From IMG/VR virus record IMGVR_UViG_2623620502_000008: a stretch of 39,935 bases of DNA; one strand, written 5' to 3'. Under the pieces are notes generated by a model that saw nothing but the letters and a program-made list of their open reading frames with translations, was not told where the DNA came from and did not search any database. This stretch comes from a virus. Lineage: Duplodnaviria; Heunggongvirae; Uroviricota; Caudoviricetes. The position numbers and the translations under genes were made by a program. This document shows positions 1 through 39,935 of the stretch, one piece after another (positions within the stretch are counted from its first letter, which is position 1; the number at the start of each line of letters is the position of its first letter).

Positions 1-1719
1 ATGATTTTTAGGGATAGCTTGAGAGTATTACCTTATGGTCGAGTAGATAATGATTTCTTCCAGATAGAAGAAAGACGTTCATGGAATGCAGGGCGATATT
101 ATTGGTCTAATAGAAGGATTTTTGGTTATATTGGAATTACTCAATCCAGTAATAAAGAGCTGAAAGATAAGTCGGGGAGAGAGGGATTCATAAGAAACCA
201 GGCTGCAAGAGAACTGAAAACTATTATATCTAATTTGTTAACTGAACTTGCTGATAGATTTTTTGGTTCACGTTCTGATGACCGTAAAGAGCTTTTAGAA
301 CAAGTTAAGCGTGAAAAAGAGTTAAGAAAATCTGCTCAACAACAAGCTCGAAAATCAACACAAAAAAGTTTTTCAGAAGCTTTGAAGAATCAGACACCAG
401 TTCTTGATGCTTCCTTGGAGGCTGTTAAAAGGCTGAAAACTAAGCTTGATAAAACTGATGGTTCGTTAGATTTAAACTATCTTAAAATTATAGACAGTGA
501 TCTTACAAACTTAGATGCGTTGCGCAGTGAAATTAAAACGCCTATCAAACCTCCAAAACTTGGAATGTATGAAGAGAAATATAGAGACTACAGAGATAAA
601 TTTAATGAGTTCTCTGCGTATATTCTACAAATGAAGTTAGCAATTAATAAACTTGATTCTGAATTAAATAAACTTGAGCCTTCATTGTCAGCGAAAAATC
701 ACCTTGAAAAAAATCAAGGTATTATTAATTCTAAACTAACTAAGTTTAATAACACGATAGAGGAGAAGATACATTCTCTTTTAAAAAAATGGGCCGATGA
801 AATAAAGGTTGATCGAAGTGATTATTATGCTAAAACTATATCAGTTGTTGATTCAATAGATAATGATTCACAAATTGAAAATGTGTTTAATTTGCTCGAT
901 AGTTTATATGTTGAGTCAGTTGATACCCTAACTTTCAAATATCAATCAATAATAAAAGGTCTCGATAGATTATTTGAAGGTATAAACTTAGATTCAGCAT
1001 TCTCATTATCTGAAGAAGAACGCTCATATTTTGAAGAAAAAGCTAAAAGTTTAAACGCGCTTGCACAGTTAGGTATTAGTGTTGAGATAATATCTCATGA
1101 ACTTGAAGAAATGGATTCTATGGTAACCAGAGGACTAAACTCTCTTCCTACTTCTGTAAAAGAACACCCTGGTTTTTCATTGGCGTTAAATGCTCACAGA
1201 TCGCTTACTCAACAAATACGTTTCTTATCACCTTTGAAAATATCAGGTTATCAATCCAGGCAGAGAATAACTGGAAAAAATATCATGGATTATGTCCTGA
1301 AGTTCTTTGGGGAGCGTTTCGAACGGCAACGAATAACTATTGAATTTAGTGAAGAGTTTAAGCAAATCGCAATAACAGATATACCATCAAGGATCTATCC
1401 TGTTTTTACTAATATTATCAACAATGCAATGTATTGGGTCAGTCTGTCAAATAATAGGCTCATAAAGATTGGTTTTGTGAATTCTTTGGTTATCATAGCA
1501 AATTCTGGTCCGGCAATTGATACCGATGATATCCCGCGACTATTTGAACTATTTTATAGCAAAAGAGCAAATGGACATGGGGTAGGTCTGTATCTATGTC
1601 GAGAAAACCTTGCTGTTGCACATCATAAAATATGGTATTCAGAACCTGATGAAGGCGATAACTATTTAATAAAAGATGGCGCTAATTTTGTGATCCAGTT
1701 CAATGGAGTGGAGTTCTAA
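1..1719 (+). CDS. histidine-kinase-like ATPase (H-box-like motif plus GHKL/HATPase_c-like C-terminus; long coiled-coil-rich N-terminal part); possibly 5'-truncated by window edge
   Basis: ORF runs from base 1. Translation shows ISHELEEM (around nt 1081..1116) resembling the HisKA phospho-acceptor H-box, then IINNAMYW (N-box-like), DTDD...ELFYSKR and GHGVGLYLCRENL (D/G-box-like) at the C-terminus. Lys/Glu/Leu-rich heptad-like N-terminal region. Confidence 0.5.
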   Translation: MIFRDSLRVLPYGRVDNDFFQIEERRSWNAGRYYWSNRRIFGYIGITQSSNKELKDKSGREGFIRNQAARELKTIISNLLTELADRFFGSRSDDRKELLEQVKREKELRKSAQQQARKSTQKSFSEALKNQTPVLDASLEAVKRLKTKLDKTDGSLDLNYLKIIDSDLTNLDALRSEIKTPIKPPKLGMYEEKYRDYRDKFNEFSAYILQMKLAINKLDSELNKLEPSLSAKNHLEKNQGIINSKLTKFNNTIEEKIHSLLKKWADEIKVDRSDYYAKTISVVDSIDNDSQIENVFNLLDSLYVESVDTLTFKYQSIIKGLDRLFEGINLDSAFSLSEEERSYFEEKAKSLNALAQLGISVEIISHELEEMDSMVTRGLNSLPTSVKEHPGFSLALNAHRSLTQQIRFLSPLKISGYQSRQRITGKNIMDYVLKFFGERFERQRITIEFSEEFKQIAITDIPSRIYPVFTNIINNAMYWVSLSNNRLIKIGFVNSLVIIANSGPAIDTDDIPRLFELFYSKRANGHGVGLYLCRENLAVAHHKIWYSEPDEGDNYLIKDGANFVIQFNGVEF

Positions 1720-1720
1720 T

Positions 1721-3469
1721 ATGACAGTGGCAAATTATAATTCTCTTGTCCAGAAAACTTTCTGCGAAAATGCAATTCGTTCCGTTGTCATGATTGATGA
1801 CGATTTTCTGACGTATTCTGAATCAATCAGGGCGTTGAATAACGAAGTTGATTTAGACTACAACAAAATTGACTCATCTAAACGAGCCGCTACTCTTGAG
1901 AGCTTTTTTCAATCTAAGAATATGATTTGTGATGTTGACAATGGTTCTGTTAATTTCGATGTGGATCGGATTAGAAAATCAGATCTTATTATTGTAGATT
2001 ATCATCTTGATAATAATGCACCTGATAAAACACTTAAACTATTACAAGATTTGAAAGACTCCGATCATTTAAATATGATTGTAATATATACTAGAGAGAA
2101 TTTAGAAACGGTTTGGATGCAGATATCATCGACTCTCAAAGGTGCTCTGGATATCAACAGCTTGATCATTGACTACGATAATGAAGATGTCCAAAGTTAT
2201 TGGGAAGACGTTGTATTACCGAACTTAAATGATAATGGTAATAAAGCTCTCACAAGAGATGAAACAATAGCCTATATTAAAGACAGTAAGCCTTGTAGAA
2301 GAATTAAAAGATTAATACATGATGATGCTGTGTTGGAGGATCAAAAGGATAAAAACTTCATTGCAAAAATGATTGCAGAATATGCTGTGTCTAGAAATGC
2401 AATTATTTCTAGCAACACATCTGGCAATGTCATTCGGGGTGATGAAAGCGGAGTAAAATGGATTCAATGTGGTAATATCTTTGTCTCCCTATTTCATAAG
2501 GTTCAAGATGATCATGAAAACGATGGAGATAGGATTTGGCAAACTCTCAATGATTCTCTCATTGAATGGAAACCATCTTATTATCAGTTAATAAAATCTG
2601 AAATTCAGAATGCAATCGAAGCTGAGGCTTTATCTTTTGTAAATCATTTGGCTAACGATCATTACGGTCAAGCTGCGTGGTTAAATGAGATATTAAAATC
2701 AGACTCGCCTGATATTAGATGTAGAAATATTGACTTTGTATTTGGTAATTTATCAGAAGAGCTTTATCAAAGACTTAAAAATAATAATACGCTGGATGAA
2801 TTTATCAAAAGTGTTTTTGATAGCTATTCAAATGAATACGCTAACAGCGGAGTTGCTGCATTGCTCCAATATTGCTCTTCAAAAATGGATCTGCCATCAA
2901 ATAATGATACTTATCACGAAATGTATCATGCTTTAAATATGAATTTGTCTTCAAAGAATTTTGAAGATGGTCATATTTCTACTGGCACTATTTTCTTTGA
3001 TACAGAGTCGAACAAATGGTATTTATGTGTATCTGCGGCATGTGATTTGGTTCCTACTCAGGGTAACGACCCTCACCATGTAAGATTAAGTCCGCACAGG
3101 CTCATTAAAGTTCTGGAGCTTTTTAACGCCAGTCAGAGTAAAGCATTGCCATTTGCTGAACATTCGAAATATATATATGTAATGCATAAAAATCAAAGAA
3201 AATATCTCTCTATTTTCGAAGGGGATAAAACGCTTCCTGTTGTTGATTATATGGTGGTGTTGAATCATGGAACAACAGTTGATGGCGAAGAAAAAAATAT
3301 TATTTCTGCCGTGTTTTTAAGTAATATGGATGGCAACGTGCAAAATGTTCCTGTCCGACTCAAACTTAAATCTCAACTGAGAACTGGTTATGCAGAAAGA
3401 TATCAGGCTATAGCGTCTCAGTATAGCTCAAGGATTGGTGTGGATTATGTATCAATGATGCTACCATAA
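1721..3469 (+). CDS. receiver (REC)-domain protein fused to a roughly 450-aa C-terminal domain of unknown function (candidate effector)
   Basis: ATG at 1721 preceded by GGAG-rich sequence (alternative in-frame ATG at 1703). N-terminus has VVMIDDDF (acidic pocket), DLIIVDYHLD (phospho-acceptor Asp context) and MIVIYTREN (conserved Thr) in the order and spacing of CheY-like receivers. Rest shows no motif I recognise. Two-codon gap/overlap with upstream gene implies an operon. Confidence 0.5.
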   Translation: MTVANYNSLVQKTFCENAIRSVVMIDDDFLTYSESIRALNNEVDLDYNKIDSSKRAATLESFFQSKNMICDVDNGSVNFDVDRIRKSDLIIVDYHLDNNAPDKTLKLLQDLKDSDHLNMIVIYTRENLETVWMQISSTLKGALDINSLIIDYDNEDVQSYWEDVVLPNLNDNGNKALTRDETIAYIKDSKPCRRIKRLIHDDAVLEDQKDKNFIAKMIAEYAVSRNAIISSNTSGNVIRGDESGVKWIQCGNIFVSLFHKVQDDHENDGDRIWQTLNDSLIEWKPSYYQLIKSEIQNAIEAEALSFVNHLANDHYGQAAWLNEILKSDSPDIRCRNIDFVFGNLSEELYQRLKNNNTLDEFIKSVFDSYSNEYANSGVAALLQYCSSKMDLPSNNDTYHEMYHALNMNLSSKNFEDGHISTGTIFFDTESNKWYLCVSAACDLVPTQGNDPHHVRLSPHRLIKVLELFNASQSKALPFAEHSKYIYVMHKNQRKYLSIFEGDKTLPVVDYMVVLNHGTTVDGEEKNIISAVFLSNMDGNVQNVPVRLKLKSQLRTGYAERYQAIASQYSSRIGVDYVSMMLP

Positions 3470-3540
3470 TTATTATATTTTAGGCGTGGTGATTTTTTTT
3501 CGCCATGCCTATTTTATATTTATCATCACAATGATGTTGT

Positions 3541-3957
3541 TTATTTTTGTTTAAGTCTTCTAAGCTTCATGCATTCTAATGAGAATAATAATAGAGTTGT
3601 GCTGTATATAAAGCCAGAGTTAGTTAATAACTTTAAATTTAATGCTTCAGGATTTTCACTGAGAAAGTGAAAGGCATAAACTAAGTATACAGCTAAAGTA
3701 GTCGTTCCAATTGTTGGTCCAATATCGCCTTGATCATGAGGTTCAAGGTTTACATTGAACTTGAAGATTAGCCATTCAAATCCCCAAGTAAAAAAAACAA
3801 CTAATATCATGGCTGCGAATAATTTCGCGATGTTATCTGCTGATGGATTCATCAGAACAGATTGTTTCTGAAAAAATTCACAAAGTGAGAGTCCGAAAAA
3901 AATAAAAAAAAGTGGTCTGGAACTAAATTTTTCAAAAACTTTGAATAGGGTTTCCAT
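3541..3957 (-). CDS. small integral membrane protein (about 4 predicted TM segments), hypothetical
   Basis: 138-aa ORF with hydrophobic stretches (LFFIFFGLSL, AAMILVVFFTWGF, TTTLAVYLVYAF, GFIYSTTLLLFSL); AT-rich; immediately downstream of and co-oriented with the P4-type integrase. Confidence 0.4.
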   Translation of the reverse strand: METLFKVFEKFSSRPLFFIFFGLSLCEFFQKQSVLMNPSADNIAKLFAAMILVVFFTWGFEWLIFKFNVNLEPHDQGDIGPTIGTTTLAVYLVYAFHFLSENPEALNLKLLTNSGFIYSTTLLLFSLECMKLRRLKQK

Positions 3958-3995
3958 TTTCTTTACCTTCAGGATTATATTAGCTATTCTGATAC

Positions 3996-5267
3996 TTAGG
4001 CTACCAGAGCATTTGATCTTTGAGCTTGAACGTAATCACTCCACCATTGCATCAAACTCTGTCGCTCTATCAGATATTCTGCACGATTGTATGCTGCGAT
4101 AATTTCATCTTTTTTCGAGTGGGCAAGCGCTGCCTCAAGAACTTCAGCTCTGAATTTACCAGACTCCTCTGCCGCTGTTCGTGCAATAGAACGCATACCG
4201 TGAGCTACAAGCTCGCCTCCGAACCCCATTCGGATGATAGCTGCGTTGGCTGTTTGTTCATGCATATGATTAAGAGGCGCTTTTATGCTGGGGAAAACCC
4301 ATTCTCTATGCCCACTTATTGATTTCATTAATTCAAGGATGCGCAAAGCTTCTTTACTCAAAGGAACTTTGTGAAGCTTTTTCATTTTCATGAAATCAGC
4401 AGGAATGTTCCAAATGCTGTTGGTTGTATCAATATCAGACCACCTTGCGCGAACGGCTTCACCCGGACGAACCCATGTCAACAATTGCCATTCAATTAGC
4501 ATACGTGTTTCCAACCGGATTGACGCATTCGTCAAAGATTCCATAAACCTTGGCAATTCGCTTGGGGGAAGGGCAGGCATATTTTGCTTTTTTGGTTTAC
4601 TGAATCTTTGACCAAGGTTGTCAGCCGGGTTGAACTCAATAAGTTCTTCAGTAGCTGCCCACCGGAAGATTTCATTCAGACGTGAAATGATACGGCGTAG
4701 AGTTTCCAATACGCCTCGTTGCTCAATAGGATCAAGGTGTTGTTTTAAGAGCTTAGGTCGGATCTCATTGATAGGGACATTACCCAGACCGGGAAAGACA
4801 TTTCTCTCTAAGCTGCGCCAGATGTCTGCTGCATGGTCTTGTGAGATACCTGATGTCTTTACCTTCTCATCTAACCATTTCCGCGCTACGGCTTGGAGAG
4901 TGTGCTCAGTAGCACTCTTTAATGCCTTCGCCTTATCGTTGTTATGGATTTGGGGATCAACACCATTTGCCAGAAAGGAGAGATATTCATCACGTAAGGC
5001 TCTGGCTCTTGCAAGGGTAAGGTGAGGATATGTCCCAAGGCTCATTTTGGTTCTTTTCTTGCTCACTGGTACTGCATACCTGAAATACCAATTTTTCTTG
5101 CCTCCTTTCGCCAAAGGAGCGATTCGTAGAATCAGACCATCACCGTCAAACAAGTTGATTTCTTTATCGGCTGGCTTGGTGCTTTTGATTTCAGTGTCAG
5201 TGAGCTTCTTAGCGATTTTTGCCATTTTGGGACCCTCGGTTTTTGGACCCTTCTTAGTGGGTCCCAT
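3996..5267 (-). CDS. tyrosine recombinase, P4-type integrase (IntA-like)
   Basis: 423-aa ORF; N-terminal LTDTEIKSTKP...LFDGDGLILRI...WYFRY arm-binding-type motif typical of P4-family integrases; C-terminal catalytic region with HGMRSIARTAA and AHS...Y. Internal ATG at 5225 (MAKIAKK...) may be the true start. Located beside the ssrA att repeat. Confidence 0.85.
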   Translation of the reverse strand: MGPTKKGPKTEGPKMAKIAKKLTDTEIKSTKPADKEINLFDGDGLILRIAPLAKGGKKNWYFRYAVPVSKKRTKMSLGTYPHLTLARARALRDEYLSFLANGVDPQIHNNDKAKALKSATEHTLQAVARKWLDEKVKTSGISQDHAADIWRSLERNVFPGLGNVPINEIRPKLLKQHLDPIEQRGVLETLRRIISRLNEIFRWAATEELIEFNPADNLGQRFSKPKKQNMPALPPSELPRFMESLTNASIRLETRMLIEWQLLTWVRPGEAVRARWSDIDTTNSIWNIPADFMKMKKLHKVPLSKEALRILELMKSISGHREWVFPSIKAPLNHMHEQTANAAIIRMGFGGELVAHGMRSIARTAAEESGKFRAEVLEAALAHSKKDEIIAAYNRAEYLIERQSLMQWWSDYVQAQRSNALVA

Positions 5268-5390
5268 TCAGGGTGCCATAACTCGTAGTTCTCAGCAATT
5301 CTCACTGGACGACAATAGACGTAAAAAAGCCCGCAGAGCTTGTGCTGTGTGGGCTTAGTAGACTTCATTGAACTTCAAACAACTAAAAAG

Positions 5391-5435
5391 TGGTGGAGCT
5401 GGCGGGAGTTGAACCCGCGTCCGAAATTCCTACAT
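5391..5435. repeat. attL: 45-bp direct repeat identical to the 3' end of ssrA (displaced tmRNA 3' fragment)
   Basis: tggtggagctggcgggagttgaacccgcgtccgaaattcctacat occurs at 5391..5435 and at 38876..38920; flanks diverge immediately outside. Confidence 0.85.
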
Positions 5436-5520
5436 ACCATTTTCACTATAGCAAAAACATTAACTTGCGTTTAAAATCAGTAAGTTAGTATTATCTTGTG
5501 TTTGTCCGTTTTACTCATTT

Positions 5521-6567
5521 TTAATGTTCTGTCGCCAATCTGTCGCCATTGTAGGTCAACGAAGGTTGAGCCTTCCCTTTGTTTGTTACAATTTCATCAA
5601 AGATAGCTGGATTATTATCTTTCAGTAATCTTGCTAGTATAATGATTTGCCCAGACGAGCCATCATCCTTGAATGAAAGGAAATTATCGGTAATATCAAG
5701 AATATCAATGGTAAATTTGAAGTAGGTTTCAATTGTATCGCCAAGTTCAATGCTGGACATGAAGTTAGTAATCATTTCATATCCATCAAAGTATAAAGTT
5801 GCATGTTCATTTAACTCCATGGGAGTTAGGCAAAGCATTCGATTAAGTTCGGATAAGTGTTTTTCTATTGAATGAAGAGATTGCATTTGACGGATTAAAA
5901 CTTCGGCAAACTGAGAGCCACGATTAGATGAATGTATCTTCTCTAGGTTTTTTAGTATATCAACCCAGTGATTATTTACTTCACGTATGTATTCTTTATC
6001 TGTATTTTTAGGCCGTCCCTTCTCTGGTGAGCTATTTATGAAAATATATCTATATAGATGTATTGGGTAGTTTATTTTATAACTTATCTCTTTAGTACCA
6101 TAATGACGTTCGCGTTTAATGGTTTTGTTAGGTAAATTGGTGAAATAATCAGTAACGAACTTTAAATGGCTATAGTAGCTATCAGATAGATTCTTTTGCT
6201 TGGTTTCCTCAATTTGTCGGTTTGTTTGAACTGTGCGGTGTATGTTTGCTACGACAGCAACAAATGGTATGGACAAAGAAAGTAAGGCGATAGGAAGCTT
6301 GCTAATTGCAATGAAATTATTAAAGCCCTCACTATCAAATTGAGGGGAATGTCCAAGCCAGGAAAATATACCAAAGTATATCGCTGAAAATACAGGAATC
6401 CTAAGTGATTGTTTAAATAAGTATTGACTTGTTAATGGCCTTTCATCCATGTTAAAGCCTTTTTTTGATACGCATAGATATAATTCAAGGCATATATATA
6501 AAAAATATATTATGATAAGTAAGTACGATATCCATGGGTATTGTTGGATATAGTTATTAACAAGCAC
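5521..6567 (-). CDS. membrane-anchored hypothetical protein (3 N-terminal TM helices plus about 230-aa soluble domain); prophage cargo between int and attL
   Basis: 348-aa ORF, AT-rich; start overlaps the int stop by 11 nt (same strand, suggesting translational coupling); TM segments YLLIIIYFLYICLELYLCV, IPVFSAIYFGIFSWL, IALLSLSIPFVAVVANI. Confidence 0.5.
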   Translation of the reverse strand: MLVNNYIQQYPWISYLLIIIYFLYICLELYLCVSKKGFNMDERPLTSQYLFKQSLRIPVFSAIYFGIFSWLGHSPQFDSEGFNNFIAISKLPIALLSLSIPFVAVVANIHRTVQTNRQIEETKQKNLSDSYYSHLKFVTDYFTNLPNKTIKRERHYGTKEISYKINYPIHLYRYIFINSSPEKGRPKNTDKEYIREVNNHWVDILKNLEKIHSSNRGSQFAEVLIRQMQSLHSIEKHLSELNRMLCLTPMELNEHATLYFDGYEMITNFMSSIELGDTIETYFKFTIDILDITDNFLSFKDDGSSGQIIILARLLKDNNPAIFDEIVTNKGKAQPSLTYNGDRLATEH

Positions 6568-7597
6568 TTTCTAATTTTCTCCATCCAAGGTTAGCAAGAG
6601 GATTTTTGGTTACAGCATCTTCCAGATGGTCGGGAGCGAAGTGGGCGTAAATCATTGTCATTTTTATATCGACATGGCCCAGAATATCGCGCAGCACCAG
6701 TATGTTTCCGCCATTCATCATAAAGTGACTTGCAAATGTATGTCGTAATACGTGTGTGCATTGCCCTTCTGGTAGCTCGATACCAGCTCGTTTTACCGCA
6801 CGTTCAAAAGCTTTCCTACAAGGTGTAAATAATTTTCCCCTATTCTTAGGCAGTTCTTCATATAAATCCTTTGAAATAGGCACTGTTCGGTTTTTCTTTC
6901 CTTTAGTCTTGGTATAAGTGATACGGTATTTTGATACCTGATGACTCTGTAGGTTTTCGGCTTCGCTCCAGCGTGCGCCGGTGGCCAAGCATATTTTTGC
7001 AATCATCAGCAGACTGGGGCTTTGAGAATCAGCACAGGCATCCAGCAGACGTTTAATTTCTTCCGGGGTCAGGAACGCCAATTCACCCTCAGCAATTTTA
7101 AATGTTGGCAGCCCAGCAAGCGGGTTGGGGGCTGACCAGTGGCCCAGCTTTTTCAGTGTACCAAAAACAGATGATAGGTTGCGCTGTTCAAGATTTACCG
7201 TGCGGGGCTTAACGGGCGACATAAGCGTGCCATCTTCATTTCGTACTTCACCTTTTAACCGTGCTTCGCGGTATTTCGTAAACTCACCAGCTGTCAGTTC
7301 TGAGGCGATGGGATCGCCTAGACCATTACAGATAATTCTAAGTTTCGCCATGAGGCGCTTGGGGTCTGCGAGTGTTTGACCATACAGGGAATACCACAGC
7401 TCAATTAATTCTGATAGATGTCGCCGATCTTCCTTTTCCCCTAGCCATGGTTTTTTGTTCACTTCTTCCATTGTGAAGCTTTCAAACGCAATGGCTTCGC
7501 CTTTGGTAGCAAATTGCTTACGCACGCGCTTACCATTGCGTCCATTGGGATAGCACTCACACAACCATTTTCCGTTCGGCTGTTTTCTGATGGTCAT
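6557..7597 (-). CDS. int: phage integrase (P2/186-type tyrosine recombinase)
   Basis: 346-aa ORF; catalytic region motifs ATGARWSE, HVLRHTFAS, and MIYAHF; position next to cI and near attL. Confidence 0.9.
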   Translation of the reverse strand: MTIRKQPNGKWLCECYPNGRNGKRVRKQFATKGEAIAFESFTMEEVNKKPWLGEKEDRRHLSELIELWYSLYGQTLADPKRLMAKLRIICNGLGDPIASELTAGEFTKYREARLKGEVRNEDGTLMSPVKPRTVNLEQRNLSSVFGTLKKLGHWSAPNPLAGLPTFKIAEGELAFLTPEEIKRLLDACADSQSPSLLMIAKICLATGARWSEAENLQSHQVSKYRITYTKTKGKKNRTVPISKDLYEELPKNRGKLFTPCRKAFERAVKRAGIELPEGQCTHVLRHTFASHFMMNGGNILVLRDILGHVDIKMTMIYAHFAPDHLEDAVTKNPLANLGWRKLESAC

Positions 7598-7600
7598 AAG

Positions 7601-8239
7601 TTAGAGGTTCTTGATTACTTTGACTGCACGTCCTACGACTTCCACATCATCTACAGAACATTCAAATGAAGTGTCATCTTGGTTAACTACTATTTTGTTT
7701 CCGGGTATGCGCGCAATTTTGACGATGCTTTTAACTCCGTCCATATCGACTAACCAGAAGCCATTACTGACTTGTTTAACAGACGTATCCACTACAAAGC
7801 TATCATTAGCTGTTTTAACAAATAAAGCGTTGGATGAGTCACCATCGAGCAGGCTGCTATCAAGAAGAATTTCATCACTTGGCTGCAGTTCGCCGTTCTT
7901 CAGTTCAACACGTTTGATGCTAGGAGCAACGATCTTAGAAAGTGGTCTTACAGTGACGGGAGGTTCATTTTTGAGATTTGTTTCTTCGTTCTCACACGCA
8001 TACATATCTCCTTGACCAGTAGCCAGCCATAGAAGGGAAACTCCTGTTTCAAGGGCACATTGGATTACCCATTCGGCAGGAAAGCTATCCCTTAAGTATC
8101 TGTTAGCCATAGTGCTTTTTGATACTTCCAGATGTTCGCAGAGCTGCTGTCGTGAGCTGAAGTTGTAAGCCTTAATAAGCCTATTAATCGCATCGCGCCC
8201 ACCACTATCATTCCCCGCCTTGATTAAACTCATAATCAA
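7601..8239 (-). CDS. cI: CI-like immunity repressor (N-terminal HTH)
   Basis: 212-aa ORF; HTH-like QQLCEHLEVSKSTMANRYL near N-terminus; divergent from apl/cII as in phage 186. Confidence 0.75.
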   Translation of the reverse strand: MIMSLIKAGNDSGGRDAINRLIKAYNFSSRQQLCEHLEVSKSTMANRYLRDSFPAEWVIQCALETGVSLLWLATGQGDMYACENEETNLKNEPPVTVRPLSKIVAPSIKRVELKNGELQPSDEILLDSSLLDGDSSNALFVKTANDSFVVDTSVKQVSNGFWLVDMDGVKSIVKIARIPGNKIVVNQDDTSFECSVDDVEVVGRAVKVIKNL

Positions 8240-8349
8240 ACCTCTTGATGCATATAAAAAGCGATCTTAATATCCATTCATGGTTTGAAAAGCAAAACCA
8301 AACCACATAAAACAAGATAAAACGAAACCAAACTAAGAGATACTGCACT
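8240..8349. promoter_or_regulatory. lysis/lysogeny switch intergenic region (face-to-face or divergent early promoters and operators, inferred)
   Basis: 110-bp AT-rich gap between divergently oriented cI (minus) and apl (plus); position only, individual -35/-10 elements not resolved. Confidence 0.35.
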
Positions 8350-8592
8350 ATGAGTACTGATATTTCAATTCGTGTACCAAAAGAGATGGCAACGCCTGCT
8401 GAGTTCGCGGAATGGGAAGGTATCTCCCGCGGCTCCGTGTATCAAAAAATTCACCATGGTCAGCTTGCTAAATACATGGTCAAGAAAGAAAAAAACAAAG
8501 GCCGCGTAAGCCTGCGTTATTTAATGTACAAAACCGATCAGGTCCGTGAATCCCTCGGTCATTCCAACTTCCGCGTCATTGTTGGTAAGTAA
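8350..8592 (+). CDS. apl: Apl/Cox-like excisionase and transcriptional regulator
   Basis: 80-aa basic protein directly opposite cI and upstream of cII, as in 186. Confidence 0.55.
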   Translation: MSTDISIRVPKEMATPAEFAEWEGISRGSVYQKIHHGQLAKYMVKKEKNKGRVSLRYLMYKTDQVRESLGHSNFRVIVGK

Positions 8593-8624
8593 GTTCAATT
8601 ATGAGAACTTTCTAAGGGGGTAGC

Positions 8625-9134
8625 ATGTTTGATTATAAGATTTCCAAACACCCGCATTTTGATGAAGCCTGTAGAGCTTTTGCACTTCGTCACAATATGG
8701 CGAAGCTGGCAGAACGTGCAGGAATGAATGTCCAGACTCTGCGAAACAAACTCAACCCAGATCAACCGCATCAGCTCAATGCGCCAGAAATCTGGCTGCT
8801 TACCGATCTGACTGAAGATTCAACGCTGATAGATGGTTTTCTGGCACAGATTCACTGCCTGCCATGTGTACCGATTAATGAGGTAGCAAAAGAGAAACTG
8901 CCGCATTACGTCATGAGTGCAACTGCAGAGATCGGGCGTATTGCTGCAGGTGCGGTATCTGGCAATGTAAAAACCAGTGCAGGTCGTCGTGATGCTATCA
9001 GCAGCATTAACTCTGTAACACGACTGATGGCGCTGGCTGCTGTTTCATTGCAGGCCCGTTTACAGGCTAACCCGGCGATGGCGAGTGCAGTTGATACCAT
9101 GACTGGCCTTGGTGCTTCATTCGGTTTGCTGTGA
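8625..9134 (+). CDS. cII: CII-like lysogeny establishment regulator
   Basis: 169-aa ORF beginning MFDYKISKHPHFDEACRAFALRHNMAKLAERAGMNVQTLRNKLNP, closely resembling my recollection of phage 186 CII; GGGG-rich RBS upstream. Confidence 0.75.
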   Translation: MFDYKISKHPHFDEACRAFALRHNMAKLAERAGMNVQTLRNKLNPDQPHQLNAPEIWLLTDLTEDSTLIDGFLAQIHCLPCVPINEVAKEKLPHYVMSATAEIGRIAAGAVSGNVKTSAGRRDAISSINSVTRLMALAAVSLQARLQANPAMASAVDTMTGLGASFGLL

Positions 9135-9141
9135 GGTGTTT

Positions 9142-9438
9142 ATGCTGACGAAAGAACCATCATTTGCATCGCTGCTGGTAAAACAAAGCCCGGCAATGCA
9201 CTACGGTCACGGCTGGATCACGGGTGAGGATGGAAAACGCTGGCATCCATGTCATTCACAAGATGAATTGCTGTCTGAATTGACCACGAGGAAACGGAGA
9301 AAGTCCAAATGTATGGGGCAGAAAGTGAAGTGGTTTATCAGTTTCGTTACAGAGGGGAGAGTTATTCAGTACCTGAAGATGATTTGCTCTGTTGCTATCC
9401 GTCATTGTCGGGCGATGGCAGTTACTTTTTCACGTTAA
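9142..9438 (+). CDS. small early phage protein (hypothetical); 3' part overlaps next ORF in another frame, true stop uncertain
   Basis: ATG at 9142 directly after cII; first ~55 residues look protein-like, remainder overlaps 9309..9533. Confidence 0.3.
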   Translation: MLTKEPSFASLLVKQSPAMHYGHGWITGEDGKRWHPCHSQDELLSELTTRKRRKSKCMGQKVKWFISFVTEGRVIQYLKMICSVAIRHCRAMAVTFSR

Positions 9439-9533
9439 AGGATGGGACGTTTTTACGGGGAGAGCAGGTTAAAGAGACGATACGAAAAAATGTATCTCCT
9501 CTTGAGCGTTACCGTAAGAACAAAGAACGATAG
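9309..9533 (+). CDS. small early phage protein (hypothetical)
   Basis: 74-aa ORF with protein-like composition (YFFTLKDGTFLRGEQV). Confidence 0.35.
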   Translation: MYGAESEVVYQFRYRGESYSVPEDDLLCCYPSLSGDGSYFFTLKDGTFLRGEQVKETIRKNVSPLERYRKNKER

Positions 9534-9555
9534 CTGCGTTTGGGGGATATGAAGT

Positions 9556-9897
9556 ATGGCAATTAATGGCGCTGCAGCAACTGTTCCATTAAGCCCCGGT
9601 GAACGTCTGAATGGACTTAATCACATTGCGGAGTTAAGGGCGAAAGTTTTTGGCCTGAATATTGAGTCAGAGCTTGAGCGGTTTATTAAAGATATGCGTG
9701 ATCCACGGGATATCAATAATGAACAAAATAAACGGGCACTGGCTGCCATATTCTTTATGGCAAAAATTCCAGCTGAACGTCATAGCATCAGCATTAATGA
9801 GCTGACCACTGACGAAAAGCGGGAGCTGATTAAAGCAATGAATCATTTTCGTGCAGTGGTGAGCTTATTTCCCAGACGGCTAACCATGCCGAATTAA
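9556..9897 (+). CDS. hypothetical early phage protein
   Basis: 113-aa ORF in early operon, co-oriented, phage-like GC. Confidence 0.45.
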   Translation: MAINGAAATVPLSPGERLNGLNHIAELRAKVFGLNIESELERFIKDMRDPRDINNEQNKRALAAIFFMAKIPAERHSISINELTTDEKRELIKAMNHFRAVVSLFPRRLTMPN

Positions 9898-9964
9898 CCA
9901 ACTAATGAAATTAATGGCGTAAACCCGCCGGGCATCCCTTTATCTAAATTCAGGAGAATTGATT

Positions 9965-10198
9965 ATGCGTAATATTGAAACCATCACGACTAAAACCGGA
10001 CCGGATGATGCAGGGCTTAATATTTTACTGACAGAGGCTCGTCTGGAAGAACGCCGGGCAAGGGCTGAAGCAATGGCAGCTCGCCTTGATAGCCTGGCGT
10101 GTCATATCACATCCCGCCAACTAAACCACGTCGAAGCGGCAGAACTGCTGCGTGTGACTGCTGAAGCAATCCAGAACGAAGCGCAGGAGATCCACTGA
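9965..10198 (+). CDS. hypothetical early phage protein
   Basis: ATG at 9965 preceded by caggagaa RBS (ORF track starts at a TTG at 9959). Confidence 0.45.
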   Translation: MRNIETITTKTGPDDAGLNILLTEARLEERRARAEAMAARLDSLACHITSRQLNHVEAAELLRVTAEAIQNEAQEIH

Positions 10199-10425
10199 TG
10201 GCTGATGCAATGGATCTCGTACAGCAGCGAGTTGAAGAAGAACGCCAACGTCATATCCGTGCTGCCCGTGCCAAAACGCCGGGCGTGTCCCGCGTGCTTT
10301 GCGTTGAGTGTGAAGCGCCAATTCCGCCAGCACGCCGCCGTGCCATTCCGGGTGTGCAGCTTTGCATTACCTGTCAGGAAATCGCAGAGCTGAAAGGCAA
10401 ACATTACAACGGAGGTGCTGTATGA
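10198..10425 (+). CDS. TraR/DksA-family C4 zinc-finger protein
   Basis: 75-aa ORF with CVEC-x17-CITC four-cysteine arrangement near the C-terminus. Confidence 0.65.
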   Translation: MADAMDLVQQRVEEERQRHIRAARAKTPGVSRVLCVECEAPIPPARRRAIPGVQLCITCQEIAELKGKHYNGGAV

Positions 10426-11279
10426 GCACCATCCTGAAATGGGCGGGAAATAAAACCGCCATTATGTCCGAACTGAAAAAACACCTTCCTGCTGGCCCGC
10501 GACTGGTTGAACCTTTCGCGGGTTCCTGTGCTGTGATGATGGAGACGGATTACCCCAGCTATCTGGTTGCGGATATTAATCCTGATTTAATCAACCTCTA
10601 TAAAAAGGTTGCCTCTGATTGTGAATCGTTTATATCTCGCGCCAGAGTTTTATTTGAGATCGCAAACAGGGGGGTGGCTTATTACAACATAAGGCAGGAG
10701 TTTAATTACTCCACTGAAATTACTGATTTCATGAAAGCGGTATATTTCCTGTATCTCAATCGTCACGGTTACCGTGGTTTATGTCGCTATAACAAGAGCG
10801 GGCATTTCAACATTCCCTACGGTAATTATAAAAATCCGTATTTCCCTGAAAAAGAAATTCGCGCATTTGCAGAGAAAGCCCAGCGTGCAACGTTTATCTG
10901 CGCAAGCTTTGATGAAACGCTGGCGATGCTGCAGGTGGGGGATGTGGTGTATTGCGATCCGCCGTATGACGGTACGTTTTCCGGCTATCACACTGATGGT
11001 TTCACTGAAGATGACCAGTATCACCTGGCATCCGTTCTTGAACATCGGTCATCAGAAGGACATCCGGTCATTGTTTCTAACAGTGATACATCCCTGATCC
11101 GTTCGCTGTATCGCAATTTTACTCACCACTACATCAAGGCAAAACGCAGCATCGGTGTAGCAGCTGGTGAGAGTAAATCTGCAACAGAAATCATCGCTGT
11201 TTCCGGGCCGCGCTGCTGGGTGGGATTTGATCCTTCGCGTGGCGTGGATAGTTCTGCCGTGTACGGAGTGCGTGCATGA
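10422..11279 (+). CDS. dam: DNA adenine methyltransferase (Dam-like, N6-A MTase)
   Basis: Begins [11 protein letters not shown] (AdoMet-binding motif of Dam-class enzymes) and contains the catalytic DPPY tetrapeptide ([10 protein letters not shown]). Confidence 0.85.
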
Positions 11280-13690
11280 GCCATGCTGATATGAACAACT
11301 GCAGCGGCTTTAACAAGGTCGCCGCAGCATTCTCATGGAACAGCCCGAAAAAGGCCATTAACCCTTATCTGGACCCGGCGGAAGTTGCGCCGGTTTCTGC
11401 GCTTTCAAACCTGATCACTCTGTACGCTACCGATAACGAGCAGGAACAACTGCGCCGCGAGGCACTGAGTGATCAGGTCTGGGAGCGTTATTTCTTTAAT
11501 GAATCCCGTGATCCTGTCCAACGCGAAATGGAGCAGGATAAGCTCATTAGCCGGGCAAAGATGGCGCATGAGCAGCAGCGTTTTAATCCAGACATGGTCA
11601 TTCTGGCTGACGTCAACGCCCAGCCTTCCCATATCAGCAAGCCGCTGATGCAACGTATTGAATATTTCAGCAGCCTGGGCAGGCCAAAGGCTTATTCCCG
11701 CTATTTGCGTGAGACGATTAAGCCATGTCTGGAACGACTGGAGCATGTACGCGACAGCCAGCTATCTGCATCTTTTCGTTTTATGGCAAGCCATGAAGGG
11801 CTGGACGGTCTGCTGATCCTGCCTGAAATGAGTCAGGATCAGGTGAAACGCCTGTCTACCCTTGTCGCTGCGCATATGAGCATGTGTCTTGATGCCGCTT
11901 GTGGTGATTTGTACGCCTCCGATGATGTTAAGCCAGAAGAAATCCGCAAGACATGGGAAAAGGTGGCTGCAGAAACCCTGCGACTGGATGTCATACCGCC
12001 TGCGTTTGAGCAACTCCGCCGGAAAAGAAACCGCCGCAAACCTGTGCCTTATGAACTCATTCCGGGTTCGCTGGCGCGTATGCTGTGCGCCGACTGGTGG
12101 TATCGGAAATTATGGAAGATGCGTTGCGAATGGCGGGAAGAGCAGTTGCGTGCTGTCTGCCTGGTCAGCAAAAAAGCATCTCCCTATGTCAGCTATGAAG
12201 CCGTGATGCATAAACGTGAGCAGCGCCGTAAGTCGCTGGAGTTTTTCCGTTCTCATGAACTGGTGAACGAAGACGGCGACACGCTGAACATGGAGGATGT
12301 GGTAAACGCCAGCAGCAGCAACCCGGCGCATCGCCGCAACGAGATGATGGCCTGTGTTAAAGGCCTGGAGCTTATCGCGGAAATGCGTGGTGACTGCGCC
12401 GTTTTCTACACCATCACCTGTCCGTCACGTTTCCATTCCACGCTAAATAACGGCAGGCCAAACCCGACCTGGACAAACGCGACGGTAAGACAAAGCAGCG
12501 ATTATCTGGTCGGCATGTTTGCTGCATTTCGTAAGGCTATGCACAAAGCCGGGTTGCGCTGGTATGGCGTGCGGGTGGCTGAGCCGCATCATGACGGCAC
12601 AGTTCACTGGCACCTGTTGTGTTTCATGCGCAAAAAAGACCGCCGCGCCATTACTGCATTGTTGCGTAAGTTTGCCATCCGAGAAGACCGCGAGGAGCTG
12701 GGCAATAACACGGGGCCACGCTTTAAGTCTGAGCTGATAAACCCGCGCAAAGGAACGCCGACAAGCTACATTGCGAAATATATCAGTAAGAATATTGACG
12801 GGCGTGGTCTGGCTGGCGAGATCAGTAAGGAAACGGGTAAATCCCTGCGTGATAACGCTGAATACGTTAATGCCTGGGCGTCTCTGCATCGTGTTCAGCA
12901 ATTCCGCTTCTTTGGCATTCCGGGGCGTCAGGCTTACCGTGAACTGCGATTGCTGGCTGGTCAGGCGGCAAGGCAACAGGGTGACAAAAAAGCAGGTGCG
13001 CCGGTACTGGATAACCCGCGCCTTGATGCCATCCTGGCTGCTGCTGATGCTGGTTGTTTTGCCACCTACATCATGAAGCAGGGCGGCGTACTGGTTCCCC
13101 GCAAATATCACCTCATCAGAACCGCTTATGAAATCAACGAAGAGCCAACCGCCTATGGCGATCACGGTATTCGTATTTATGGCATCTGGTCACCCATTGC
13201 AGAGGGCAAGATCTGCACTCATGCAGTGAAGTGGAAAATGGTTCGTAAGGCCGTTGACGTTCAGGAGGCGGCAGCCGACCAGGGCGCTTGCGCCCCTTGG
13301 ACTCGTGGCAATAACTGTCCCCTTGCTGAAAATTTGAACCAACAAGGGAAAGACAAATCAGCTGATGGGGATACCAGGACGGACATTACCCGCATGGATG
13401 ACAAGGAGTTGCACTATTACCTGCACAGTATGAGCAAAAAAGAGCGCCGGGAACTGGCTGCAAGGTTACGCCTGGTGAAACCGAAACGGCGTAAAGACTA
13501 CAAACAGCGAATTACAGACCATCAGCGACAGCAGCTCGTCTATGAACTGAAGTCCAGAGGATTTGATGGCAGCGAGAAAGAGGTCGATTTACTCCTTCGC
13601 GGCGGCAGTATTCCGTCAGGAGCAGGCCTGCGTATCTTCTATCGGAACCAGCGTTTGCAGGAAGATGATAAGTGGCGAAACCTGTATTAA
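11276..13690 (+). CDS. A: replication initiation protein A (P2 gpA-type rolling-circle endonuclease)
   Basis: 804-aa ORF; HUH-type motif (VHWHLLCF) and downstream tyrosine motif (YIAKYISKN) as in P2 A; position after the early region. Confidence 0.85.
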
Positions 13691-13782
13691 TTACGCGGGT
13701 TAACAATTCGTGCTCTTAATAATACCAGGCATATCAGGCTGATGAACGTAAAAAAACGTTTTACATCAGTATGATTATTATA

Positions 13783-13802
13783 TACTGTAAATATAAACAG
13801 TG
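13783..13802. promoter_or_regulatory. LexA box (SOS operator) upstream of the Tum/DinI-like module
   Basis: TACTGTAAATATAAACAGTG = CTGT-N8-ACAG palindrome matching the LexA consensus, about 40 bp upstream of the ORF starting at 13844. Confidence 0.6.
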
Positions 13803-13843
13803 GTTATGCATACAGTATTGCTTGTGGTGTCATAGGAGGAAAG

Positions 13844-14032
13844 ATGCAGGACTATTTTTTGGAGTCTTTGAAGCTCCAGCGCATTGATTTTTTTCTTAAG
13901 CTTGTAGCGGCTAGTGAGTGTAGTGATGAAGAGAAGGGGCTGGCTTTGCAGTGGGTTTCTGAACTGACAGATGAACTCATGGCAAAAATCAGAACCCACG
14001 AATACAACCGCTCAATGGATGTCATCAGCTGA
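13844..14032 (+). CDS. small protein, possible Tum-like antirepressor (N-terminal portion equivalent)
   Basis: 62-aa ORF with aggagga RBS; LexA box upstream; followed by DinI-like ORF, the arrangement of 186-like SOS-inducible antirepressor modules. Confidence 0.4.
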   Translation: MQDYFLESLKLQRIDFFLKLVAASECSDEEKGLALQWVSELTDELMAKIRTHEYNRSMDVIS

Positions 14033-14042
14033 GGTGACTTTT

Positions 14043-14276
14043 ATGCGCATTGAAATAATGATCGATAAAGAGCAGAAGATTAGCCAGTCTACCCTGGATG
14101 CCCTTGAATCCGAGCTTTACCGCAATCTGCGCCCCCTGTATCCCAAAACGGTAATTCGTATCCGCAAAGGTAGCTCTAACGGTGTGGAACTGACCGGACT
14201 GCAACTGGACGAAGAAAGAAAACAAGTGCTGAAAATTATGCAGAAGGTGTGGGAAGACGACTGCTGGCTGCATTGA
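14043..14276 (+). CDS. DinI-family protein (Tum C-terminal-like / DinI-like)
   Basis: 77-aa ORF starting MRIEIMIDKEQ... and ending ...WEDDCWLH, resembling DinI-family proteins (MRIEV... N-terminus, acidic aromatic C-terminus); gaggtg RBS upstream. Confidence 0.7.
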   Translation: MRIEIMIDKEQKISQSTLDALESELYRNLRPLYPKTVIRIRKGSSNGVELTGLQLDEERKQVLKIMQKVWEDDCWLH

Positions 14277-14391
14277 TAGGTTTCGTTTGTAATGAGTCAT
14301 GTTTTTTGAGTCCGATAGTAGACAGCTAGAGGGATAAATGATTAATAGATAGATTAAACATAGTGATGGGCGTAAAATCGCGCGCATTTTA

Positions 14392-15306
14392 TTGGCAACG
14401 GATCTGAACTCAATGGCGGATAAGACTCAATCAGTAAGTATTGTGTATCAAGGCAAAGCTCTCGACGATCATAAGATGGATATTCTTTCGTTTGCGAAAA
14501 GTTTGCAGGGGCTAGGTGAGGCTATCTACTCTGCAAATGAGATTGTAAACGGAGGGCGAGACATTGAAGTTAACGTTGACGCTGAATTGATAGCCGGTTC
14601 CTTTGGGTTTGATATTGAGGTTGTACAACATCTAGCTAATGCTAAAGATGTTGTACAAATTTTAGGTTTGTCAGCCATTCCTTTAGCCGTTGGCGGTGCT
14701 ACAGTTTTAGAGGTTCTCAAGAAGCTTAACGGGCGTAAGATCGACATAGTCGAGAAAGCTAACGGTAGTGACAAAGTTAAGCTGAAAGTCGATGGTGAAG
14801 AGATTGTTTGCTCTGAAGATGTCGAAAAAATCGTTAATGCCCCAGAGATTCGTAAGGCTGTTGACGCGTTTGTCAGACAGCCTCTGTTACAAGATGGTAT
14901 CGACAATTTTGTGGTAAAAAAATCGCGCACCTCTAAGAAAGAAATCCTCAAAATTCATAAAGATGAGGCAGAAGAGTTTAAGTCGCCAAAAGTTCTCTTT
15001 GAAACCAAAGAAGAAGTTGACGAATTTGAAACAACCGTGACATTCGTTTCGGCGCATACTGACAAAAAAAGTGGCTGGCGTGTTGAGTTTGGCGGTGAAA
15101 AGCGCAATGTCAGAATGGAAGATAATGAGTTCATCAAGCTTGTTACTGGACCAGACGCCCCCAAAATTTTTGGCGAATTGTTTGCTGTGAAGATGAAGAA
15201 AATTGTGAAAGATTCCGGTGGCCAGGTAGACGAAAAGTTATCGATCATCAAAGTGGGTCGACACTTTGCCGCCAAAGATAGAAAAATAAAACCTGATGCG
15301 GATTAA
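14392..15306 (+). CDS. hypothetical soluble protein (cargo; first gene of 3-gene cluster)
   Basis: 304-aa Lys/Glu-rich ORF with no motif I recognise (alternative start 14413); at the position of P2 tin/old accessory genes (after A, before cos). Confidence 0.45.
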   Translation: MATDLNSMADKTQSVSIVYQGKALDDHKMDILSFAKSLQGLGEAIYSANEIVNGGRDIEVNVDAELIAGSFGFDIEVVQHLANAKDVVQILGLSAIPLAVGGATVLEVLKKLNGRKIDIVEKANGSDKVKLKVDGEEIVCSEDVEKIVNAPEIRKAVDAFVRQPLLQDGIDNFVVKKSRTSKKEILKIHKDEAEEFKSPKVLFETKEEVDEFETTVTFVSAHTDKKSGWRVEFGGEKRNVRMEDNEFIKLVTGPDAPKIFGELFAVKMKKIVKDSGGQVDEKLSIIKVGRHFAAKDRKIKPDAD

Positions 15307-15308
15307 AA

Positions 15309-15572
15309 ATGTCTATAGATATTAGTGTGTTAGGATGGTTGGGGCTGCTTGTTGCAGCTCCAGCTATATTTATAGGTGCTAGAGTGGCTATACGTAGCCT
15401 GCTCGATCGAGTTATTGTCGAAACAAAAGTTTCTATCACTTATACTGATGCAAACAAAAATGTCTATAAAACAAATATTTATATAAACAATGATGATGAG
15501 TTAATAAAGCTCATCGATGATATAGCAGAGAAAAATAAGCGTGAGAGGAAGGAGTCAGCCTCTCATGCCTGA
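15309..15572 (+). CDS. small membrane protein (single N-terminal TM helix), hypothetical
   Basis: 87-aa ORF starting 3 nt after previous stop; TM segment LGWLGLLVAAPAIFIGARVAI. Confidence 0.4.
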   Translation: MSIDISVLGWLGLLVAAPAIFIGARVAIRSLLDRVIVETKVSITYTDANKNVYKTNIYINNDDELIKLIDDIAEKNKRERKESASHA

Positions 15573-15981
15573 ACAAAAGAAAACAAGCGGTAAAGCAGTC
15601 GGTGTTACAGGTGGCGGCGGTGTAGGCCTTTTCCTAATAAAGCTGGCTAGCTTCATTACAGATCCAACATGGAAAGACCTTTACATTGCTTCAATACCGA
15701 TGGTGTCAATTCTTTTAAGCGAAGTTTTTACTTTTGCATGGACGATTTATGCTGTTGATCCGCAAGAAATCAAACTGAAAAGGCGGTTGAAGGCTCTGAA
15801 GAAGCAAGCCGAAGCAGTTTTAAATGCACCATCGTCCCCTGTTTCTCCAGAAATGCGAGAGAAAGCGCAGGCTCGTTACGACGTGATCTGTGGAATTGAA
15901 ATGGGAATTTACCCCCTCTCAATTGTAAATACGCTAGATGGAAAAGTATCCCCCACAGCGCAAACGCCGGACGTTAAATAG
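15565..15981 (+). CDS. small membrane protein (2 predicted TM helices), hypothetical
   Basis: ATG at 15565 with aggaaggag RBS, overlapping previous stop; Gly-rich then hydrophobic segments (GVGLFLIKLASFI; IPMVSILLSEVFTFAWTIYAV). Confidence 0.4.
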   Translation: MPEQKKTSGKAVGVTGGGGVGLFLIKLASFITDPTWKDLYIASIPMVSILLSEVFTFAWTIYAVDPQEIKLKRRLKALKKQAEAVLNAPSSPVSPEMREKAQARYDVICGIEMGIYPLSIVNTLDGKVSPTAQTPDVK

Positions 15982-16044
15982 CAGTTTCTACTTTGCATGT
16001 CTATGCTGCATGAAATCGCATGATCGTTTGAGGATCGTTTTTGC

Positions 16045-16073
16045 AAAAGCCCGCCAGAACTGGCGGGCTTTTG
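16045..16073. terminator. rho-independent terminator-like hairpin (A-tract/GC stem/T-tract)
   Basis: aaaagcccgccag-aa-ctggcgggcttttg, perfect 9-bp GC-rich stem flanked by A and T runs, downstream of the 3-gene cluster. Confidence 0.5.
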
Positions 16074-16117
16074 CGTAGAGCATGCATCTGCATGAAAACC
16101 ACTACATAAAGCGGGCA

Positions 16118-16136
16118 GGCGTGGCGGGGATACGAG
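16118..16136. other. candidate cos (cohesive-end) site of the prophage
   Basis: ggcgtggcggggatacgag; first 13 nt match my recollection of the P2/186 cohesive-end sequence (GGCGTGGCGGGGA...); located in the non-coding stretch between the late-accessory region and the portal side. Confidence 0.3.
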
Positions 16137-16224
16137 CGCGCGCATTGAGTTAAAATTTCTTGAGTTGATGAAAATAAGATGTATTTTAATTTGGCACAGA
16201 AAAACCTAATAACTCACAAGGATA

Positions 16225-17160
16225 ATGATAATAATGCAAATAGTTTCCATCATAAATTATAAAGGTGGCGTTGGTAAAACAACAGTTACGTCTAATTTAG
16301 CCGCTGAATTAGCATTCCGAGGAAAGAATGTTTTAGTTCTGGATATGGATGCTCAGGCAAGCCTGACATTTTCGTTTCTAACTCCCGATTATTGGGATGA
16401 ACATCTTAAAAATGAAAGGACCATTAAAAACTGGTTTGATTGTATTAGTCAGGGAGAGCAAACAATGCCTCTTTCGACTCTAAGAGTACGACCTGAACCT
16501 GTTAATAGTAGATTTGATAGAAAAGGTGGATGTTTGGATTTAATATCTTCCCACCTCGGGTTGATAAATGTTGATCTTGAGCTTGCGACTCTTCTAGGAG
16601 GGGCTAGCCCCAGTCAAACTCAAAAAAAATATCTTAAAGTTCATGGTAAACTTAGAGAGGAACTTCAAATACTAGCTGACGAAATGAATTATGATGTTGT
16701 TTTAATTGATTGTCCACCTAACTTTAATATCGTAACAAAAAATGCTTTGATTGCATCAGATAAGATTTTGATACCAGCAAAACCTGATTATTTGTCAACG
16801 CTAGGTATTGATTATTTAAAAAGAAGCGTAGATTCTCTAGTTACAGACTATAATTTCTATGCCGATAAAGATGAAGATTATGAAAGGGTATCTCCTGAGA
16901 TTCTCGGAGTAGTTTTTACTATGATTCAAATTCATTCAGAACAACCTATTGCCGCGCAAAGACAGTATATTGCGCAGACAAAACGTCTAGGTGTTCCCGT
17001 ATTTGATGCTATTTTTAGGGAGAATAAAACTATCTTTGCTGATGCCCCTAGAGATGGAATTCCTGTAGCATTAATTGGCTACTCGCATTCAACTCACTCT
17101 TCTATTGTAGGAGAGATTGAGGATTTTGTTGATGAATTCCTTCAAAAGATTGGAGAATAA
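16225..17160 (+). CDS. ParA/MinD/Soj-family P-loop ATPase (deviant Walker A)
   Basis: 311-aa ORF; NYKGGVGKTTVTSNLA deviant Walker A near N-terminus (likely start at ATG 16234), DMDAQ (A'-like) and VLIDCPP (Walker B-like); strongly AT-rich. Confidence 0.7.
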   Translation: MIIMQIVSIINYKGGVGKTTVTSNLAAELAFRGKNVLVLDMDAQASLTFSFLTPDYWDEHLKNERTIKNWFDCISQGEQTMPLSTLRVRPEPVNSRFDRKGGCLDLISSHLGLINVDLELATLLGGASPSQTQKKYLKVHGKLREELQILADEMNYDVVLIDCPPNFNIVTKNALIASDKILIPAKPDYLSTLGIDYLKRSVDSLVTDYNFYADKDEDYERVSPEILGVVFTMIQIHSEQPIAAQRQYIAQTKRLGVPVFDAIFRENKTIFADAPRDGIPVALIGYSHSTHSSIVGEIEDFVDEFLQKIGE

Positions 17161-17162
17161 AA

Positions 17163-17558
17163 GTGAGTAAAGCTAAAACTTTAACTGTGCTATTTCGTGA
17201 ATTACAAGATGCAGTTCTTGAACTCAATGAAGGGGAATTGGAAAAAATTATTTCAGGCGAGTATCAATTCGTCCTTAAGGTAGTTAAAAAACGTAATAGT
17301 ACTGGTGCAAAGATAAGTTCAGTAGATAATTTTAGCTATAACGAATTGCTTGTTTTACTTAACCAGTGTGAGTCAAGAGAACAAGGTTGCGAGCTTTTGT
17401 CGCGTGAGCTTAAGACTAAATCTGAGTTTGAAAAATTCGCTCGTCATGTCGAGGTCGCTGTAATGAAAAGCGATAAACTCGAGAAAATTAGAGATAATAT
17501 TATTGAGTCGACAGTAGGTGCTAAACTCCGTTCTGATGCTATTCAGAATAAAAAGTAA
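17163..17558 (+). CDS. hypothetical protein, partner of ParA-like ATPase (helical, charged)
   Basis: 131-aa ORF with GTG start 2 nt after ParA-like stop, ggagaa RBS; no recognisable motif. Confidence 0.45.
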   Translation: MSKAKTLTVLFRELQDAVLELNEGELEKIISGEYQFVLKVVKKRNSTGAKISSVDNFSYNELLVLLNQCESREQGCELLSRELKTKSEFEKFARHVEVAVMKSDKLEKIRDNIIESTVGAKLRSDAIQNKK

Positions 17559-17562
17559 TTAA

Positions 17563-17583
17563 TAGCCGCCAATTTGGCGGCTA
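17563..17583. terminator. bidirectional terminator-like perfect palindrome between convergent genes
   Basis: tagccgccaa-tt-tggcggcta, flanked by A-rich (left) and T-rich (right) sequence, between the 3' ends of 17163..17558 (+) and the portal gene (-). Confidence 0.5.
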
Positions 17584-17587
17584 TTTG

Positions 17588-18616
17588 TCATAGTTCATAG
17601 TTCGTAAAATTAATGACATTTTCGCCAAGCCACCTATTTAACTCTTCTAATCGTTTCTGAAGAGGCAATAGTTCATTACGTACAAAAACCTTACTAGCCT
17701 TCTCCACATCCCCAAAACCCCCAACATTATTCGGCATAATCCCCATCATCTGTGGCGGAACACGATGCGCGGCCATCATGTCATCACGACTCACGTTCTT
17801 GATGTTCAGAAATTCATCTTTCGCTGCGACTTCTGACAACGGGATGATCTGAAGTCCGTCCTTTTTGCCGTTAGGCGAGTACATAAACAGATTTCGGAAG
17901 TTGCCAGGGCCTTTGGCGCTTTTCATCGCATTGCGGAGGTTGTTCACATCCTCCTGGTTCTGCGCGGCATCGGTCATGTACATGATGAAGCCAGCATGAC
18001 TACCGTTAATGTAATACTTCCGGCGGAACAGCGTGGCGGACTCGTTGAGCAAAGCGGATGGGATGGCAGAAAGATAGCCGGGCAGGCCGTAGATCTCCTG
18101 ATTAATATCCGGTTCCATCAGATGAAAAATGCTGCCTTTCGTGAACTGATACGGCTGGGTTGTCATACCGTATTGCACAAACCAGTAGGTATCCAGGTCT
18201 AACCCGCGTCGGGTGTATTTCGCCAGGGCAGGTTCAAGGGCGATCACTTCACCGAAGCGGTTCGAGCGTTTCTCCAGGTAGGCGTTACCAAATACCAGAT
18301 AGTCCTGCACAAAACGTGAAAACGCCTGCTGGCTGAGCAGCGGATGAGGGATGTAGGTGCTGGTCAGTATGTTGCACTTTACGGCAATCGGTGAGCTGTG
18401 GTGCACGGCGGCGCGAAAGGTTCGCGCCAGCCCGTCGAAACTCACTGGTGGCTCATACCAGCGGTCCATCTGTACGCATTCCACATAGTCCAGTAATTCG
18501 CGGCGGTCCAGAACAGGAACGGGATCACCGAAGCTGAATGCTTCGGCTGAAGTCTGGTTTTTATGCAGGATCTGATTCGTCGCCGCAGCGCGGTTTTTCT
18601 TACTCTTTCCCATCAA
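17588..18616 (-). CDS. Q: portal protein (P2 gpQ-like)
   Basis: 342-aa ORF, overlaps terminase start by 4 nt; position and size as P2 Q. Confidence 0.85.
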   Translation of the reverse strand: MMGKSKKNRAAATNQILHKNQTSAEAFSFGDPVPVLDRRELLDYVECVQMDRWYEPPVSFDGLARTFRAAVHHSSPIAVKCNILTSTYIPHPLLSQQAFSRFVQDYLVFGNAYLEKRSNRFGEVIALEPALAKYTRRGLDLDTYWFVQYGMTTQPYQFTKGSIFHLMEPDINQEIYGLPGYLSAIPSALLNESATLFRRKYYINGSHAGFIMYMTDAAQNQEDVNNLRNAMKSAKGPGNFRNLFMYSPNGKKDGLQIIPLSEVAAKDEFLNIKNVSRDDMMAAHRVPPQMMGIMPNNVGGFGDVEKASKVFVRNELLPLQKRLEELNRWLGENVINFTNYEL

Positions 18617-20379
18617 AAAATCTCCACAATATTGCTGGTATTGGCGGACTCGCCCTGCAGCGGTTCGTTAAACAGTGCGTGCATTGTTGCCCAGGCCAGA
18701 TCGGCATGGCTGGCTTCTTCGCTGCGGCTGGCTTCATAGGTTGGGCGGTTGCCGCTGGCGGTGGTGGCGCGACGGATTGCCATAAATGACTGCGCTATGT
18801 CGGTGTGTCCGGCGTCAAACTCCAGACGACGGTGACTGATAATGTCGTAGGCCTTGAGTACCAGGGCGTTTTTAACGTTGGGGTTGTAGACAAACTCCCG
18901 GACGGCTGGAAAAAACGCTTTCACGTTCTCGTAAACCCCGTGGCCGACACCTGTCGAGTCGATGCCGATGTAGGTCACGTTGTACTGCTCGGTCAGTTTT
19001 TTGATGGCGTCAGCCTGGGCGCGGAAGTCCATCCCGCGCCACTGGTGACGCTCAAGAATGCGGAACTTACCACCCGGCACGGCTGGCGGTGCCACCACCA
19101 CGCATCCGGCGCTGTCGCCGTTTTGCGTACCTTTTGCCGGGTCATAACCGATCCACACTTCGCGCCAGCCAAACGGGCGCAGCGCCAGTGCATGAAAGTC
19201 GGTCCAGACTTCCCAACTGTCCACCATGCACGCCTGCAGCTCGCTGAGCGGAAACACGGACGCGAGATCGTCCACAAACTCGCACATCAGCAGGTTCTGG
19301 TATTCGTCCGGGCTGTACTCCATGCGTAGCTGGTCGAGGTCGAACAGGTTACAGCCGCCGCGCACCGCATCTTCCACGGTGACTATCTGGCGGTATTGCC
19401 CGTCTGCGCACAGCAGGCCGGGGGCCAGATTGCTGTGGGACAGGTCGATGTCCACCTTATCGGCTTTGTTGCGCCCACGGTTGAACAGTGCACCGGACCA
19501 GAACGGATAAGCACTGTGTGTCAGGCTGGATGGCGTGGAAAAATAGGTCTGTCGCCATTTCTTGTGAATAGCCATACCGGAAGCCACTTTGCGCAGTTCC
19601 TGGAATTTTGGTATCCAGAAATATTCATCCAGATACAGGTTGCCGTGGTAACTCTGGGCAGTGCGGGCATTGGTGCCGAGGAAGTAAAGCGTGGCCCCGT
19701 TAGGAAGCACCATCGGATCGCCTTTCAGCTCCACCTCCACTTCTTTGGCAAAGTCGATGATGTACTGCTTAAAGACGTGGGCCTGTGCCTTACTGGCGGA
19801 AAGGAAAATCTGGTTACGTCCGGTCAGCAGGGCGTCAATCAGGGCTTCACGGGCAAAATAGAAGGTCGCGCCGATCTGGCGTGACTTCAGCAGGTTGCGG
19901 ATGCGGTTGGTTTTTCCGGCTTCCCACCAGTGGCGCTGGTAGTTGAACATGGAGGAATGGAAGATTTCTTCCAGCTTCTCAATCTGTTCATCGGTGAAAA
20001 CATTCTTTTCAGGCTGACGGCGCGGGCCTTTGTTGCGGTTGGCGACGTTAGGGTTTAAGTCGGCTTCGTTGCCGCCATTGTTAAACTTGCCGATCCGCGC
20101 GTGGCGCTCAGACTGGCGCGCCAGCAGGTCAATCTCTTTGAAATCTTTCCCTTCTTTGTGCTCCTTCATGATGAGCTGGCAGTAGCGTGCGGCGGTGGTG
20201 AGCTGCATCTGATCCAGCGGCCCATAGTCACCCCACTTGTCGCGTTTTTTCCAGCTGTGAACGGTTGCAACTTTCTCGCCCAGCATTTCAGCAATGCGGG
20301 CGACGCGGTATCCCTGAAAGTACAGCAGCATGGCCTGCCGACGGGGATCGAGATCTGCGGGTGTCAGTGTGGTGTTCAT
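18613..20379 (-). CDS. P: terminase large (ATPase) subunit (P2 gpP-like)
   Basis: 588-aa ORF divergent from O-N-M capsid operon, as in P2. Confidence 0.85.
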   Translation of the reverse strand: MNTTLTPADLDPRRQAMLLYFQGYRVARIAEMLGEKVATVHSWKKRDKWGDYGPLDQMQLTTAARYCQLIMKEHKEGKDFKEIDLLARQSERHARIGKFNNGGNEADLNPNVANRNKGPRRQPEKNVFTDEQIEKLEEIFHSSMFNYQRHWWEAGKTNRIRNLLKSRQIGATFYFAREALIDALLTGRNQIFLSASKAQAHVFKQYIIDFAKEVEVELKGDPMVLPNGATLYFLGTNARTAQSYHGNLYLDEYFWIPKFQELRKVASGMAIHKKWRQTYFSTPSSLTHSAYPFWSGALFNRGRNKADKVDIDLSHSNLAPGLLCADGQYRQIVTVEDAVRGGCNLFDLDQLRMEYSPDEYQNLLMCEFVDDLASVFPLSELQACMVDSWEVWTDFHALALRPFGWREVWIGYDPAKGTQNGDSAGCVVVAPPAVPGGKFRILERHQWRGMDFRAQADAIKKLTEQYNVTYIGIDSTGVGHGVYENVKAFFPAVREFVYNPNVKNALVLKAYDIISHRRLEFDAGHTDIAQSFMAIRRATTASGNRPTYEASRSEEASHADLAWATMHALFNEPLQGESANTSNIVEIF

Positions 20380-20521
20380 GGCACAAACCTACAGCCTTGA
20401 ATGAAGGCTTTCCCCGCCTGCGGTTTGTGTGGTTGTCGGTACAAATACCGCGCATTGTTTCACTGCCCCCATCACCGCAACCATAAGGCTCCAGTAAGTT
20501 TTTTCTAACGGAGCACGGCTC

Positions 20522-21355
20522 ATGACAGTGAAAGCAAAGCGTTTTCGCATCGGGGTGGAAGGTGCCACCACCGACGGACGCGAAATCCAGCGTGAATGGC
20601 TGGAACAGATGGCAGCCAGCTACAACCCGGCGGTGTATACCGCGCTGATTAACCTTGAGCACATCAAGTCTTATCTGCCGGACAGCACCTTTAACCGCTA
20701 CGGCAAGGTGACGGCGCTGTTTGCTGAAGAAATCACGGAAGGTCCGCTGGCAGGCAAGATGGCGCTGTATGCCGACGTTGAGCCAACGGAGTCCCTGGTG
20801 GAACTGGTGAAAAAAGGCCAGAAATTATTCACCTCTATGGAGGTCAGCCCGAAGTTCGCTGATACGGGCAAAGCCTACCTGGTCGGCCTGGCTGCCACTG
20901 ATGACCCTGCCAGTCTGGGTACGGAAATGCTGACATTCAGCGCCAGTGCAGCCCATAACCCGCTGGCAAACCGCAAGCAGAATCCTGCCAATCTCTTTAC
21001 CGCTGCAGAGGAAACGGTGATCGAACTGGAAGAAATCCAGGACGACAAACCGTCCCTGTTTGCCCGCGTCACGGCGCTGTTTACCAAAAAAGAGCAGTCC
21101 GATGACGCCCGGTTCTCTGATGTGCATAAGGCCGTGGAGCTGGTCGCCACTGAGCAGCAGAATCTGAGCGCACGCACCGAAAAATCCCTGTCTGAGCAGG
21201 AAGAACGCCTGTCTGAGCTGGAGACTGCCCTGCAGGCACAGCAAACCGTCTTTAACGAACTGGTGGACAAGCTGAGTCATGAAGACAGCCGCCAGGACTA
21301 CCGCCAGCGTGCAACAGGCGGTAACGCCCCCGCTGACACTCTGACCAATTGCTGA
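20522..21355 (+). CDS. O: capsid scaffolding protein (P2 gpO-like)
   Basis: 277-aa ORF starting MTVKAKRFRIGVEGATTDGR; first gene of capsid operon. Confidence 0.8.
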   Translation: MTVKAKRFRIGVEGATTDGREIQREWLEQMAASYNPAVYTALINLEHIKSYLPDSTFNRYGKVTALFAEEITEGPLAGKMALYADVEPTESLVELVKKGQKLFTSMEVSPKFADTGKAYLVGLAATDDPASLGTEMLTFSASAAHNPLANRKQNPANLFTAAEETVIELEEIQDDKPSLFARVTALFTKKEQSDDARFSDVHKAVELVATEQQNLSARTEKSLSEQEERLSELETALQAQQTVFNELVDKLSHEDSRQDYRQRATGGNAPADTLTNC

Positions 21356-21371
21356 TGGAGCACAAAACCCG

Positions 21372-22430
21372 ATGAAGAAGAATACCCGCTTTGCTTTTAA
21401 CGCTTACCTGCAGCAGCTGGCGCGTCTGAACGGTGTGGCAGTTGAAGAACTGTCCAGCAAATTCACTGTGGAGCCGTCTGTGCAGCAGACGCTGGAAGAC
21501 CAGATCCAGCAGTCCGCCGCTTTCCTGACGCTGATTAACGTCACGCCAGTGACTGAGCAGTCCGGTCAGCTGCTGGGGCTGGGTGTTGGCAGCACCATTG
21601 CCGGAACCACTGACACCACCGCGAAAGAGCGTGAACCTGTCGATCCGACGCTGATGGTCGATGTGGAATATAAATGCGAGCAGACCAACTTTGACACGGT
21701 GCTGACCTACGCGAAGCTGGACCTGTGGGCGAAGTTTCAGAATTTCCAGGTGCGTATCCGTGACGCCATCGTGAAACGTCAGGCACTGGACCGCATCATG
21801 ATCGGCTTTAACGGCTTGAAGCGTGCGAAAACCTCCAACCGTAGTGAAAACCCGCTGCTGCAGGATGTGAACAAAGGCTGGCTGCAGAAAATCCGTGAGG
21901 ATGCACCGGATCATGTCATGGGCAGCACCACCACGGGCGGTGAAACCACACCGGGCGCGGTGAAAGTCGGGAAAGGTGGCGAATATGCCAACCTGGACGC
22001 CGTGGTGATGGATGCCGTCAATGAGCTTATCGACGTGGTCTACCAGGACGATGACGATCTGGTGGTGATTTGCGGCCGTGAACTGCTGTCTGACAAGTAT
22101 TTCCCGCTGGTCAACAAAGAGCAGGAAAACAGTGAAAAACTGGCTGCCGATATGATCATCAGTCAGAAGCGCATGGGGGGCCTGCAGGCCGTGCGTGCGC
22201 CGTTCTTCCCGCCGAATGCGCTGCTGATCACCCGTCTGGATAACCTGTCCATCTACTGGCAGGAAGATACCCGCCGCCGTTCAGTTATCGACAACCCGAA
22301 ACGTGACCGGATTGAAAATTTTGAATCCGTTAACGAAGCCTATGTGGTTGAGGACTACCGCTGCGCCGCACTGGTGGAAAACATCCAGATTGGCGACTTC
22401 AGCGCCGCCGCAGCAGAAACCGGAGCGTAA
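21372..22430 (+). CDS. N: major capsid protein (P2 gpN-like)
   Basis: 352-aa ORF following scaffold gene. Confidence 0.85.
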   Translation: MKKNTRFAFNAYLQQLARLNGVAVEELSSKFTVEPSVQQTLEDQIQQSAAFLTLINVTPVTEQSGQLLGLGVGSTIAGTTDTTAKEREPVDPTLMVDVEYKCEQTNFDTVLTYAKLDLWAKFQNFQVRIRDAIVKRQALDRIMIGFNGLKRAKTSNRSENPLLQDVNKGWLQKIREDAPDHVMGSTTTGGETTPGAVKVGKGGEYANLDAVVMDAVNELIDVVYQDDDDLVVICGRELLSDKYFPLVNKEQENSEKLAADMIISQKRMGGLQAVRAPFFPPNALLITRLDNLSIYWQEDTRRRSVIDNPKRDRIENFESVNEAYVVEDYRCAALVENIQIGDFSAAAAETGA

Positions 22431-22433
22431 TCC

Positions 22434-23084
22434 ATGAGCCTGAGTCCCGCACGGCAGCATCGCCTGCGCGTTCAGGCTGAACAGGCCGCCCGCGAGGGCG
22501 GCAGTGTTCGCCACGCGTCGGGCTATGACCTGATGCTGCTGCAACTGGCGGAAGACCGCCGCCGTCTCAAGGGCGTTCAGTCCACGGTGAAAAAAGCGGA
22601 AATCAAGGTGGAGCTGCTGCCGAAATATGCCGCCTGGGCGGAGGGCGTCCTGGCTGCCGGAGGCGCTCAACAGGATGACGTGCTGATGTACGTGATGCTG
22701 TGGCGCATTGATGCCGGAGATTATGCCGGGGCGCTGGAGATTGGGCGTCATGCCCTGCGTCATGGCTGGGTGATGCCGCTGGGTAACCGCAACGTGCAGA
22801 CCGTGCTGGCAGAGGAAATGGCAGACGCCGCGCAGAGCGCAATGTTTGCCGCCACCGGCTTTGATGCCGATCTGTTGCTGCAGACGCTGGAGCTGACAGA
22901 CGGTCTGGATATGCCGGACCAGTCACGGGCGCGTCTGCATAAAGCGATTGGCGCTGTCCTGAGTGAAAGCAACCCGGCTTCCGCCCTTAATCATCTCAAC
23001 CATGCGTTACAGCTCGATCCCCGCTGTGGCGTGAAAAAAGACAAACAGCAGCTGGAGCGCAGACTGCGCAATGATAGCCGCTGA
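22434..23084 (+). CDS. M: terminase small (endonuclease) subunit (P2 gpM-like)
   Basis: 216-aa ORF after N, as in P2. Confidence 0.75.
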   Translation: MSLSPARQHRLRVQAEQAAREGGSVRHASGYDLMLLQLAEDRRRLKGVQSTVKKAEIKVELLPKYAAWAEGVLAAGGAQQDDVLMYVMLWRIDAGDYAGALEIGRHALRHGWVMPLGNRNVQTVLAEEMADAAQSAMFAATGFDADLLLQTLELTDGLDMPDQSRARLHKAIGAVLSESNPASALNHLNHALQLDPRCGVKKDKQQLERRLRNDSR

Positions 23085-23179
23085 CAGAACGTGCCCCCGC
23101 GCACAGGCGGCACGGGGTGGCGAAAGGCACTGCCACATCAAAACCTCGTCCACCGCCCTCTATTTCAGGAGAAAGCAGC

Positions 23180-23644
23180 ATGAAGTTTGTTGCGCCAGAA
23201 CAGGCACCGGAACAGGCGGAAATCATCAGAAATACGCCGTTCTGGCCTGATGTGGACCTGTCGGAGTTTCGCAGTGTCATGCGCACTGACGGCACGGTGA
23301 CGCAGCCGCGTTTAAAGCAGGTTGCCCTGTCGGCAATTTCGGAGGTCAACGCTGAGTTGTATGAGTTTCGCAGACGTCAGCAGATGCTGGGGTATGCGTC
23401 GCTGGCTGAGGTTCCGGCGGAACTGCTGGACGGGAAAAGTGAGCGCATTCAGCACTATTTCAACGCGGTTTACTGCTGGGCACGCGCCATGCTCAACGAG
23501 CGTTATCAGGACTATGACGCCACGGCGTCCGGTGTGAAGCGGGGCGAGGAACTGGCGGAAGCAAGCGGTGATTTGTGGCGTGACGCCCGCTGGGCCATCA
23601 GCCGGGTGCAGGATGCGCCGCACTGCACAGTGGAGCTTATCTGA
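23180..23644 (+). CDS. L: head completion/stabilisation protein (P2 gpL-like)
   Basis: ATG at 23180 preceded by caggagaaag RBS (ORF track extends to 23117). Confidence 0.7.
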   Translation: MKFVAPEQAPEQAEIIRNTPFWPDVDLSEFRSVMRTDGTVTQPRLKQVALSAISEVNAELYEFRRRQQMLGYASLAEVPAELLDGKSERIQHYFNAVYCWARAMLNERYQDYDATASGVKRGEELAEASGDLWRDARWAISRVQDAPHCTVELI

Positions 23645-23847
23645 TGAAAGTGCGTGCGCATCAGTATGACACGGTGGACGCGCTTTGCTGGCGTCATTAC
23701 GGGCGCACGCAGGGTGTCACGGAGCAGGTACTGAAGGCAAATCCGGGGCTTGCCGAATACGGCCCCTTTTTACCTCACGGGCTGCAGGTGGAGCTGCCGG
23801 ACATTCTGACAACCACCACCGTGCAGACCGTCCAGCTATGGGACTGA
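23644..23847 (+). CDS. X: tail protein X (P2 gpX-like)
   Basis: 67-aa ORF; ...ANPGLAEYGPFLPHGLQVELPD... pattern typical of gpX. Confidence 0.7.
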   Translation: MKVRAHQYDTVDALCWRHYGRTQGVTEQVLKANPGLAEYGPFLPHGLQVELPDILTTTTVQTVQLWD

Positions 23848-23850
23848 ATT

Positions 23851-24066
23851 ATGACGCTTGAGCGAATCAGCGCCTTTATCACGTATTGCATCGCCGTCGT
23901 GCTGGCCTGGCTGGGCGATTTGTCCATCAAGGATGCCTCAACGCTGGGCGGCCTGATGATTGGTGTACTGATGCTGGCTATCAACTGGTACTACAAACAC
24001 AAAGCCTACCAGCTTCTGCGCGACGGGCAGATCTCGCGGGAGGACTATGAATCCATCAATCGTTAA
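23851..24066 (+). CDS. putative holin
   Basis: 71-aa ORF with hydrophobic segments, directly upstream of endolysin. Confidence 0.55.
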   Translation: MTLERISAFITYCIAVVLAWLGDLSIKDASTLGGLMIGVLMLAINWYYKHKAYQLLRDGQISREDYESINR

Positions 24067-24559
24067 ACGCTGCCTTGTCGGGGCCGTGCTGGCTATTGCT
24101 GCCACGCTGCCGGGTTTTCAGCAGCTTCACACCTCCGTGGAGGGGCTGAAACTGATTGCTGATTACGAAGGCTGTCGTCTGCAGCCGTATCAGTGCAGCG
24201 CGGGTGTCTGGACCGACGGCATTGGTAATACGTCGGGCGTCATTCCCGGCAAAACCATTACGGAGCGACAGGCAGCAGAAGGGCTGATCTCCAACGTGCT
24301 GCGTGTGGAGCGGGCGCTGGAAAGGTGTGTGAAGCAACAGCCGCCGCAGAAGGTGTATGACGCTGCGGTGTCGTTTGCCTTCAACGTGGGAACGGGCAAT
24401 GCCTGCAGTTCCACACTGGTGAAATTACTCAATCAGCGGCGCTGGGCGGATGCGTGCCGACAGTTGCCGCGCTGGGTTTATGTGAAAGGTGTTTTTAATC
24501 AGGGGCTGGATAACCGCCGTGCGCGGGAGATGGCCTGGTGCTTACAGGGAGCAAACTGA
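24047..24559 (+). CDS. K: endolysin, phage lysozyme family with N-terminal signal-anchor (SAR-type)
   Basis: Hydrophobic N-terminus (LVGAVLAIAATL) followed by EGCRLQPYQCSAGVWTDGIGNT (Glu-Asp-Thr catalytic triad spacing of T4-type lysozymes). Confidence 0.8.
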   Translation: MNPSIVKRCLVGAVLAIAATLPGFQQLHTSVEGLKLIADYEGCRLQPYQCSAGVWTDGIGNTSGVIPGKTITERQAAEGLISNVLRVERALERCVKQQPPQKVYDAAVSFAFNVGTGNACSSTLVKLLNQRRWADACRQLPRWVYVKGVFNQGLDNRRAREMAWCLQGAN

Positions 24560-24560
24560 A

Positions 24561-24938
24561 ATGAAAAAGAAAGTAATCAGCGGGCTGTTTCTGATGTTAT
24601 GGATGGCGCTGTTGATCGCAGCAATGGTGTATCCACAGGGGATTTTTCCGGTACTGGCAGCGTCCGGTGTCTGGGTAGCCTGTCTGCTGACATGGGCGGT
24701 AATTCCGGTAGCACTGGCTGCGTTAATTAAGAACGGCCCGCTCTGGCAGGAGTTGAGGGCATCTTTGCTAAAGACCATTACCCGAAAAGAAAACGTATTT
24801 ATCAGCTGGGTGATGCGATTGCTGATTGTCGTAAGTTTCGCCTGGACGGGGTGGGCTATTACCCTGGTCTTTTATCTGCTGACCGTTATTGCCTTCTGGA
24901 TGATCCGTAATCAGATTGCGCAACAGGTAGCAGCATGA
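24561..24938 (+). CDS. lysA: LysA-like membrane protein (lysis timing/antiholin-like)
   Basis: ATG 24561; about 126-aa protein with 4 hydrophobic segments after endolysin as in P2. Confidence 0.55.
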   Translation: MKKKVISGLFLMLWMALLIAAMVYPQGIFPVLAASGVWVACLLTWAVIPVALAALIKNGPLWQELRASLLKTITRKENVFISWVMRLLIVVSFAWTGWAITLVFYLLTVIAFWMIRNQIAQQVAA

Positions 24939-25363
24939 ACCGGTTGCTGCTGGTTGTGCTGGCGTTATTACTGGCGGCGCTGGGCTGGCAGACGTGGCGG
25001 CTGGCTGATGCCAGCCAGACCATCAGCACGCAGGCAGACGAGCTTCGGAGCAAAAGCCAGGCACTGGCAAAGAGCAACAGCCAGCTTATCAGCCTGTCCA
25101 TTCTGACTGAAACCAATAACCGGGAGCAGGCGCGGCTCTATGCCGAAGCAGAACAGACCAGTGTACTGCTGAGACAACGACAACACCGGATTGAGGAACT
25201 GAAACGTGAGAACGAGGATTTACGCCGCTGGGCTGATACTCCTTTGCCTGCTGACATTATCCGGCTGCGGGAACGCCCCACACTCACCCGAGGTGCAGCT
25301 TACCGTCAGTGGTTGTCCGCGAGTGACGCCGTGTCGGCTGGGGCAGGCAGCGCCGCGCACTAA
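24935..25363 (+). CDS. lysB: LysB, Rz-like inner-membrane spanin
   Basis: 142-aa ORF, N-terminal TM helix then coiled-coil region. Confidence 0.65.
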   Translation: MNRLLLVVLALLLAALGWQTWRLADASQTISTQADELRSKSQALAKSNSQLISLSILTETNNREQARLYAEAEQTSVLLRQRQHRIEELKRENEDLRRWADTPLPADIIRLRERPTLTRGAAYRQWLSASDAVSAGAGSAAH

Positions 25364-25466
25364 CGGTGACCTGAACGCGTTGCTGGATGAAACGGAGGCC
25401 GCCTGGGCGGTCTGTGCAGACAAAGTGGACATGATTATTGCGTGTCAGGAGCGAAACAGTGAATAA
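25206..25466 (+). CDS. lysC: LysC, Rz1-like outer-membrane lipoprotein spanin (embedded/overlapping reading frame)
   Basis: 86-aa ORF in alternate frame overlapping lysB 3' end; lipobox LTLSGC. Confidence 0.6.
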   Translation: MRTRIYAAGLILLCLLTLSGCGNAPHSPEVQLTVSGCPRVTPCRLGQAAPRTNGDLNALLDETEAAWAVCADKVDMIIACQERNSE

Positions 25467-25890
25467 ACCACAATCCCTGCGCCACGCCCTCAATAAAGCG
25501 GTGCCTTATGTCCGCAATAACCCGGACAAACTGCATCTGTTTGTGGATAACGGTTCGCTGGTTGCCACGGGGGCCAGCTCCATGTCATGGGAGTACCGCT
25601 ATACCCTGAACGTGGTGATAGAGGATTTCAGCGGCGACCAGAATCTGCTGATGGCCCCGGTTTTGCTGTGGCTGAGGGATAACCAGCCCGATGCCATCAA
25701 TAACCCGGCGTTACGGGAAAAACTATTCACCTTTGAGGTGGATATTCTGCGCAACGATGTCTGTGATATCAGCCTGAACCTGCAACTGACGGAGCGTGTG
25801 CTGGTCAGCACTGACGGTAGTGTGTCGAGCGTTGAAGCTATAGCGGAACCTGATGAACCTGAAGAAATGTGGACGGTGAAACGTGGCTGA
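25438..25890 (+). CDS. R: tail completion protein R
   Basis: 150-aa ORF in P2 position after lysis genes. Confidence 0.7.
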   Translation: MRVRSETVNKPQSLRHALNKAVPYVRNNPDKLHLFVDNGSLVATGASSMSWEYRYTLNVVIEDFSGDQNLLMAPVLLWLRDNQPDAINNPALREKLFTFEVDILRNDVCDISLNLQLTERVLVSTDGSVSSVEAIAEPDEPEEMWTVKRG

Positions 25891-26329
25891 ACTGCAGAAA
25901 GTGGACGACTGGCTGAGTGCCTTGCTGGCGAATCTGGAACCAGCCGCCAGAAGCCGCATGATGCGCCAGCTGGCGCAGGAACTGCGCCGGACACAGCAGC
26001 AGAACATCAGGATGCAACGCAATCCTGATGGCAGCAGCTATGAACCGAGGCGAGTAACAGCACGCAGTAAAAAAGGCCGTATCAAACGGCAGATGTTTAC
26101 AAAACTTCGCACCACAAAATACCTGAAAACCGCCGCCAGCGAGGATTCTGCCAGCGTGCAGTTTGAAGGTAAGGTGCAGCGCATTGCCCGCGTTCACCAT
26201 TATGGCCTGCGTGATCGCGTCAGCCGCAAAGGACCGGAGGTCCGTTACGCAGAGCGTCGCCTTCTGGGCGTAAATGATGATGTTGAGGCAATGACCCGCG
26301 ACATGATTCTGCAATGGTTGGCGGGGTGA
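25883..26329 (+). CDS. S: tail completion protein S
   Basis: 148-aa ORF (GTG start) following R. Confidence 0.7.
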   Translation: MAELQKVDDWLSALLANLEPAARSRMMRQLAQELRRTQQQNIRMQRNPDGSSYEPRRVTARSKKGRIKRQMFTKLRTTKYLKTAASEDSASVQFEGKVQRIARVHHYGLRDRVSRKGPEVRYAERRLLGVNDDVEAMTRDMILQWLAG

Positions 26330-26397
26330 TTTTTGTATCAGCAGTGATACAAGTTGCAGCACTGCCGCCTTTCTTCCCCTGATGGCAACCTTTCCCT

Positions 26398-26976
26398 ATG
26401 AACGCACAATTAACCGAAATCATGCGCCTTATCACCAATCTGATCCGCACTGGTGTAGTCACCGAAGTGGACCGGGAACACTGGCTTTGTCGGGTGAAAA
26501 CGGGCGACCTTGAAACCAACTGGATTAACTGGCTGACGCTGCGCGCGGGTAATGCCCGCACATGGTGGAAACCATCGGAAGGTGAGCAGGTGGTGCTGCT
26601 GAGTTTGGGCGGCAATCTGGAAACTGCCTTTGCGCTGCCCGCTGTCTATTCGAATCAGTTCGCACCACCGTCGACGTCGGCAGACGCCTGCGTGACAGAA
26701 CATCCTGACGGTGGCTGGTTTGAATACGAACCCGCCACCGGGCGCTGGTATGTCAGGGGCATCAAATCAATGGTCATTGAGGCCGCTGACAACATCACCA
26801 TGAAAACCAGTGAGTTTGTACTGGAGGCTGACCGCACGCGCATTAGCAGCGAAGTGGTGATCAATGGTGGTGTTACCCAGGGCGGCGGAGCGATGAGTTC
26901 TAACGGGATCGTGGTTGATGCGCATCAGCATACTGGCGTCCTGAAAGGCGGCGATACAACCGGAGGACCGGTATGA
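26398..26976 (+). CDS. V: baseplate assembly protein V (spike)
   Basis: 192-aa ORF; gene order V-W-J-I. Confidence 0.8.
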   Translation: MNAQLTEIMRLITNLIRTGVVTEVDREHWLCRVKTGDLETNWINWLTLRAGNARTWWKPSEGEQVVLLSLGGNLETAFALPAVYSNQFAPPSTSADACVTEHPDGGWFEYEPATGRWYVRGIKSMVIEAADNITMKTSEFVLEADRTRISSEVVINGGVTQGGGAMSSNGIVVDAHQHTGVLKGGDTTGGPV

Positions 26977-27332
26977 CGCTTTATAGCGGGATGAACAATA
27001 CCAGCGGCAAAGTCATTACTGATATTGACCATCTGCGCCAGTCGGTGCAGGACATTCTGCTGACGCCGCAGGGTAGCCGCATTGCTCGTCGTGAATATGG
27101 TTCCCTGCTGTCGGCACTGATAGACCAGCCACAAAATCCGGCGTTACGCCTGCAGGTCATGTCGGCAGTGTATGTGGCGCTGAGTCGCTGGGAGCCACGG
27201 CTGACGCTGGATTCCATCACCATCAACAGCAACTTTGACGGTTCTATGGTGGTGGAGCTGACCGGGCGGCGGAATAACGGTATGCCTGTTTCCCTTTCCG
27301 TATCAACAGGAGCAGAGAATGGCAGTGATTGA
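26973..27332 (+). CDS. W: baseplate protein W (gp25-like)
   Basis: 119-aa ORF overlapping V stop. Confidence 0.8.
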   Translation: MTLYSGMNNTSGKVITDIDHLRQSVQDILLTPQGSRIARREYGSLLSALIDQPQNPALRLQVMSAVYVALSRWEPRLTLDSITINSNFDGSMVVELTGRRNNGMPVSLSVSTGAENGSD

Positions 27333-28227
27333 CCTTTCGCAGTTGCCTGCGCCGCAGATTGTGGATGTGCCGGACTTTGAGACGCTGCTTGCCGAACGCA
27401 AGGCCGAATTTGTTGCGCTTCATCCGAAAGATGAGCAGGAAGCAGTGATCCGCACGCTGGAACTGGAATCTGAACCCGTCACCAAATTGCTTCAGGAGAA
27501 CGCTTACCGTGAGTTGCTTCTGCGCCAGCGCATTAACGAAGCCGCGCATGCTGTGATGGTGGCTTACGCGATGGGCGGCGATCTTGACCAGCTCGCTGCC
27601 AACTACAACGTGAAACGCCTGACGGTGACGCCTGCTGATAATGACGCTGTGCCACCCGTTGCGGCTGTGATGGAAAGCGATGAAGCGTTACGCCTGCGTG
27701 TGCCTGCAGCCTTTGAAGGGCTTTCTGTTGCGGGGCCAACTGCAGCTTATGAATTTCATGCCCGAAGCGCCGACGGTCGGGTGGCGGATGCCAGTGCAAC
27801 CAGCCCGGCACCTGCAGAGGTGGTGCTGACTGTCCTTAGCCGCGAAGGCGATGGAACAGCAGAAAAAGACCTGCTGGATGTGGTGGAGAACGCCCTGAAC
27901 AGTGAGAACGTCCGCCCGGTGGCTGACCGTCTGACGGTTCGCAGCGCAGAAATCATACCGTACCGCGTGGAAGCCACCATTTTTCTCTATCCGGGGCCGG
28001 AAGCAGAGCCGGTAATGGCAGCGGCAAAAGCCAGCCTGCAGAAGTACATCGCCAGTCAGACGCGGCTTGGTCGGGATATTCGCCGTAGCGCCATCTTTGC
28101 CGCCCTGCATGTTGAGGGTGTGCAGCGTGTGGAGCTGGCTTCGCCGCTGGCGGATGTGGTTTTGAACAAAACGCAGGCGGCATCATGTACGCAGTGGAGC
28201 GTAACCAACGGGGGAACGGATGAATAG
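27319..28227 (+). CDS. J: baseplate assembly protein J
   Basis: 302-aa ORF. Confidence 0.8.
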   Translation: MAVIDLSQLPAPQIVDVPDFETLLAERKAEFVALHPKDEQEAVIRTLELESEPVTKLLQENAYRELLLRQRINEAAHAVMVAYAMGGDLDQLAANYNVKRLTVTPADNDAVPPVAAVMESDEALRLRVPAAFEGLSVAGPTAAYEFHARSADGRVADASATSPAPAEVVLTVLSREGDGTAEKDLLDVVENALNSENVRPVADRLTVRSAEIIPYRVEATIFLYPGPEAEPVMAAAKASLQKYIASQTRLGRDIRRSAIFAALHVEGVQRVELASPLADVVLNKTQAASCTQWSVTNGGTDE

Positions 28228-28825
28228 TCTGCTGCCATCGGGGTCAACTTCACTGGAGCGCCGACTGGCGCAGACCTGTAGCGGGATTTCTGATCTGCAG
28301 GTGCCGCTGCGTGACTTGTGGAATCCGGCTACCTGCCCGGTCAGCTTCCTGCCTTATCTCGCCTGGGCGTTCTCTGTGGATCGCTGGGACGAAGGCTGGA
28401 CAGAAAGCGTCAAGCGCCAGGTGGTGAAGGATGCTTTTTATATTCATCAGCATAAAGGGACCACCAGTGCCGTGCGGCGGGTGGTGGAGCCGTTCGGCTT
28501 TCTGATCCGCATTATTGAGTGGTGGCAGACCGGAGAGGCACCGGGCACGTTTCGTCTGGATATCGGCGTGCAGGACCAGGGCATCACTGAAGATACCTAT
28601 CTGGAACTTGAGCGGCTGATAAGCGATGCCAAACCATGTAGCCGTCACATGATCGGCATGTCCATCAATCTGCAGACCAGCGGTCCGCATTGGGTGGGGG
28701 CCGCCAGCTATCTTGGCGAAGAAATCACGATCTATCCGTATATCAACGAAACAATTATTTCCGGCGGCACCGCGCATGAAGGTGGGGCGGTCCATGTTAT
28801 TGACACAATGAGAGTGAATCCATGA
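28220..28825 (+). CDS. I: tail protein I
   Basis: 201-aa ORF. Confidence 0.75.
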   Translation: MNSLLPSGSTSLERRLAQTCSGISDLQVPLRDLWNPATCPVSFLPYLAWAFSVDRWDEGWTESVKRQVVKDAFYIHQHKGTTSAVRRVVEPFGFLIRIIEWWQTGEAPGTFRLDIGVQDQGITEDTYLELERLISDAKPCSRHMIGMSINLQTSGPHWVGAASYLGEEITIYPYINETIISGGTAHEGGAVHVIDTMRVNP

Positions 28826-30552
28826 GCACAAAATTTTATACCCTGCTGACGGATATTGGCGCGGCGAAACTTGCCAGCGCCGCCGCGCTCGGTGTGCCTT
28901 TAAAAATTACCCATATGGCGGTCGGCGATGGCGGCGGAACATTGCCAACGCCGGACGCAAAGCAGACAGCATTGGTAAATGAGAAACGCCGGGCTGCGCT
29001 GAATATGCTCTATATCGACCCGCAGAACAGCAGCCAGATTATTGCCGAACAGGTGATCCCAGAAAACGAGGGCGGTTGGTGGATACGTGAAGTGGGCCTG
29101 TTTGATGAGTCCGGGGCATTGATTGCCGTGGGCAACTGCCCGGAAAGCTATAAGCCACAACTGGCTGAAGGCAGCGGGCGCACCCAGACCGTGCGCATGG
29201 TGCTGATTACCAGCAGTACGGACAATATCACCCTGAAAATCGACCCTGCTGTCGTGCTGGCAACCCGTCATTATGTAGATCAACAAATAGAAATTCATGA
29301 GCAATCGCGCCGCCATCCTTCTGCGTCTTTGACAGAAAAGGGATTTGTACGTCTGTATAGCGGTGTGGAAAGCAATGATGAAACAGTCGCTGCAACGCCA
29401 AAAGCAGTGAAAATAGCGATGGATAATGCCAGCGCCAGACTGGCAAAAGACCGCAATGGTTCTGATATTCCCAATCCGGCACTGTTTGTTCAGAATCTGG
29501 GATTGAAAACGACTGTTGATAAAGCTGCATCAGCGATTCAGCCAGGAGATTATGGAATTGGCCTGGCTTATCTGAAAACCATGGGAACCAAATCGCAATT
29601 TTTTGCTTATGGTACAGCTGTCGGATATCCAGAAGTGCCAACACATGGTGCTGGTTTCCAGGCCTGTTACAACGACAATCGACGTGCACAGATTTATGTC
29701 GCTAATGATGGCAAGATGTACTGTCGATTCAGCATGTTATCGAAAATTGCCGATGATGAAACACCGTGGAATCAGGTGTTCACCAGTGCACATTATCCAG
29801 AAGCATCAGTGAGTGTTAAAGGAATGGTGCAACTGGGGAACGATGTAAACAGCGTGTCAGAAAATGTTGCGGCGACATTGAAAGCGGTAAAAATTGCGAT
29901 GGACAACGCCAGCGCGAGACTGGCAAAGGACCGCAATGGTGCTGATATTCCTGACCCGACTTTGTTTATTCAGAATCTGGGACTTAAACCGACGGTTGAT
30001 AAGGCTGAAAGTGCTCTGCAACAGGGAGCATACGGAATCGGTAGCAATAATAACTACGAAATGGGTGAGGTTTCACAGTTTCTTGCATATTCAGGTAATG
30101 CAGATGAAGTGCCATCGAATGGTGCAGGTTTTCAGGCTGCGTATAACAAGAACAGACGCGCGCAGATTTTCATCACCGGAGCAGGGGAAATGTATCACCG
30201 TTTCAGCGGCTCTGATACGGTTAAAGACAATACAACACTATGGCGTCGGGGTGTTTGTGAAGATGAATTTTCATTTGGCAGCAATTATCACCGAATAACT
30301 GGCGGTGTGCTGAAGCAGTTTTTTAACAGTTATTTTTCCGGGGCAACTGGTGTGGTGAATAAAGAGTATCAGGTGAATTTTCCGACACCATTTGCCCGTC
30401 AGTGCTGGTACGTGATCCCCGTTTTCCGTTCGTCACACGGTGGGAGTGTTGAGGGGGTCGCCATTACAGCTATTACTGCAACTGGCTTTACTCTGAGCAT
30501 CACCGGAGATAACGGTGGATGGAATATTGGGTTTATTGCGGAGGGGGTCTGA
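28822..30552 (+). CDS. H: tail fiber protein H (contains an internal roughly 350-bp duplication)
   Basis: 576-aa ORF; N-terminal MSTKFYTLLTDIGAAKLA typical of P2-like tail fibers; duplicated block noted separately. Confidence 0.8.
   Translation: MSTKFYTLLTDIGAAKLASAAALGVPLKITHMAVGDGGGTLPTPDAKQTALVNEKRRAALNMLYIDPQNSSQIIAEQVIPENEGGWWIREVGLFDESGALIAVGNCPESYKPQLAEGSGRTQTVRMVLITSSTDNITLKIDPAVVLATRHYVDQQIEIHEQSRRHPSASLTEKGFVRLYSGVESNDETVAATPKAVKIAMDNASARLAKDRNGSDIPNPALFVQNLGLKTTVDKAASAIQPGDYGIGLAYLKTMGTKSQFFAYGTAVGYPEVPTHGAGFQACYNDNRRAQIYVANDGKMYCRFSMLSKIADDETPWNQVFTSAHYPEASVSVKGMVQLGNDVNSVSENVAATLKAVKIAMDNASARLAKDRNGADIPDPTLFIQNLGLKPTVDKAESALQQGAYGIGSNNNYEMGEVSQFLAYSGNADEVPSNGAGFQAAYNKNRRAQIFITGAGEMYHRFSGSDTVKDNTTLWRRGVCEDEFSFGSNYHRITGGVLKQFFNSYFSGATGVVNKEYQVNFPTPFARQCWYVIPVFRSSHGGSVEGVAITAITATGFTLSITGDNGGWNIGFIAEGV
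29385..30210. repeat. internal direct duplication within tail fiber gene H (two roughly 350-bp copies, about 29385..29735 and 29865..30210)
   Basis: Nucleotide and protein blocks recur, e.g. AATPKAVKIAMDNASARLAKDRNGSDIPNPALFVQNLGLKTTVDKA vs AATLKAVKIAMDNASARLAKDRNGADIPDPTLFIQNLGLKPTVDKA, each followed by ...NGAGFQA.YN.NRRAQI... Confidence 0.7.
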
Positions 30553-30986
30553 TGAGTTATTTTTACAGTCCATCAAGAAATGCATTTTATAACAGTGAAC
30601 TGAAATCTGATTATTACGATGCTCTCGATGCGTGGCCGGATGACTGTATTGAGGTAAGTGATGCAGTCTATCAGGAGTTTTATCTTGGTTATCGGGAAGG
30701 GTACAAAATGGTTGCAGGCACTGATAACCAGCCATCATGGGAAGAACGTCCACCATTGACCCATGAGGAACAGGTGGAACAGGCAGAAATGATGAAACAG
30801 ATGCGCATTAATGAGGCTAACAACCTGATTAATGAAAAACAATGGCCATCAAAATTACAGCTTGGCAGGCTGAACGAAATGGAGACAACCAGATTTAATG
30901 CGATGCTGGATTATCTTGAGTTACTTGAAAATATTAATGTAAGTGATGCCCCGGATATAGTCTGGCCTTTATCACCAGAAGTCTGA
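30552..30986 (+). CDS. G: tail fiber assembly protein (gpG-like chaperone)
   Basis: ATG at 30552 overlapping H stop; about 144 aa. Confidence 0.6.
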   Translation: MSYFYSPSRNAFYNSELKSDYYDALDAWPDDCIEVSDAVYQEFYLGYREGYKMVAGTDNQPSWEERPPLTHEEQVEQAEMMKQMRINEANNLINEKQWPSKLQLGRLNEMETTRFNAMLDYLELLENINVSDAPDIVWPLSPEV

Positions 30987-31118
30987 ATACATCCCCGCGT
31001 CTGCGGGGATTCCTGTATCCGCCGTTGTGCCATTTTTCATACAAACCACATAACGTGCATCCTGCTCGTATCAACCAGAACATAGGCAGACCCCCTCTAC
31101 TACCGGAGAGACTGCCTT

Positions 31119-32291
31119 ATGGCTCAGGATTACCACCACGGGGTGCGCGTTGTTGAAGTCAACGAAGGCACCCGATCCATTACCACGGTGAGCACCGCCA
31201 TCGTGGGTATGGTCTGCACGGGCGATGATGCCGATGCAAAAATGTTTCCTCTTAATAAACCCGTGCTGATCACTGATGTGCTGACTGCCAGCGGTAAAGC
31301 GGGTGAGTCCGGCACGCTGGCCCGTTCGCTGGATGCCATCGCTGACCAGGCAAAACCCGTGACCGTTGTTGTGCGTGTGCCGCAGGGGGAAACGGAAGAA
31401 GAAACCACGACCAATATCATCGGCGCAGTGACTGCTGAAGGTAAAAAAACAGGCATGAAAGCCCTGTTATCTGCCCAGACACAGCTCGGCGTTAAACCGC
31501 GCATTCTCGGCGTACCTGGTCACGATAACAAAGCCGTTGCGACTGAGTTGCTGAGCGTGGCGCAAAGCCTGCGTGGGTTTGCCTACCTGTCAGCGTATGG
31601 TTGCAAGACGGTGCAGGAAGCAATCACTTACCGTGAAAACTTCAGCCAGCGCGAAGGGATGCTGATCTGGCCTGACTTTACTGGCTGGGACACGGTGCTG
31701 AATGCCGAAGCAACGGCTTATGCCACCGCCCGTGCGCTTGGTCTGCGCGCCAAAATTGACGAGCAGACCGGATGGCACAAAAGCCTGTCTAACGTGGGCG
31801 TGAACGGTGTCACCGGAATTTCTGCAGATGTGTTCTGGGATCTGCAGGATCCGGCAACCGATGCAGGTCTGCTGAACCAGAACGACGTCACCACGCTTGT
31901 GCGCAAGGACGGTTTCCGCTTCTGGGGTTCCCGCTGTCTGAGCGATGATCCGCTCTTTGCCTTCGAAAACTACACCCGCACGGCGCAGGTGCTGACGGAC
32001 ACAATGGCAGAAGCGCACATGTGGGCGGTGGACAAACCGCTGAATCCGTCGCTGGCCCGCGACATTATCGAAGGTATCCGCGCCAAAATGCGCAGCCTGG
32101 TCAGTCAGGGGTATCTCATTGGTGGTGATTGCTGGCTGGATGAGTCGGTGAACGACAAAGACACGCTGAAAGCCGGAAAACTCACCATCGACTATGACTA
32201 CACGCCAGTGCCGCCACTTGAAAATCTGATGCTGCGCCAGCGCATCACCGATCAGTACCTGGTGAATTTTGCCAGCCAGGTTAGCGCGTAA
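31119..32291 (+). CDS. FI: tail sheath protein FI
   Basis: 390-aa ORF starting [13 protein letters not shown]... Confidence 0.85.
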
Positions 32292-32300
32292 GGGGACAAC

Positions 32301-32816
32301 ATGGCTTTACCACGCAAATTAAAACACCTGAACCTGTTTAACGACGGGAACAACTGGCAGGGGATCGTTGAGTCGCTGACGCTGCCGAAATTCACCCGCA
32401 AATATGAGAAGTATCGCGGCGGCGGAATGCCGGGTGCAGTGGATGTGGATCTGGGGCTTGATGACAGTGCGCTGGACACAGAATTTTCCATTGGTGGTAC
32501 TGAACTGCTGCTGTTTAAACAGATGGGCAAAGCCACGGTGGATGGCATCCAGTTGCGCTTTACCGGCTCTATCCAGCGTGATGATACCGGGGAAGTACAG
32601 TCCGTGGAGCTTGTGGTGCGTGGACGTCACAAAGAAGTGGACTCCGGCGAGTGGAAGACGGGCGAAAGCAACACCACCAAAGTGACCAGTACCAACAGCT
32701 ACGCGAAGCTGACTATCAATGGTGAGGTGCTCTATGAAGTGGACCTTATAAACATGGTGGAAATTGTGGACGGTGTGGACCTGATGGAAGCGCACCGCAA
32801 CGCCCTTGGCCTCTGA
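32301..32816 (+). CDS. FII: tail tube protein FII
   Basis: 171-aa ORF starting MALPRKLKHLNLFNDG... Confidence 0.85.
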   Translation: MALPRKLKHLNLFNDGNNWQGIVESLTLPKFTRKYEKYRGGGMPGAVDVDLGLDDSALDTEFSIGGTELLLFKQMGKATVDGIQLRFTGSIQRDDTGEVQSVELVVRGRHKEVDSGEWKTGESNTTKVTSTNSYAKLTINGEVLYEVDLINMVEIVDGVDLMEAHRNALGL

Positions 32817-32870
32817 TGTATCTGAACGGCGCGGGATACCGCGCCAGAACCCAATTTACAGGACAGCAAA

Positions 32871-33173
32871 ATGAGCGATAAGCAGACTGAAAAGACCATT
32901 CAACTGGACACCCCCATCATGCGCGGTAAAACAGAAATTACCGAAATTGTGCTGCGTAAACCGCAGTCCGGTGCGCTGCGCGGTACACGCCTGCAGGCCA
33001 TTATGGATATGGATGTGAACGCGATGATGACCGTGATCCCCCGCATTTCCAGTCCGGCACTGACTGCACAGGAAATTGCAGAGATGGACCCGGCAGACCT
33101 CACTGCCATGTCGGTTGAGGTTGTCACTTTTTTGTTGAAGAAGTCGGTGCTTGCCGGTTTACCGACAGCCTGA
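32871..33173 (+). CDS. E: tail assembly chaperone E
   Basis: 100-aa ORF upstream of tape measure gene. Confidence 0.75.
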   Translation: MSDKQTEKTIQLDTPIMRGKTEITEIVLRKPQSGALRGTRLQAIMDMDVNAMMTVIPRISSPALTAQEIAEMDPADLTAMSVEVVTFLLKKSVLAGLPTA

Positions 33174-33307
33174 CGGTTGACGATCTGGTGGCAGATATCG
33201 CCACCATTTTTCACTGGCCGCCATCCGTTACTGACGTTATGCCGCTGACCGAAGTGCTGGAATGGCGGTATAAAGCGATTCAGAGAAGCGGGGCCAACGA
33301 TGAGTGA
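32871..33307 (+). CDS. E+E' extended chaperone produced by -1 programmed ribosomal frameshift (inferred)
   Basis: Slippery heptamer TTTTTTG at 33128..33134 inside E; the -1 frame stays open to a TGA at 33305..33307, overlapping the T start. Confidence 0.45.
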
Positions 33308-36300
33308 TAACAACCTGCGCCTGCAGGTCATTCTTAATGCGGTTGACAAACTCACCCGCCCATTCCGTGCTGCACAGGCCAGTTCGAAAGAGCTGGCTGG
33401 CGCAATCAGAAACTCCCGTGACGCATTAAAGCAACTCAATCAGGCGGGTAACAGCCTGGAAAAATTTCGCAAGCTGCAGGCCGATAACAAGAAGTTAGGC
33501 GACAGGCTGAACTATGCCAGACAGAAGGCTAATTTGCTTAGCTCTGAGCTGGAGGCGATGGAACAACCATCACAACGGCACCTTGTGGCTTTAGGTCGGC
33601 AAACGCTGGCAGTCCAACGCCTGGAAGAACAACAAAAATATTTGCAGAAGCAAACGGCGCTTGTGCGTGCAGAACTGTACCGGGCGGGAATTTCTGCGAA
33701 AGATGATGCGGGAGCAACTGCCCGTTTAGCCCGTGAAACATCACGTTATAACCAGGAATTGTCGAAACAGGAGGCGCGCCTGAAGCGACTGGGGGAAGCT
33801 CAGCGCAGGATGAATGCGGCGCGTGCCAGTTATGCCCGTTCGCTGGAGGTGCGCGATCGTATTGCAGGAGCCGGAGCCACCACCACGGCTGCAGGGCTGG
33901 CAATGGGTGCGCCAGTGATGGCGGCAGTAAAAAGCTATACCAGCATGGAAGATGCCATGAAAGGTGTGGCAAAGCAGGTCAATGGTCTGCGTGACGATAA
34001 TGGCAACCGCACTGCACGTTTTTATGAAATGCAGGATGCCATCAAGGCTGCCAGCGAACAGTTGCCGATGGAAAACGGTGCGGTGGACTTCGCTGCACTG
34101 GTTGAAGGTGGGGCGCGCATGAACGTCGCAAACCCTGACGACAGCTGGGAAGACCAGAAACGTGACCTGCTGGCCTTCGCCAGCACGGCAGCAAAGGCGG
34201 CAACAGCCTTTGAGTTGCCAGCGGATGAACTGTCAGAAAGTCTGGGGAAAATCGCCCAGCTCTACAAAATCCCTACCCGCAATATTGAACAGCTCGGCGA
34301 TGCGCTGAACTATCTGGATGATAACGCCATGTCGAAAGGGGCAGACATCATTGATGTGATGCAACGTCTGGGCGGTGTGGCTGACCGTCTGGATTATCGT
34401 AAAGCGGCGGCGCTGGGTTCCACCTTCCTGACACTGGGCGCTGCGCCGGAGGTTGCAGCCAGTGCAGCAAACGCGATGGTGCGTGAATTGTCCATTGCCA
34501 CCATGCAAAGCAAGAGTTTCTTTGAAGGAATGAATCTGCTGAAACTCAATCCTGAAGTGATTGAAAAGCAGATGACGAAGGATGCGATGGGAACCATCCA
34601 GCGCGTGCTGGAGAAGGTGAACGCACTGCCGCAGGATAAGCGCCTGTCTGCCATGACCATGTTGTTTGGTAAAGAGTTTGGCGATGATGCGGCGAAACTG
34701 GCAAACAACCTGCCGGAACTGCAGCGCCAGCTAAAACTGACAGCGGGCAATGATGCGCTCAGTTCGATGCAGAAAGAATCCGACATTAACAAGGACTCAC
34801 TTTCTGCGCAGTGGTTGCTGGTTAAAACCGGAGCGCAGAACACCTTCAGCAGCCTGGGCGAAACGCTGCGCCAGCCGCTGATGGATATTCTGTACACGGT
34901 GAAAAGCATCACGGGGGCGTTGCGCCGCTGGGTGGAAGCTAACCCGGAACTGACAGGCACACTGATGAAAGTAGCGGCTGTTGTGGCTGCGGTTACCGTA
35001 GGCCTCGGCACCTTAGCGGTGGCGCTGGCTGCAGTGCTGGGGCCGCTGGCAGTGATCCGTCTGGGATTCTCTGTGCTGGGTATCAAAATGTTACCTTCCG
35101 TTACGGCAGCAGTAACACGAACCAGCAGCGCGTTGTCCTGGCTGGCTGGCGCACCACTGGCACTGCTGCGACGCGGGCTTGCTTCATCGGGCAACGCCGC
35201 AGGTTTACTTACTGCGCCGTTGTCGTCTTTGCGCCGCACGGCATCACTGACGGGAAATGTCCTGAAAACTGTAGCAGGTGCGCCGGTTGCACTTTTGCGG
35301 TCTGGATTATCCGGTTTACGTGCTGTTGCTGTGATGTTTATGAATCCTCTGGCGGTACTGCGCGGTGGACTGGTCGCCGCAGGCACGGTGCTGCGAGTAC
35401 TGGCATCTGGTCCACTGGCGATGCTGCGCGTTGCCCTGTATGCCGTATCTGGTCTGTTAGGTGCTCTGCTCAGTCCGATAGGTCTTGTGGTTACTGCACT
35501 GGCGGGCGTGGCGCTGGTTGTCTGGAAATACTGGCAACCCATCACCGCATTTCTTGGTGGCGTGGTGGAAGGATTCAAAGCGGCGGCAGGTCCCGTCAGT
35601 GCAGCATTCGAACCGCTTAAGCCCGTGTTCCAGTGGATTGGCGACAAAGTGCAGGCGTTGTGGGGCTGGTTTACTGATCTGCTGACGCCCGTTAAGTCGA
35701 CCTCTGCCGAACTGCAGAGCGCAGCGGCAATGGGGCGACGATTCGGGGAGGCACTGGCGGAAGGGCTGAATATGGTCATGCATCCGCTGGACTCCCTGAA
35801 ATCCGGCGTTTCCTGGTTGCTGGAGAAACTCGGCATTGTCAGTAAAGAGGCTGCAAAGGCGAAACTGCCGGAAAGCGTGACGCGTCAGCAACCTGCGACG
35901 GTGAATGCAGACGGTAAAGTGATGATGCCATCGGGTGGTTTTCCGTCATGGGGATATGGCTTTGCGGGGATGTATGACAGCGGCGGCTATATCCCGCGCG
36001 GGCAGTTCGGCATTGTCGGTGAAAACGGGCCGGAAATTGTCAACGGTCCGGCAAACGTGACCAGCCGGAGAAATACCGCTGCACTGGCTGCGGTTGTCGC
36101 CGGAATGATGGGAGTTGCTGCTGCGCCAGCAGAGCTTCCCCCGTTGCATCCTTTGGCGCTTCCCGCGAAAGGCGGTGAAGCGATGGTGAGTCGCGCAGCT
36201 GCTGTGCCGCCCGTTCACCGGATTGAGGCACCGACGCAGATCATCATCCAGACGCAGCCAGGACAAAGTGCGCAGGATATTGCGCGGGAGGTGGCACGCC

Positions 36301-36377
36301 AGCTTGATGAACGTGAACGCAGGCTGAAGGCAAAAGCCAGGAGTAACTACAGCGATCAGGGGGGATACGACGCATGA
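33300..36377 (+). CDS. T: tail tape measure protein T
   Basis: 1025-aa ORF, helical N-terminal part and Gly/Ala/Leu-rich repeats, between E and U. Confidence 0.85.
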   Translation: MSDNNLRLQVILNAVDKLTRPFRAAQASSKELAGAIRNSRDALKQLNQAGNSLEKFRKLQADNKKLGDRLNYARQKANLLSSELEAMEQPSQRHLVALGRQTLAVQRLEEQQKYLQKQTALVRAELYRAGISAKDDAGATARLARETSRYNQELSKQEARLKRLGEAQRRMNAARASYARSLEVRDRIAGAGATTTAAGLAMGAPVMAAVKSYTSMEDAMKGVAKQVNGLRDDNGNRTARFYEMQDAIKAASEQLPMENGAVDFAALVEGGARMNVANPDDSWEDQKRDLLAFASTAAKAATAFELPADELSESLGKIAQLYKIPTRNIEQLGDALNYLDDNAMSKGADIIDVMQRLGGVADRLDYRKAAALGSTFLTLGAAPEVAASAANAMVRELSIATMQSKSFFEGMNLLKLNPEVIEKQMTKDAMGTIQRVLEKVNALPQDKRLSAMTMLFGKEFGDDAAKLANNLPELQRQLKLTAGNDALSSMQKESDINKDSLSAQWLLVKTGAQNTFSSLGETLRQPLMDILYTVKSITGALRRWVEANPELTGTLMKVAAVVAAVTVGLGTLAVALAAVLGPLAVIRLGFSVLGIKMLPSVTAAVTRTSSALSWLAGAPLALLRRGLASSGNAAGLLTAPLSSLRRTASLTGNVLKTVAGAPVALLRSGLSGLRAVAVMFMNPLAVLRGGLVAAGTVLRVLASGPLAMLRVALYAVSGLLGALLSPIGLVVTALAGVALVVWKYWQPITAFLGGVVEGFKAAAGPVSAAFEPLKPVFQWIGDKVQALWGWFTDLLTPVKSTSAELQSAAAMGRRFGEALAEGLNMVMHPLDSLKSGVSWLLEKLGIVSKEAAKAKLPESVTRQQPATVNADGKVMMPSGGFPSWGYGFAGMYDSGGYIPRGQFGIVGENGPEIVNGPANVTSRRNTAALAAVVAGMMGVAAAPAELPPLHPLALPAKGGEAMVSRAAAVPPVHRIEAPTQIIIQTQPGQSAQDIAREVARQLDERERRLKAKARSNYSDQGGYDA

Positions 36378-36859
36378 TGATGGTGCTGGGATTGTACGTG
36401 TTTATGCTGCGCACCGTTCCGTATCAGGAACTGCAGTATCAACGCAGCTGGCGACATGCGGCAAACAGCCGGGTAAACCGTCGTCCGTCCACGCAGTTTC
36501 TGGGACCGGACAACGACATGCTGACGCTTTCCGGTGTTCTTATGCCGGAGATAACGGGCGGCAGGCTGTCGTTGCTGGCTCTGGAGCAGATGGCAGAACA
36601 GGGAAAAGCATGGCCCCTGATTGAAGGCAGCGGCACGATTTACGGCATGTATGTGATTGAGGGACTGAATCAGACTAAAACGGAGTTCTTCCGCGACGGT
36701 ATGCCGCGCAGGATTGAGTTCACCCTGTCGCTAAAACGCGTGGATGAATCCCTGTCCGATATGTTCGGTGATCTCAGTGCGCAACTGAATAATCTGCAGG
36801 GAACGGCAACATCTGCCTTAAGCGATATCAGTAAAACGGTGGGAGGGCTGCTGTCGTGA
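36374..36859 (+). CDS. U: tail protein U
   Basis: 161-aa ORF. Confidence 0.8.
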   Translation: MMMVLGLYVFMLRTVPYQELQYQRSWRHAANSRVNRRPSTQFLGPDNDMLTLSGVLMPEITGGRLSLLALEQMAEQGKAWPLIEGSGTIYGMYVIEGLNQTKTEFFRDGMPRRIEFTLSLKRVDESLSDMFGDLSAQLNNLQGTATSALSDISKTVGGLLS

Positions 36860-37956
36860 ATTTCAGCTCTGAACTGCTTAACAAAGGCAACAAAACTCCG
36901 GCATTCAGCATCAGTATTGAAGGCAGGGATATCACCACTGTGCTGGACAACCGCCTGATGGGGCTGACGCTGACGGATAACCGGGGCTTTGAAGCGGACC
37001 AGCTTGATCTGGAGCTGGACGACGCCGATGGAAAAATCGTGCTGCCGCGCCGTGGTGCGGTCATTACGCTGGCGCTGGGCTGGAAGGGGCAGCCGCTTTT
37101 CCCGAAAGGGGCATTCACGGTGGACGAGATTGAACACACTGGCGCACCGGACCGCCTGACTATCCGGGCGCGAAGTGCTGATTTTCGTGAAACGCTGAAT
37201 ACCCGTCGTGAAAAGTCGTGGCACAAGACCACCGTTGGGGAAGTGGTGAAGGAAATAGCTGCGCGGCACAAACTGAAGATGGCATTGGGTAAAGACCTGT
37301 CAGATAAACCCGTGGAACATATAGACCAGACCAATGAGAGTGACGGCAGTTTTCTGATGCGGCTGGCGCGACAGTACGGTGCCATCGCGTCGGTGAAAAA
37401 TGGCAATCTGTTATTCATCCGGCAGGGACAGGGCAAAAGCGCCAGCGGTAAACCTCTGCCGGTGATCACTATCACACGCAAGGACGGCGACAGTCACCGC
37501 TTTACCCTGGCAGATCGCGGAGCCTATACGGGCGTAATTGCCAGTTGGTTGCATACCCGCGAACCCGCGAAGAAAGAAAGCACCACGGTGAAGCGTAAGC
37601 GCAGGACCGCAAAGCAGAAGAAAGAGCCGGAAGCGAAGCAGGGCGATTACCTGGTGGGTACGGATGAAAACGTGCTGGTACTTAATCGCACTTATGCCAA
37701 CCGGAGCAACGCTGAACGGGCAGCGAAAATGCAGTGGGAACGCCTGCAACGCGGCGTTGCGTCATTCTCGCTACAACTGGCGGAAGGTCGGGCAGATCTC
37801 TACACGGAAATGCCAGTGAAAGTCAGTGGCTTTAAACAGCCGATAGATGATGCGGAATGGACCATTACGACTCTGACACATACCATCAGCCCGGATAACG
37901 GTTTTACAACCAGTATTGAACTCGAAGTGAAGATTGATGATCTTGAAATGGAATAA
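36856..37956 (+). CDS. D: tail protein D (late control gene D)
   Basis: 366-aa ORF. Confidence 0.8.
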   Translation: MNFSSELLNKGNKTPAFSISIEGRDITTVLDNRLMGLTLTDNRGFEADQLDLELDDADGKIVLPRRGAVITLALGWKGQPLFPKGAFTVDEIEHTGAPDRLTIRARSADFRETLNTRREKSWHKTTVGEVVKEIAARHKLKMALGKDLSDKPVEHIDQTNESDGSFLMRLARQYGAIASVKNGNLLFIRQGQGKSASGKPLPVITITRKDGDSHRFTLADRGAYTGVIASWLHTREPAKKESTTVKRKRRTAKQKKEPEAKQGDYLVGTDENVLVLNRTYANRSNAERAAKMQWERLQRGVASFSLQLAEGRADLYTEMPVKVSGFKQPIDDAEWTITTLTHTISPDNGFTTSIELEVKIDDLEME

Positions 37957-38024
37957 AGTGTTCTCAATATTGATATTTTGTGTATCATTACAATGATTCT
38001 GATAGCAAAGGTAGGGATCTGGAT

Positions 38025-38243
38025 ATGATGAATTGTCCGAAGTGTGGTCATGCGGCGCACACAAGGAGCAGTTTTCAAGTAACAGAAAGCACCAAAGAGC
38101 GTTACTGCCAGTGCCAAAATATTAACTGCGGGAGCACTTTTGTTACCCATGAAACAGTGGTCCGGTTTATTGTGACACCTGCATTGATTGCTACAGCCCC
38201 TCCACATCCATTGCCAGGTGGTCAGGGGCATATGAATTTTTGA
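38025..38243 (+). CDS. ogr: Ogr/Delta-family zinc-finger late transcription activator
   Basis: MMNCPKCGHAAHTRSS...KERYCQCQNINCGSTF...HPLPGGQ matches the Ogr Cys4 pattern (ORF track start at 37980 is probably too far upstream). Confidence 0.85.
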   Translation: MMNCPKCGHAAHTRSSFQVTESTKERYCQCQNINCGSTFVTHETVVRFIVTPALIATAPPHPLPGGQGHMNF

Positions 38244-38251
38244 GAAAGAGA

Positions 38252-38272
38252 ACCTGCTACGGCAGGTTTTTA
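38252..38272. terminator. terminator hairpin shared by convergent ogr and BRCT-like gene
   Basis: acctgc-tacg-gcaggttttt immediately after the ogr stop. Confidence 0.5.
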
Positions 38273-38752
38273 TTCATCTGGGATCTCACCCGTTTCAAGA
38301 AAATGTATAAAGCCAGGCTCATCTATGATGATTGTGCCTTTCATCCTGGCTGCCGATACTTTTGATGGGCCTGCATTGTAACCGCAACAGAGCATCTGAA
38401 GGCTTTGGGTTACAGAGGTTCTTACCGTTAATCCTTGTTCATTCGCCTTATCAACCAATCTTTCTTTATCTGCTTTCTTAAATCCGGTGAAGCACACATC
38501 GAATGTATTTTTTTTCGGACCAGACTGCTTAGTGAGATGTGAGTAGTTTTCGGGGAGGAATGACGCGCATTCCTGAATGGCTTGTTCTGGTGAATCGTAC
38601 TGTTTAAGAATGCGGTCTTTTCGGAAGGTTTTTATTCGATCGGTGTTCTTACAAATGCCCTGTATATGATTTTCGCTATAACTGATGCTCTGTACTGAGT
38701 GAACACCGATACGACCATTTGCATTGATGTAAACAAAGTGAAGTTCTTCCAT
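38270..38752 (-). CDS. hypothetical protein with C-terminal BRCT-like domain; prophage cargo between ogr and attR
   Basis: 160-aa ORF; C-terminal DVCFTGFKKADKERLVDKANEQGLTVRTSVTQSLQMLCCGYNAGPSKVSAARMKGTIIIDEPGFIHFLETGEI resembles BRCT domains of NAD-dependent ligase type. Confidence 0.5.
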   Translation of the reverse strand: MEELHFVYINANGRIGVHSVQSISYSENHIQGICKNTDRIKTFRKDRILKQYDSPEQAIQECASFLPENYSHLTKQSGPKKNTFDVCFTGFKKADKERLVDKANEQGLTVRTSVTQSLQMLCCGYNAGPSKVSAARMKGTIIIDEPGFIHFLETGEIPDE

Positions 38753-38875
38753 GTGAAACCTCTTTGCATGATTTCAAGATGGCGACAGGCAAGATGGACG
38801 CAAAAGTCTGTCGCCATTTTGCCGCCACTACCAAAGAAAAAGGGGCTACGCTTTCACGTAACCCCTTGATTTATT

Positions 38876-38920
38876 TGGTGGAGCTGGCGGGAGTTGAACC
38901 CGCGTCCGAAATTCCTACAT
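38876..38920. repeat. attR: 45-bp core identical to attL, forming the functional 3' end of ssrA
   Basis: Exact copy of 5391..5435. Confidence 0.85.
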
Positions 38921-39238
38921 CCTCGGTACTACATGCTTAGTCAGTCTTTACATTCGCTTGCCAGCTGCGGACGGACACGCCACTAACAAACTAGCCTGAT
39001 TAAGTTTTAACGCTTCAACCCCAGGCAGGGCTTCCACGCGATCTCTTTTGGGTTTGACCTCTCTTGATCCCCGTCCTAAGAGCGGAGGCTAGGGAGAGAG
39101 GGCTCTAAGCAGGTTATTAAGCTGCTAAAGCGTAGTTTTCGTCGTTTGCGACTATTTTTTGCGGCTTTTTACGAGGCCAACCGCCCCTCGGCATGCACCT
39201 TGGGTTTCGCAAATCCCGTCGAATCCAGAATCAGCCCC
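38876..39238 (-). ncRNA. ssrA: tmRNA (transfer-messenger RNA, SsrA)
   Basis: Minus-strand sequence begins GGGGCTGATTCTGGATTCGACGGG, contains the tag ORF GCAAACGACGAAAACTACGCTTTAGCAGCTTAA (ANDENYALAA*) at 39117..39149, and ends ...GGGTTCAACTCCCGCCAGCTCCACCA. Confidence 0.9.
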
Positions 39239-39452
39239 AATGTGTAAAGGTAAGTATACCAGATTTATGAGCGCCATGACCAGCCTCAATGGCGTTATCG
39301 TTAAAGATTTAGCACCCATGTAGCCTGATTTTTATTCGATTAAGCAATGGGATGGCAACATTTGTGTCGGATGTGATAGCCAATAAGATGTTCATTCGCG
39401 CCGCCGGAGAGGGAGGCGCGGTGAGGAACTGGTCAATAATTGGAGTGCAGGT

Positions 39453-39935
39453 TTAACGGTGGGCGTTTTTCATGATACGTGCTTTATCCACCTGCCATTC
39501 GCGTTCTTTGATATCTGAACGTTTATCGTGCTGTTTTTTACCTTTGGCGACGCCGATTTTCACTTTGCACCAGGCATTTTTCCAGTACAGGGAGAGCGCC
39601 ACTACGGTATAGCCTTCTCGATTGACGCGACCGTACAATGAGTCCAGTTCGCGCTGGTTGAGAAGTAACTTGCGGGTACGGGTAGGATCGCACACCACAT
39701 GCGTGGAGGCCACGGCCATTGGCGTGATGTTAGCGCCAAACAGAAATGCCTCTCCGTCACGCAGAAGGACGTAGCTGTCGCTGATATTGGCTTTTCCTGC
39801 GCGCAGGGATTTAACCTCCCAGCCTTGCAGGGCAAGTCCCGCTTCGAACTCTTCTTCGATAAAGTATTCGTGACGGGCGCGCTTGTTAAGCGCGATGGTC
39901 GCTGAACCAGGTTTATGTGCTTTTTTCTTCGTCAT
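39453..39935 (-). CDS. smpB: SsrA-binding protein SmpB
   Basis: 160-aa [31 protein letters not shown]... essentially matching E. coli SmpB from memory; upstream of ssrA on the same strand. Confidence 0.95.

Follow-up and report, generated by a model that had tools for sequence, protein, structure and literature searches.

At one end of the 39,935-nucleotide DNA stretch analysed here (the window; IMG/VR record IMGVR_UViG_2623620502_000008, Caudoviricetes), two adjacent, co-directional genes encode a histidine-kinase-like protein, ORF1, and a receiver protein, ORF2 (Table 1). Pfam profiles place HEF_HK at ORF1 residues 356–414 (26.1 bits; cut-off 24.1) and HATPase_c at residues 462–553. They also detect Response_reg_2 (PF19192) in ORF2, bearing out the kinase and receiver assignments of a preliminary description. 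The H-box histidine of ORF1, H366 within the ISHELEEM motif, is encoded at nt 1096–1098 and corresponds to H785 of the intact kinase described below; the His-Glu pair of this box is at least 95% conserved across 44 family kinases. In the catalytic domain, NIINNAMYW forms the N box and GHGVGL the G2 box, both at positions conserved across family kinases. The REC domain of ORF2 possesses all phospho-acceptor residues, with the acidic pair D26/D27, the acceptor D93 (nt 1997–1999), T124 and K260 (nt 2498–2500), and this Asp/Asp/Asp/Thr/Lys quintet is invariant in an alignment of family receivers. The domain is split by a helical insert at residues ~145–226, and its fold was confirmed on structure models. 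ORF1 and ORF2 are confirmed as a genuine, cytoplasmic histidine-kinase/receiver pair. A classical two-component system (TCS) would combine a kinase that senses through a membrane or PAS/GAF-type domain with a regulator whose output domain binds DNA; Pfam detected neither feature, and the preliminary description had likewise noted the lack of a membrane sensor and of a DNA-binding output.

Table 1. Features of the kinase/receiver locus and its island, in window coordinates.
Feature	Position	Strand	Basis or remark
ORF1, histidine-kinase-like gene, 5'-truncated	1..1719	+	572 aa as annotated, WP_000577254.1
HEF_HK (DHp-like) domain	1066..1242	+	Pfam PF19191, E 1.2e-5
HATPase_c catalytic domain of ORF1 kinase	1384..1659	+	Pfam PF02518, E 1.8e-11
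ORF2, receiver-effector gene	1721..3469	+	582 aa, WP_000214990.1
Receiver (REC) domain of ORF2	1775..2500	+	Response_reg_2
Helical linker/bundle domain of ORF2, residues 287–410	2579..2950	+	structure models, conservation
Beta-rich C-terminal domain of ORF2, residues 411–570, putative effector	2951..3430	+	
Terminator-like hairpin and T-run, 12 nt past ORF2 stop	3481..3521	+	2 sites vs 0.2 expected (shuffles)
Hydrophobic 138-aa ORF, function not assigned	3541..3957	-	
P4-type tyrosine integrase of island	3996..5267	-	annotated 409 aa, ending 5225
Exact 45-bp copy of ssrA 3' end	5391..5435	-	att site of island
Complete ssrA (tmRNA) gene, integration target	38876..39238	-	

The two genes lie within an island of 32–35% GC, beside the integrase and the 45-bp ssrA repeat; with the integrase, this repeat and the full ssrA gene all located, the earlier proposal of a low-GC integrative island with a P4-type integrase at a tmRNA site stands. 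The 45-bp copy also forms one end of a P2-like prophage (5436–38875). The hairpin downstream of ORF2 marks the end of the operon, and the 138-aa hydrophobic ORF beyond it, which sits within a ~505-bp insertion not present in an intact relative of the locus (L002, described below), is probably outside the system.

ORF2 has 108 full-length homologues and is conserved along its entire length. Some 300 uncharacterised residues follow Response_reg_2, in agreement with the earlier reading of a receiver joined to a large C-terminal module without a known match. The helical bundle bears a conserved SEIQN motif and has no Pfam or PDB sequence match; the beta-rich domain bears the conserved motifs TGT, ACD, SQLR and RIGVD. 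Pfam applied to 35 aligned receiver members returned only Response_reg_2 and no further domain, and applied to 10 odd-length homologues of the C-terminal domain it revealed no second architecture. PDB profile searches with full-length and beta-domain alignments yielded zero matches even at E≤10, and a Foldseek query of the complete receiver model against the PDB returned nothing significant. The best fold matches for the modelled beta domain were MazF and CcdB. This likeness to the MazF/Kid/CcdB toxins is one of fold only; an hhalign comparison of the beta domain with MazF-type toxins, which used approximate MazF sequences, was negative, and neither sequence-profile similarity to the MazF/PemK/CcdB superfamily nor the MazF catalytic Arg/Thr was found. 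Foldseek against the PDB, Pfam on the 35 members and fold matching gave no sign of a nuclease fold in the receiver protein. Short, seemingly stand-alone matches to the C-terminal domain resemble fragments or decayed loci; at one locus (L057), a 248-aa remnant adjoins Vsr.

The gene pair in the window is a degenerate copy of a family already known. Bellieny-Rabelo, Pretorius and Moleleki described the HEF_HK/Response_reg_2 'TCS-like' pair computationally in 2021, and Pfam PF19191 and PF19192 were defined in that paper, which cites E. coli members (PMC8011034); the novelty suggested for the pair in the preliminary description therefore falls. [quoted passage not shown] The window pair is like the family in that both domains exceed their thresholds, the kinase is soluble, and the two genes lie side by side in the same direction; it is unlike the family in having neither the N-terminal HATPase_c_3 nor the linked methylase, which are deleted at an IS3 site. 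In the literature that could be searched, no experimental test of the family came to light, and the HATPase+REC system predicted, not validated, in the DefensePredictor paper may or may not belong to it.

Intact relatives reveal what the window copy has lost. The intact operon runs from a C5 DNA methyltransferase through a ~990-aa kinase to the receiver-effector, and was found at ssrA/smpB with an integrase of a type identical to that in the window (L002), in Pantoea (L003) and in E. coli SE15 (L004), where it is annotated as ECSF_RS22155-RS26660. The intact kinase is soluble and comprises an N-terminal MORC-like GHKL+S5 ATPase, a coiled coil, HEF_HK and HATPase_c, and the receiver-effector comprises REC, the helical bundle and the beta-rich domain. 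In a survey of 58 species loci, 47 of them complete, kinase length was 970–1010 aa, the C5 methyltransferase was adjacent in 44 of the 47 complete loci, and Vsr was adjacent in 24 of the 58; the family ranges over Proteobacteria and other phyla, and its surroundings are those of restriction-modification and defence genes. The kinase head carries the conserved Bergerat motifs ExxxNxxD, DxGxG, GxxGxG and GT together with a conserved S5 region, and in the L002 kinase HATPase_c_3 spans residues 28–139.

Relative to this architecture, ORF1 as annotated corresponds to residues 420–991 of an intact ~991-aa paraMORC-HK. The window sequence aligns without gaps to residues 380–991 of the L002 kinase at 88% identity, placing the break at codon 380 with the front 379 residues missing. 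In a genome that matches the window, no stop codon interrupts the ORF1 reading frame between the gene and the end of IS3; IS3 lies at the break, its transposase directly upstream of ORF1 on the same strand, followed further upstream by ygaQ'. IS3 is located at the break in most carriers of the remnant. The MORC-like GHKL ATPase head is absent from ORF1, in which Pfam detects no N-terminal HATPase_c_3; ORF1 starts midway through the conserved S5-like region, and the ATP-binding half of that domain is gone. Judged from the alignment, the absence of HATPase_c_3 is a secondary loss and not the mark of another family. No C5 cytosine DNA methyltransferase is present in the window or upstream of it in the matching genome, and no promoter site above chance was found at the new 5' end of ORF1. 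Intact relatives do carry a third gene of the kind that had been suspected; it encodes a C5 DNA methyltransferase, not the Hpt or REC protein that had been envisaged, and it is deleted here along with the MORC-like head of the kinase and what was originally the 5' end of the operon.

The remnant is carried by 560 of 5,426 complete E. coli genomes (about 10%), and SE15-type intact versions occur in 212 complete E. coli genomes. A close copy (>80% identity) of the methyltransferase or of the kinase N-terminus was found in none of the 5,426. Comparison with L002 gave dN/dS values of 0.05 and 0.08 for the two genes, which demonstrates long-term purifying selection. The E. coli copies of the remnant differ from one another by 0–3 substitutions, so a test of selection within E. 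coli is without power.

Taken together, a model for the window locus emerges, to which we assign a probability of roughly 0.7: the pair is the 3' remainder of a three-gene, restriction-modification (R-M)-linked phosphorelay module on an ssrA-integrating island, and the copy in the window is most likely an inert relic. We infer inertness from the joint absence of the sensor head, the methylase and a promoter of the pair's own. Loss of the methylase and the sensor in one deletion would be an event that a cell could survive.

A truncated pair that still works as a two-gene module devoid of its sensor, as in the 'group 2' architecture of HEF_HK and HATPase_c (PMC8011034), is an unlikely alternative to the inert relic. 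Neither ORF is disrupted in the window or in the majority of the 560 carriers, the H box, the N and G boxes and the REC quintet are all kept, 34 of 222 family kinases lack the N-terminal domain (PMC8011034), and the co-directional IS3 transposase immediately upstream could allow read-through expression; a cue could then arrive via the remaining coiled coil, or a phosphatase/kinase switch could act on the effector. However, a protein that starts within the S5-like region without the ATP-binding half of its domain, the loss of a methylase partner kept in nearly all complete loci, the lack of a promoter signal and a frameshifted receiver gene in 1 of the 560 carriers all argue against it, and the intactness of the ORFs may simply reflect the recent ancestry of near-identical copies. 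Less probable again is an ordinary host regulatory TCS that controls gene expression or a neighbouring R-M system. The two proteins show what looks like standard kinase and receiver chemistry, and a regulatory link to R-M systems is the function that the family's authors, speculatively, proposed (PMC8011034). Against this stand the receiver protein, which matches no DNA-binding or other known output domain, and the accessory distribution of the pair, which occurs in a minority of E. coli genomes on an AT-rich integrase island. Moreover, the conserved unit is methylase, kinase and receiver, in most loci without a separate nuclease, so that the receiver protein is the best candidate for the effector, as opposed to a regulator of another gene.

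Detocs, attributed to Rousset et al. 2023, reportedly consists of the kinase DtcA, the buffer receiver DtcB and the receiver-PNP effector DtcC. The preliminary description had likened the pair to this system, and a soluble kinase with a receiver fused to a non-DNA-binding effector on a mobile island would suit a divergent Detocs member whose third gene lay beyond the window. Both systems would share a His-Asp phosphorelay whose last step acts not on a transcription factor but on an enzyme or toxin fused to a receiver, and both occur in defence islands. This identity is nonetheless highly improbable. In PADLOC-DB v2.0.0, a release that may or may not include Detocs models, ORF1, ORF2 and the SE15 receiver had no match at E<0.01, and the intact L002 kinase matched at that threshold only the Type II REase (REase_II) model, on its GHKL head (E 1.6e-9). 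The gene tables of L002, L003 and L004 list methylase, kinase and receiver only, with no stand-alone REC gene that could act as a buffer receiver, and a DNA methylase is the obligatory partner; a MORC-like ATPase serves as sensor where Detocs reportedly has a TPR domain, and the effector is unrelated, with no nucleoside phosphorylase or other known Detocs effector domain. An NCBIfam scan of ORF1 and ORF2 gave only generic kinase-domain matches far under family cut-offs and no defence family. MADS and WonAB, also considered as identities, were dismissed on comparison with their publications. With respect to Type II R-M systems, the methylase of the relatives matches Type II MTase models (PADLOC, 8.5e-82) and is absent from the window, and the similarity of the kinase head to REase_II is to the N-terminal part of a single model.

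For the intact family, we tentatively consider methylation-gated immunity, a possible reading in which we place limited confidence. The methylase would mark self DNA, and the MORC-like head, acting as a clamp, would engage DNA and report unmodified or foreign molecules through ATP-driven dimerisation. The kinase would then autophosphorylate on the H-box histidine and pass the phosphoryl group to Asp93 of the receiver, and phosphorylation would free the receiver-caged, toxin-like C-terminal domain, whose likeness to MazF/CcdB lies in the fold alone, to halt either the invader or the infected cell. Pgl, or BREX type 2, comprises the methylase PglX, the protein kinase PglW and the phosphatase PglZ, and likewise brings together, in a single defence operon, self-marking by methylation and signalling by protein phosphorylation; it differs in using a Ser/Thr kinase with PglZ and an N6-adenine methylase in place of His-Asp chemistry and a C5 enzyme, and the two are not known to share homologous components. 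The N-terminal GHKL+S5 module and the gene neighbourhood of the intact kinase resemble those of the paraMORC GHKL ATPases of R-M systems, whose neighbours are cytosine methylase, Vsr and HNH genes (Iyer, Abhiman and Aravind 2008, PMC2292703). In the present family, however, GHKL+S5 forms one protein with an entire histidine kinase, and the partner is a receiver protein, whereas paraMORCs accompany helicases or RE-fold nucleases (PMC2292703).

The window pair, which had the look of a new two-gene phosphorelay defence system, is a damaged representative of a family with existing Pfam entries and has no claim to count as a new system. In the family itself, one conserved operon brings together a cytosine-specific DNA methylase, a complete His-Asp relay and a MORC-like ATPase, the last being the prokaryotic relative of the eukaryotic chromatin-silencing MORCs. 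The hint of a MazF/CcdB-like fold offers a concrete hypothesis for the output of the family. If the immunity reading is true, the family would represent an R-M system whose 'R' arm is a phosphorelay to growth arrest and not a nuclease. In that case the pair left in E. coli could serve as a control, being an effector pair 'disarmed' by nature, or it might keep sensor-independent activity.

Judged by both defining Pfam domains, the kinase/receiver pair of the window, which is E. coli chromosome, belongs to the HEF_HK/Response_reg_2 family. The two neighbouring genes, ORF1 and ORF2, run in the same direction within a stretch (window 1–5500) that is 100% identical to the E. coli VG12A2 chromosome; ORF1 carries HEF_HK at residues 356–414 (PF19191, E = 1.2e-5, exceeding the gathering score) and HATPase_c at residues 462–553 (PF02518, E = 1.8e-11), and ORF2 matches Response_reg_2 (PF19192, E = 3.7e-31). 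The preliminary description's observation of kinase-like and receiver-like proteins in a low-GC island beside a P4-type integrase at a tmRNA site is confirmed by these domains, by its quoted motifs, all found where it placed them (among them the His codon of the H-box at nt 1096 and DLIIVDYHL with its acceptor Asp), by a GC content of 32–35%, and by an adjoining P4-type integrase bordered by a perfect 45-bp duplicate of the ssrA 3' end. At the sequence level, the kinase and receiver chemistry is intact. Relative to the closest intact relative that could be fetched (L002), the two retained genes show dN/dS values of 0.05 and 0.08, which with this reference indicate strong long-term purifying selection on both. 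The window also differs from the L002 island by an AT-rich insertion between the receiver gene and the integrase, within which a hydrophobic protein without a family match is encoded.

Features of the window and of related loci
Sequence	Feature	Position	Strand	Product or remark
Window	ORF1, 5'-truncated histidine kinase gene	1–1719	+	572 aa
Window	ORF2, receiver-effector gene	1721–3469	+	582 aa, RefSeq start
Window	Terminator-like hairpin	3481–3521		3' of ORF2
Window	AT-rich insertion	3491–3995		~505 bp
Window	ORF within insertion	3541–3957	−	138 aa
Window	ssrA 3'-end repeat, left	5391–5435		45 bp
Window	P2-like prophage	5436–38875		complete
Window	Cargo ORF	5521–6567	−	310–348 aa
Window	P2 integrase	6557–7597		
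Window	Second cargo region	14413–17558	+	low GC
Window	PDC-S42 ORF	14413–15306		297 aa
Window	ParA-like ORF	16234–17160		
Window	ssrA 3'-end repeat, right	38876–38920		45 bp
L001 (VG12A2)	IS3	13622–14882		
L063 (draft E. coli)	Junction without IS3	~4162		
L064 (EC5502)	Remnant receiver gene	4721–6471		annotated as frameshifted
L002	Gene upstream of methylase	3128–3715		~195 aa
L003 (Pantoea)	Gene upstream of methylase	5127–5711		~195 aa
L004 (SE15)	Paralogous operon	8102–15294		C5 methylase 398 aa, kinase 989 aa, receiver-effector 607 aa, then HNH_2

The ssrA-island E. coli copy is a truncation product. In the matching genome, 121 bp separate window position 1 from the end of an upstream IS3 element, and the ORF1 frame stays open as far as the terminal repeat of this IS3, directly after which follow a ygaQ pseudogene and glaH. 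The L002 genes lie beside ssrA/smpB in another enterobacterial genus (smpB at 77% nucleotide identity), on an island whose integrase is of the same type, and encode a C5 methylase of 389 aa, a kinase of 991 aa and a receiver protein of 582 aa that is 87% identical to the window receiver. A gapless alignment places the E. coli sequence on residues 380–991 of the L002 kinase at 88% identity; the deletion therefore took residues 1–379, the methylase and the 5' end of the operon. The missing residues form a MORC-like ATP-binding head in which the Bergerat-fold motifs are strictly conserved, and kinases of the family are almost uniformly 970–1010 aa long. The window copy is without two of the functional parts, its N-terminal domain and methylase having been lost secondarily.

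This remnant is present in 560 E. coli genomes, and a search of 5,426 complete E. coli genomes for a close copy of the L002 methylase and kinase head found none, the sole match being a 72%-identical paralogous system. The VG12A2 IS3 has no 3-bp target-site duplication (flanks TTC left, CGC right), and one draft E. coli genome shows the identical junction minus the IS3 and the three bases CGC; these observations fit an IS3-associated deletion with later loss of IS3 and three flanking bases in some lineages, the order being unproven. Among the few carriers inspected, the frameshift annotated in EC5502 is the sole sign of further decay. L005 (DAIPZW010000118.1), a 5.6-kb contig assigned to a Bacteroidales MAG, matches the E. 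coli remnant at 100% identity and has almost certainly been mis-binned from E. coli.

The family is already known, and the exact window proteins are in RefSeq. PF19191 and PF19192 both stem from Bellieny-Rabelo, Pretorius and Moleleki 2021 (PMC8011034), who looked at 644 regions and saw the gene pair linked in 91.6% of them, with E. coli members among their examples, and proposed a cytoplasmic "TCS-like" system strongly associated with C5 cytosine methylases, Vsr and other R-M genes. The commonest kinase architecture was HATPase_c_3 + HEF_HK + HATPase_c (174/222), and the paraMORC ATPases of Iyer et al. 2008 were suggested as ancestors (PMC8011034). Our literature search found no paper reporting an experimental test of the system.

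To this we add that the methylase belongs to a conserved unit with the kinase and receiver-effector. We surveyed 58 loci from one-genome-per-species contigs, scoring ORFs with phmmer; in 44 of the 47 loci where kinase and receiver are both complete, a C5 methylase is encoded directly 5' of the kinase or directly 3' of the receiver gene. A Vsr mismatch endonuclease adjoins in 24/58 loci, which argues that the methylase is active, and an HNH_2 gene is an occasional extra. The methylase matches PADLOC Type II MTase models (8.5e-82) and the GHKL head of the kinase a Type II restriction-enzyme model (1.6e-9). Of the complete E. coli genomes, 212 carry the intact paralogous operon; one of them is SE15, where the HNH_2 gene is annotated as a phosphorothioated-DNA-binding restriction endonuclease and the element also carries ArdC and a MobH relaxase. 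The gene directly upstream of the methylase in L002 and in the intact Pantoea locus (51% identity between the two products) has no Pfam match; it recurs in L006 and L007 and is absent from distant loci. Across Enterobacterales the kinase is conserved far better than the receiver, at 83–86% identity in Salmonella, Klebsiella and Serratia. For the receiver protein, the best named homologues in Salmonella, Enterobacter and Citrobacter reach only 58–59%; these values, taken from homologue tables, hint at a faster-evolving or swapped effector.

For residues ~285–582 of the receiver protein, Pfam gave no match across 35 members; PDB sequences gave none either, profile searches at E ≤ 10 included. 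A phmmer search of 1.84 billion representatives returned only 264 relatives of this half, essentially all with the same REC-fused architecture or fragments. The conserved polar residues are N406, T423, C441, D442, R554, R571 and D575. We tentatively assign the fold of the output domain as a toxin-like barrel; as profile–profile comparison with five MazF-type sequences was negative (probability 0.2%), this is kept as a fold-level lead and not a family assignment.

The interpretation offered in the preliminary description is supported in part. Like Detocs, the family has a His-Asp relay ending on a receiver-fused effector, but it does not qualify as Detocs: PADLOC profiles gave no significant hit to either window protein, there is no buffer receiver, and its sensor and effector differ; novelty as a class gives way to the published family. 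MADS and WonAB were also checked and are unrelated. Pgl/BREX type 2, which joins methylation with phospho-signalling, may offer a conceptual parallel. With paraMORC R-M systems (PMC2292703), head domain and neighbourhood are common to both.

In the intact system, the methylase would mark self DNA and the MORC-like GHKL+S5 head would act as a sensor facing DNA. ATPases of the MutL/MORC/GyrB class typically dimerise on unmodified DNA in an ATP-dependent manner. Engagement of the sensor would lead to autophosphorylation at the H-box His, the phosphoryl group would move to Asp93, and the receiver would then set the C-terminal module free. Joint loss of methylase and sensor is what we would expect were methylase loss alone lethal. 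The window pair is probably silent or inert: sensor head and methylase are gone, and its new 5' boundary shows no promoter signal exceeding chance. The IS3 transposase gene, which lies on the same strand, may supply read-through transcription.

Beside the island, the P2-like prophage, whose genes include an integrase, CI repressor, replication gene, portal and terminase, occupies ssrA between exact repeats of the ssrA 3' end; the two elements therefore form a tandem array in which the kinase/receiver island is the more distant from ssrA. The usual P2 cargo slot, flanked by the att repeat and the P2 integrase, holds an ORF for which Pfam gives no family and which hits the PADLOC "2TM effector" model weakly (E = 2e-4); in other E. 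coli strains, a gene annotated as "anti-phage dCTP deaminase" takes this place. In the second cargo region, also inside the prophage, one ORF hits PDC-S42, a candidate defence family in PADLOC (E = 8.8e-44), the ParA-like ORF weakly matches PDC-M28B, and three small neighbouring ORFs have no match.

The locus itself is a relic of a family that constitutes an unusual methylase–MORC–phosphorelay module.

Follow-up and report, generated by a model that had tools for sequence, protein, structure and literature searches.

A phage of the Fels-2/186 type has very probably integrated at the 3' end of the tmRNA gene ssrA in Escherichia coli VG12A2, displacing the truncated remnant of an older island. 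The stretch of DNA analysed (the window, 39,935 nucleotides) is identical in sequence to positions 1132301-1172235 of the VG12A2 chromosome (NZ_CP128592.1); its features are listed in Table 1. A 45-bp sequence, TGGTGGAGCTGGCGGGAGTTGAACCCGCGTCCGAAATTCCTACAT, is present in it as two exact copies in direct orientation (5391-5435 and 38876-38920), and the identity breaks at the first adjacent base on either side. No match to this repeat is expected in shuffled sequence, and the other direct repeats in the window are at most 29 nt long and at most 89% identical, with the exception of an internal tail-fibre repeat. The last 45 nt of ssrA, at its 3' end, form the right copy; the gene is placed on the minus strand at 38876-39238 by both ARAGORN and RefSeq and encodes the tag peptide ANDENYALAA (ARAGORN). 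The original prediction that the ssrA 3' end occurs twice and brackets a prophage is borne out by the exactness of the copies and by the P2-family DNA between them.

Table 1. Features of the window (positions counted from its first nucleotide).
Feature	Position	Strand	Basis or details
Island cargo: HK-like GHKL ATPase	1-1719	+	
Island cargo: Response_reg_2 protein	1721-3469	+	
Island cargo: 138-aa hypothetical protein	3541-3957	-	
P4-type tyrosine integrase, full-length, orphan without distal att	3996-5225	-	Pfam Arm-DNA-bind_3, Phage_int_M, Phage_integrase
Distal att core, displaced ssrA 3' fragment (island / core / phage int side)	5391-5435		Repeat and att alignment
P2-family prophage (Peduoviridae; Fels-2/186-type), 33,440 bp	5436-38875		Annotation; nucleotide identity to P2-family phages
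Prophage cargo between att core and int; membrane protein (2-TM)	5521-6450	-	phrog_17460
Int-side arm: two adjacent 11-bp arm-type direct repeats	5530-5551	+	TGTCGCCAATC and TGTCGCCATTG
Prophage tyrosine integrase, Fels-2 type	6557-7597	-	Pfam Int_N and Phage_integrase
186-type CI repressor	7601-8233	-	Pfam Phage_CI_repr and Phage_CI_C; annotation
Small HTH protein at the Apl/Cox position	8350-8592	+	Annotation; Fels-2 Apl position; weak HTH_17 match only
LexA-type box (13785-13800), then 62-aa ORF and DinI-like gene (14043-14276)	13785-14276	+	Box CTGTAAATATAAACAG
Prophage cargo between ogr and att core; small BRCT-like protein	38270-38752	-	phrog_2561, weak Pfam BRCT
Ogr-side arm	38779-38830		Inverted copy 38779-38788; adjacent direct repeats TGTCGCCATTT and TGCCGCCACTA 38809-38830
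Terminator-like hairpin with T-tract, phage DNA	38840-38867	-	12-pair stem, 6 GC pairs
SsrA-proximal att core (phage ogr side / core / ssrA body)	38876-38920		Repeat and att alignment
ssrA (tmRNA gene), intact	38876-39238	-	ARAGORN, RefSeq annotation, 100% identical to E. coli W ssrA
smpB, chromosomal flank upstream of ssrA	39453-39935	-	Pfam SmpB E 1.5e-57; annotation

All four att sites could be reconstructed in a four-way att alignment. The attL junction (ogr side, core and ssrA) is present in 171 of 5426 genomes and the attR junction (island, core and phage int side) in 64 of the same 5426. When island, core and ssrA were joined into a synthetic junction, this was 100% identical to E. coli W and many other strains over 1116 nt; at a coverage of at least 80%, the phage-free junction is contained in 970 of the 5426 complete genomes. 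In E. coli W, which lacks the prophage, the genes of this remnant adjoin ssrA directly, and their protein accessions are identical. On the phage side, the attP of phage Cartapus is contiguous and consists of the ogr-side arm, an identical 45-bp core and the int-side arm; in the Fels-2 record a split attP is annotated, the int-side half of which shares the boundary between ...CTACAT and ACCATTTT. Arm repeats of the 186 type were found on both prophage arms. Those at 5530-5551 resemble the 186-type arm consensus tgccGCCActt (PMC3448106), and Fels-2 has TGCCGCCAAAA TGCCGCCATAA at the place matching the int-side arm repeats. The terminator-like hairpin lies 8 nt 3' of the ssrA end and is conserved in the Cartapus attP. 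The ssrA of the lysogen is 100% identical to that of the non-lysogen E. coli W and attP holds the ssrA 3' end; the gene is kept intact, with a 3' end that the phage would supply, as had been anticipated.

The DNA between the cores follows the P2 gene order (int, cI, apl, cII, fil, dam, A, hotspot, Q, P, O, N, M, L, lysis, tail, D, ogr). No P2-order gene is missing or of unusual length, and the late and structural set annotated in RefSeq is complete (Q, P, O, N, M, L, X, holin, lysis, R, S, V, W, J, I, H, G, FI, FII, E, E', T, U, D and ogr); a Pfam Ogr_Delta match lies in the prophage as well. Gene lysB is flagged as partial in RefSeq, yet an intact 142-aa ORF is present. The prophage shows 94-97% nucleotide identity to Klebsiella and Escherichia P2-family phages, including the free phage Cartapus, and its full-length Int shares 93% identity with that of Fels-2 and 94% with that of Cartapus. 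Its Fels-2-type tyrosine integrase and an attP that holds the ssrA 3' end along with 186-type arm repeats place it in the Fels-2/186 branch, and its regulatory region is of the 186 type, with CI, an Apl-position gene (Apl function by position only), CII, Fil and a Tum-like SOS module. The product of 8350-8592 is presumed, from its position, to be the excision directionality factor. CTGTAAATATAAACAG is the sole CTGT-N8-ACAG match in the window and the DinI-like gene at 14043-14276 matches Pfam DinI with an E value of 4e-21; judging from sequence, the LexA-type box, the 62-aa ORF and the DinI-like gene presumably constitute the Tum-like SOS induction module. Searches of the cargo genes against PADLOC, Pfam, PHROGs and PDB sequences returned no function, the only notable results being a PDC-S42 candidate-defence match and the weak BRCT match; for the 5521-6450 product, Pfam and PDB searches gave no match.

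Fels-2 and SopEPhi from Salmonella enterica (Peduoviridae, Felsduovirus) have been reported to integrate into ssrA (PMC3448106). The VG12A2 prophage resembles them in its integrase and shares with Fels-2 a 186-type CI/Apl/CII/Fil regulatory region and an attP that carries the ssrA 3' end, the same int-side boundary and analogous paired arm repeats. It differs from Fels-2 in its host, E. coli, in the length of the identity block (45 bp, against a split attP of 24+23 bp in the Fels-2 record) and in the cargo on both sides of attP (5521-6450 and 38270-38752), which is absent from Fels-2. Its overall nucleotide sequence is closer to Cartapus and to Klebsiella P2-family prophages than to Fels-2. 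Escherichia phage Cartapus (OV696611; Peduoviridae, Elveevirus) is 94-95% identical over about 73% of the tested prophage part and likewise has the identical 45-bp core in a contiguous attP and the same BRCT-like ORF beside attP. However, Cartapus carries a RES-domain gene between attP and int, where the prophage encodes the 2-TM protein, and the gpA-gpQ hotspots of the two differ. We found no data contradicting Fels-2-type integration at ssrA. The term 'SsrAB' in a Salmonella prophage review denotes a two-component system, and that review held nothing relevant on tmRNA.

The left element is a 5.5-kb remnant consisting of an integrase gene and three cargo genes. Its P4-type integrase shows 48% identity, end to end, to IntA of CP4-57 from E. 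coli K-12. The start of the longest ORF, at 5267, is 124 bp away from the left repeat, and the RefSeq start, at which residue 1 aligns with residue 1 of IntA, is at 5225, 166 bp from the repeat; the predicted gap of about 120 bp is roughly right. The expectation that an integrase of this type normally abuts ssrA also held, as it does so in the 970 complete genomes with the phage-free junction. The cargo (1-3957) has a GC content of 32-35% and includes the GHKL ATPase/Response_reg_2 domain pair described in PMC8011034. The far end of the island, about 150 bp upstream of the last gene, is a deletion junction in the ygaQ amylase pseudogene; an IS3 occupies the island/ygaQ junction, and conserved chromosomal genes adjoin the ygaQ end. 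The IS3 is flanked by TTC and CGC, and hence by no target duplication. IS3 as the sole cause of the island truncation was rejected, because strain 2013C-4081 has the same ygaQ/island junction, 15 bp different, without IS3; the large ygaQ deletion is therefore independent of IS3 or older than it. Annotation and domain search revealed no excisionase, alpA or other mobility genes in the remnant, and the P4 satellite core genes (alpA, primase alpha, psu, delta, sid, cos) do not make up part of it. As in CP4-57, a P4-type integrase gene comes directly after ssrA, shares its orientation and has variable cargo next to it. Apart from the low integrase identity, CP4-57 is 22 kb in size, keeps a distal 14-nt ssrA fragment (psaA) and has alpA and yfjI, whereas the remnant has no distal fragment and lacks alpA, a primase and the other CP4-57 genes.

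We propose that Campbell-type, integrase-mediated recombination took place between attP, in which arm-type repeats flank a 45-bp copy of the ssrA 3' end, and the chromosomal tmRNA gene at its 3' end, with the crossover somewhere within the 45-bp identity block. A crossover inside this block would regenerate ssrA, displace a core copy and push the downstream DNA off intact. The part of ssrA 3' of the crossover, together with the terminator-like hairpin, would then come from phage DNA, the displaced chromosomal 45 bp would come to lie at the int end of the prophage, at a distance of 33.4 kb, and the P4-type integrase gene, the 138-aa ORF and the HK-like/RR-like pair, formerly downstream of ssrA, would be shifted as a whole. 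Before the phage arrived, a deletion into ygaQ would have removed the far end of the remnant together with its distal att fragment. The prophage would be expected to excise alone, through Int and the Apl-like protein, because it alone has an att site at either end; such excision would yield an E. coli W-type locus in which the island stays fixed. We infer the chemistry of the recombination and the place of the crossover, as well as functional Int and Apl and SOS inducibility; phage mobility and the presence/absence pattern, rather than a dated phylogeny, are the grounds for reading the event as an insertion into a W-type locus instead of a precise loss from a lysogen.

The original prediction went further and took the prophage and the P4-type island for a true tandem array, whose members share ssrA cores and excise jointly or separately. 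Arrays have precedent at tDNAs: in Islander no target is more enriched than the tmRNA gene, newcomers displace older elements downstream of one tDNA, and 125 arrays of two or more are recorded (PMC4383910). The locus resembles such arrays in its successive elements downstream of ssrA: two integrase genes of different families, the island one with a full-length ORF, lie in the proper orientation (6557-7597, 3996-5225 and ssrA, all on the minus strand), and Islander counts at least two such genes downstream of one tDNA as an array. It also expects each member to have its own displaced tDNA fragment, however, and here the prophage alone has one, the older element having lost its own. In the 42 kb to the left of the window, no third core was found with the 45-mer or a 20-mer at up to 3 mismatches, or with the 15-nt terminal core in the correct orientation at up to 2 mismatches, the last search assuming a likeness to the terminal core (~15 nt) of CP4-57, an element with an integrase of only 48% identity. 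The sole 15-mer near-match, on the wrong strand inside gabD, was judged a chance occurrence. Moreover, the island ends at the ygaQ deletion junction with its IS3, beside conserved chromosomal genes, and it carries no mobility gene other than the integrase. The absence of a third core marks it as a degenerate remnant; together with the ygaQ deletion junction, it makes joint excision impossible here, only the prophage being att-bounded. A tandem array of two excisable elements is thus largely refuted, and we consider it very improbable.

A reversed order of events, with the P2-family phage first and the P4-type island later entering the displaced 45-bp fragment, is extremely improbable. That fragment does contain the terminal ~15 nt used by the CP4-57 integrase in K-12 and would in principle be a target, but in E. 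coli W intact ssrA is directly adjoined by an identical truncated remnant, and this type of integrase is so placed in 970 genomes. Of the 560 genomes with the remnant (1-5600), only 64 have the P2-family phage junction, and in strain E2865 a lambdoid prophage occupies the same slot beside the same remnant. A remnant without distal att or mobility genes could not, moreover, integrate as such. The phage-free junction in E. coli W, and the occurrence of the remnant with this prophage, without it or with a lambdoid one, uphold the predicted position of the prophage between ssrA and a pre-existing island. That the prophage is instead fixed and defective (cryptic), its cores being scars of a past integration that no longer allow excision, seems unlikely. 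The RefSeq annotation of lysB as partial would agree with this, but the P2-order genes are complete and of normal length, the identity to sequenced phages extends to the free phage Cartapus, the cores are exact with arm-type repeats on both arms, Int is full length and closely similar to known phage integrases, and the LexA box and DinI/Tum-like module are intact.

A prophage at ssrA that displaces an older island is a textbook arrangement, is found in dozens of E. coli genomes and is already known; ample documentation exists for phages that integrate at ssrA and for tandem arrays at tDNAs. Tandem arrays of islands at tRNA and tmRNA genes are reportedly treated by Williams ('Traffic at the tmRNA gene', cited in PMC4383910). 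The present result, with little reach beyond annotation, defines the ends of the VG12A2 prophage exactly (5436-38875), along with both att sites, and identifies the neighbouring island as a fixed remnant and not a second mobile element, which avoids over-calling a tandem mobile array. The locus also exemplifies the repeated use of ssrA as a landing site in E. coli, where the same remnant is accompanied by no phage, by a P2-family phage or by a lambdoid phage. The slots beside attP, the gpA-gpQ slot and the HK-like/RR-like pair are reasonable places to seek anti-phage genes.

It is also conceivable, if highly unlikely, that the full-length orphan P4-type integrase is still active and promotes or modulates recombination between the 45-bp copies, which could affect the stability of the prophage, or, as a resident enzyme, captures incoming integrase-less elements at ssrA. 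The remnant has no second arm of its own. Should the enzyme use a short terminal core like its K-12 relative, both 45-bp copies contain that core. The gene is retained beside ssrA, or beside the displaced fragment, in hundreds of E. coli genomes.

An exact 45-bp direct repeat, TGGTGGAGCTGGCGGGAGTTGAACCCGCGTCCGAAATTCCTACAT, is present at 5391-5435 and 38876-38920, confirming the repeat reported in the original prediction; identity stops at the first base past either end of both copies, and shuffled sequence gave no such 45-bp match. The copy at 38876-38920 is the final 45 nt of the tmRNA gene (ssrA), and the core, read directly from the sequence on the RNA strand, is made up of 17 nt lying 5' of the T arm, a T stem-loop with the sequence GCGGG TTCAACT CCCGC, the acceptor strand on the 3' side and ACCA. 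The whole window matches positions 1132301-1172235 of the E. coli VG12A2 chromosome (NZ_CP128592.1) at 100% identity.

A synthetic empty-site query joining island, core and ssrA (window 4800-5435 plus 38921-39400) finds E. coli W and numerous further genomes at 100% identity across its full 1116 nt, and in 970 of 5426 complete genomes a single location covers at least 80% of it. The W locus, from which the prophage is absent, runs glaH, amylase pseudogene, IS3, HK-like gene, RR-like gene, hypothetical gene, integrase, ssrA and smpB; its protein accessions are identical to those of the window. A synthetic attP query (window 38300-38920 plus 5436-6000) finds a contiguous match in the free Escherichia P2-family phage Cartapus, through the core and 115 bp of the int-side arm; the Cartapus attP has a homologue of the 160-aa ORF on one side and, on the other, a RES-domain gene adjoining int. 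When both window copies are aligned with W and Cartapus, the copy at 5391 has the W sequence on its left, the copy at 38876 has ssrA on its right and the remaining two flanks agree with the Cartapus attP; all four sequences share the identical 45 bp. The Fels-2 record is split within its annotated attP (24 + 23 nt), and the int-side half has the same boundary as here, ...CTACAT/ACCATTTT. The prediction that the prophage entered between ssrA and an already resident P4-type integrase island is therefore supported.

Features of the ssrA locus and its prophage (window positions unless another sequence is named)
Feature	Coordinates	Strand	Details
HK-like/RR-like gene pair	1-3469		32-35% GC
Full-length P4-type integrase	3996-5225	-	Arm-DNA-bind_3, Phage_int_M and Phage_integrase domains
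IS3	L001 40923-42180 (122-1379 bp left of window)		1258 bp; ygaQ/island junction
P2-family prophage	5436-38875		33,440 bp between the two cores; P2 gene order
Cargo gene between displaced core and prophage int	5521-6567	-	309-348 aa; phrog_17460 (unknown function)
Int-side arm	5530-5551		adjacent 11-bp direct repeats TGTCGCCAATC/TGTCGCCATTG
Prophage int	6557-7597	-	
186-type cI	7601-8233	-	
Other early/regulatory genes			Apl-position gene, cII, fil, dam, replication gene A
Low-GC cargo block	13700-17560		38-42% GC; between gpA and gpQ
PDC-S42 homologue	14413-15306		
ParA-like ATPase	16234-17160		
Late genes			portal, terminase, scaffold, capsid, lysis, baseplate, tail fibre, sheath, tube, tape measure, D, ogr
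160-aa ORF	38270-38752	-	between ogr and attP; phrog_2561, labelled 'DNA ligase'
Inverted arm-repeat copy	38779-38788		
Ogr-side arm	38809-38830		adjacent 11-bp direct repeats TGTCGCCATTT/TGCCGCCACTA
tmRNA gene (ssrA)	38876-39238	-	tag ANDENYALAA
smpB	39453-39935		upstream of ssrA

We propose that the Fels-2-type Int catalyzed Campbell-type integration at the ssrA 3' end, with the crossover somewhere within the 45-bp block, where identical sequences leave its exact position unreadable; ssrA is regenerated and its former 3' end now lies at the prophage's int end. Excision would presumably proceed via Int and the Apl-like protein and restore a W-type locus. A terminator-like hairpin with a T run lies 8 nt beyond the ssrA 3' end within phage DNA, indicating that the phage supplies the gene end, as had been predicted, together with its likely terminator. 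A further terminator-like site, at 5341-5327, belongs to the island. The 10-mer CTGTCGCCAW occurs five times in the window against an expectation of 0.19, and the arm repeats are similar to the consensus tgccGCCActt of 186-type arms (PMC3448106), with equivalent repeats present in Fels-2. The fifth copy of the 10-mer, CTGTCGCCAT, is inside the large terminase gene; the 25-nt stretch that contains it (19536-19560) shares 80% identity with the ogr-side arm (38795-38819), which may be due to chance.

The island integrase shows 48% end-to-end identity to IntA of CP4-57, the K-12 cryptic prophage adjoining ssrA. Beyond it are only a 138-aa ORF and the HK-like/RR-like pair (32-35% GC), followed left of the window by IS3 at a distance of ~120 bp, a truncated ygaQ-type amylase pseudogene, glaH, lhgO and gabDTP. 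Searches of the 42 kb left of the window with the 45-mer and a 20-mer (up to 3 mismatches) found no third ssrA fragment. Because the distal ssrA fragment of CP4-57, psaA, is just 14 nt, the 15-nt terminal core was also tried over the same 42 kb with up to 2 mismatches, and its sole match is on the wrong strand inside gabD. IS3 is flanked by TTC and CGC, with no target-site duplication at the ygaQ/island junction. Strain 2013C-4081 has the same junction free of IS3 and with 15 extra bp (L007 8985-9015), in place of which IS3 stands in VG12A2 and W; this IS3-free junction indicates that the deletion which took away the remaining island sequence with its distal att was independent of, or older than, IS3. 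The island integrase of 2013C-4081 is itself interrupted by IS1203. The left element is a fixed 5.5-kb remnant. Tandem arrays are established, with the tmRNA gene the most enriched target (PMC4383910). The further proposal of tandem elements excising jointly or separately is unsupported here, since no further core is present in the 42 kb to the left and the left element is a degenerate remnant, the outcome that the original prediction itself had named for an island with no further core.

Among the 5426 genomes, the remnant (window 1-5600 at ≥80% coverage) is found in 560, the IS3/HK-gene junction in 484, the island-core-phage junction (5150-5550) in 64 and the phage-core-ssrA junction (38700-39100) in 171. 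In E. coli E2865 (L008 20300-40272) a lambdoid prophage encoding an Arm-DNA-binding integrase of its own lies between ssrA and the same remnant, and just ~34 nt of core adjoin the island, indicating that a different phage family uses ssrA with a different identity block. Since the slot holds a lambdoid prophage in that strain, the ssrA locus is a landing site used more than once, and the remnant is its constant neighbour. The arrangement is an ordinary one, the exact junction being already in dozens of sequenced genomes; P2-family integration into ssrA (PMC3448106), reported for Fels-2 and SopEPhi, and tDNA regeneration by attP are already established.

The prophage shows 94-97% nucleotide identity to Klebsiella and Escherichia P2-family phages, and its integrase shares 93% identity with Fels-2 Int and 94% with Cartapus Int. 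The window has a single LexA-type box (CTGT-N8-ACAG), CTGTAAATATAAACAG at 13785-13800. It immediately precedes a 62-aa ORF and a DinI-like gene (module span 13785-14276), an arrangement that we take to match the Tum antirepressor module under SOS control in phage 186. This resemblance suggests that the prophage is SOS-inducible and makes mitomycin C a sensible inducer; induction and excision are both predictions.

Between gpA and gpQ, the low-GC block occupies the known P2 defence hotspot (PMC9122126). PDC-S42, a candidate defence protein in PADLOC, has a homologue here (E 9e-44), alongside two small ORFs and the ParA-like ATPase with a 131-aa partner. In the remnant, the HK-like protein is a GHKL ATPase (HATPase_c and HEF_HK) and the RR-like protein combines Response_reg_2 with an uncharacterised C-terminal part of ~400 aa; they form a predicted two-component-like, paraMORC/R-M-associated pair (PMC8011034). 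The pair, present in ~560 E. coli genomes, has no PADLOC match and adjoins the P4-type integrase, the position of the int-psu defence hotspot in P4-like satellites (PMC9122126).

Cargo genes without assigned function flank attP on either side. The product of the int-side gene has hydrophobic segments at its N terminus and no Pfam or PDB match; the same slot holds the RES-domain gene in Cartapus and is empty in Fels-2, and these differing contents indicate a variable cargo slot between attP and int. The 160-aa ORF, common to Cartapus and missing in Fels-2, scores weakly for a BRCT domain (Pfam E 1e-3) and has a weak PDC-S48 match. Within the tail-fibre gene (28822-30552) is a 239-nt direct repeat (29323-29561 and 29803-30041, 71% identity, 480 nt apart). 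RefSeq annotates lysB as a partial pseudogene (24935-25282), whereas an uninterrupted 142-aa ORF spans 24935-25363; the partial flag is probably an annotation artefact from the overlapping spanin genes.

What the first reader, a model, noticed from the sequence alone, without database searches (positions are those of the whole stretch)
5521..6567. Membrane-anchored cargo gene translationally coupled to the prophage integrase, wedged between int and attL
The 348-aa ORF starts 11 nt inside the 3' end of int on the same strand and ends ~85 bp from the att repeat. It is much more AT-rich than int and has three N-terminal TM helices followed by a soluble domain with no motif I recognise. Being co-transcribed with int would express it in the lysogen, which fits a lysogen-protective role such as superinfection exclusion.
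Basis: partly seen in the sequence, partly recalled or inferred. Interest (0 to 1): 0.55.

Follow-up and report, generated by a model that had tools for sequence, protein, structure and literature searches.

The report
Prophage membrane gene, likely anti-phage defence
A real, swappable cargo gene sits between the integrase and the attachment site of a Fels-2/186-like E. coli prophage; its membrane part is distantly related to the cell-killing membrane effector of the retron Ec48 defence system, so it is probably an untested single-gene anti-phage defence made by the lysogen.

Summary
A 348-codon ORF (5521-6567, minus strand) starts at a GTG 11 nt inside the end of int. It stops 85 nt before the 45-nt ssrA-derived att repeat, is AT-rich, and has three N-terminal hydrophobic helices.

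It is a real gene under purifying selection (dN/dS 0.155). It is also true cargo: Fels-2 has an empty slot, and related prophages carry at least five different genes there.

The N-terminal module (TM helices plus an invariant N-x-HRT-x-QT-xx-QI motif on a long stalk helix) defines a large unnamed family of about 1,750 clusters. The C-terminal domains are highly variable. Roughly half of 133 sampled members weakly match curated models of the retron Ec48 two-TM effector. None reaches the family cut-off, and no reverse transcriptase lies nearby.

Relatives sit in accessory slots of P2-like, PM2-like and filamentous prophages, often abutting int or the repressor gene.

Best reading (about 0.5): a stand-alone sensor-effector abortive-infection protein expressed from the lysogenic cI-int transcript. 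Superinfection exclusion remains a live rival. Nothing has been tested experimentally.

The parts
5521..6567 (-). Cargo gene X, long form: 348 aa, GTG start, stop at 5521-5523
   Evidence: ORF list and sequence. PHROG 17460, E 1e-155, function unknown. dN/dS 0.155 overall. The 11-nt overlap with int is conserved in homologues.
5521..6450 (-). Alternative short form: 309 aa from ATG at residue 40. This is the form annotated by NCBI (WP_000344474.1)
   Evidence: Annotation of the identical E. coli VG12A2 locus. Met40 is nearly invariant in the family. Whether it is used as a start is unknown.
6466..6534 (-). TM1 (residues ~12-34). It is an extra N-terminal helix found in the enterobacterial subfamily and absent from the two-TM relatives
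   Evidence: Hydropathy and AF2 helix 12-34. Sequence diverges (23-80% identity) but stays hydrophobic and in frame. It is frameshifted in one allele.
6352..6405 (-). TM2 (residues ~55-72), moderately hydrophobic
   Evidence: AF2 helix 49-70. Invariant P58, G66 and W70.
6247..6312 (-). TM3 (residues ~86-107). In the model it runs straight into the stalk helix
   Evidence: Hydropathy 85-111. AF2 gives a single helix 90-143.
6148..6246 (-). Conserved membrane-proximal motif and stalk (residues 108-140): N108, H110-R111-T112, Q114-T115, Q118-I119, K125-N126, D129, H134, K136
   Evidence: Invariant columns. hhalign of the enteric subfamily against the two-TM clade: 98.5% probability, E 2.3e-15, over residues 74-148.
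5524..6132 (-). Variable C-terminal domain (residues 146-348), predicted cytoplasmic, alpha/beta with a helical bundle
6557..7597 (-). Fels-2-type tyrosine integrase. Its last ~10 codons belong to the exchangeable cassette
   Evidence: Pfam Int_N and Phage_integrase. 92.7% identical to Fels-2 Int. Junction sequences diverge after the codons for KNPL.
7601..8233 (-). 186-type CI repressor, first gene of the leftward lysogenic transcript
   Evidence: Pfam Phage_CI_repr and Phage_CI_C. Annotation. In phage 186, int lies downstream of cI on the leftward transcript (PMC7708051).
5436..5547 (-). Conserved att-proximal arm block. It is shared by all Fels-2-like phages whatever the cargo. It contains the direct repeat GGCGACAGA (5539-5547 and 5528-5536) and supplies the last 8 codons and the stop of gene X
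   Evidence: Six-way DNA alignment. That the repeats are Int arm-type or Apl sites is inference.
5391..5435 (.). att core repeat at the int-proximal prophage end (copy of the ssrA 3' end)
   Evidence: Exact 45-nt direct repeat with 38876-38920. tmRNA gene at 38876-39238.
5327..5341 (-). Terminator-like hairpin just downstream of the att repeat (by position probably the displaced ssrA terminator). It is the first terminator-like site downstream of cI-int-X on that strand
   Evidence: Consensus scan. A pattern match only.

Best explanation
Gene X is an exchangeable accessory gene of a Fels-2/186-like prophage integrated at ssrA.

**Expression (inferred).** It is read through from the lysogenic cI-int transcript. 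Translation starts at, or right next to, the int stop codon. The protein would therefore be present in the lysogen.

**Topology (predicted).** It is an inner-membrane protein with its N-terminus outside, three TM helices, and a ~200-residue domain in the cytoplasm.

**Two modules.**
- The TM2-TM3-stalk module is a distant relative of the two-TM cell-killing effector of the retron Ec48 (type IV retron) defence system, and of similar CBASS effectors.
- The C-terminal domain diversifies much faster.

**Proposed mechanism (inferred, not shown).** The cytoplasmic domain holds the membrane module inactive. It senses a component or consequence of infection by another phage. The module then assembles and depolarises or permeabilises the inner membrane. 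This aborts the infection and protects the lysogen population and the prophage. The protein works alone, without a reverse transcriptase or msDNA.
For: **Real, selected gene.**
- dN/dS is 0.034 for the N-domain, 0.20 for the C-domain and 0.039 for int.

**Variable slot with defined borders.**
- The slot is empty in Fels-2.
- At least five different cargos were seen.
- The cassette runs from the last codons of int to a conserved att arm block.
- The int-att interval is reported as a minor defence hotspot of P2-like phages, holding 3% of systems (PMC13586616).

**One N-domain family, many C-domains.**
- The N-domain profile finds 1,750 cluster representatives.
- N-domains form 1 BLAST component and C-domains 44, among 191 proteins.

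**Link to defence effectors.**
- 70 of 133 members match PADLOC '2TM_IV' (best E 3.9e-13).
- 63 of 133 match NCBIfam retron_Ec48_2TM (best E 1.1e-9).
- Pfam Retron_Ec48_antiviral is on record, weakly, for some members.
- The window protein itself matches the PADLOC CBASS '2TM' effector at E 2e-4.
- Its subfamily links to the matching clade at hhalign probability 98.5%.

**What the Ec48 effector does.** Its TM helices are required for defence, and the authors propose it kills the cell (bioRxiv 10.1101/2020.06.21.156273).

**Phage contexts in three virus groups.**
- int-att slot of 186-like prophages in enterobacteria and Vibrio.
- Directly after the repressor stop (TAAATG) in PM2-like tailless prophages.
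- End of a filamentous prophage.
- The canonical P2 GpA-GpQ defence hotspot in Pseudomonas.

**Topology.** Lys+Arg counts follow the positive-inside rule, placing the C-domain in the cytoplasm.
Against: - There are no experimental data for any member.
- The window protein has no direct match to the retron Ec48 models. The link is transitive.
- All family matches lie below the curated 65-bit cut-off.
- Two-TM-plus-helix modules are low in complexity, so weak matches carry limited weight.
- In 33 species-level genomes of the wider two-TM clade, the neighbours are ordinary housekeeping genes rather than defence islands. Only 3 of 116 neighbours are integrases.
- A pore-former made constitutively from the lysogeny transcript would need tight self-inhibition. 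That is assumed, not shown.
- Membrane location next to lysogeny genes is also typical of superinfection-exclusion proteins.
Confidence: 0.5

Rival explanations
1. Superinfection exclusion. X sits in the inner membrane and blocks genome entry of incoming phages, in the manner of P22 SieA, T4 Imm or HK97 gp15. The variable domain would match the ejection or tape-measure proteins of particular phages. Infected cells survive.
For: - Membrane protein encoded beside int and cI, and probably made in the lysogen.
- Variable domain consistent with specificity for different phages.
- Another cargo of the same slot (L003, 222 aa) is also predicted to be a membrane protein.
- The comparison with SieA, Imm and gp15 rests on general knowledge of those proteins.
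Against: - The variable domain is predicted to be cytoplasmic, not periplasmic.
- The conserved membrane module resembles effectors of abortive-infection systems.
- There is no match to any annotated exclusion family in Pfam, and the only strong PHROGs match is a family of unknown function.
Confidence: 0.2
2. A phage-benefit or host-physiology function unrelated to defence. Examples are tuning of induction or lysis, membrane stress signalling, or another form of lysogenic conversion.
For: - In the wider family many members stand alone among housekeeping genes with no phage or defence neighbours.
- There is no known enzymatic or sensor domain.
Against: - Hypervariable, patchily distributed cargo is more typical of conflict genes than of core physiology.
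- It occupies slots documented as defence-enriched (PMC13586616; PMC11630473).
- A C-domain evolving about six times faster than the N-domain is likewise more typical of conflict genes.
Confidence: 0.2
3. A membrane toxin acting as an addiction or stabilisation module that penalises loss of the prophage.
For: - Homology to a cell-killing effector module.
- Position inside the lysogeny transcript.
Against: - No antitoxin candidate: int lies upstream and att downstream.
- Family members have no conserved partner gene.
Confidence: 0.06
4. A decaying or non-functional ORF.
For: - One allele has a frameshift in TM1.
- Annotation pipelines disagree on the start codon.
Against: - dN/dS is 0.155, and 0.034 in the N-domain.
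- The gene is intact in 14 E. coli genomes and in several other genera.
- Invariant motif residues hold across a family of about 1,750 clusters.
Confidence: 0.03

Closest known systems
Retron Ec48 (Retron-Eco6, type IV retron) two-TM effector
   Same: - The hydrophobic N-terminal helices followed by a helix are distantly homologous at family level: PADLOC 2TM_IV in 70 of 133 members, NCBIfam retron_Ec48_2TM in 63 of 133.
- The Ec48 effector is described as having a signal-peptide-like segment plus two TM helices (PMC7736814). That matches the three hydrophobic segments here.
   Different: - No reverse transcriptase or msr/msd RNA lies nearby in the window or in any context examined.
- Scores are below the family cut-off, and the window protein has no direct hit.
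- X is longer (348 aa against a model of about 219-235 positions) and has its own variable C-terminal domain.
- It is encoded in the lysogeny operon of a prophage.
CBASS / Pycsar two-TM membrane effectors (SLATT-like)
   Same: - Weak direct match of X residues 55-163 to the PADLOC CBASS '2TM' effector, E 2e-4.
- Single family members weakly match SLATT_6, SAVED-TM and PycTM models.
- Same idea: a small TM module that kills on a signal.
   Different: - No cyclase gene and no nucleotide-binding domain.
- The matches are too weak for membership.
Lambda RexA/RexB
   Same: It works alike in outline. In lambda, a membrane channel (RexB) and a cytoplasmic sensor (RexA) are co-transcribed with the repressor in the lysogen, and they abort infection by depolarising the membrane. 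This rests on general knowledge of lambda.
   Different: - No sequence relationship was found.
- Here sensor and membrane parts would be one polypeptide.
- The mechanism is untested.
Prophage superinfection-exclusion proteins beside int or the repressor (P22 SieA, lactococcal Sie2009, S. thermophilus Ltp)
   Same: Membrane-associated, encoded in the lysogeny module and expressed in lysogens. This rests on general knowledge of those proteins.
   Different: - No homology was detected.
- The predicted cytoplasmic variable domain and the Ec48-like module point to another mode of action.
Accessory/defence hotspots of P2-like phages (tin/old locus, Z/fun locus, int-att interval)
   Same: - X occupies the int-att interval, already reported as a minor defence hotspot (PMC13586616).
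- A Pseudomonas family member occupies the classical GpA-GpQ hotspot (PMC9122126).
   Different: - X is not recognised by PADLOC as any described system.
- The cassette borders defined here (int tail and att arm block) were not mentioned in the passages I read of those papers.

Membership tests
Retron type IV (Ec48) effector | Scores above the curated cut-off of NCBIfam NF038235 retron_Ec48_2TM (65 bits) | tested here: not met
   The window protein has no hit at E up to 10. The individually scanned members scored 13.5 and 20.9 bits. The best E-value among 133 members was 1.1e-9.
Retron type IV (Ec48) effector | Encoded next to, or overlapping, a retron reverse transcriptase with msr/msd | tested here: not met
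   The upstream neighbour is int and the downstream neighbour is att. No RT domain is present in the prophage hotspot ORFs. No RT-like ORF was found in 33 family loci, and RVT was not among the 25 commonest of 80 neighbour families listed.
Retron type IV (Ec48) effector | N-terminal hydrophobic segment plus two TM helices | tested here: met
   Hydropathy and the AF2 model. The Ec48 description is from PMC7736814.
Retron type IV (Ec48) effector | TM-dependent anti-phage defence by cell killing | not testable with these tools
   Needs phage challenge and membrane-integrity assays.
CBASS two-TM effector | Operon with a CD-NTase cyclase | tested here: not met
   No such gene lies next to X.
CBASS two-TM effector | Significant match to the effector model | tested here: inconclusive
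   PADLOC PDLC00691, E 2e-4, 19.2 bits, residues 55-163.
Cargo of the P2-like int-att accessory hotspot | Lies between int and the att core, inside the phage genome | tested here: met
   Coordinates. In the Cartapus genome record, the same slot is carried between the ogr-side genes and int. That this is a virion-packaged genome is my reading of the record.
Cargo of the P2-like int-att accessory hotspot | Content differs between closely related phages while the flanks are conserved | tested here: met
   The slot is empty in Fels-2. Five cargo types were seen. Of 195 E. coli genomes with this int type, 14, 29, 20, 11 and 2 carry each cargo.
Cargo of the P2-like int-att accessory hotspot | Recognised as a described defence system | tested here: not met
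   PADLOC gives only the weak two-TM effector hit. DefenseFinder was not available.
Superinfection-exclusion proteins | Homology to a known Sie/Imm/Cor/Ltp family | tested here: not met
   No Pfam hit. PHROG 17460 has no known function.
Superinfection-exclusion proteins | Blocks phage DNA entry while the cell survives | not testable with these tools
   Needs infection assays.
Lambda Rex-like system | Homology to RexA or RexB | tested here: not met
   No Pfam match.

The most novel reading that the evidence does not exclude
X represents a large, unnamed family (about 1,750 clusters at 50% identity) of autonomous one-protein abortive-infection systems.

- An Ec48-retron-like membrane killing module has been freed from the retron and fused to a rapidly diversifying cytoplasmic sensor.
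- Three unrelated kinds of temperate phage (P2-like, PM2-like tailless, filamentous) carry it in slots coupled to their lysogeny genes.
- In Fels-2-like phages it is swapped as a cassette. The borders are the last codons of int and the first att arm sites.
- The nearly invariant Met40 may give a second, two-TM isoform that regulates the three-TM form, much as dual-start holins do.
Probability: 0.3. Interest if true: 0.7.

Novelty: new variant of a known kind. Interest (0 to 1): 0.5.

Why it matters
If confirmed, this would add a widespread single-gene defence family.
- It would show that the retron Ec48-type membrane effector can work without a retron.
- It offers a simple system for studying how a cytoplasmic sensor gates a membrane-killing module: one protein, natural C-domain swaps, and an invariant membrane-proximal motif.
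- It defines the int-att cargo slot of Fels-2-like phages to the nucleotide. That helps when mining prophages for new lysogen-expressed genes.

Tried and rejected
**Direct domain searches.** Pfam, NCBIfam and PHROGs on the window protein gave nothing informative.

**Structure searches.**
- Foldseek against viral structures: nothing at E below 0.03.
- I checked for a HEPN Rx4-6H motif. 'RQMQSLH' exists in X, but neither R nor H is conserved, so this was rejected.
- afdb50 was not available.

**PDB sequence-profile searches.** Nothing better than E 0.09.

**Literature.**
- Search for the protein accession: no paper.
- Search for stand-alone Ec48-like effectors: nothing relevant.

**Attempts to obtain a true Ec48 effector sequence for a profile-profile test.** These failed. 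tblastn on plasmids found one unrelated hit. The third homologue search returned only 'hypothetical protein' entries.

**Locus search.** It was repeated with the two-TM clade only.

**Retron partner elsewhere in the prophage.** The GpA-GpQ hotspot holds a PDC-S42 candidate and a ParA-like ATPase, with no RT.

**Pseudogene idea.** Rejected on dN/dS.

Full report
**What is there**

The window is E. coli chromosome, 100% identical to strain VG12A2 over the region tested. On the minus strand the order is:
- smpB, then the tmRNA gene ssrA (38876-39238);
- a 33.5-kb 186/Fels-2-like prophage;
- a second copy of the last 45 nt of ssrA (5391-5435, exact repeat of 38876-38920).

At the int-proximal end of the prophage lie:
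- the 186-type CI repressor (7601-8233);
- a Fels-2-type integrase (6557-7597; 92.7% identical to Fels-2 Int);
- the ORF in question (5521-6567).

The ORF starts at a GTG that overlaps the last 11 nt of int. It stops 85 nt before the att repeat. GC is 0.31-0.36 in the ORF against 0.42-0.49 in int.

**Is it a real gene, and where does it start?**

Selection. Against a 91%-identical E. coli allele:
- dN/dS is 0.034 for residues 40-145;
- dN/dS is 0.20 for residues 191-348;
- dN/dS is 0.155 overall;
- int gives 0.039.

Homologues at 35-99% identity occur in Escherichia, Citrobacter, Enterobacter, Klebsiella, Cronobacter, Cedecea and others. Eight IMG/VR viral contigs carry the gene.

NCBI annotates a 309-aa form from the ATG at codon 40. 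Three points favour the long form:
- The first 39 codons remain an open, hydrophobic helix in homologues, although only 23-80% identical there.
- The same 11-nt overlap with int is kept in two Citrobacter homologues, at 67% protein identity (GTG start) and 43% (ATG start).
- The related cassettes L002 (ATGA overlap) and L004 (stop, 2 nt, ATG) also begin at the int stop.

Two points keep a two-TM short isoform possible:
- One allele (L060) has a 2-nt deletion that frameshifts TM1.
- Met40 is nearly invariant.

**It is cargo in a defined slot**

Occupants of the int-att slot:
- Fels-2 has nothing between int and attP, a gap of 117 nt.
- RE-2010 and phage Cartapus carry a 401-aa gene there.
- E. 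coli relatives carry a 339-aa protein (L002), a 222-aa protein (L003) or a 343-aa protein (L004).

Among 5,426 complete E. coli genomes, 195 have this int type. The cargo counts are:

| Cargo | Genomes |
|---|---|
| X | 14 |
| L003 type | 29 |
| L004 type | 20 |
| 401-aa gene | 11 |
| L002 type | 2 |

Cassette borders:
- A six-way alignment shows that about 100 nt before the att core are conserved whatever the cargo.
- The cargo ORFs run into this block. The last eight codons and the stop of X (…GDRLATEH*) are encoded by it.
- The block carries a direct repeat GGCGACAGA, 11 nt start-to-start. These are probably Int arm-type or Apl sites, which is inference.
- On the other side, sequences diverge within the last ~10 codons of int.

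The cassette therefore runs from the tail of int to the first arm sites. A 2026 survey already lists the int-att interval as a minor defence hotspot of P2-like phages, holding 3% of their systems (PMC13586616).

**The protein family**

X, L002 and L004 share an N-terminal module but differ in the rest.
- Against the L002-like clade, identity is about 70% for residues 40-145.
- It is only 14-17% for residues 191-348.

Invariant residues cluster where TM3 leaves the membrane: N108, H110-R111-T112, Q114-T115, Q118-I119, K125-N126, D129, H134, K136.

A profile of this module finds 1,750 cluster representatives at E of 1e-3 or better, and 1,317 at 1e-10 or better. The library holds 1.84 billion proteins. 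Hits are mostly 270-350 aa. They are mainly Gammaproteobacteria (Vibrio, Shewanella, Pseudomonas, Alteromonas and others), with some Betaproteobacteria and others. All are labelled hypothetical.

Most relatives have two TM helices. The enterobacterial subfamily has an extra N-terminal one. hhalign links the two groups at 98.5% probability, E 2.3e-15.

Among 191 proteins, the N-domains form one BLAST-connected group. The C-domains split into 44.

**Genomic contexts**

Family members were found in:
- the int-att slot of 186-like prophages in enterobacteria and in Vibrio splendidus;
- PM2-like tailless Vibrio prophages, as the last gene before the prophage end, with the start codon directly following the LexA-like repressor's stop (TAAATG);
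- the end of a filamentous (Zot-type) Vibrio prophage;
- the classical GpA-GpQ defence hotspot of a Pseudomonas P2-like prophage.

The variable locus of tailless and filamentous Vibrio prophages is reported to be enriched for defence genes (PMC11630473).

In 33 species-level genomes of the wider two-TM clade the picture differs:
- The gene stands alone among unrelated housekeeping genes.
- Only 3 of 116 neighbours are integrases.
- No partner gene recurs, and no reverse transcriptase was seen.

**Relation to known effectors**

- X itself weakly matches the PADLOC CBASS '2TM' effector (E 2e-4, residues 55-163).
- Of 133 family members, 70 match PADLOC '2TM_IV' (best 3.9e-13; positions about 9-167 of 235).
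- 63 of the 133 match NCBIfam retron_Ec48_2TM (best 1.1e-9).
- The two members scanned individually scored 13.5 and 20.9 bits, far below the 65-bit cut-off.
- The precomputed Pfam family Retron_Ec48_antiviral is on record, weakly, for some members.

I read '2TM_IV' as the type IV retron effector. The type IV retron (Ec48) is the one linked to a two-TM membrane protein (PMC7736814), and the other two libraries agree.

In retron Ec48, deleting the effector's TM helices abolishes defence. The authors propose that the effector kills the cell when phage proteins inhibit RecBCD (bioRxiv 10.1101/2020.06.21.156273).

X is not a member of that family: there is no direct hit, no RT, and it is longer with a domain of its own. 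Its membrane module is probably a distant relative.

**Structure**

AlphaFold2 on a 29-sequence alignment gives pLDDT 81.7. The model has helices at 12-34 and 49-70, and one long helix at 90-143 (TM3 plus stalk). A mixed alpha/beta domain follows.

Lys+Arg counts by segment:

| Segment | Lys+Arg |
|---|---|
| 1-11 | 0 |
| 34-56 | 5 |
| 73-87 | 0 |
| 108-145 | 5 |

These fit N-terminus out and C-domain in.

**How it most likely works**

Shown:
- a selected, exchangeable prophage gene;
- a conserved membrane module with a distant, sub-threshold sequence relationship to abortive-infection effector models;
- a fast-evolving second domain;
- a tight junction with a lysogeny gene in two unrelated phage types.

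Inferred:
- X is transcribed with cI-int in the lysogen. In phage 186, int lies downstream of cI on the leftward transcript (PMC7708051). No terminator-like site intervenes on that strand.
- X may be translationally coupled to int.
- The cytoplasmic domain senses infection and releases the membrane module. The module then depolarises or permeabilises the membrane. In outline this is a one-protein analogue of lambda RexAB.

I put this at about 0.5. The rivals are:
- superinfection exclusion, about 0.2;
- a non-defence membrane function, about 0.2;
- an addiction toxin, about 0.06;
- a dead ORF, about 0.03.

**Novelty and verdict**

The slot as a hotspot is already published, and lysogen-expressed membrane defence genes are a known kind. 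Three things appear to be new:
- this particular large, unnamed family;
- an Ec48-like module working without a retron and joined to a hypervariable domain;
- the nucleotide-level cassette borders.

All functional claims are untested. Interest is moderate (0.5): this is a good, cheap candidate for experiment rather than a surprise.

Noticed in passing
window 1-5267: A second integrative island lies immediately after the att repeat, so ssrA is occupied in tandem. It carries a P4-type integrase (3996-5267, -), a 138-aa membrane ORF (3541-3957, -), a 588-aa protein with a Response_reg_2 receiver domain (1703-3469, +), and a 572-aa HEF_HK/HATPase_c protein running off the window start (1-1719, +). 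This could be a two-gene conflict or signalling module.
   Followed up: partly
window 14392-17558: This is the classical P2 GpA-GpQ hotspot of the same prophage. It holds a 304-aa protein matching the PADLOC candidate PDC-S42 (E 8e-44), a 146-aa ORF, a ParA-like AAA_31 ATPase (311 aa) and a 131-aa ORF. There is no reverse transcriptase.
   Followed up: partly
window 5528-5547: The direct repeat GGCGACAGA occurs twice, 11 nt start-to-start, inside the last codons of gene X. It lies in a block conserved in all Fels-2-like phages, including those with an empty slot. The repeats are probably Int arm-type or Apl binding sites. Different cargo ORFs borrow their last codons and stop codon from this block.
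   Followed up: partly
window 6448-6450 (codon 40 of X); L060:1431-1600: Met40 is nearly invariant across the family and is the start that NCBI annotates. In E. coli OkiPb01677 a 2-nt deletion frameshifts the TM1 region upstream of it. Two isoforms (three-TM and two-TM) may exist.
   Followed up: partly
L003:3222-3890 (E. coli C21) and 28 other E. coli genomes: A different cargo of the same slot is an unrelated 222-aa predicted membrane protein. It also ends in the conserved att block (…GGTLAAES*). It is the commonest occupant found, in 29 genomes.
   Followed up: no
L024:1084-2289 (phage Cartapus), L023:204-1409 (RE-2010): A 401-aa cargo gene occupies the same slot. In Cartapus it is annotated 'putative RES protein, NAD+ binding domain'. 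It is present in 11 E. coli genomes, including LF82.
   Followed up: no
window 38270-38752: A 160-aa ORF lies at the other prophage end, next to ssrA. It has weak BRCT and PDC-S48 matches. The gene at the corresponding position in Cartapus is annotated 'putative exonuclease'.
   Followed up: no
window 13971-14276: A DinI-like protein is encoded just after the replication gene A.
   Followed up: no
window 29323-29561 and 29803-30041: A 239-nt internal direct repeat (71% identity, 480 nt apart) lies inside the 576-aa ORF at 28822-30552, by position probably a tail-fibre gene.
   Followed up: no
L010:3423-4820 (Vibrio splendidus prophage): A 465-aa gene with no Pfam match is inserted between CI and int in a Vibrio 186-like prophage. 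That prophage also carries a family member after int.
   Followed up: no

What the first reader, a model, noticed from the sequence alone, without database searches (positions are those of the whole stretch)
14392..15981. Three-gene cargo cluster (soluble 304-aa protein plus two small membrane proteins) at the P2 tin/old-equivalent position
Between the A/Tum-DinI module and the candidate cos lie three tightly coupled ORFs (gaps of 3 nt and an overlap): a Lys/Glu-rich soluble protein with no recognisable catalytic motif, an 87-aa single-TM protein and a ~138-aa two-TM protein with a Gly-rich segment, ending in a strong terminator. In P2 the equivalent interval carries the tin and old exclusion genes, so position favours a phage-exclusion function. 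The soluble-component-plus-small-membrane-protein layout resembles abortive-infection modules, but I can assign it to no named family.
Basis: partly seen in the sequence, partly recalled or inferred. Interest (0 to 1): 0.65.

Follow-up and report, generated by a model that had tools for sequence, protein, structure and literature searches.

The report
Three-gene gp29-type prophage defence cassette
The three genes are a real, rare, mobile cargo cassette in the variable slot of a P2/186-like E. coli prophage, and its large protein belongs to the family of mycobacteriophage MichelleMyBell gp29, half of a proven anti-phage system, so it is most likely an untested Gram-negative, three-gene version of that defence.

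Summary
Window 14275-15993 is a discrete 1.7-kb cassette that fills the variable slot between the DinI/Tum gene and the conserved cos block of a 186/P2-like prophage (E. coli VG12A2). It carries three coupled genes under purifying selection: a 297-aa soluble protein (ATG 14413, not TTG 14392), an 87-aa 1-TM protein and a 138-aa 2-TM protein.

It is accessory: 8 of 5,426 complete E. coli genomes carry it, against 1,282 with the flanks. It is already listed, untested, as system #37 in Rousset et al. 2022.

The large protein is a full-length member of NCBIfam NF053583 ('LAPAL'), which matches PADLOC candidate PDC-S42. So is MichelleMyBell gp29 (hhalign 98.7%, E 4e-16), the soluble half of the validated gp29-gp30 prophage defence.

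The same three-gene layout recurs in at least 10 lineages: P2-like, lambdoid, Mu-like and PM2-like prophages, Pseudomonas megaplasmids, and a metagenomic contig where it neighbours a SLATT-plus-reverse-transcriptase gene pair. That rules out a structural role.

The two membrane partners show no homology to gp30. The best reading is an abortive-infection-type exclusion module and a new variant of a known kind. The mechanism is unknown for the whole family. Interest is moderate.

The parts
14275..15993 (+). Variable cargo cassette (leader plus three genes) between the conserved DinI flank and the conserved cos block
   Evidence: BLASTN against an ST131 P2-like prophage that lacks this cargo. Homology runs 13700-14274 and 15994-16152, with only 82 bp between the flanks in that strain.
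14368..14412 (+). Conserved 5' leader that travels with the cassette. It includes the inverted repeat TAAAAT-N7-ATTTTA (14373-14391), a possible -10 element or operator.
   Evidence: Alignment of upstream regions from the E. coli, Pantoea, Serratia and Aeromonadaceae copies. Conservation starts about 45 nt before the ATG even where the upstream context differs. The function of the repeat is not shown.
14413..15306 (+). Gene 1: 297-aa soluble protein of the MichelleMyBell gp29 / NF053583 'LAPAL' / PDC-S42 family. Three domains are predicted, the C-terminal one (about residues 199-285) with an OB-fold-like topology. An alternative TTG start lies at 14392.
15309..15572 (+). Gene 2: 87-aa single-pass membrane protein. 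It has an N-terminal TM segment (about residues 5-27) and a cytoplasmic tail predicted by the positive-inside rule (conserved KVTxTY ... DDIAEK).
   Evidence: Hydropathy. Phobius result in Rousset Table S5B. Homologues lie directly after every gene 1 homologue of this clade.
15565..15981 (+). Gene 3: 138-aa two-TM hairpin protein. TM1 is Gly-rich (VGxxGGGGxG), TM2 covers about residues 39-64, and a basic helical C-terminal tail follows. It overlaps gene 2 by 8 nt.
   Evidence: Hydropathy: only TM2 passes the threshold. Phobius reports 2 TM. Alignments. AF2 model is all-helical with low confidence, pLDDT 64.
16037..16081 (.). GC-rich hairpin (a bidirectional terminator-like element) in the phage backbone. 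It is the likely transcription stop for whatever cargo sits in the slot.
   Evidence: dG -31.8 kcal/mol, z -6.9. It lies in the conserved block 15994-16152 shared with prophages carrying other cargo.
16118..16136 (.). cos-like 19-mer GGCGTGGCGGGGATACGAG (phage backbone, context)
   Evidence: Read directly from the sequence. The same motif family is adjacent to the hotspot in the P2/P4 clones listed by Rousset et al.. Cleavage was not tested.
13785..13800 (+). LexA-box-like CTGTAAATATAAACAG upstream of orf 13844-14032 and DinI/Tum 14043-14276 (context). It is a possible source of SOS-induced read-through into the cassette.
   Evidence: It is the only CTGT-N8-ACAG match in the window, though 37 of 100 shuffled sequences also gave at least one match, so the pattern alone is not significant. 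No stable terminator lies between DinI and gene 1 (z -1.3). Read-through is an inference.

Best explanation
The cluster is a self-contained, horizontally mobile anti-phage exclusion module. It is carried as a moron in the cos-proximal hotspot of a 186/P2-like prophage, and it is a three-gene Gram-negative relative of the mycobacteriophage MichelleMyBell gp29-gp30 defence.

Shown here:
- The three genes are real and coupled.
- They form a discrete, rare cassette.
- The same three-gene layout recurs in unrelated prophage types, on plasmids and next to defence-type genes.
- Gene 1 is a full-length member of the gp29 family.
- Genes 2 and 3 are small inner-membrane proteins whose soluble tails are predicted to face the cytoplasm.

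Inferred:
- In the lysogen, the soluble gp29-like protein is held at or near the membrane by the two small proteins.
- Infection by a sensitive phage is sensed by the gp29-like protein. The C-terminal OB-fold-like domain, which carries the family-invariant W222, D237 and F240, is the best candidate sensor.
- The activated complex then arrests or kills the cell before progeny form. The most likely route is loss of inner-membrane integrity, through the Gly-rich 2-TM protein, through the hydrophobic segment of gene 1 (residues about 78-105), or both.

Family members without membrane partners exist, and gp29 is reported to be toxic. The gp29-like protein is therefore probably both sensor and core effector, with the membrane proteins acting as interchangeable restraints or co-effectors. 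Expression probably comes from the cassette's own leader, with possible extra read-through from the LexA-controlled Tum/DinI promoter.
For: Discrete, rare cassette. Rousset et al. list the identical three proteins as system #37, with 104 of 18,150 P2 A-Q loci.

Purifying selection on all three ORFs.

Family membership:
- Gene 1 scores 191.6 bits on NF053583 and MMB gp29 scores 181.4 bits (cut-off 60).
- Both hit PADLOC PDC-S42.
- hhalign of the family profile against MMB gp29: 98.7%, E 4.2e-16, over 269 columns.

MMB gp29-gp30 is reported as a prophage defence with abortive-infection behaviour. It lowers Tweety plating by 4-5 logs, and consists of a toxic gp29 and a membrane gp30.

The three-gene layout is conserved down to 25% identity and occurs in many contexts:
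- P2-like hotspots of Serratia and Pantoea.
- A Klebsiella prophage, transcribed against its neighbours.
- A Proteus lambdoid prophage, directly after the CI-like repressor, and also in a tail module.
- A Mu-like head module.
- A PM2-like Vibrio element, next to its integrase.
- Pseudomonas megaplasmid pBM413.
- A metagenomic contig, next to SLATT plus reverse transcriptase and a DUF6035 protein.
- Further lineages.

Only 1 of 50,697 sequenced phage genomes encodes a detectable relative.

The C-terminal domain has OB-fold topology. Membrane topology of genes 2 and 3.
Against: No phenotype exists for this cluster. Rousset et al. catalogued it but did not clone it.

I could not read the primary MichelleMyBell paper (Dedrick et al. 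2017, not held). The gp29-gp30 phenotype therefore rests on secondary descriptions.

The membrane partners have no detectable homology to gp30, and there are two of them rather than one. The parallel is architectural only.

NCBI names the family 'putative phage structural protein', and some copies do sit inside head or tail gene blocks.

No convincing sigma-70 promoter was found upstream of gene 1 on the + strand.
Confidence: 0.62

Rival explanations
1. It is a superinfection-exclusion module that acts at the envelope. The two small inner-membrane proteins, with the soluble protein as an adaptor, block DNA entry or periplasmic transit of incoming phages, in the manner of T4 Imm/Sp or P22 SieA. 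The host cell is not killed.
For: Two of the three products are small inner-membrane proteins. The neighbouring slot holds a SieB-family gene in a sister prophage. Prophage morons of this size often act at entry (established knowledge).
Against: The homologous MichelleMyBell system is described as allowing adsorption and DNA injection while blocking phage production. Family members without any membrane partner exist, so the conserved core is the cytoplasmic protein. gp29 is reported to be toxic, which fits a suicide effector better than a passive block.
Confidence: 0.12
2. It is a toxin-antitoxin-like addiction or stabilisation module. Its main role is to keep the prophage or plasmid in the lineage, with a toxic gp29-like protein neutralised by labile membrane partners. 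Any anti-phage effect would be incidental or absent.
For: gp29 is reported to be toxic in the absence of its partner. The module occurs on Pseudomonas megaplasmids. One solo member sits beside a hok/gef gene. The genes are tightly translationally coupled.
Against: The MichelleMyBell prophage system does give a strong heterotypic anti-phage phenotype. The module sits in slots known to hold defence cargo and next to defence-type genes. Toxin-antitoxin and abortive-infection functions are not mutually exclusive.
Confidence: 0.08
3. It is a moron with another lysogenic-conversion role, for example an envelope, stress or colonisation function or modulation of lysis timing, unrelated to phage exclusion.
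For: The P2 A-Q hotspot also holds non-defence cargo such as partition systems and cytolethal distending toxin. Five of the eight additional P2-hotspot systems tested by Rousset et al. showed no defence. The biochemical activity is unknown.
Against: Gene 1 is in the same curated family as a protein of an experimentally supported defence system. PADLOC independently flagged the family as a defence candidate.
Confidence: 0.13
4. Gene 1 is a phage structural or morphogenetic protein, as the NCBIfam name says, and the small proteins are assembly or lysis accessories.
For: The NF053583 product name is 'LAPAL motif-containing putative phage structural protein'. Some copies lie within tail or head gene blocks (L008, L010).
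Against: It is present in only 8 of about 1,282 E. coli genomes that carry this prophage backbone. It is found in myovirus, siphovirus, Mu-like and PM2-like (a different viral realm) prophages, on non-phage megaplasmids and on a chromosomal contig. Only 1 of 50,697 isolated phage genomes has a relative. It has no structural similarity to virion proteins. MMB gp29 lies in the lysogenically variable centre of a Cluster N phage, next to the integrase.
Confidence: 0.03

Closest known systems
MichelleMyBell (MMB) gp29-gp30 prophage defence of Cluster N mycobacteriophages (DefenseFinder 'MMB_gp29_gp30'; Dedrick et al. 2017)
   Same: The large protein is a full-length homologue in the same NCBIfam and PADLOC family: 297 aa against 310 aa, with shared GSF, W, and D..F invariants. 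It is followed immediately by overlapping small membrane protein gene(s). It lies in a prophage accessory slot near the integrase or cos end. The operon is small, with no recognisable enzymatic domain.
   Different: This cluster has two partner genes (87 aa with 1 TM, and 138 aa with 2 TM and long cytoplasmic tails) instead of one 67-aa 2-TM protein. Neither shows detectable homology to gp30. The host is Gram-negative. Identity to gp29 is about 21%. No phenotype has been measured.
PADLOC phage-defence candidate PDC-S42 / NCBIfam NF053583 'LAPAL motif-containing putative phage structural protein' / phrog_3243
   Same: Gene 1 matches all three profiles over its full length. The family is large: 3,613 clusters at 50% identity, all about 280-320 aa.
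   Different: PDC-S42 is defined as a single-gene candidate, and solo members do exist. Here, and in at least 10 other lineages, the protein is part of a conserved three-gene operon. The NCBIfam name 'structural' is contradicted by the family's distribution and by MMB gp29.
System #37 of Table S5B in Rousset et al. 2022 (P2 A-Q hotspot catalogue)
   Same: The three protein sequences are identical, the locus is the same, and the table carries the same note of 2 TM and 1 TM.
   Different: It is only a catalogue entry with no Pfam annotation, no name and no test. It is not the validated 'hp + hp + hp' system (Rst_3HP), whose proteins are roughly 225-350 aa and unrelated.
Lambda RexAB and the actinophage CarolAnn gp44/gp43 and Sbash gp30/gp31 systems
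   Same: The logic is the same: a roughly 280-370-aa cytoplasmic protein plus a small membrane protein, expressed from a prophage and causing abortive infection by membrane depolarisation. The Proteus copy sits directly after the CI-like repressor gene, as rexAB does after cI.
Rst_2TM_1TM_TIR of P2-like phage AC1 (Rousset et al. 2022)
   Same: It occupies the same hotspot and has the same three-gene composition: a 2-TM protein, a 1-TM protein and a roughly 300-aa soluble protein. It was validated as a defence against lambda, LF82_P8 and P2.
   Different: The soluble protein there is a TIR enzyme, and the gene order is reversed. The membrane proteins show no homology to genes 2 and 3.
P2 old and tin
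   Same: They are positional equivalents in the A-Q interval and are exclusion genes.
   Different: There is no sequence relationship. No AAA_15/21, TOPRIM or other Pfam domains are found in the cluster.

Membership tests
MMB gp29-gp30 defence system | Large subunit homologous to MichelleMyBell gp29 | tested here: met
   hhalign of the family profile against gp29: 98.7%, E 4.2e-16, 269 columns. Both proteins exceed the NF053583 cut-off (191.6 and 181.4 bits against 60). Both hit PDC-S42.
MMB gp29-gp30 defence system | Partner homologous to gp30 (67 aa, 2 TM) | tested here: not met
   hhalign of the gene 2 and gene 3 family alignments against gp30 gives probability 0.1-0.2%. Short TM proteins are hard to compare, so very remote homology cannot be excluded.
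MMB gp29-gp30 defence system | Small membrane protein gene immediately downstream of and overlapping the gp29-type gene | tested here: met
   Gene 2 starts 2 nt after gene 1, and gene 3 overlaps gene 2 by 8 nt. In MMB, gp30 overlaps the 3' end of gp29. Here there are two such genes rather than one.
MMB gp29-gp30 defence system | Lysogenically expressed, heterotypic anti-phage (abortive-infection-like) phenotype; gp29 toxic without its partner | not testable with these tools
   This needs plaque, toxicity and RNA-seq experiments. The phenotype of the reference system is known to me only through secondary papers.
PADLOC PDC-S42 (single-gene candidate) | Match to the PDC-S42 HMM | tested here: met
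   PDLC05015, E 7.8e-44, residues 12-295.
PADLOC PDC-S42 (single-gene candidate) | Stand-alone gene | tested here: not met
   A three-gene operon is conserved in at least 10 lineages. Solo members are a different subgroup.
Lambda RexAB-like exclusion | RexA/DUF4747-type soluble protein | tested here: not met
Lambda RexAB-like exclusion | Four-TM RexB-type channel partner | tested here: not met
   The partners have 1 TM and 2 TM segments.
Rst_3HP (Rousset 'hp + hp + hp') | Homology to the three cloned proteins of pFR109 | tested here: not met
   The pFR109 proteins are much longer (roughly 225-350 aa) with unrelated sequences. Our sequences are absent from the table of tested systems. The comparison was by inspection, not by alignment.
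Rst_2TM_1TM_TIR (phage AC1) | TIR soluble protein and homologous 2-TM and 1-TM partners | tested here: not met
   No TIR or other Pfam domain in gene 1. hhalign of the partners gives probability 0.07-0.34%.
Phage structural protein (NCBIfam product name) | Conserved presence and fixed position among virion genes of one phage lineage | tested here: not met
   8 of 5,426 genomes carry it, against 1,282 with the backbone. Positions are different in five phage types, and it also occurs on plasmids. Only 1 of 50,697 phage genomes has a relative.
Moron (autonomous accessory transcription unit of a prophage) | Discrete insertion between conserved backbone genes, with its own upstream non-coding leader and a downstream terminator | tested here: inconclusive
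   The discrete insertion and the conserved leader are shown. The terminator hairpin is in the backbone. No clear promoter was identified.

The most novel reading that the evidence does not exclude
gp29/LAPAL/PDC-S42 proteins may form a very large, structurally unsolved class of self-sufficient sensor-effector proteins, with an OB-fold-like sensor and a latent membrane-active or otherwise toxic N-terminal module. Different lineages would have independently recruited non-homologous small membrane proteins to them: none, a gp30-type 2-TM protein, or the 1-TM plus 2-TM pair seen here. On this reading the E. coli cassette is the tractable model for a widespread abortive-infection mechanism that is unrelated to RexAB and spans Actinobacteria, Proteobacteria, two viral realms and plasmids.
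Probability: 0.25. Interest if true: 0.65.

Novelty: new variant of a known kind. Interest (0 to 1): 0.5.

Why it matters
The result links four annotations that had not been connected: an untested entry in the P2 hotspot catalogue, a PADLOC 'candidate', an NCBI family labelled 'structural', and an experimentally supported mycobacteriophage defence.

If the inference holds, the gp29-type defence is not confined to Actinobacteria. It would be a large family, about 3,600 clusters at 50% identity, spread over many kinds of mobile element. It would also have an E. coli representative that is easy to clone and test.

The interchangeable membrane partners give a natural experiment for asking what the small membrane proteins do in soluble-plus-membrane abortive-infection systems.

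It also argues that the NCBIfam product name should be revised, and that PDC-S42 should be modelled as a multi-gene system in part of the family.

Tried and rejected
Leads tested and rejected:
- **Rst_3HP.** I first suspected the cluster was the validated three-hypothetical-protein system of Rousset et al. The cloned pFR109 proteins are different, and our sequences are absent from the tested-systems table.
- **RexA.** No relation was found.
- **Old and Tin.** No shared domains.
- **AC1 2TM+1TM+TIR partners.** No homology.
- **gp30 against genes 2 and 3.** No homology.
- **Intrinsic terminator between DinI and gene 1.** None found.

Structure searches:
- Foldseek against PDB gave nothing below E 1e-3.
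- BFVD gave only uncharacterised viral proteins.
- afdb50 was not available.
- A PDB sequence-profile search gave only a chance-level match to MS2 coat protein.

Literature searches:
- Searches for PDC-S42, 'LAPAL motif', DUF7946 and the WP accessions found no papers.
- The primary MichelleMyBell paper is not held.
- 'gp29-gp30' in Georjon et al. refers to the Phrann ppGpp-synthetase-type system. MMB gp29 has no Pfam hit at all, so no RelA/SpoT domain, and belongs to the LAPAL family.

Searches that added little:
- The search for related loci with the diverse alignment failed. With the close alignment it gave only 4 loci.
- The second and third word-index protein searches added little.
- The Pfam DUF7946 match is sub-threshold, 16.8 bits against a cut-off of 27, and covers only the N-terminal 35 residues. 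16 of 56 family members hit it weakly. I did not use it.
- The promoter scan found no convincing + strand promoter upstream of gene 1.
Full report
**1. Where the window comes from**

The window is identical to E. coli VG12A2 (NZ_CP128592.1) and spans a 186/P2-like prophage. Its genes run in this order:
- integrase, CI, CII, Fil and Dam;
- the replication endonuclease A (11276-13690);
- a small ORF (13844-14032) and a DinI/Tum-like gene (14043-14276; DinI Pfam 8.4e-21);
- the three ORFs of the finding;
- a conserved non-coding block;
- a ParA-family gene and a 131-aa gene;
- the portal gene Q on the minus strand (17588-18613).

**2. The observation**

The three ORFs exist, and PGAP annotates them as 297, 87 and 138 aa. 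The ATG at 14413 is the likely start of gene 1, because all homologues begin there.

Gene 2 starts 2 nt after the gene 1 stop. Gene 3 (ATG 15565) overlaps gene 2 by 8 nt.

All three are under purifying selection. Against the Pantoea copy, dN/dS is 0.06, 0.20 and 0.10, with dS between 0.4 and 1.3. They are therefore real genes and not chance ORFs.

Gene 1 has no transmembrane segment apart from a moderately hydrophobic stretch at about residues 78-105. Gene 2 has one N-terminal TM segment. Gene 3 has a Gly-rich first hydrophobic segment, which is below my hydropathy threshold, and a clear second one. Rousset et al. obtained 1 TM and 2 TM for these same sequences with Phobius.

The 'strong terminator' is a hairpin at 16037-16081 (dG -31.8 kcal/mol, z -6.9).

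**3. The cluster is a discrete cassette in a hotspot**

I compared the window with an ST131 P2-like prophage that lacks this cargo. Homology holds for 13700-14274 and again for 15994-16152, and only 82 bp separate the two blocks in that strain. The cassette is therefore 14275-15993.

The hairpin and the cos-like 19-mer (16118-16136) lie in the conserved backbone block. The terminator is thus a property of the slot, not of the cargo.

To the right of cos there is a second variable slot. It holds:
- ParA plus a 131-aa protein in this window;
- SieB in strain PEC148;
- DprA plus a phosphoribosyltransferase in ST131;
- an AAA_15/21 ATPase in Pantoea.

The cassette is rare. Eight of 5,426 complete E. 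coli genomes carry it, all at 99% identity or more, whereas 1,282 genomes match the flanks.

**4. It has been catalogued before, but never tested**

Rousset et al. 2022 (PMC9122126) showed that the A-Q interval of P2-like phages is a defence hotspot that holds old and tin in P2 itself. Their Table S5A lists our three WP accessions.

The sequences are absent from their table of cloned systems. Their validated 'hp + hp + hp' system (Rst_3HP) has different, larger proteins.

**5. Family of the large protein**

Pfam gives nothing above threshold. Gene 1 does match three other profiles over its full length:
- PADLOC candidate PDC-S42, 7.8e-44;
- phrog_3243, 1.6e-59;
- NCBIfam NF053583, 'LAPAL motif-containing putative phage structural protein', 2e-56 and 191.6 bits against a cut-off of 60.

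A profile search of 1.84 billion representative proteins found 3,613 clusters at E of 1e-3 or better (552 at 1e-30 or better). Those listed are almost all 280-330 aa long. This is a large single-architecture family.

The decisive lead was an annotation note, 'MMB_gp29_gp30__gp29', on the only phage record with a tblastn match. That record is a 14-kb PM2-like temperate Vibrio element.

I fetched mycobacteriophage MichelleMyBell (KF986246). Its gp29 is 310 aa, and it is followed by an overlapping gp30 of 67 aa with 2 TM segments. Three independent profile methods place gp29 and gene 1 in one family:
- hhalign of our family profile against gp29 gives 98.7% probability, E 4.2e-16, over 269 columns. 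It aligns the GSF motif, the invariant Trp and the D..F motif.
- gp29 scores 181.4 bits on NF053583.
- gp29 scores 1.6e-16 on PDC-S42.

**6. What is known about the reference system**

I could not read Dedrick et al. 2017. Secondary sources state the following:
- The MichelleMyBell prophage system behaves like abortive infection. Adsorption and injection proceed, but phage production fails (PMC6426606).
- It lowers plating of phage Tweety by 4-5 orders of magnitude, and Tweety gp54 counteracts it (PMC8549241).

The 'gp29-gp30' of Georjon et al. is the ppGpp-synthetase-type Phrann system. MMB gp29 has no Pfam domain of any kind.

**7. The three-gene layout is conserved and mobile**

A gene 1 homologue followed by a 1-TM protein of about 80-90 aa and a 2-TM protein of about 113-161 aa occurs in the following places:

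| Host or source | Context |
|---|---|
| Serratia, Pantoea | P2-like prophages, same slot |
| Klebsiella | Prophage; cluster transcribed against its neighbours, between an immunity gene and SSB/primase |
| Proteus | Lambdoid prophage, directly after the CI-like repressor; also inside a tail module |
| Metagenome assembly (host not determined) | Mu-like head module |
| Xenorhabdus, Providencia, an Aeromonadaceae MAG | Not examined further |
| Vibrio | PM2-like element, next to its integrase |
| Pseudomonas | Megaplasmid pBM413 |
| Metagenomes | Relatives at 37%, 33% and 25% identity |

The most distant of these (25% identity) sits between a DUF6035 protein and a SLATT plus reverse-transcriptase pair.

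The partner proteins are homologous across this clade but diverge quickly, down to about 17-21% identity. Two more distant family members are solo genes, one of them beside hok/gef at the end of a prophage.

The family therefore has at least three partner states: none, a gp30-type protein, and the 1-TM plus 2-TM pair. Neither of our partners resembles gp30 or the 2-TM and 1-TM proteins of the AC1 TIR system found in the same hotspot.

**8. Structure**

The AF2 model of gene 1 is usable (pLDDT 80.5, pTM 0.61) and shows three parts:
- **N-terminal part (1 to about 110).** It holds the helix that corresponds to the 'LAPAL' motif of other members, the GSFG hairpin and the hydrophobic stretch.
- **Middle alpha/beta part (about 112-190).**
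- **C-terminal part (about 199-285).** Its strand-helix order (three strands, a helix, two strands) is the OB-fold order.

The family-wide invariants W222, D237 and F240 lie in the OB-like domain. That makes it the best candidate for ligand or trigger recognition, but this is an inference.

The gene 3 model is all-helical with low confidence.

**9. Expression**

About 45 nt of leader are conserved upstream of gene 1 even where the upstream context differs. The leader includes the inverted repeat TAAAAT-N7-ATTTTA at 14373-14391. No clear sigma-70 promoter was found there.

A LexA-box-like sequence (13785-13800) precedes the small ORF and DinI/Tum. It is the only such match in the window, but the bare pattern is not significant on its own, since 37 of 100 shuffles gave at least one match. 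No stable terminator separates DinI from gene 1. SOS-induced read-through is therefore possible, but not shown.

**10. Interpretation**

The best-supported reading is a prophage-borne exclusion module of the gp29-gp30 type. A cytoplasmic sensor and toxic protein would work with small inner-membrane proteins and cause abortive infection. I give this confidence 0.62.

The rival readings are:
- an entry-level superinfection block;
- a pure addiction module;
- another lysogenic-conversion function;
- a structural role.

The structural role implied by the NCBIfam name is contradicted by the family's rarity, its scattered positions, its presence on plasmids and in a different viral realm, and its near absence from isolated phage genomes.

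**11. Novelty and interest**

The cluster is not categorically new. Its large protein belongs to a known, experimentally supported family, and the locus itself is already in a published catalogue. Three things are new:
- the link between these separate annotations;
- the conserved pair of partners that are not homologous to gp30;
- the evidence that the family and its three-gene form are widespread in Proteobacteria.

I rate it a new variant of a known kind, with interest 0.5. The mechanism of the whole family remains open, and this E. coli cassette is a convenient system in which to study it.

Noticed in passing
window 16234-17558 (+): A second cargo unit lies between the cos block and the portal gene. 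It consists of a ParA-family ATPase (AAA_31 7.6e-36; phrog_164 ParA-like) and a tightly coupled 131-aa protein with no family. Sister prophages carry SieB, DprA plus PRTase, or an AAA_15/21 ATPase in the same slot. It could be a partition system or another defence pair. The PADLOC hits cover only the P-loop region.
   Followed up: partly
window 1-3469 (+), with integrase at 3996-5225 (-): A low-GC (0.29-0.37) two-gene unit: a HATPase_c plus HEF_HK kinase-like protein and a Response_reg_2 (PF19192) protein. It sits next to an integrase with an Arm-DNA-bind_3 N-terminal domain, so a separate integrative island abuts the P2-like prophage. There is no PADLOC hit.
   Followed up: partly
window 5521-6450 (-): A 309-aa hypothetical protein lies between the two integrase genes. 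It has a weak PADLOC '2TM effector' match (8e-5) and no Pfam hit.
   Followed up: no
NCBIfam NF053583 (applies to window 14413-15306): The curated product name is 'putative phage structural protein'. It is probably wrong, because MichelleMyBell gp29, a defence protein, scores 181 bits on the model and the family sits in accessory slots and on plasmids.
   Followed up: yes
window 14373-14391: An inverted repeat TAAAAT-CGCGCGC-ATTTTA lies in the conserved leader 22 nt upstream of the gene 1 ATG. It is strongly conserved in the Pantoea copy and only partly in Serratia and Aeromonadaceae. It could be an operator or a pair of divergent -10 elements.
   Followed up: partly
window 13760-13800: A promoter-like TTTACA ... 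TATATA overlaps a LexA-box-like CTGTAAATATAAACAG upstream of the small ORF and the DinI/Tum gene. This resembles the SOS-controlled tum promoter of phage 186 (comparison from my own knowledge). It is the only such box in the window, although 37 of 100 shuffles also gave a match.
   Followed up: partly
NZ_CM132257.1 (E. coli 22AR0118), hit H89: One of the eight E. coli copies matches only query positions 265-1590, so gene 1 is truncated at its 5' end there. The cause was not examined.
   Followed up: no
L016 478-6089 (metagenomic contig SRR19733620_44053): The most distant three-gene relative is flanked by a DUF6035/DUF7830 protein on one side and a SLATT_5 protein plus a reverse transcriptase on the other. 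The contig looks like a small defence island.
   Followed up: partly

What the first reader, a model, noticed from the sequence alone, without database searches (positions are those of the whole stretch)
38270..38752. BRCT-like domain protein as a moron between ogr and attR
A 160-aa minus-strand ORF opposes the late operon and shares a terminator hairpin with ogr. Its C-terminal ~75 residues read like a BRCT domain (a phosphate/DNA-end or protein-phosphopeptide binding fold) and its ~80-residue N-terminal part is unidentified. A stand-alone BRCT protein at a prophage end suggests a modulator of host DNA-repair or ligase pathways or a sensor component, and does not look like a typical P2 gene.
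Basis: partly seen in the sequence, partly recalled or inferred. Interest (0 to 1): 0.5.

Follow-up and report, generated by a model that had tools for sequence, protein, structure and literature searches.

The report
Prophage WYL–BRCT DNA-sensing accessory protein
A real 160-residue gene at the right end of a P2/186-like E. coli prophage encodes a small protein with a ligand-sensing WYL domain and a ligase-type, DNA-end-binding BRCT domain; its family sits next to the repressor gene in many related prophages and has never been tested experimentally.

Summary
ORF 38270-38752(-) is a conserved gene under purifying selection, convergent with ogr across a shared hairpin. It lies 124 bp downstream of the host tmRNA gene, in a P2/186-like prophage inserted in ssrA.

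It is not a ligase, whatever the database labels say, and it is not PADLOC PDC-S48.

The family is large: 2,697 50%-identity clusters at E≤1e-3, about 30% of the best ones membrane-anchored. In deposited phage genomes it occurs only in temperate phages, almost all P2-like. In more distant relatives it lies directly downstream of the repressor, as repressor→WYL-BRCT→int or facing gene D. In this lineage int-attP lies between cI and the gene, so integration strands it next to ssrA.

Function is untested. My best inference is a lysogen-expressed nucleic-acid sensor or binder used in phage-phage conflict. The rivals are a DNA-damage co-regulator of the lysis-lysogeny switch and a host-repair or anti-defence modulator.

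Interest is moderate: a widespread uncharacterised family with a clear experimental path.

The parts
38270..38752 (-). CDS of the 160-aa WYL-BRCT protein (stop codon 38270-38272)
   Evidence: ORF list and sequence. PHROG 2561 full-length match at E=5.6e-77. 122 homologues. dN/dS 0.11-0.5.
38588..38752 (-). WYL domain (residues ~1-55, a five-strand Sm-like barrel) with the signature K41-T-F-R-K-D-R-I48 and invariant Y8. Two helices (residues 55-73) and a low-confidence linker follow.
38285..38506 (-). BRCT domain (residues ~83-156) of the LigA/RFC1 class. Invariant T89-G90-F91 and K131; near-invariant K93 and K96.
38759..38763 (-). Shine-Dalgarno AGAGG, 6 nt before the ATG
   Evidence: Read directly from the sequence. 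A purine-rich SD is kept in homologous loci.
38251..38268 (.). Hairpin between the convergent ogr and WYL-BRCT stop codons; a plausible bidirectional terminator
   Evidence: -17.7 kcal/mol on + and -11.8 kcal/mol on -.
38025..38243 (+). ogr (late activator), the last gene of the late region
   Evidence: Pfam Ogr_Delta E=1.5e-20. RefSeq annotation of identical DNA.
38780..38827 (.). attP P'-arm: Int arm-type repeats TGGCGRCA at 38809-38816 and 38820-38827 (-, 11-bp spacing) and an inverted copy at 38780-38787 (+). They fill most of the 88 bp between the ssrA terminator and the start codon.
   Evidence: Pattern search: 13 matches against 3.6 expected, with a matching pair at 5530-5548 on the attL side. 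The motif is conserved upstream of the gene even in prophages using other att sites. Assignment as Int arm sites is inference.
38840..38867 (-). Strong intrinsic terminator just after the tmRNA 3' end. It is phage-supplied and also present in the free-phage attP of Yersinia phage MLG42.
   Evidence: -25 kcal/mol, z=-7.4.
38876..38920 (.). attR core (3' end of ssrA); the attL copy is at 5391-5435
   Evidence: Exact 45-bp repeat. tmRNA at 38876-39238(-).
5521..8239 (-). Lysogeny operon at the other prophage end: cI (7601-8239, 186-type), int (6557-7597) and orf348 (5521-6567). In the circular phage the WYL-BRCT gene follows these on the same strand, across attP.
   Evidence: Pfam. PHROG 17460 for orf348. 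The free-phage order cI-int-attP-WB is seen in Yersinia phage MLG42.

Best explanation
Shown:
- The gene encodes a soluble 18-kDa protein with no catalytic domain.
- It has an N-terminal WYL domain. This is the Sm-like ligand-sensing barrel that binds ssDNA in CapW, DriD and PafBC.
- It has a C-terminal BRCT domain of the LigA/RFC1 class, which keeps the T-G...K phosphate pocket.
- It belongs to a large uncharacterised family. In P2/186/HP1-like prophages that family forms the tail of the leftward lysogeny transcription unit, immediately after the repressor gene and before int or facing the end of the tail operon.
- In this E. coli lineage the int-attP module lies between cI and the gene. Integration therefore leaves it at the right prophage end, on the same strand as host ssrA and 124 bp downstream of it.

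Inferred:
- It is made in lysogens. Here the route would be read-through of the ssrA terminator or an unrecognised promoter overlapping the attP arm.
- It acts stoichiometrically by recognising a nucleic-acid structure. The most likely target is an ssDNA/dsDNA junction, nick or end carrying a 5' phosphate.
- It serves the prophage in conflict with other phages: superinfection exclusion or defence, by capturing or flagging the ends or the replication and recombination intermediates of incoming DNA.
- In the many membrane-anchored or domain-fused relatives, the same module would be the sensor of a single-protein system.
For: Domains:
- BRCT.
- WYL.
- Confident models: pLDDT 91.5 and 89.6.
- Invariant T89, G90, K131 and the TFRKDRI motif.

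Lysogeny-operon position:
- Mannheimia PHL101: the cI stop is 4 nt from the gene's start, with an annotated RBS.
- Burkholderia and Vibrio PV94.
- Xenorhabdus: cI→WB→int with gaps of 34 and 2 nt.
- Pectobacterium and Serratia.
- In 23 species the same-strand upstream neighbour hits Phage_CI_repr (8), HTH_3 (8) or Peptidase_S24 (6).
- Gene D is convergent downstream in 12 loci.

Accessory, hotspot-like behaviour:
- The slot is variable and GC is low.
- The gene occurs in 171 of 5,426 complete E. coli genomes.
- The cI-int interval of K139-like phages and the int-att interval of P2-like phages are published defence hotspots (PMC9122126; PMC13586616).

Lifestyle and architecture:
- Only temperate phages carry it among 50,697 deposited genomes.
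- 46 of the 150 best family representatives have a TM-like segment.
- WYL domains sense ssDNA as an infection or damage cue (PMC11662680).
Against: - No experiment exists for any member. No paper in the library links a BRCT protein to anti-phage activity.
- The protein has no effector domain, so how binding would block a phage is speculative.
- The arginines that flank the WYL motif and contact ssDNA in CapW (RWHVR) are absent here (ENHIQ). The ligand may therefore not be ssDNA.
- The PADLOC match to the candidate PDC-S48 covers only the BRCT part.
- No sigma-70 promoter was found upstream, and a strong terminator separates the gene from ssrA and, in the phage form, from int. Expression in this lineage is unproven.
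- Adjacency to the repressor fits a regulatory role equally well.
Confidence: 0.4

Rival explanations
1. DNA-damage-responsive co-regulator of the lysis-lysogeny switch. The WYL domain senses ssDNA or another damage signal. The BRCT domain then couples this to the repressor, the integrase or the induction machinery, tuning induction or stabilising lysogeny.
For: The gene is immediately downstream of, and apparently co-transcribed with, prophage repressors in many genera. WYL regulators DriD, PafBC and CapW are ssDNA-activated damage sensors. A 2026 preprint independently proposes that cI/BRCT modules in Roseobacter prophages respond to DNA damage, without experiments (PMC13345283).
Against: - The neighbouring repressors belong to at least two unrelated classes: 186-type CI and LexA-like HTH-S24. 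The S24 class already self-cleaves.
- This prophage has its own Tum/DinI-like gene, the type of gene through which 186 is SOS-induced.
- In the enterobacterial clade the gene is separated from cI by int, attP and a terminator.
- Closely related prophages lack the gene.
- There is no DNA-sequence-reading domain.
- Membrane-anchored relatives are hard to fit to a switch regulator.
Confidence: 0.25
2. Modulator of host DNA repair or ligation, or an anti-defence factor. By occupying 5'-phosphate nicks, gaps or ends it would compete with LigA, RecFOR/RecBCD or end- and ssDNA-sensing host defences. That would protect phage DNA or damp SOS.
For: The BRCT is closest in sequence to LigA and RFC1 BRCTs that bind 5'-phosphate DNA. 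The WYL fold matches ssDNA-bound structures. The protein has no catalytic domain, as expected for a competitor or decoy.
Against: The family is absent from virulent phages among 50,697 genomes, where anti-defence and DNA-protection genes are common. Its position in the lysogeny operon, not the early lytic operon, is conserved. TM-anchored relatives do not fit. A constitutive nick or gap binder in a lysogen would be expected to be costly.
Confidence: 0.15
3. Accessory factor of site-specific recombination, acting architecturally or in directionality at attP, attL or attR.
For: In this clade the start codon is 28 bp from the last Int arm-type repeat. In others the gene lies between cI and int with a 2-nt gap to int.
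Against: In HP1/Mannheimia-type prophages the gene follows cI and faces gene D, with int elsewhere. The family also occurs outside prophages and as membrane proteins. No known recombination directionality factor has this fold.
Confidence: 0.07
4. It is what the databases call it: a DNA ligase, a ligase subunit or an exonuclease.
For: PHROG 2561 and RefSeq phage records label it 'DNA ligase', and phage Cartapus labels it 'putative exonuclease'. BFVD neighbours carry the same label.
Against: The matches to LigA and DEDDh models cover only their C-terminal BRCT region and score 20-26 bits against cut-offs of 389-444. The protein has 160 residues, all accounted for by WYL plus BRCT. There is no adenylation, OB or nuclease domain. 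The prophage has no ligase A subunit.
Confidence: 0.01

Closest known systems
BRCT domains of NAD-dependent DNA ligase LigA and of clamp-loader subunit RFC1 (PDB 1DGS, 1L7B, 2K7F, 7TFH)
   Same: This is the best sequence match of the family profile (E 3e-5 to 4e-4) and the fold is the same. The TG motif and the 'AG(P/S)xK' lysine are shared. In RFC1 these residues contact the 5' phosphate; that point is from my memory of Kobayashi et al. 2010 and was not checked here.
   Different: Here the BRCT is not attached to a ligase or clamp-loader body. It follows a WYL domain. DNA binding is untested.
wHTH-WYL-WCX regulators CapW, BrxR, DriD and PafBC
   Different: There is no HTH and no WCX dimerisation domain, so it cannot be a transcription factor of that type. 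The W-Y-L tripeptide is H-I-Q, and the arginines flanking it in CapW are missing.
Lysogeny-operon 'morons' such as lambda rexAB, Vibrio K139 glo, and the cargo of the P2-like and K139-like defence hotspots
   Same: It is an accessory gene placed after the repressor so that lysogens express it. Its distribution among related phages is patchy and its slot is variable.
   Different: There is no homology to any validated exclusion or defence protein and no effector domain. Activity is untested.
PADLOC candidate PDC-S48
   Same: The C-terminal BRCT matches (E=1.8e-7).
   Different: Only profile positions 335-406 of 411 match. The remaining ~330 residues of PDC-S48 have no counterpart, and WYL-BRCT relatives also match only there.
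WYL-BRCT architecture listed by Makarova et al. 2014 (PMC4012209)
   Same: It is the same domain combination, mentioned in one sentence among WYL fusions.
   Different: That paper gives no family description, genomic context or function.

Membership tests
BRCT domain (Pfam PF00533) | Profile match at Pfam's gathering score | tested here: inconclusive
   This sequence scores 19.6 bits against a 21.3-bit cut-off, E=1.1e-3. At family level the match is clear: 34/47 and 51/63 relatives hit BRCT with best E of 2e-6 and 6e-46. The family profile hits RFC1 and LigA BRCT chains at 3e-5.
BRCT domain (Pfam PF00533) | Alpha/beta fold with four parallel strands flanked by three helices | tested here: met
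BRCT domain, 5'-phosphate-binding LigA/RFC1 class | Phosphate pocket: S/T-G after strand 1 and a Lys at the start of helix 2 | tested here: met
   T89, G90 and K131 are invariant and K93 and K96 are ≥90% conserved in 47 sequences. They align with the TG and AGPKK motifs of yeast Rfc1.
BRCT domain, 5'-phosphate-binding LigA/RFC1 class | Binding to 5'-phosphorylated DNA ends, nicks or gaps | not testable with these tools
   Needs EMSA or anisotropy with 5'-P against 5'-OH substrates.
WYL domain (Pfam PF13280) | Profile match | tested here: inconclusive
   This sequence gets no WYL hit at E≤10. Relatives do: 4/47 (best 1.5e-5), 26/63 (best 1.2e-8) and PADLOC WYL profiles down to 4e-9.
WYL domain (Pfam PF13280) | Sm-like five-strand barrel most similar to solved WYL domains | tested here: met
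WYL domain (Pfam PF13280) | Signature motifs: W-Y-L strand and R-x-F-R-x-D-R-I | tested here: inconclusive
   K41-T-F-R-K-D-R-I48 is present, with T42 invariant and F43 and R44 ≥90% conserved. The W-Y-L position reads H-I-Q, and the flanking arginines that contact ssDNA in CapW are absent.
wHTH-WYL-WCX transcription regulators (CapW/BrxR/DriD/PafBC) | N-terminal winged-HTH DNA-binding domain and C-terminal WCX domain | tested here: not met
   The WYL barrel starts at residue 3. After it come two helices and the BRCT domain. No HTH family was hit.
NAD-dependent DNA ligase (label of PHROG 2561 and RefSeq) | Adenylation (nucleotidyl-transferase) and OB domains | tested here: not met
   TIGR00575 matches only its positions 549-650 at 19.7 bits against a 444-bit cut-off. 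All 160 residues are WYL plus BRCT.
PADLOC candidate defence gene PDC-S48 | Full-length match to the PDC-S48 profile | tested here: not met
   Only profile positions 335-406 of 411 are matched. The same holds for longer relatives.
Prophage defence-hotspot cargo (P2-like and K139-like phages) | Sits in a variable slot between conserved phage genes | tested here: met
   The ogr-ssrA slot carries a ParA-family gene instead in E. coli 1002W03. Relatives lie in the cI-int interval, which Rousset et al. 2022 describe as a hotspot in K139-like phages. The int-att and int-primase intervals are minor P2 hotspots.
Prophage defence-hotspot cargo (P2-like and K139-like phages) | Measurable protection against phage infection | not testable with these tools
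   Needs plaque assays. No published test was found.

The most novel reading that the evidence does not exclude
WYL-BRCT proteins are a new, widespread class of sensor-only or sensor-plus-membrane-anchor anti-phage factors. One small protein reads a composite DNA signature, ssDNA through WYL and a 5'-phosphate junction or end through BRCT. This signature marks incoming or replicating foreign DNA. In lysogens the protein blocks the competitor directly by end or gap capture, without any enzyme. The family's fixed place behind prophage repressors would then define a third, so far unrecognised conflict slot of P2-like phages. In this lineage the slot is wired to the host ssrA promoter by integration.
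Probability: 0.25. Interest if true: 0.7.

Novelty: new variant of a known kind. Interest (0 to 1): 0.5.

Why it matters
Both domains are well known, but the pairing has only been listed in passing. No member has been studied. Databases mislabel it as a ligase or an exonuclease.

The family is large, with 2,697 clusters at E≤1e-3. It has a very regular position behind prophage repressors across Gammaproteobacteria and beyond. It is present in about 3% of complete E. coli genomes.

If it is a defence or exclusion factor, it would be an unusually minimal one and would give a handle on how cells recognise foreign DNA ends or gaps. If it is a switch co-regulator, it would add an ssDNA-sensing, SOS-independent input to P2/186-type induction. 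Either outcome can be tested with a deletion lysogen and simple DNA-binding assays.

A practical gain is corrected annotation: 'WYL-BRCT domain protein', not 'DNA ligase'.

Tried and rejected
1. 'DNA ligase' or 'exonuclease': rejected. Only the BRCT region matches those models.
2. Membership of PADLOC PDC-S48 or SspE: rejected. The overlap is BRCT only.
3. Promoter search upstream of the gene: no sigma-70-like site was found in 38753-38875. My manual inspection found nothing convincing either. The conserved upstream motif turned out to be a pair of Int arm-type repeats, not a promoter.
4. Identifying the domains fused to the module in longer relatives: Pfam gave nothing at E≤1e-3. A PDB profile search of the recurrent ~200-aa 'domain X' gave nothing. 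Only TM segments could be recognised.
5. Context of the membrane-anchored relatives: the contigs were too short to be informative.
6. A sequence-level PDB search with the WYL part alone gave only non-significant matches to PafBC and PafC. The fold search was needed.
7. The IMG/VR scan returned almost only near-identical enterobacterial copies at contig ends. It confirmed the prophage-edge position but added no diversity. The one-genome-per-species scan supplied that.
8. The AFDB50 fold library was unavailable. The BFVD search found only similarly unannotated 'putative DNA ligase' or BRCT proteins.
9. Literature: no paper combines WYL and BRCT beyond one sentence. None links BRCT to anti-phage activity. 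The Mannheimia phage comparison in the library says nothing about the gene.

Full report
**1. What is in the sequence**

The window holds a P2/186-like prophage inserted into the 3' end of the host tmRNA gene.
- ARAGORN finds ssrA at 38876-39238(-), and smpB follows at 39453-39935(-).
- A 45-bp core is repeated exactly at 5391-5435 (attL) and 38876-38920 (attR).

The left end of the prophage carries the lysogeny operon on the minus strand:
- a 186-type cI (7601-8239; Phage_CI_repr plus Phage_CI_C);
- a P2-type integrase (6557-7597);
- an unannotated 348-aa ORF (5521-6567) pressed against attL.

The right end carries gene D (36856-37956), ogr (38025-38243) and then the ORF in question. The same DNA, at 98-100% identity, occurs in 171 of 5,426 complete E. 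coli genomes. There it is annotated 'hypothetical protein' or 'BRCT domain-containing protein' between ogr and ssrA.

**2. The observation**

ORF 38270-38752(-) is as described: 160 aa, an ATG start and an AGAGG Shine-Dalgarno 6 nt upstream.

It is convergent with ogr, and the 26-nt gap between the stop codons holds a 7-bp GC-rich hairpin (38251-38268). On the + strand the hairpin is followed by UUUUAUU (-17.7 kcal/mol, z=-4.3). On the - strand it has a weaker U tract (-11.8 kcal/mol, z=-3.6). A shared bidirectional terminator is therefore plausible.

The ORF is a real gene:
- There are 122 homologues with E≤1e-3, down to ~30% identity.
- Ten alignment columns are invariant and sixteen more are ≥90% conserved.
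- dN/dS is 0.11-0.5 against close relatives. Against ~70%-identical ones dN is 0.22 with saturated dS.
- One relative (L061) is a pseudogene with an in-frame stop.

**3. Domain content**

*C-terminal half.*
- Pfam BRCT matches residues 84-145 at E=1.1e-3, just under the gathering score.
- 34 of 47 aligned homologues hit BRCT.
- A profile of the family hits the BRCT domains of yeast and human RFC1 and of Thermus LigA at 3e-5 to 4e-4.
- An AlphaFold2 model built on the 47-sequence alignment has mean pLDDT 91.5.
- The invariant T89-G90 and K131, and the near-invariant K93 and K96, align with the TG and AG(P/S)xK motifs shared with RFC1 and LigA. From my memory of the RFC1-DNA work these residues contact the 5' phosphate; I did not check that here.

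- It is a five-strand Sm-like barrel followed by two helices.
- Pfam WYL is hit by 4 of 47 close relatives and 26 of 63 longer ones (best 1.2e-8). PADLOC's WYL profiles hit relatives too.
- The signature K-T-F-R-K-D-R-I is present.
- The eponymous W-Y-L reads H-I-Q. The arginines that flank it and touch ssDNA in CapW are missing. The ligand therefore need not be ssDNA.

*What it is not.*
- It has no HTH and no WCX, nuclease, ATPase or ligase domain.
- The labels 'DNA ligase' (PHROG 2561, RefSeq phage records) and 'putative exonuclease' (phage Cartapus) come only from the BRCT tail of LigA and DEDDh models.
- PADLOC's candidate PDC-S48 also shares only its BRCT end.

**4. The family and where it lives**

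An exhaustive HMM search finds 2,697 50%-identity clusters at E≤1e-3 and 200 at E≤1e-30. Of the best 150:
- 86 are stand-alone proteins of ≤200 aa;
- 64 are longer, and 44 of those carry a hydrophobic TM-like segment, usually N-terminal;
- others carry extra BRCT repeats or a recurrent ~200-aa domain with no Pfam or PDB match.

Among 50,697 deposited phage genomes only 28 records carry the gene. All are temperate, and 27 are Peduoviridae from Escherichia, Yersinia, Burkholderia, Vibrio and Mannheimia.

Position is the most informative feature.
- In Mannheimia PHL101 the gene starts 4 nt after the cI stop, with an annotated RBS inside cI.
- In Xenorhabdus the order is cI - 34 nt - gene - 2 nt - int.
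- Pectobacterium, Serratia, Burkholderia and Vibrio PV94 show repressor→(0-1 gene)→gene→(0-2 genes)→int.
- In a one-genome-per-species scan, 23 loci have a same-strand ORF ending within 160 nt upstream. Of these ORFs, 8 hit Phage_CI_repr, 8 hit HTH_3 and 6 hit Peptidase_S24. That makes roughly 14 of 23 prophage repressors, from at least two unrelated classes.
- The rest include AbiGi-, MrcB/HNH- and MUG113-type neighbours.
- Downstream, gene D is convergent in 12 loci and a P2-type int follows in 5.

The family is thus the last gene of the leftward lysogeny unit, facing the end of the tail operon.

In the enterobacterial clade (≥59% identity) the gene lies at the very edge of predicted prophages. 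The free-phage genome of Yersinia phage MLG42 shows why: the order is cI→int→attP→gene. The int-attP module lies between the repressor and the gene, so integration moves the gene to the opposite prophage end.

Here that places it 124 bp downstream of ssrA on the same strand. In between lie a strong phage-supplied terminator (38840-38867, -25 kcal/mol) and the attP P' arm.

The P' arm has two TGGCGRCA repeats 11 bp apart and an inverted third. They mirror a pair at 5530-5548 on the attL side (13 matches in the window against 3.6 expected). They are conserved upstream of the gene even where a different att site is used.

No sigma-70 promoter was detected in the 88 bp left. Expression in this lineage must therefore come from terminator read-through (ssrA in the lysogen, cI-int in the phage) or from an unrecognised promoter overlapping the Int sites. 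This is unresolved.

The gene behaves as cargo:
- GC is 41.8% against 50.9% for the prophage.
- P2 itself has no such gene (from my knowledge of the P2 genome; no P2 record appears among the phage hits).
- In E. coli 1002W03 a prophage with a 94.5%-identical D-ogr region carries a ParA-family gene in the same slot and orientation.
- Published work places defence hotspots in the cI-int interval of K139-like Vibrio phages (PMC9122126). Minor hotspots lie in the int-att and int-primase intervals of P2-like phages (PMC13586616).
- Neither paper's text mentions BRCT. The only supplements checked, those of PMC9122126, do not mention it either.

**5. How it most likely works**

*Shown:*
- a catalytically inert WYL+BRCT protein;
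- a conserved phosphate pocket;
- membership of lysogeny operons;
- restriction to temperate phages;
- frequent membrane anchoring in relatives.

*Inferred:*
- It is expressed in lysogens.
- It recognises a nucleic-acid structure. The likeliest is an ss/ds junction, nick or end with a 5' phosphate, because RFC1/LigA-type BRCTs bind such sites and WYL domains bind ssDNA.
- It serves the prophage against competing phages, by capturing or flagging incoming ends or replication and recombination intermediates.
- The membrane-anchored and domain-fused relatives would be single-protein versions with a built-in location or effector.

I put this at about 0.4.

*Rivals:*
- Damage-sensing co-regulator of the switch (0.25). 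Repressor adjacency and an independent, untested suggestion for Roseobacter prophages favour it (PMC13345283). Against it: the partner repressors are of unrelated classes, the gene is detached from cI here, this prophage has a Tum/DinI-like gene, and close relatives lack the gene.
The absence of the family from virulent phages and its lysogeny-operon position weaken it.
- Recombination accessory factor (0.07). HP1-type arrangements, where int is elsewhere, weaken it.
- A true ligase or nuclease is excluded by domain content.

**6. Comparison with what is known, and novelty**

The domains are textbook. The WYL-BRCT combination is listed in one sentence of Makarova et al. 2014. I found no description of the family, its prophage context or any function.

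It works like a WYL sensor joined to a LigA/RFC1-type DNA-end reader. It is not a member of the wHTH-WYL-WCX regulators, of LigA or of PDC-S48.

I rate it a new variant of a known kind: a lysogeny-operon accessory gene built from known sensor domains. Interest is 0.5. A specialist would not be astonished, but the family is large, consistently placed, mislabelled in databases and directly testable.

Noticed in passing
window 5521-6567 (-): A 348-aa ORF lies between int and attL, and its 3' end overlaps the attP P-arm repeats. It has no Pfam hit, matches PHROG 17460 (unknown function, E=1e-155) and has a weak PADLOC '2TM effector' match. GC is 33.8%. In the circular phage it is the direct neighbour of the WYL-BRCT gene across attP. 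Yersinia phage MLG42 lacks it. It is a second cargo gene in the int-att slot that a 2026 survey calls a minor P2 defence hotspot.
   Followed up: partly
window 1-5390: Left of attL there is a second integrative element at ssrA. It has a P4-type integrase (3996-5267, -) and a gene pair with HEF_HK/HATPase_c (1-1719) and Response_reg_2 (1703-3469) domains. This indicates tandem occupation of the ssrA site.
   Followed up: partly
window 13971-17558: The replication-gene-A to portal hotspot holds four items: a DinI/Tum-like gene (13971-14276), a 304-aa protein matching PADLOC candidate PDC-S42 (14392-15306, E=8e-44), a 146-aa unknown, and a ParA-like ATPase (16225-17160) followed by a 131-aa unknown. 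GC is 39.9%.
   Followed up: partly
window 5530-5548 and 38780-38827: TGGCGRCA repeats with 11-bp spacing lie on both sides of the att core, plus an inverted copy. They are probably Int arm-type binding sites. The motif is conserved upstream of the WYL-BRCT gene in prophages that use other attachment sites (L082, L084, L086).
   Followed up: partly
L100 (E. coli 1002W03) 4085-5161: A related prophage at ssrA carries a 358-aa ParA-family gene in place of the WYL-BRCT gene, in the same orientation between ogr and ssrA.
   Followed up: no
L061 5001-5480: A 97%-identical copy of the gene has an in-frame stop at codon 123, and its att region is altered. It is a decaying copy.
   Followed up: no
proteins P0130, P0155, P0178, P0179, P0184 (C-terminal) and P0122, P0124, P0129 (N-terminal): A recurrent ~200-aa domain is fused to the WYL-BRCT module. 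It has conserved GW.F.V...LDIK and WTQG..F.F..G motifs and no Pfam or PDB sequence match. A second related group (P0182, P0199, P0233, P0251, P0259) shares an 'EGDVFY' motif.
   Followed up: partly
L009 (Ca. Pseudothioglobus) 7001-14440: Outside prophages, a family member sits in an integrative island next to an Mrr-type restriction nuclease, a DNA methylase, AlpA and a P4-type integrase. In other species the upstream neighbours are AbiGi-, MrcB/HNH- or MUG113-type genes (L117, L134, L128).
   Followed up: no
window 10362-11279 (+): A Dam-like N6-adenine methyltransferase lies in the early operon of the prophage.
   Followed up: no
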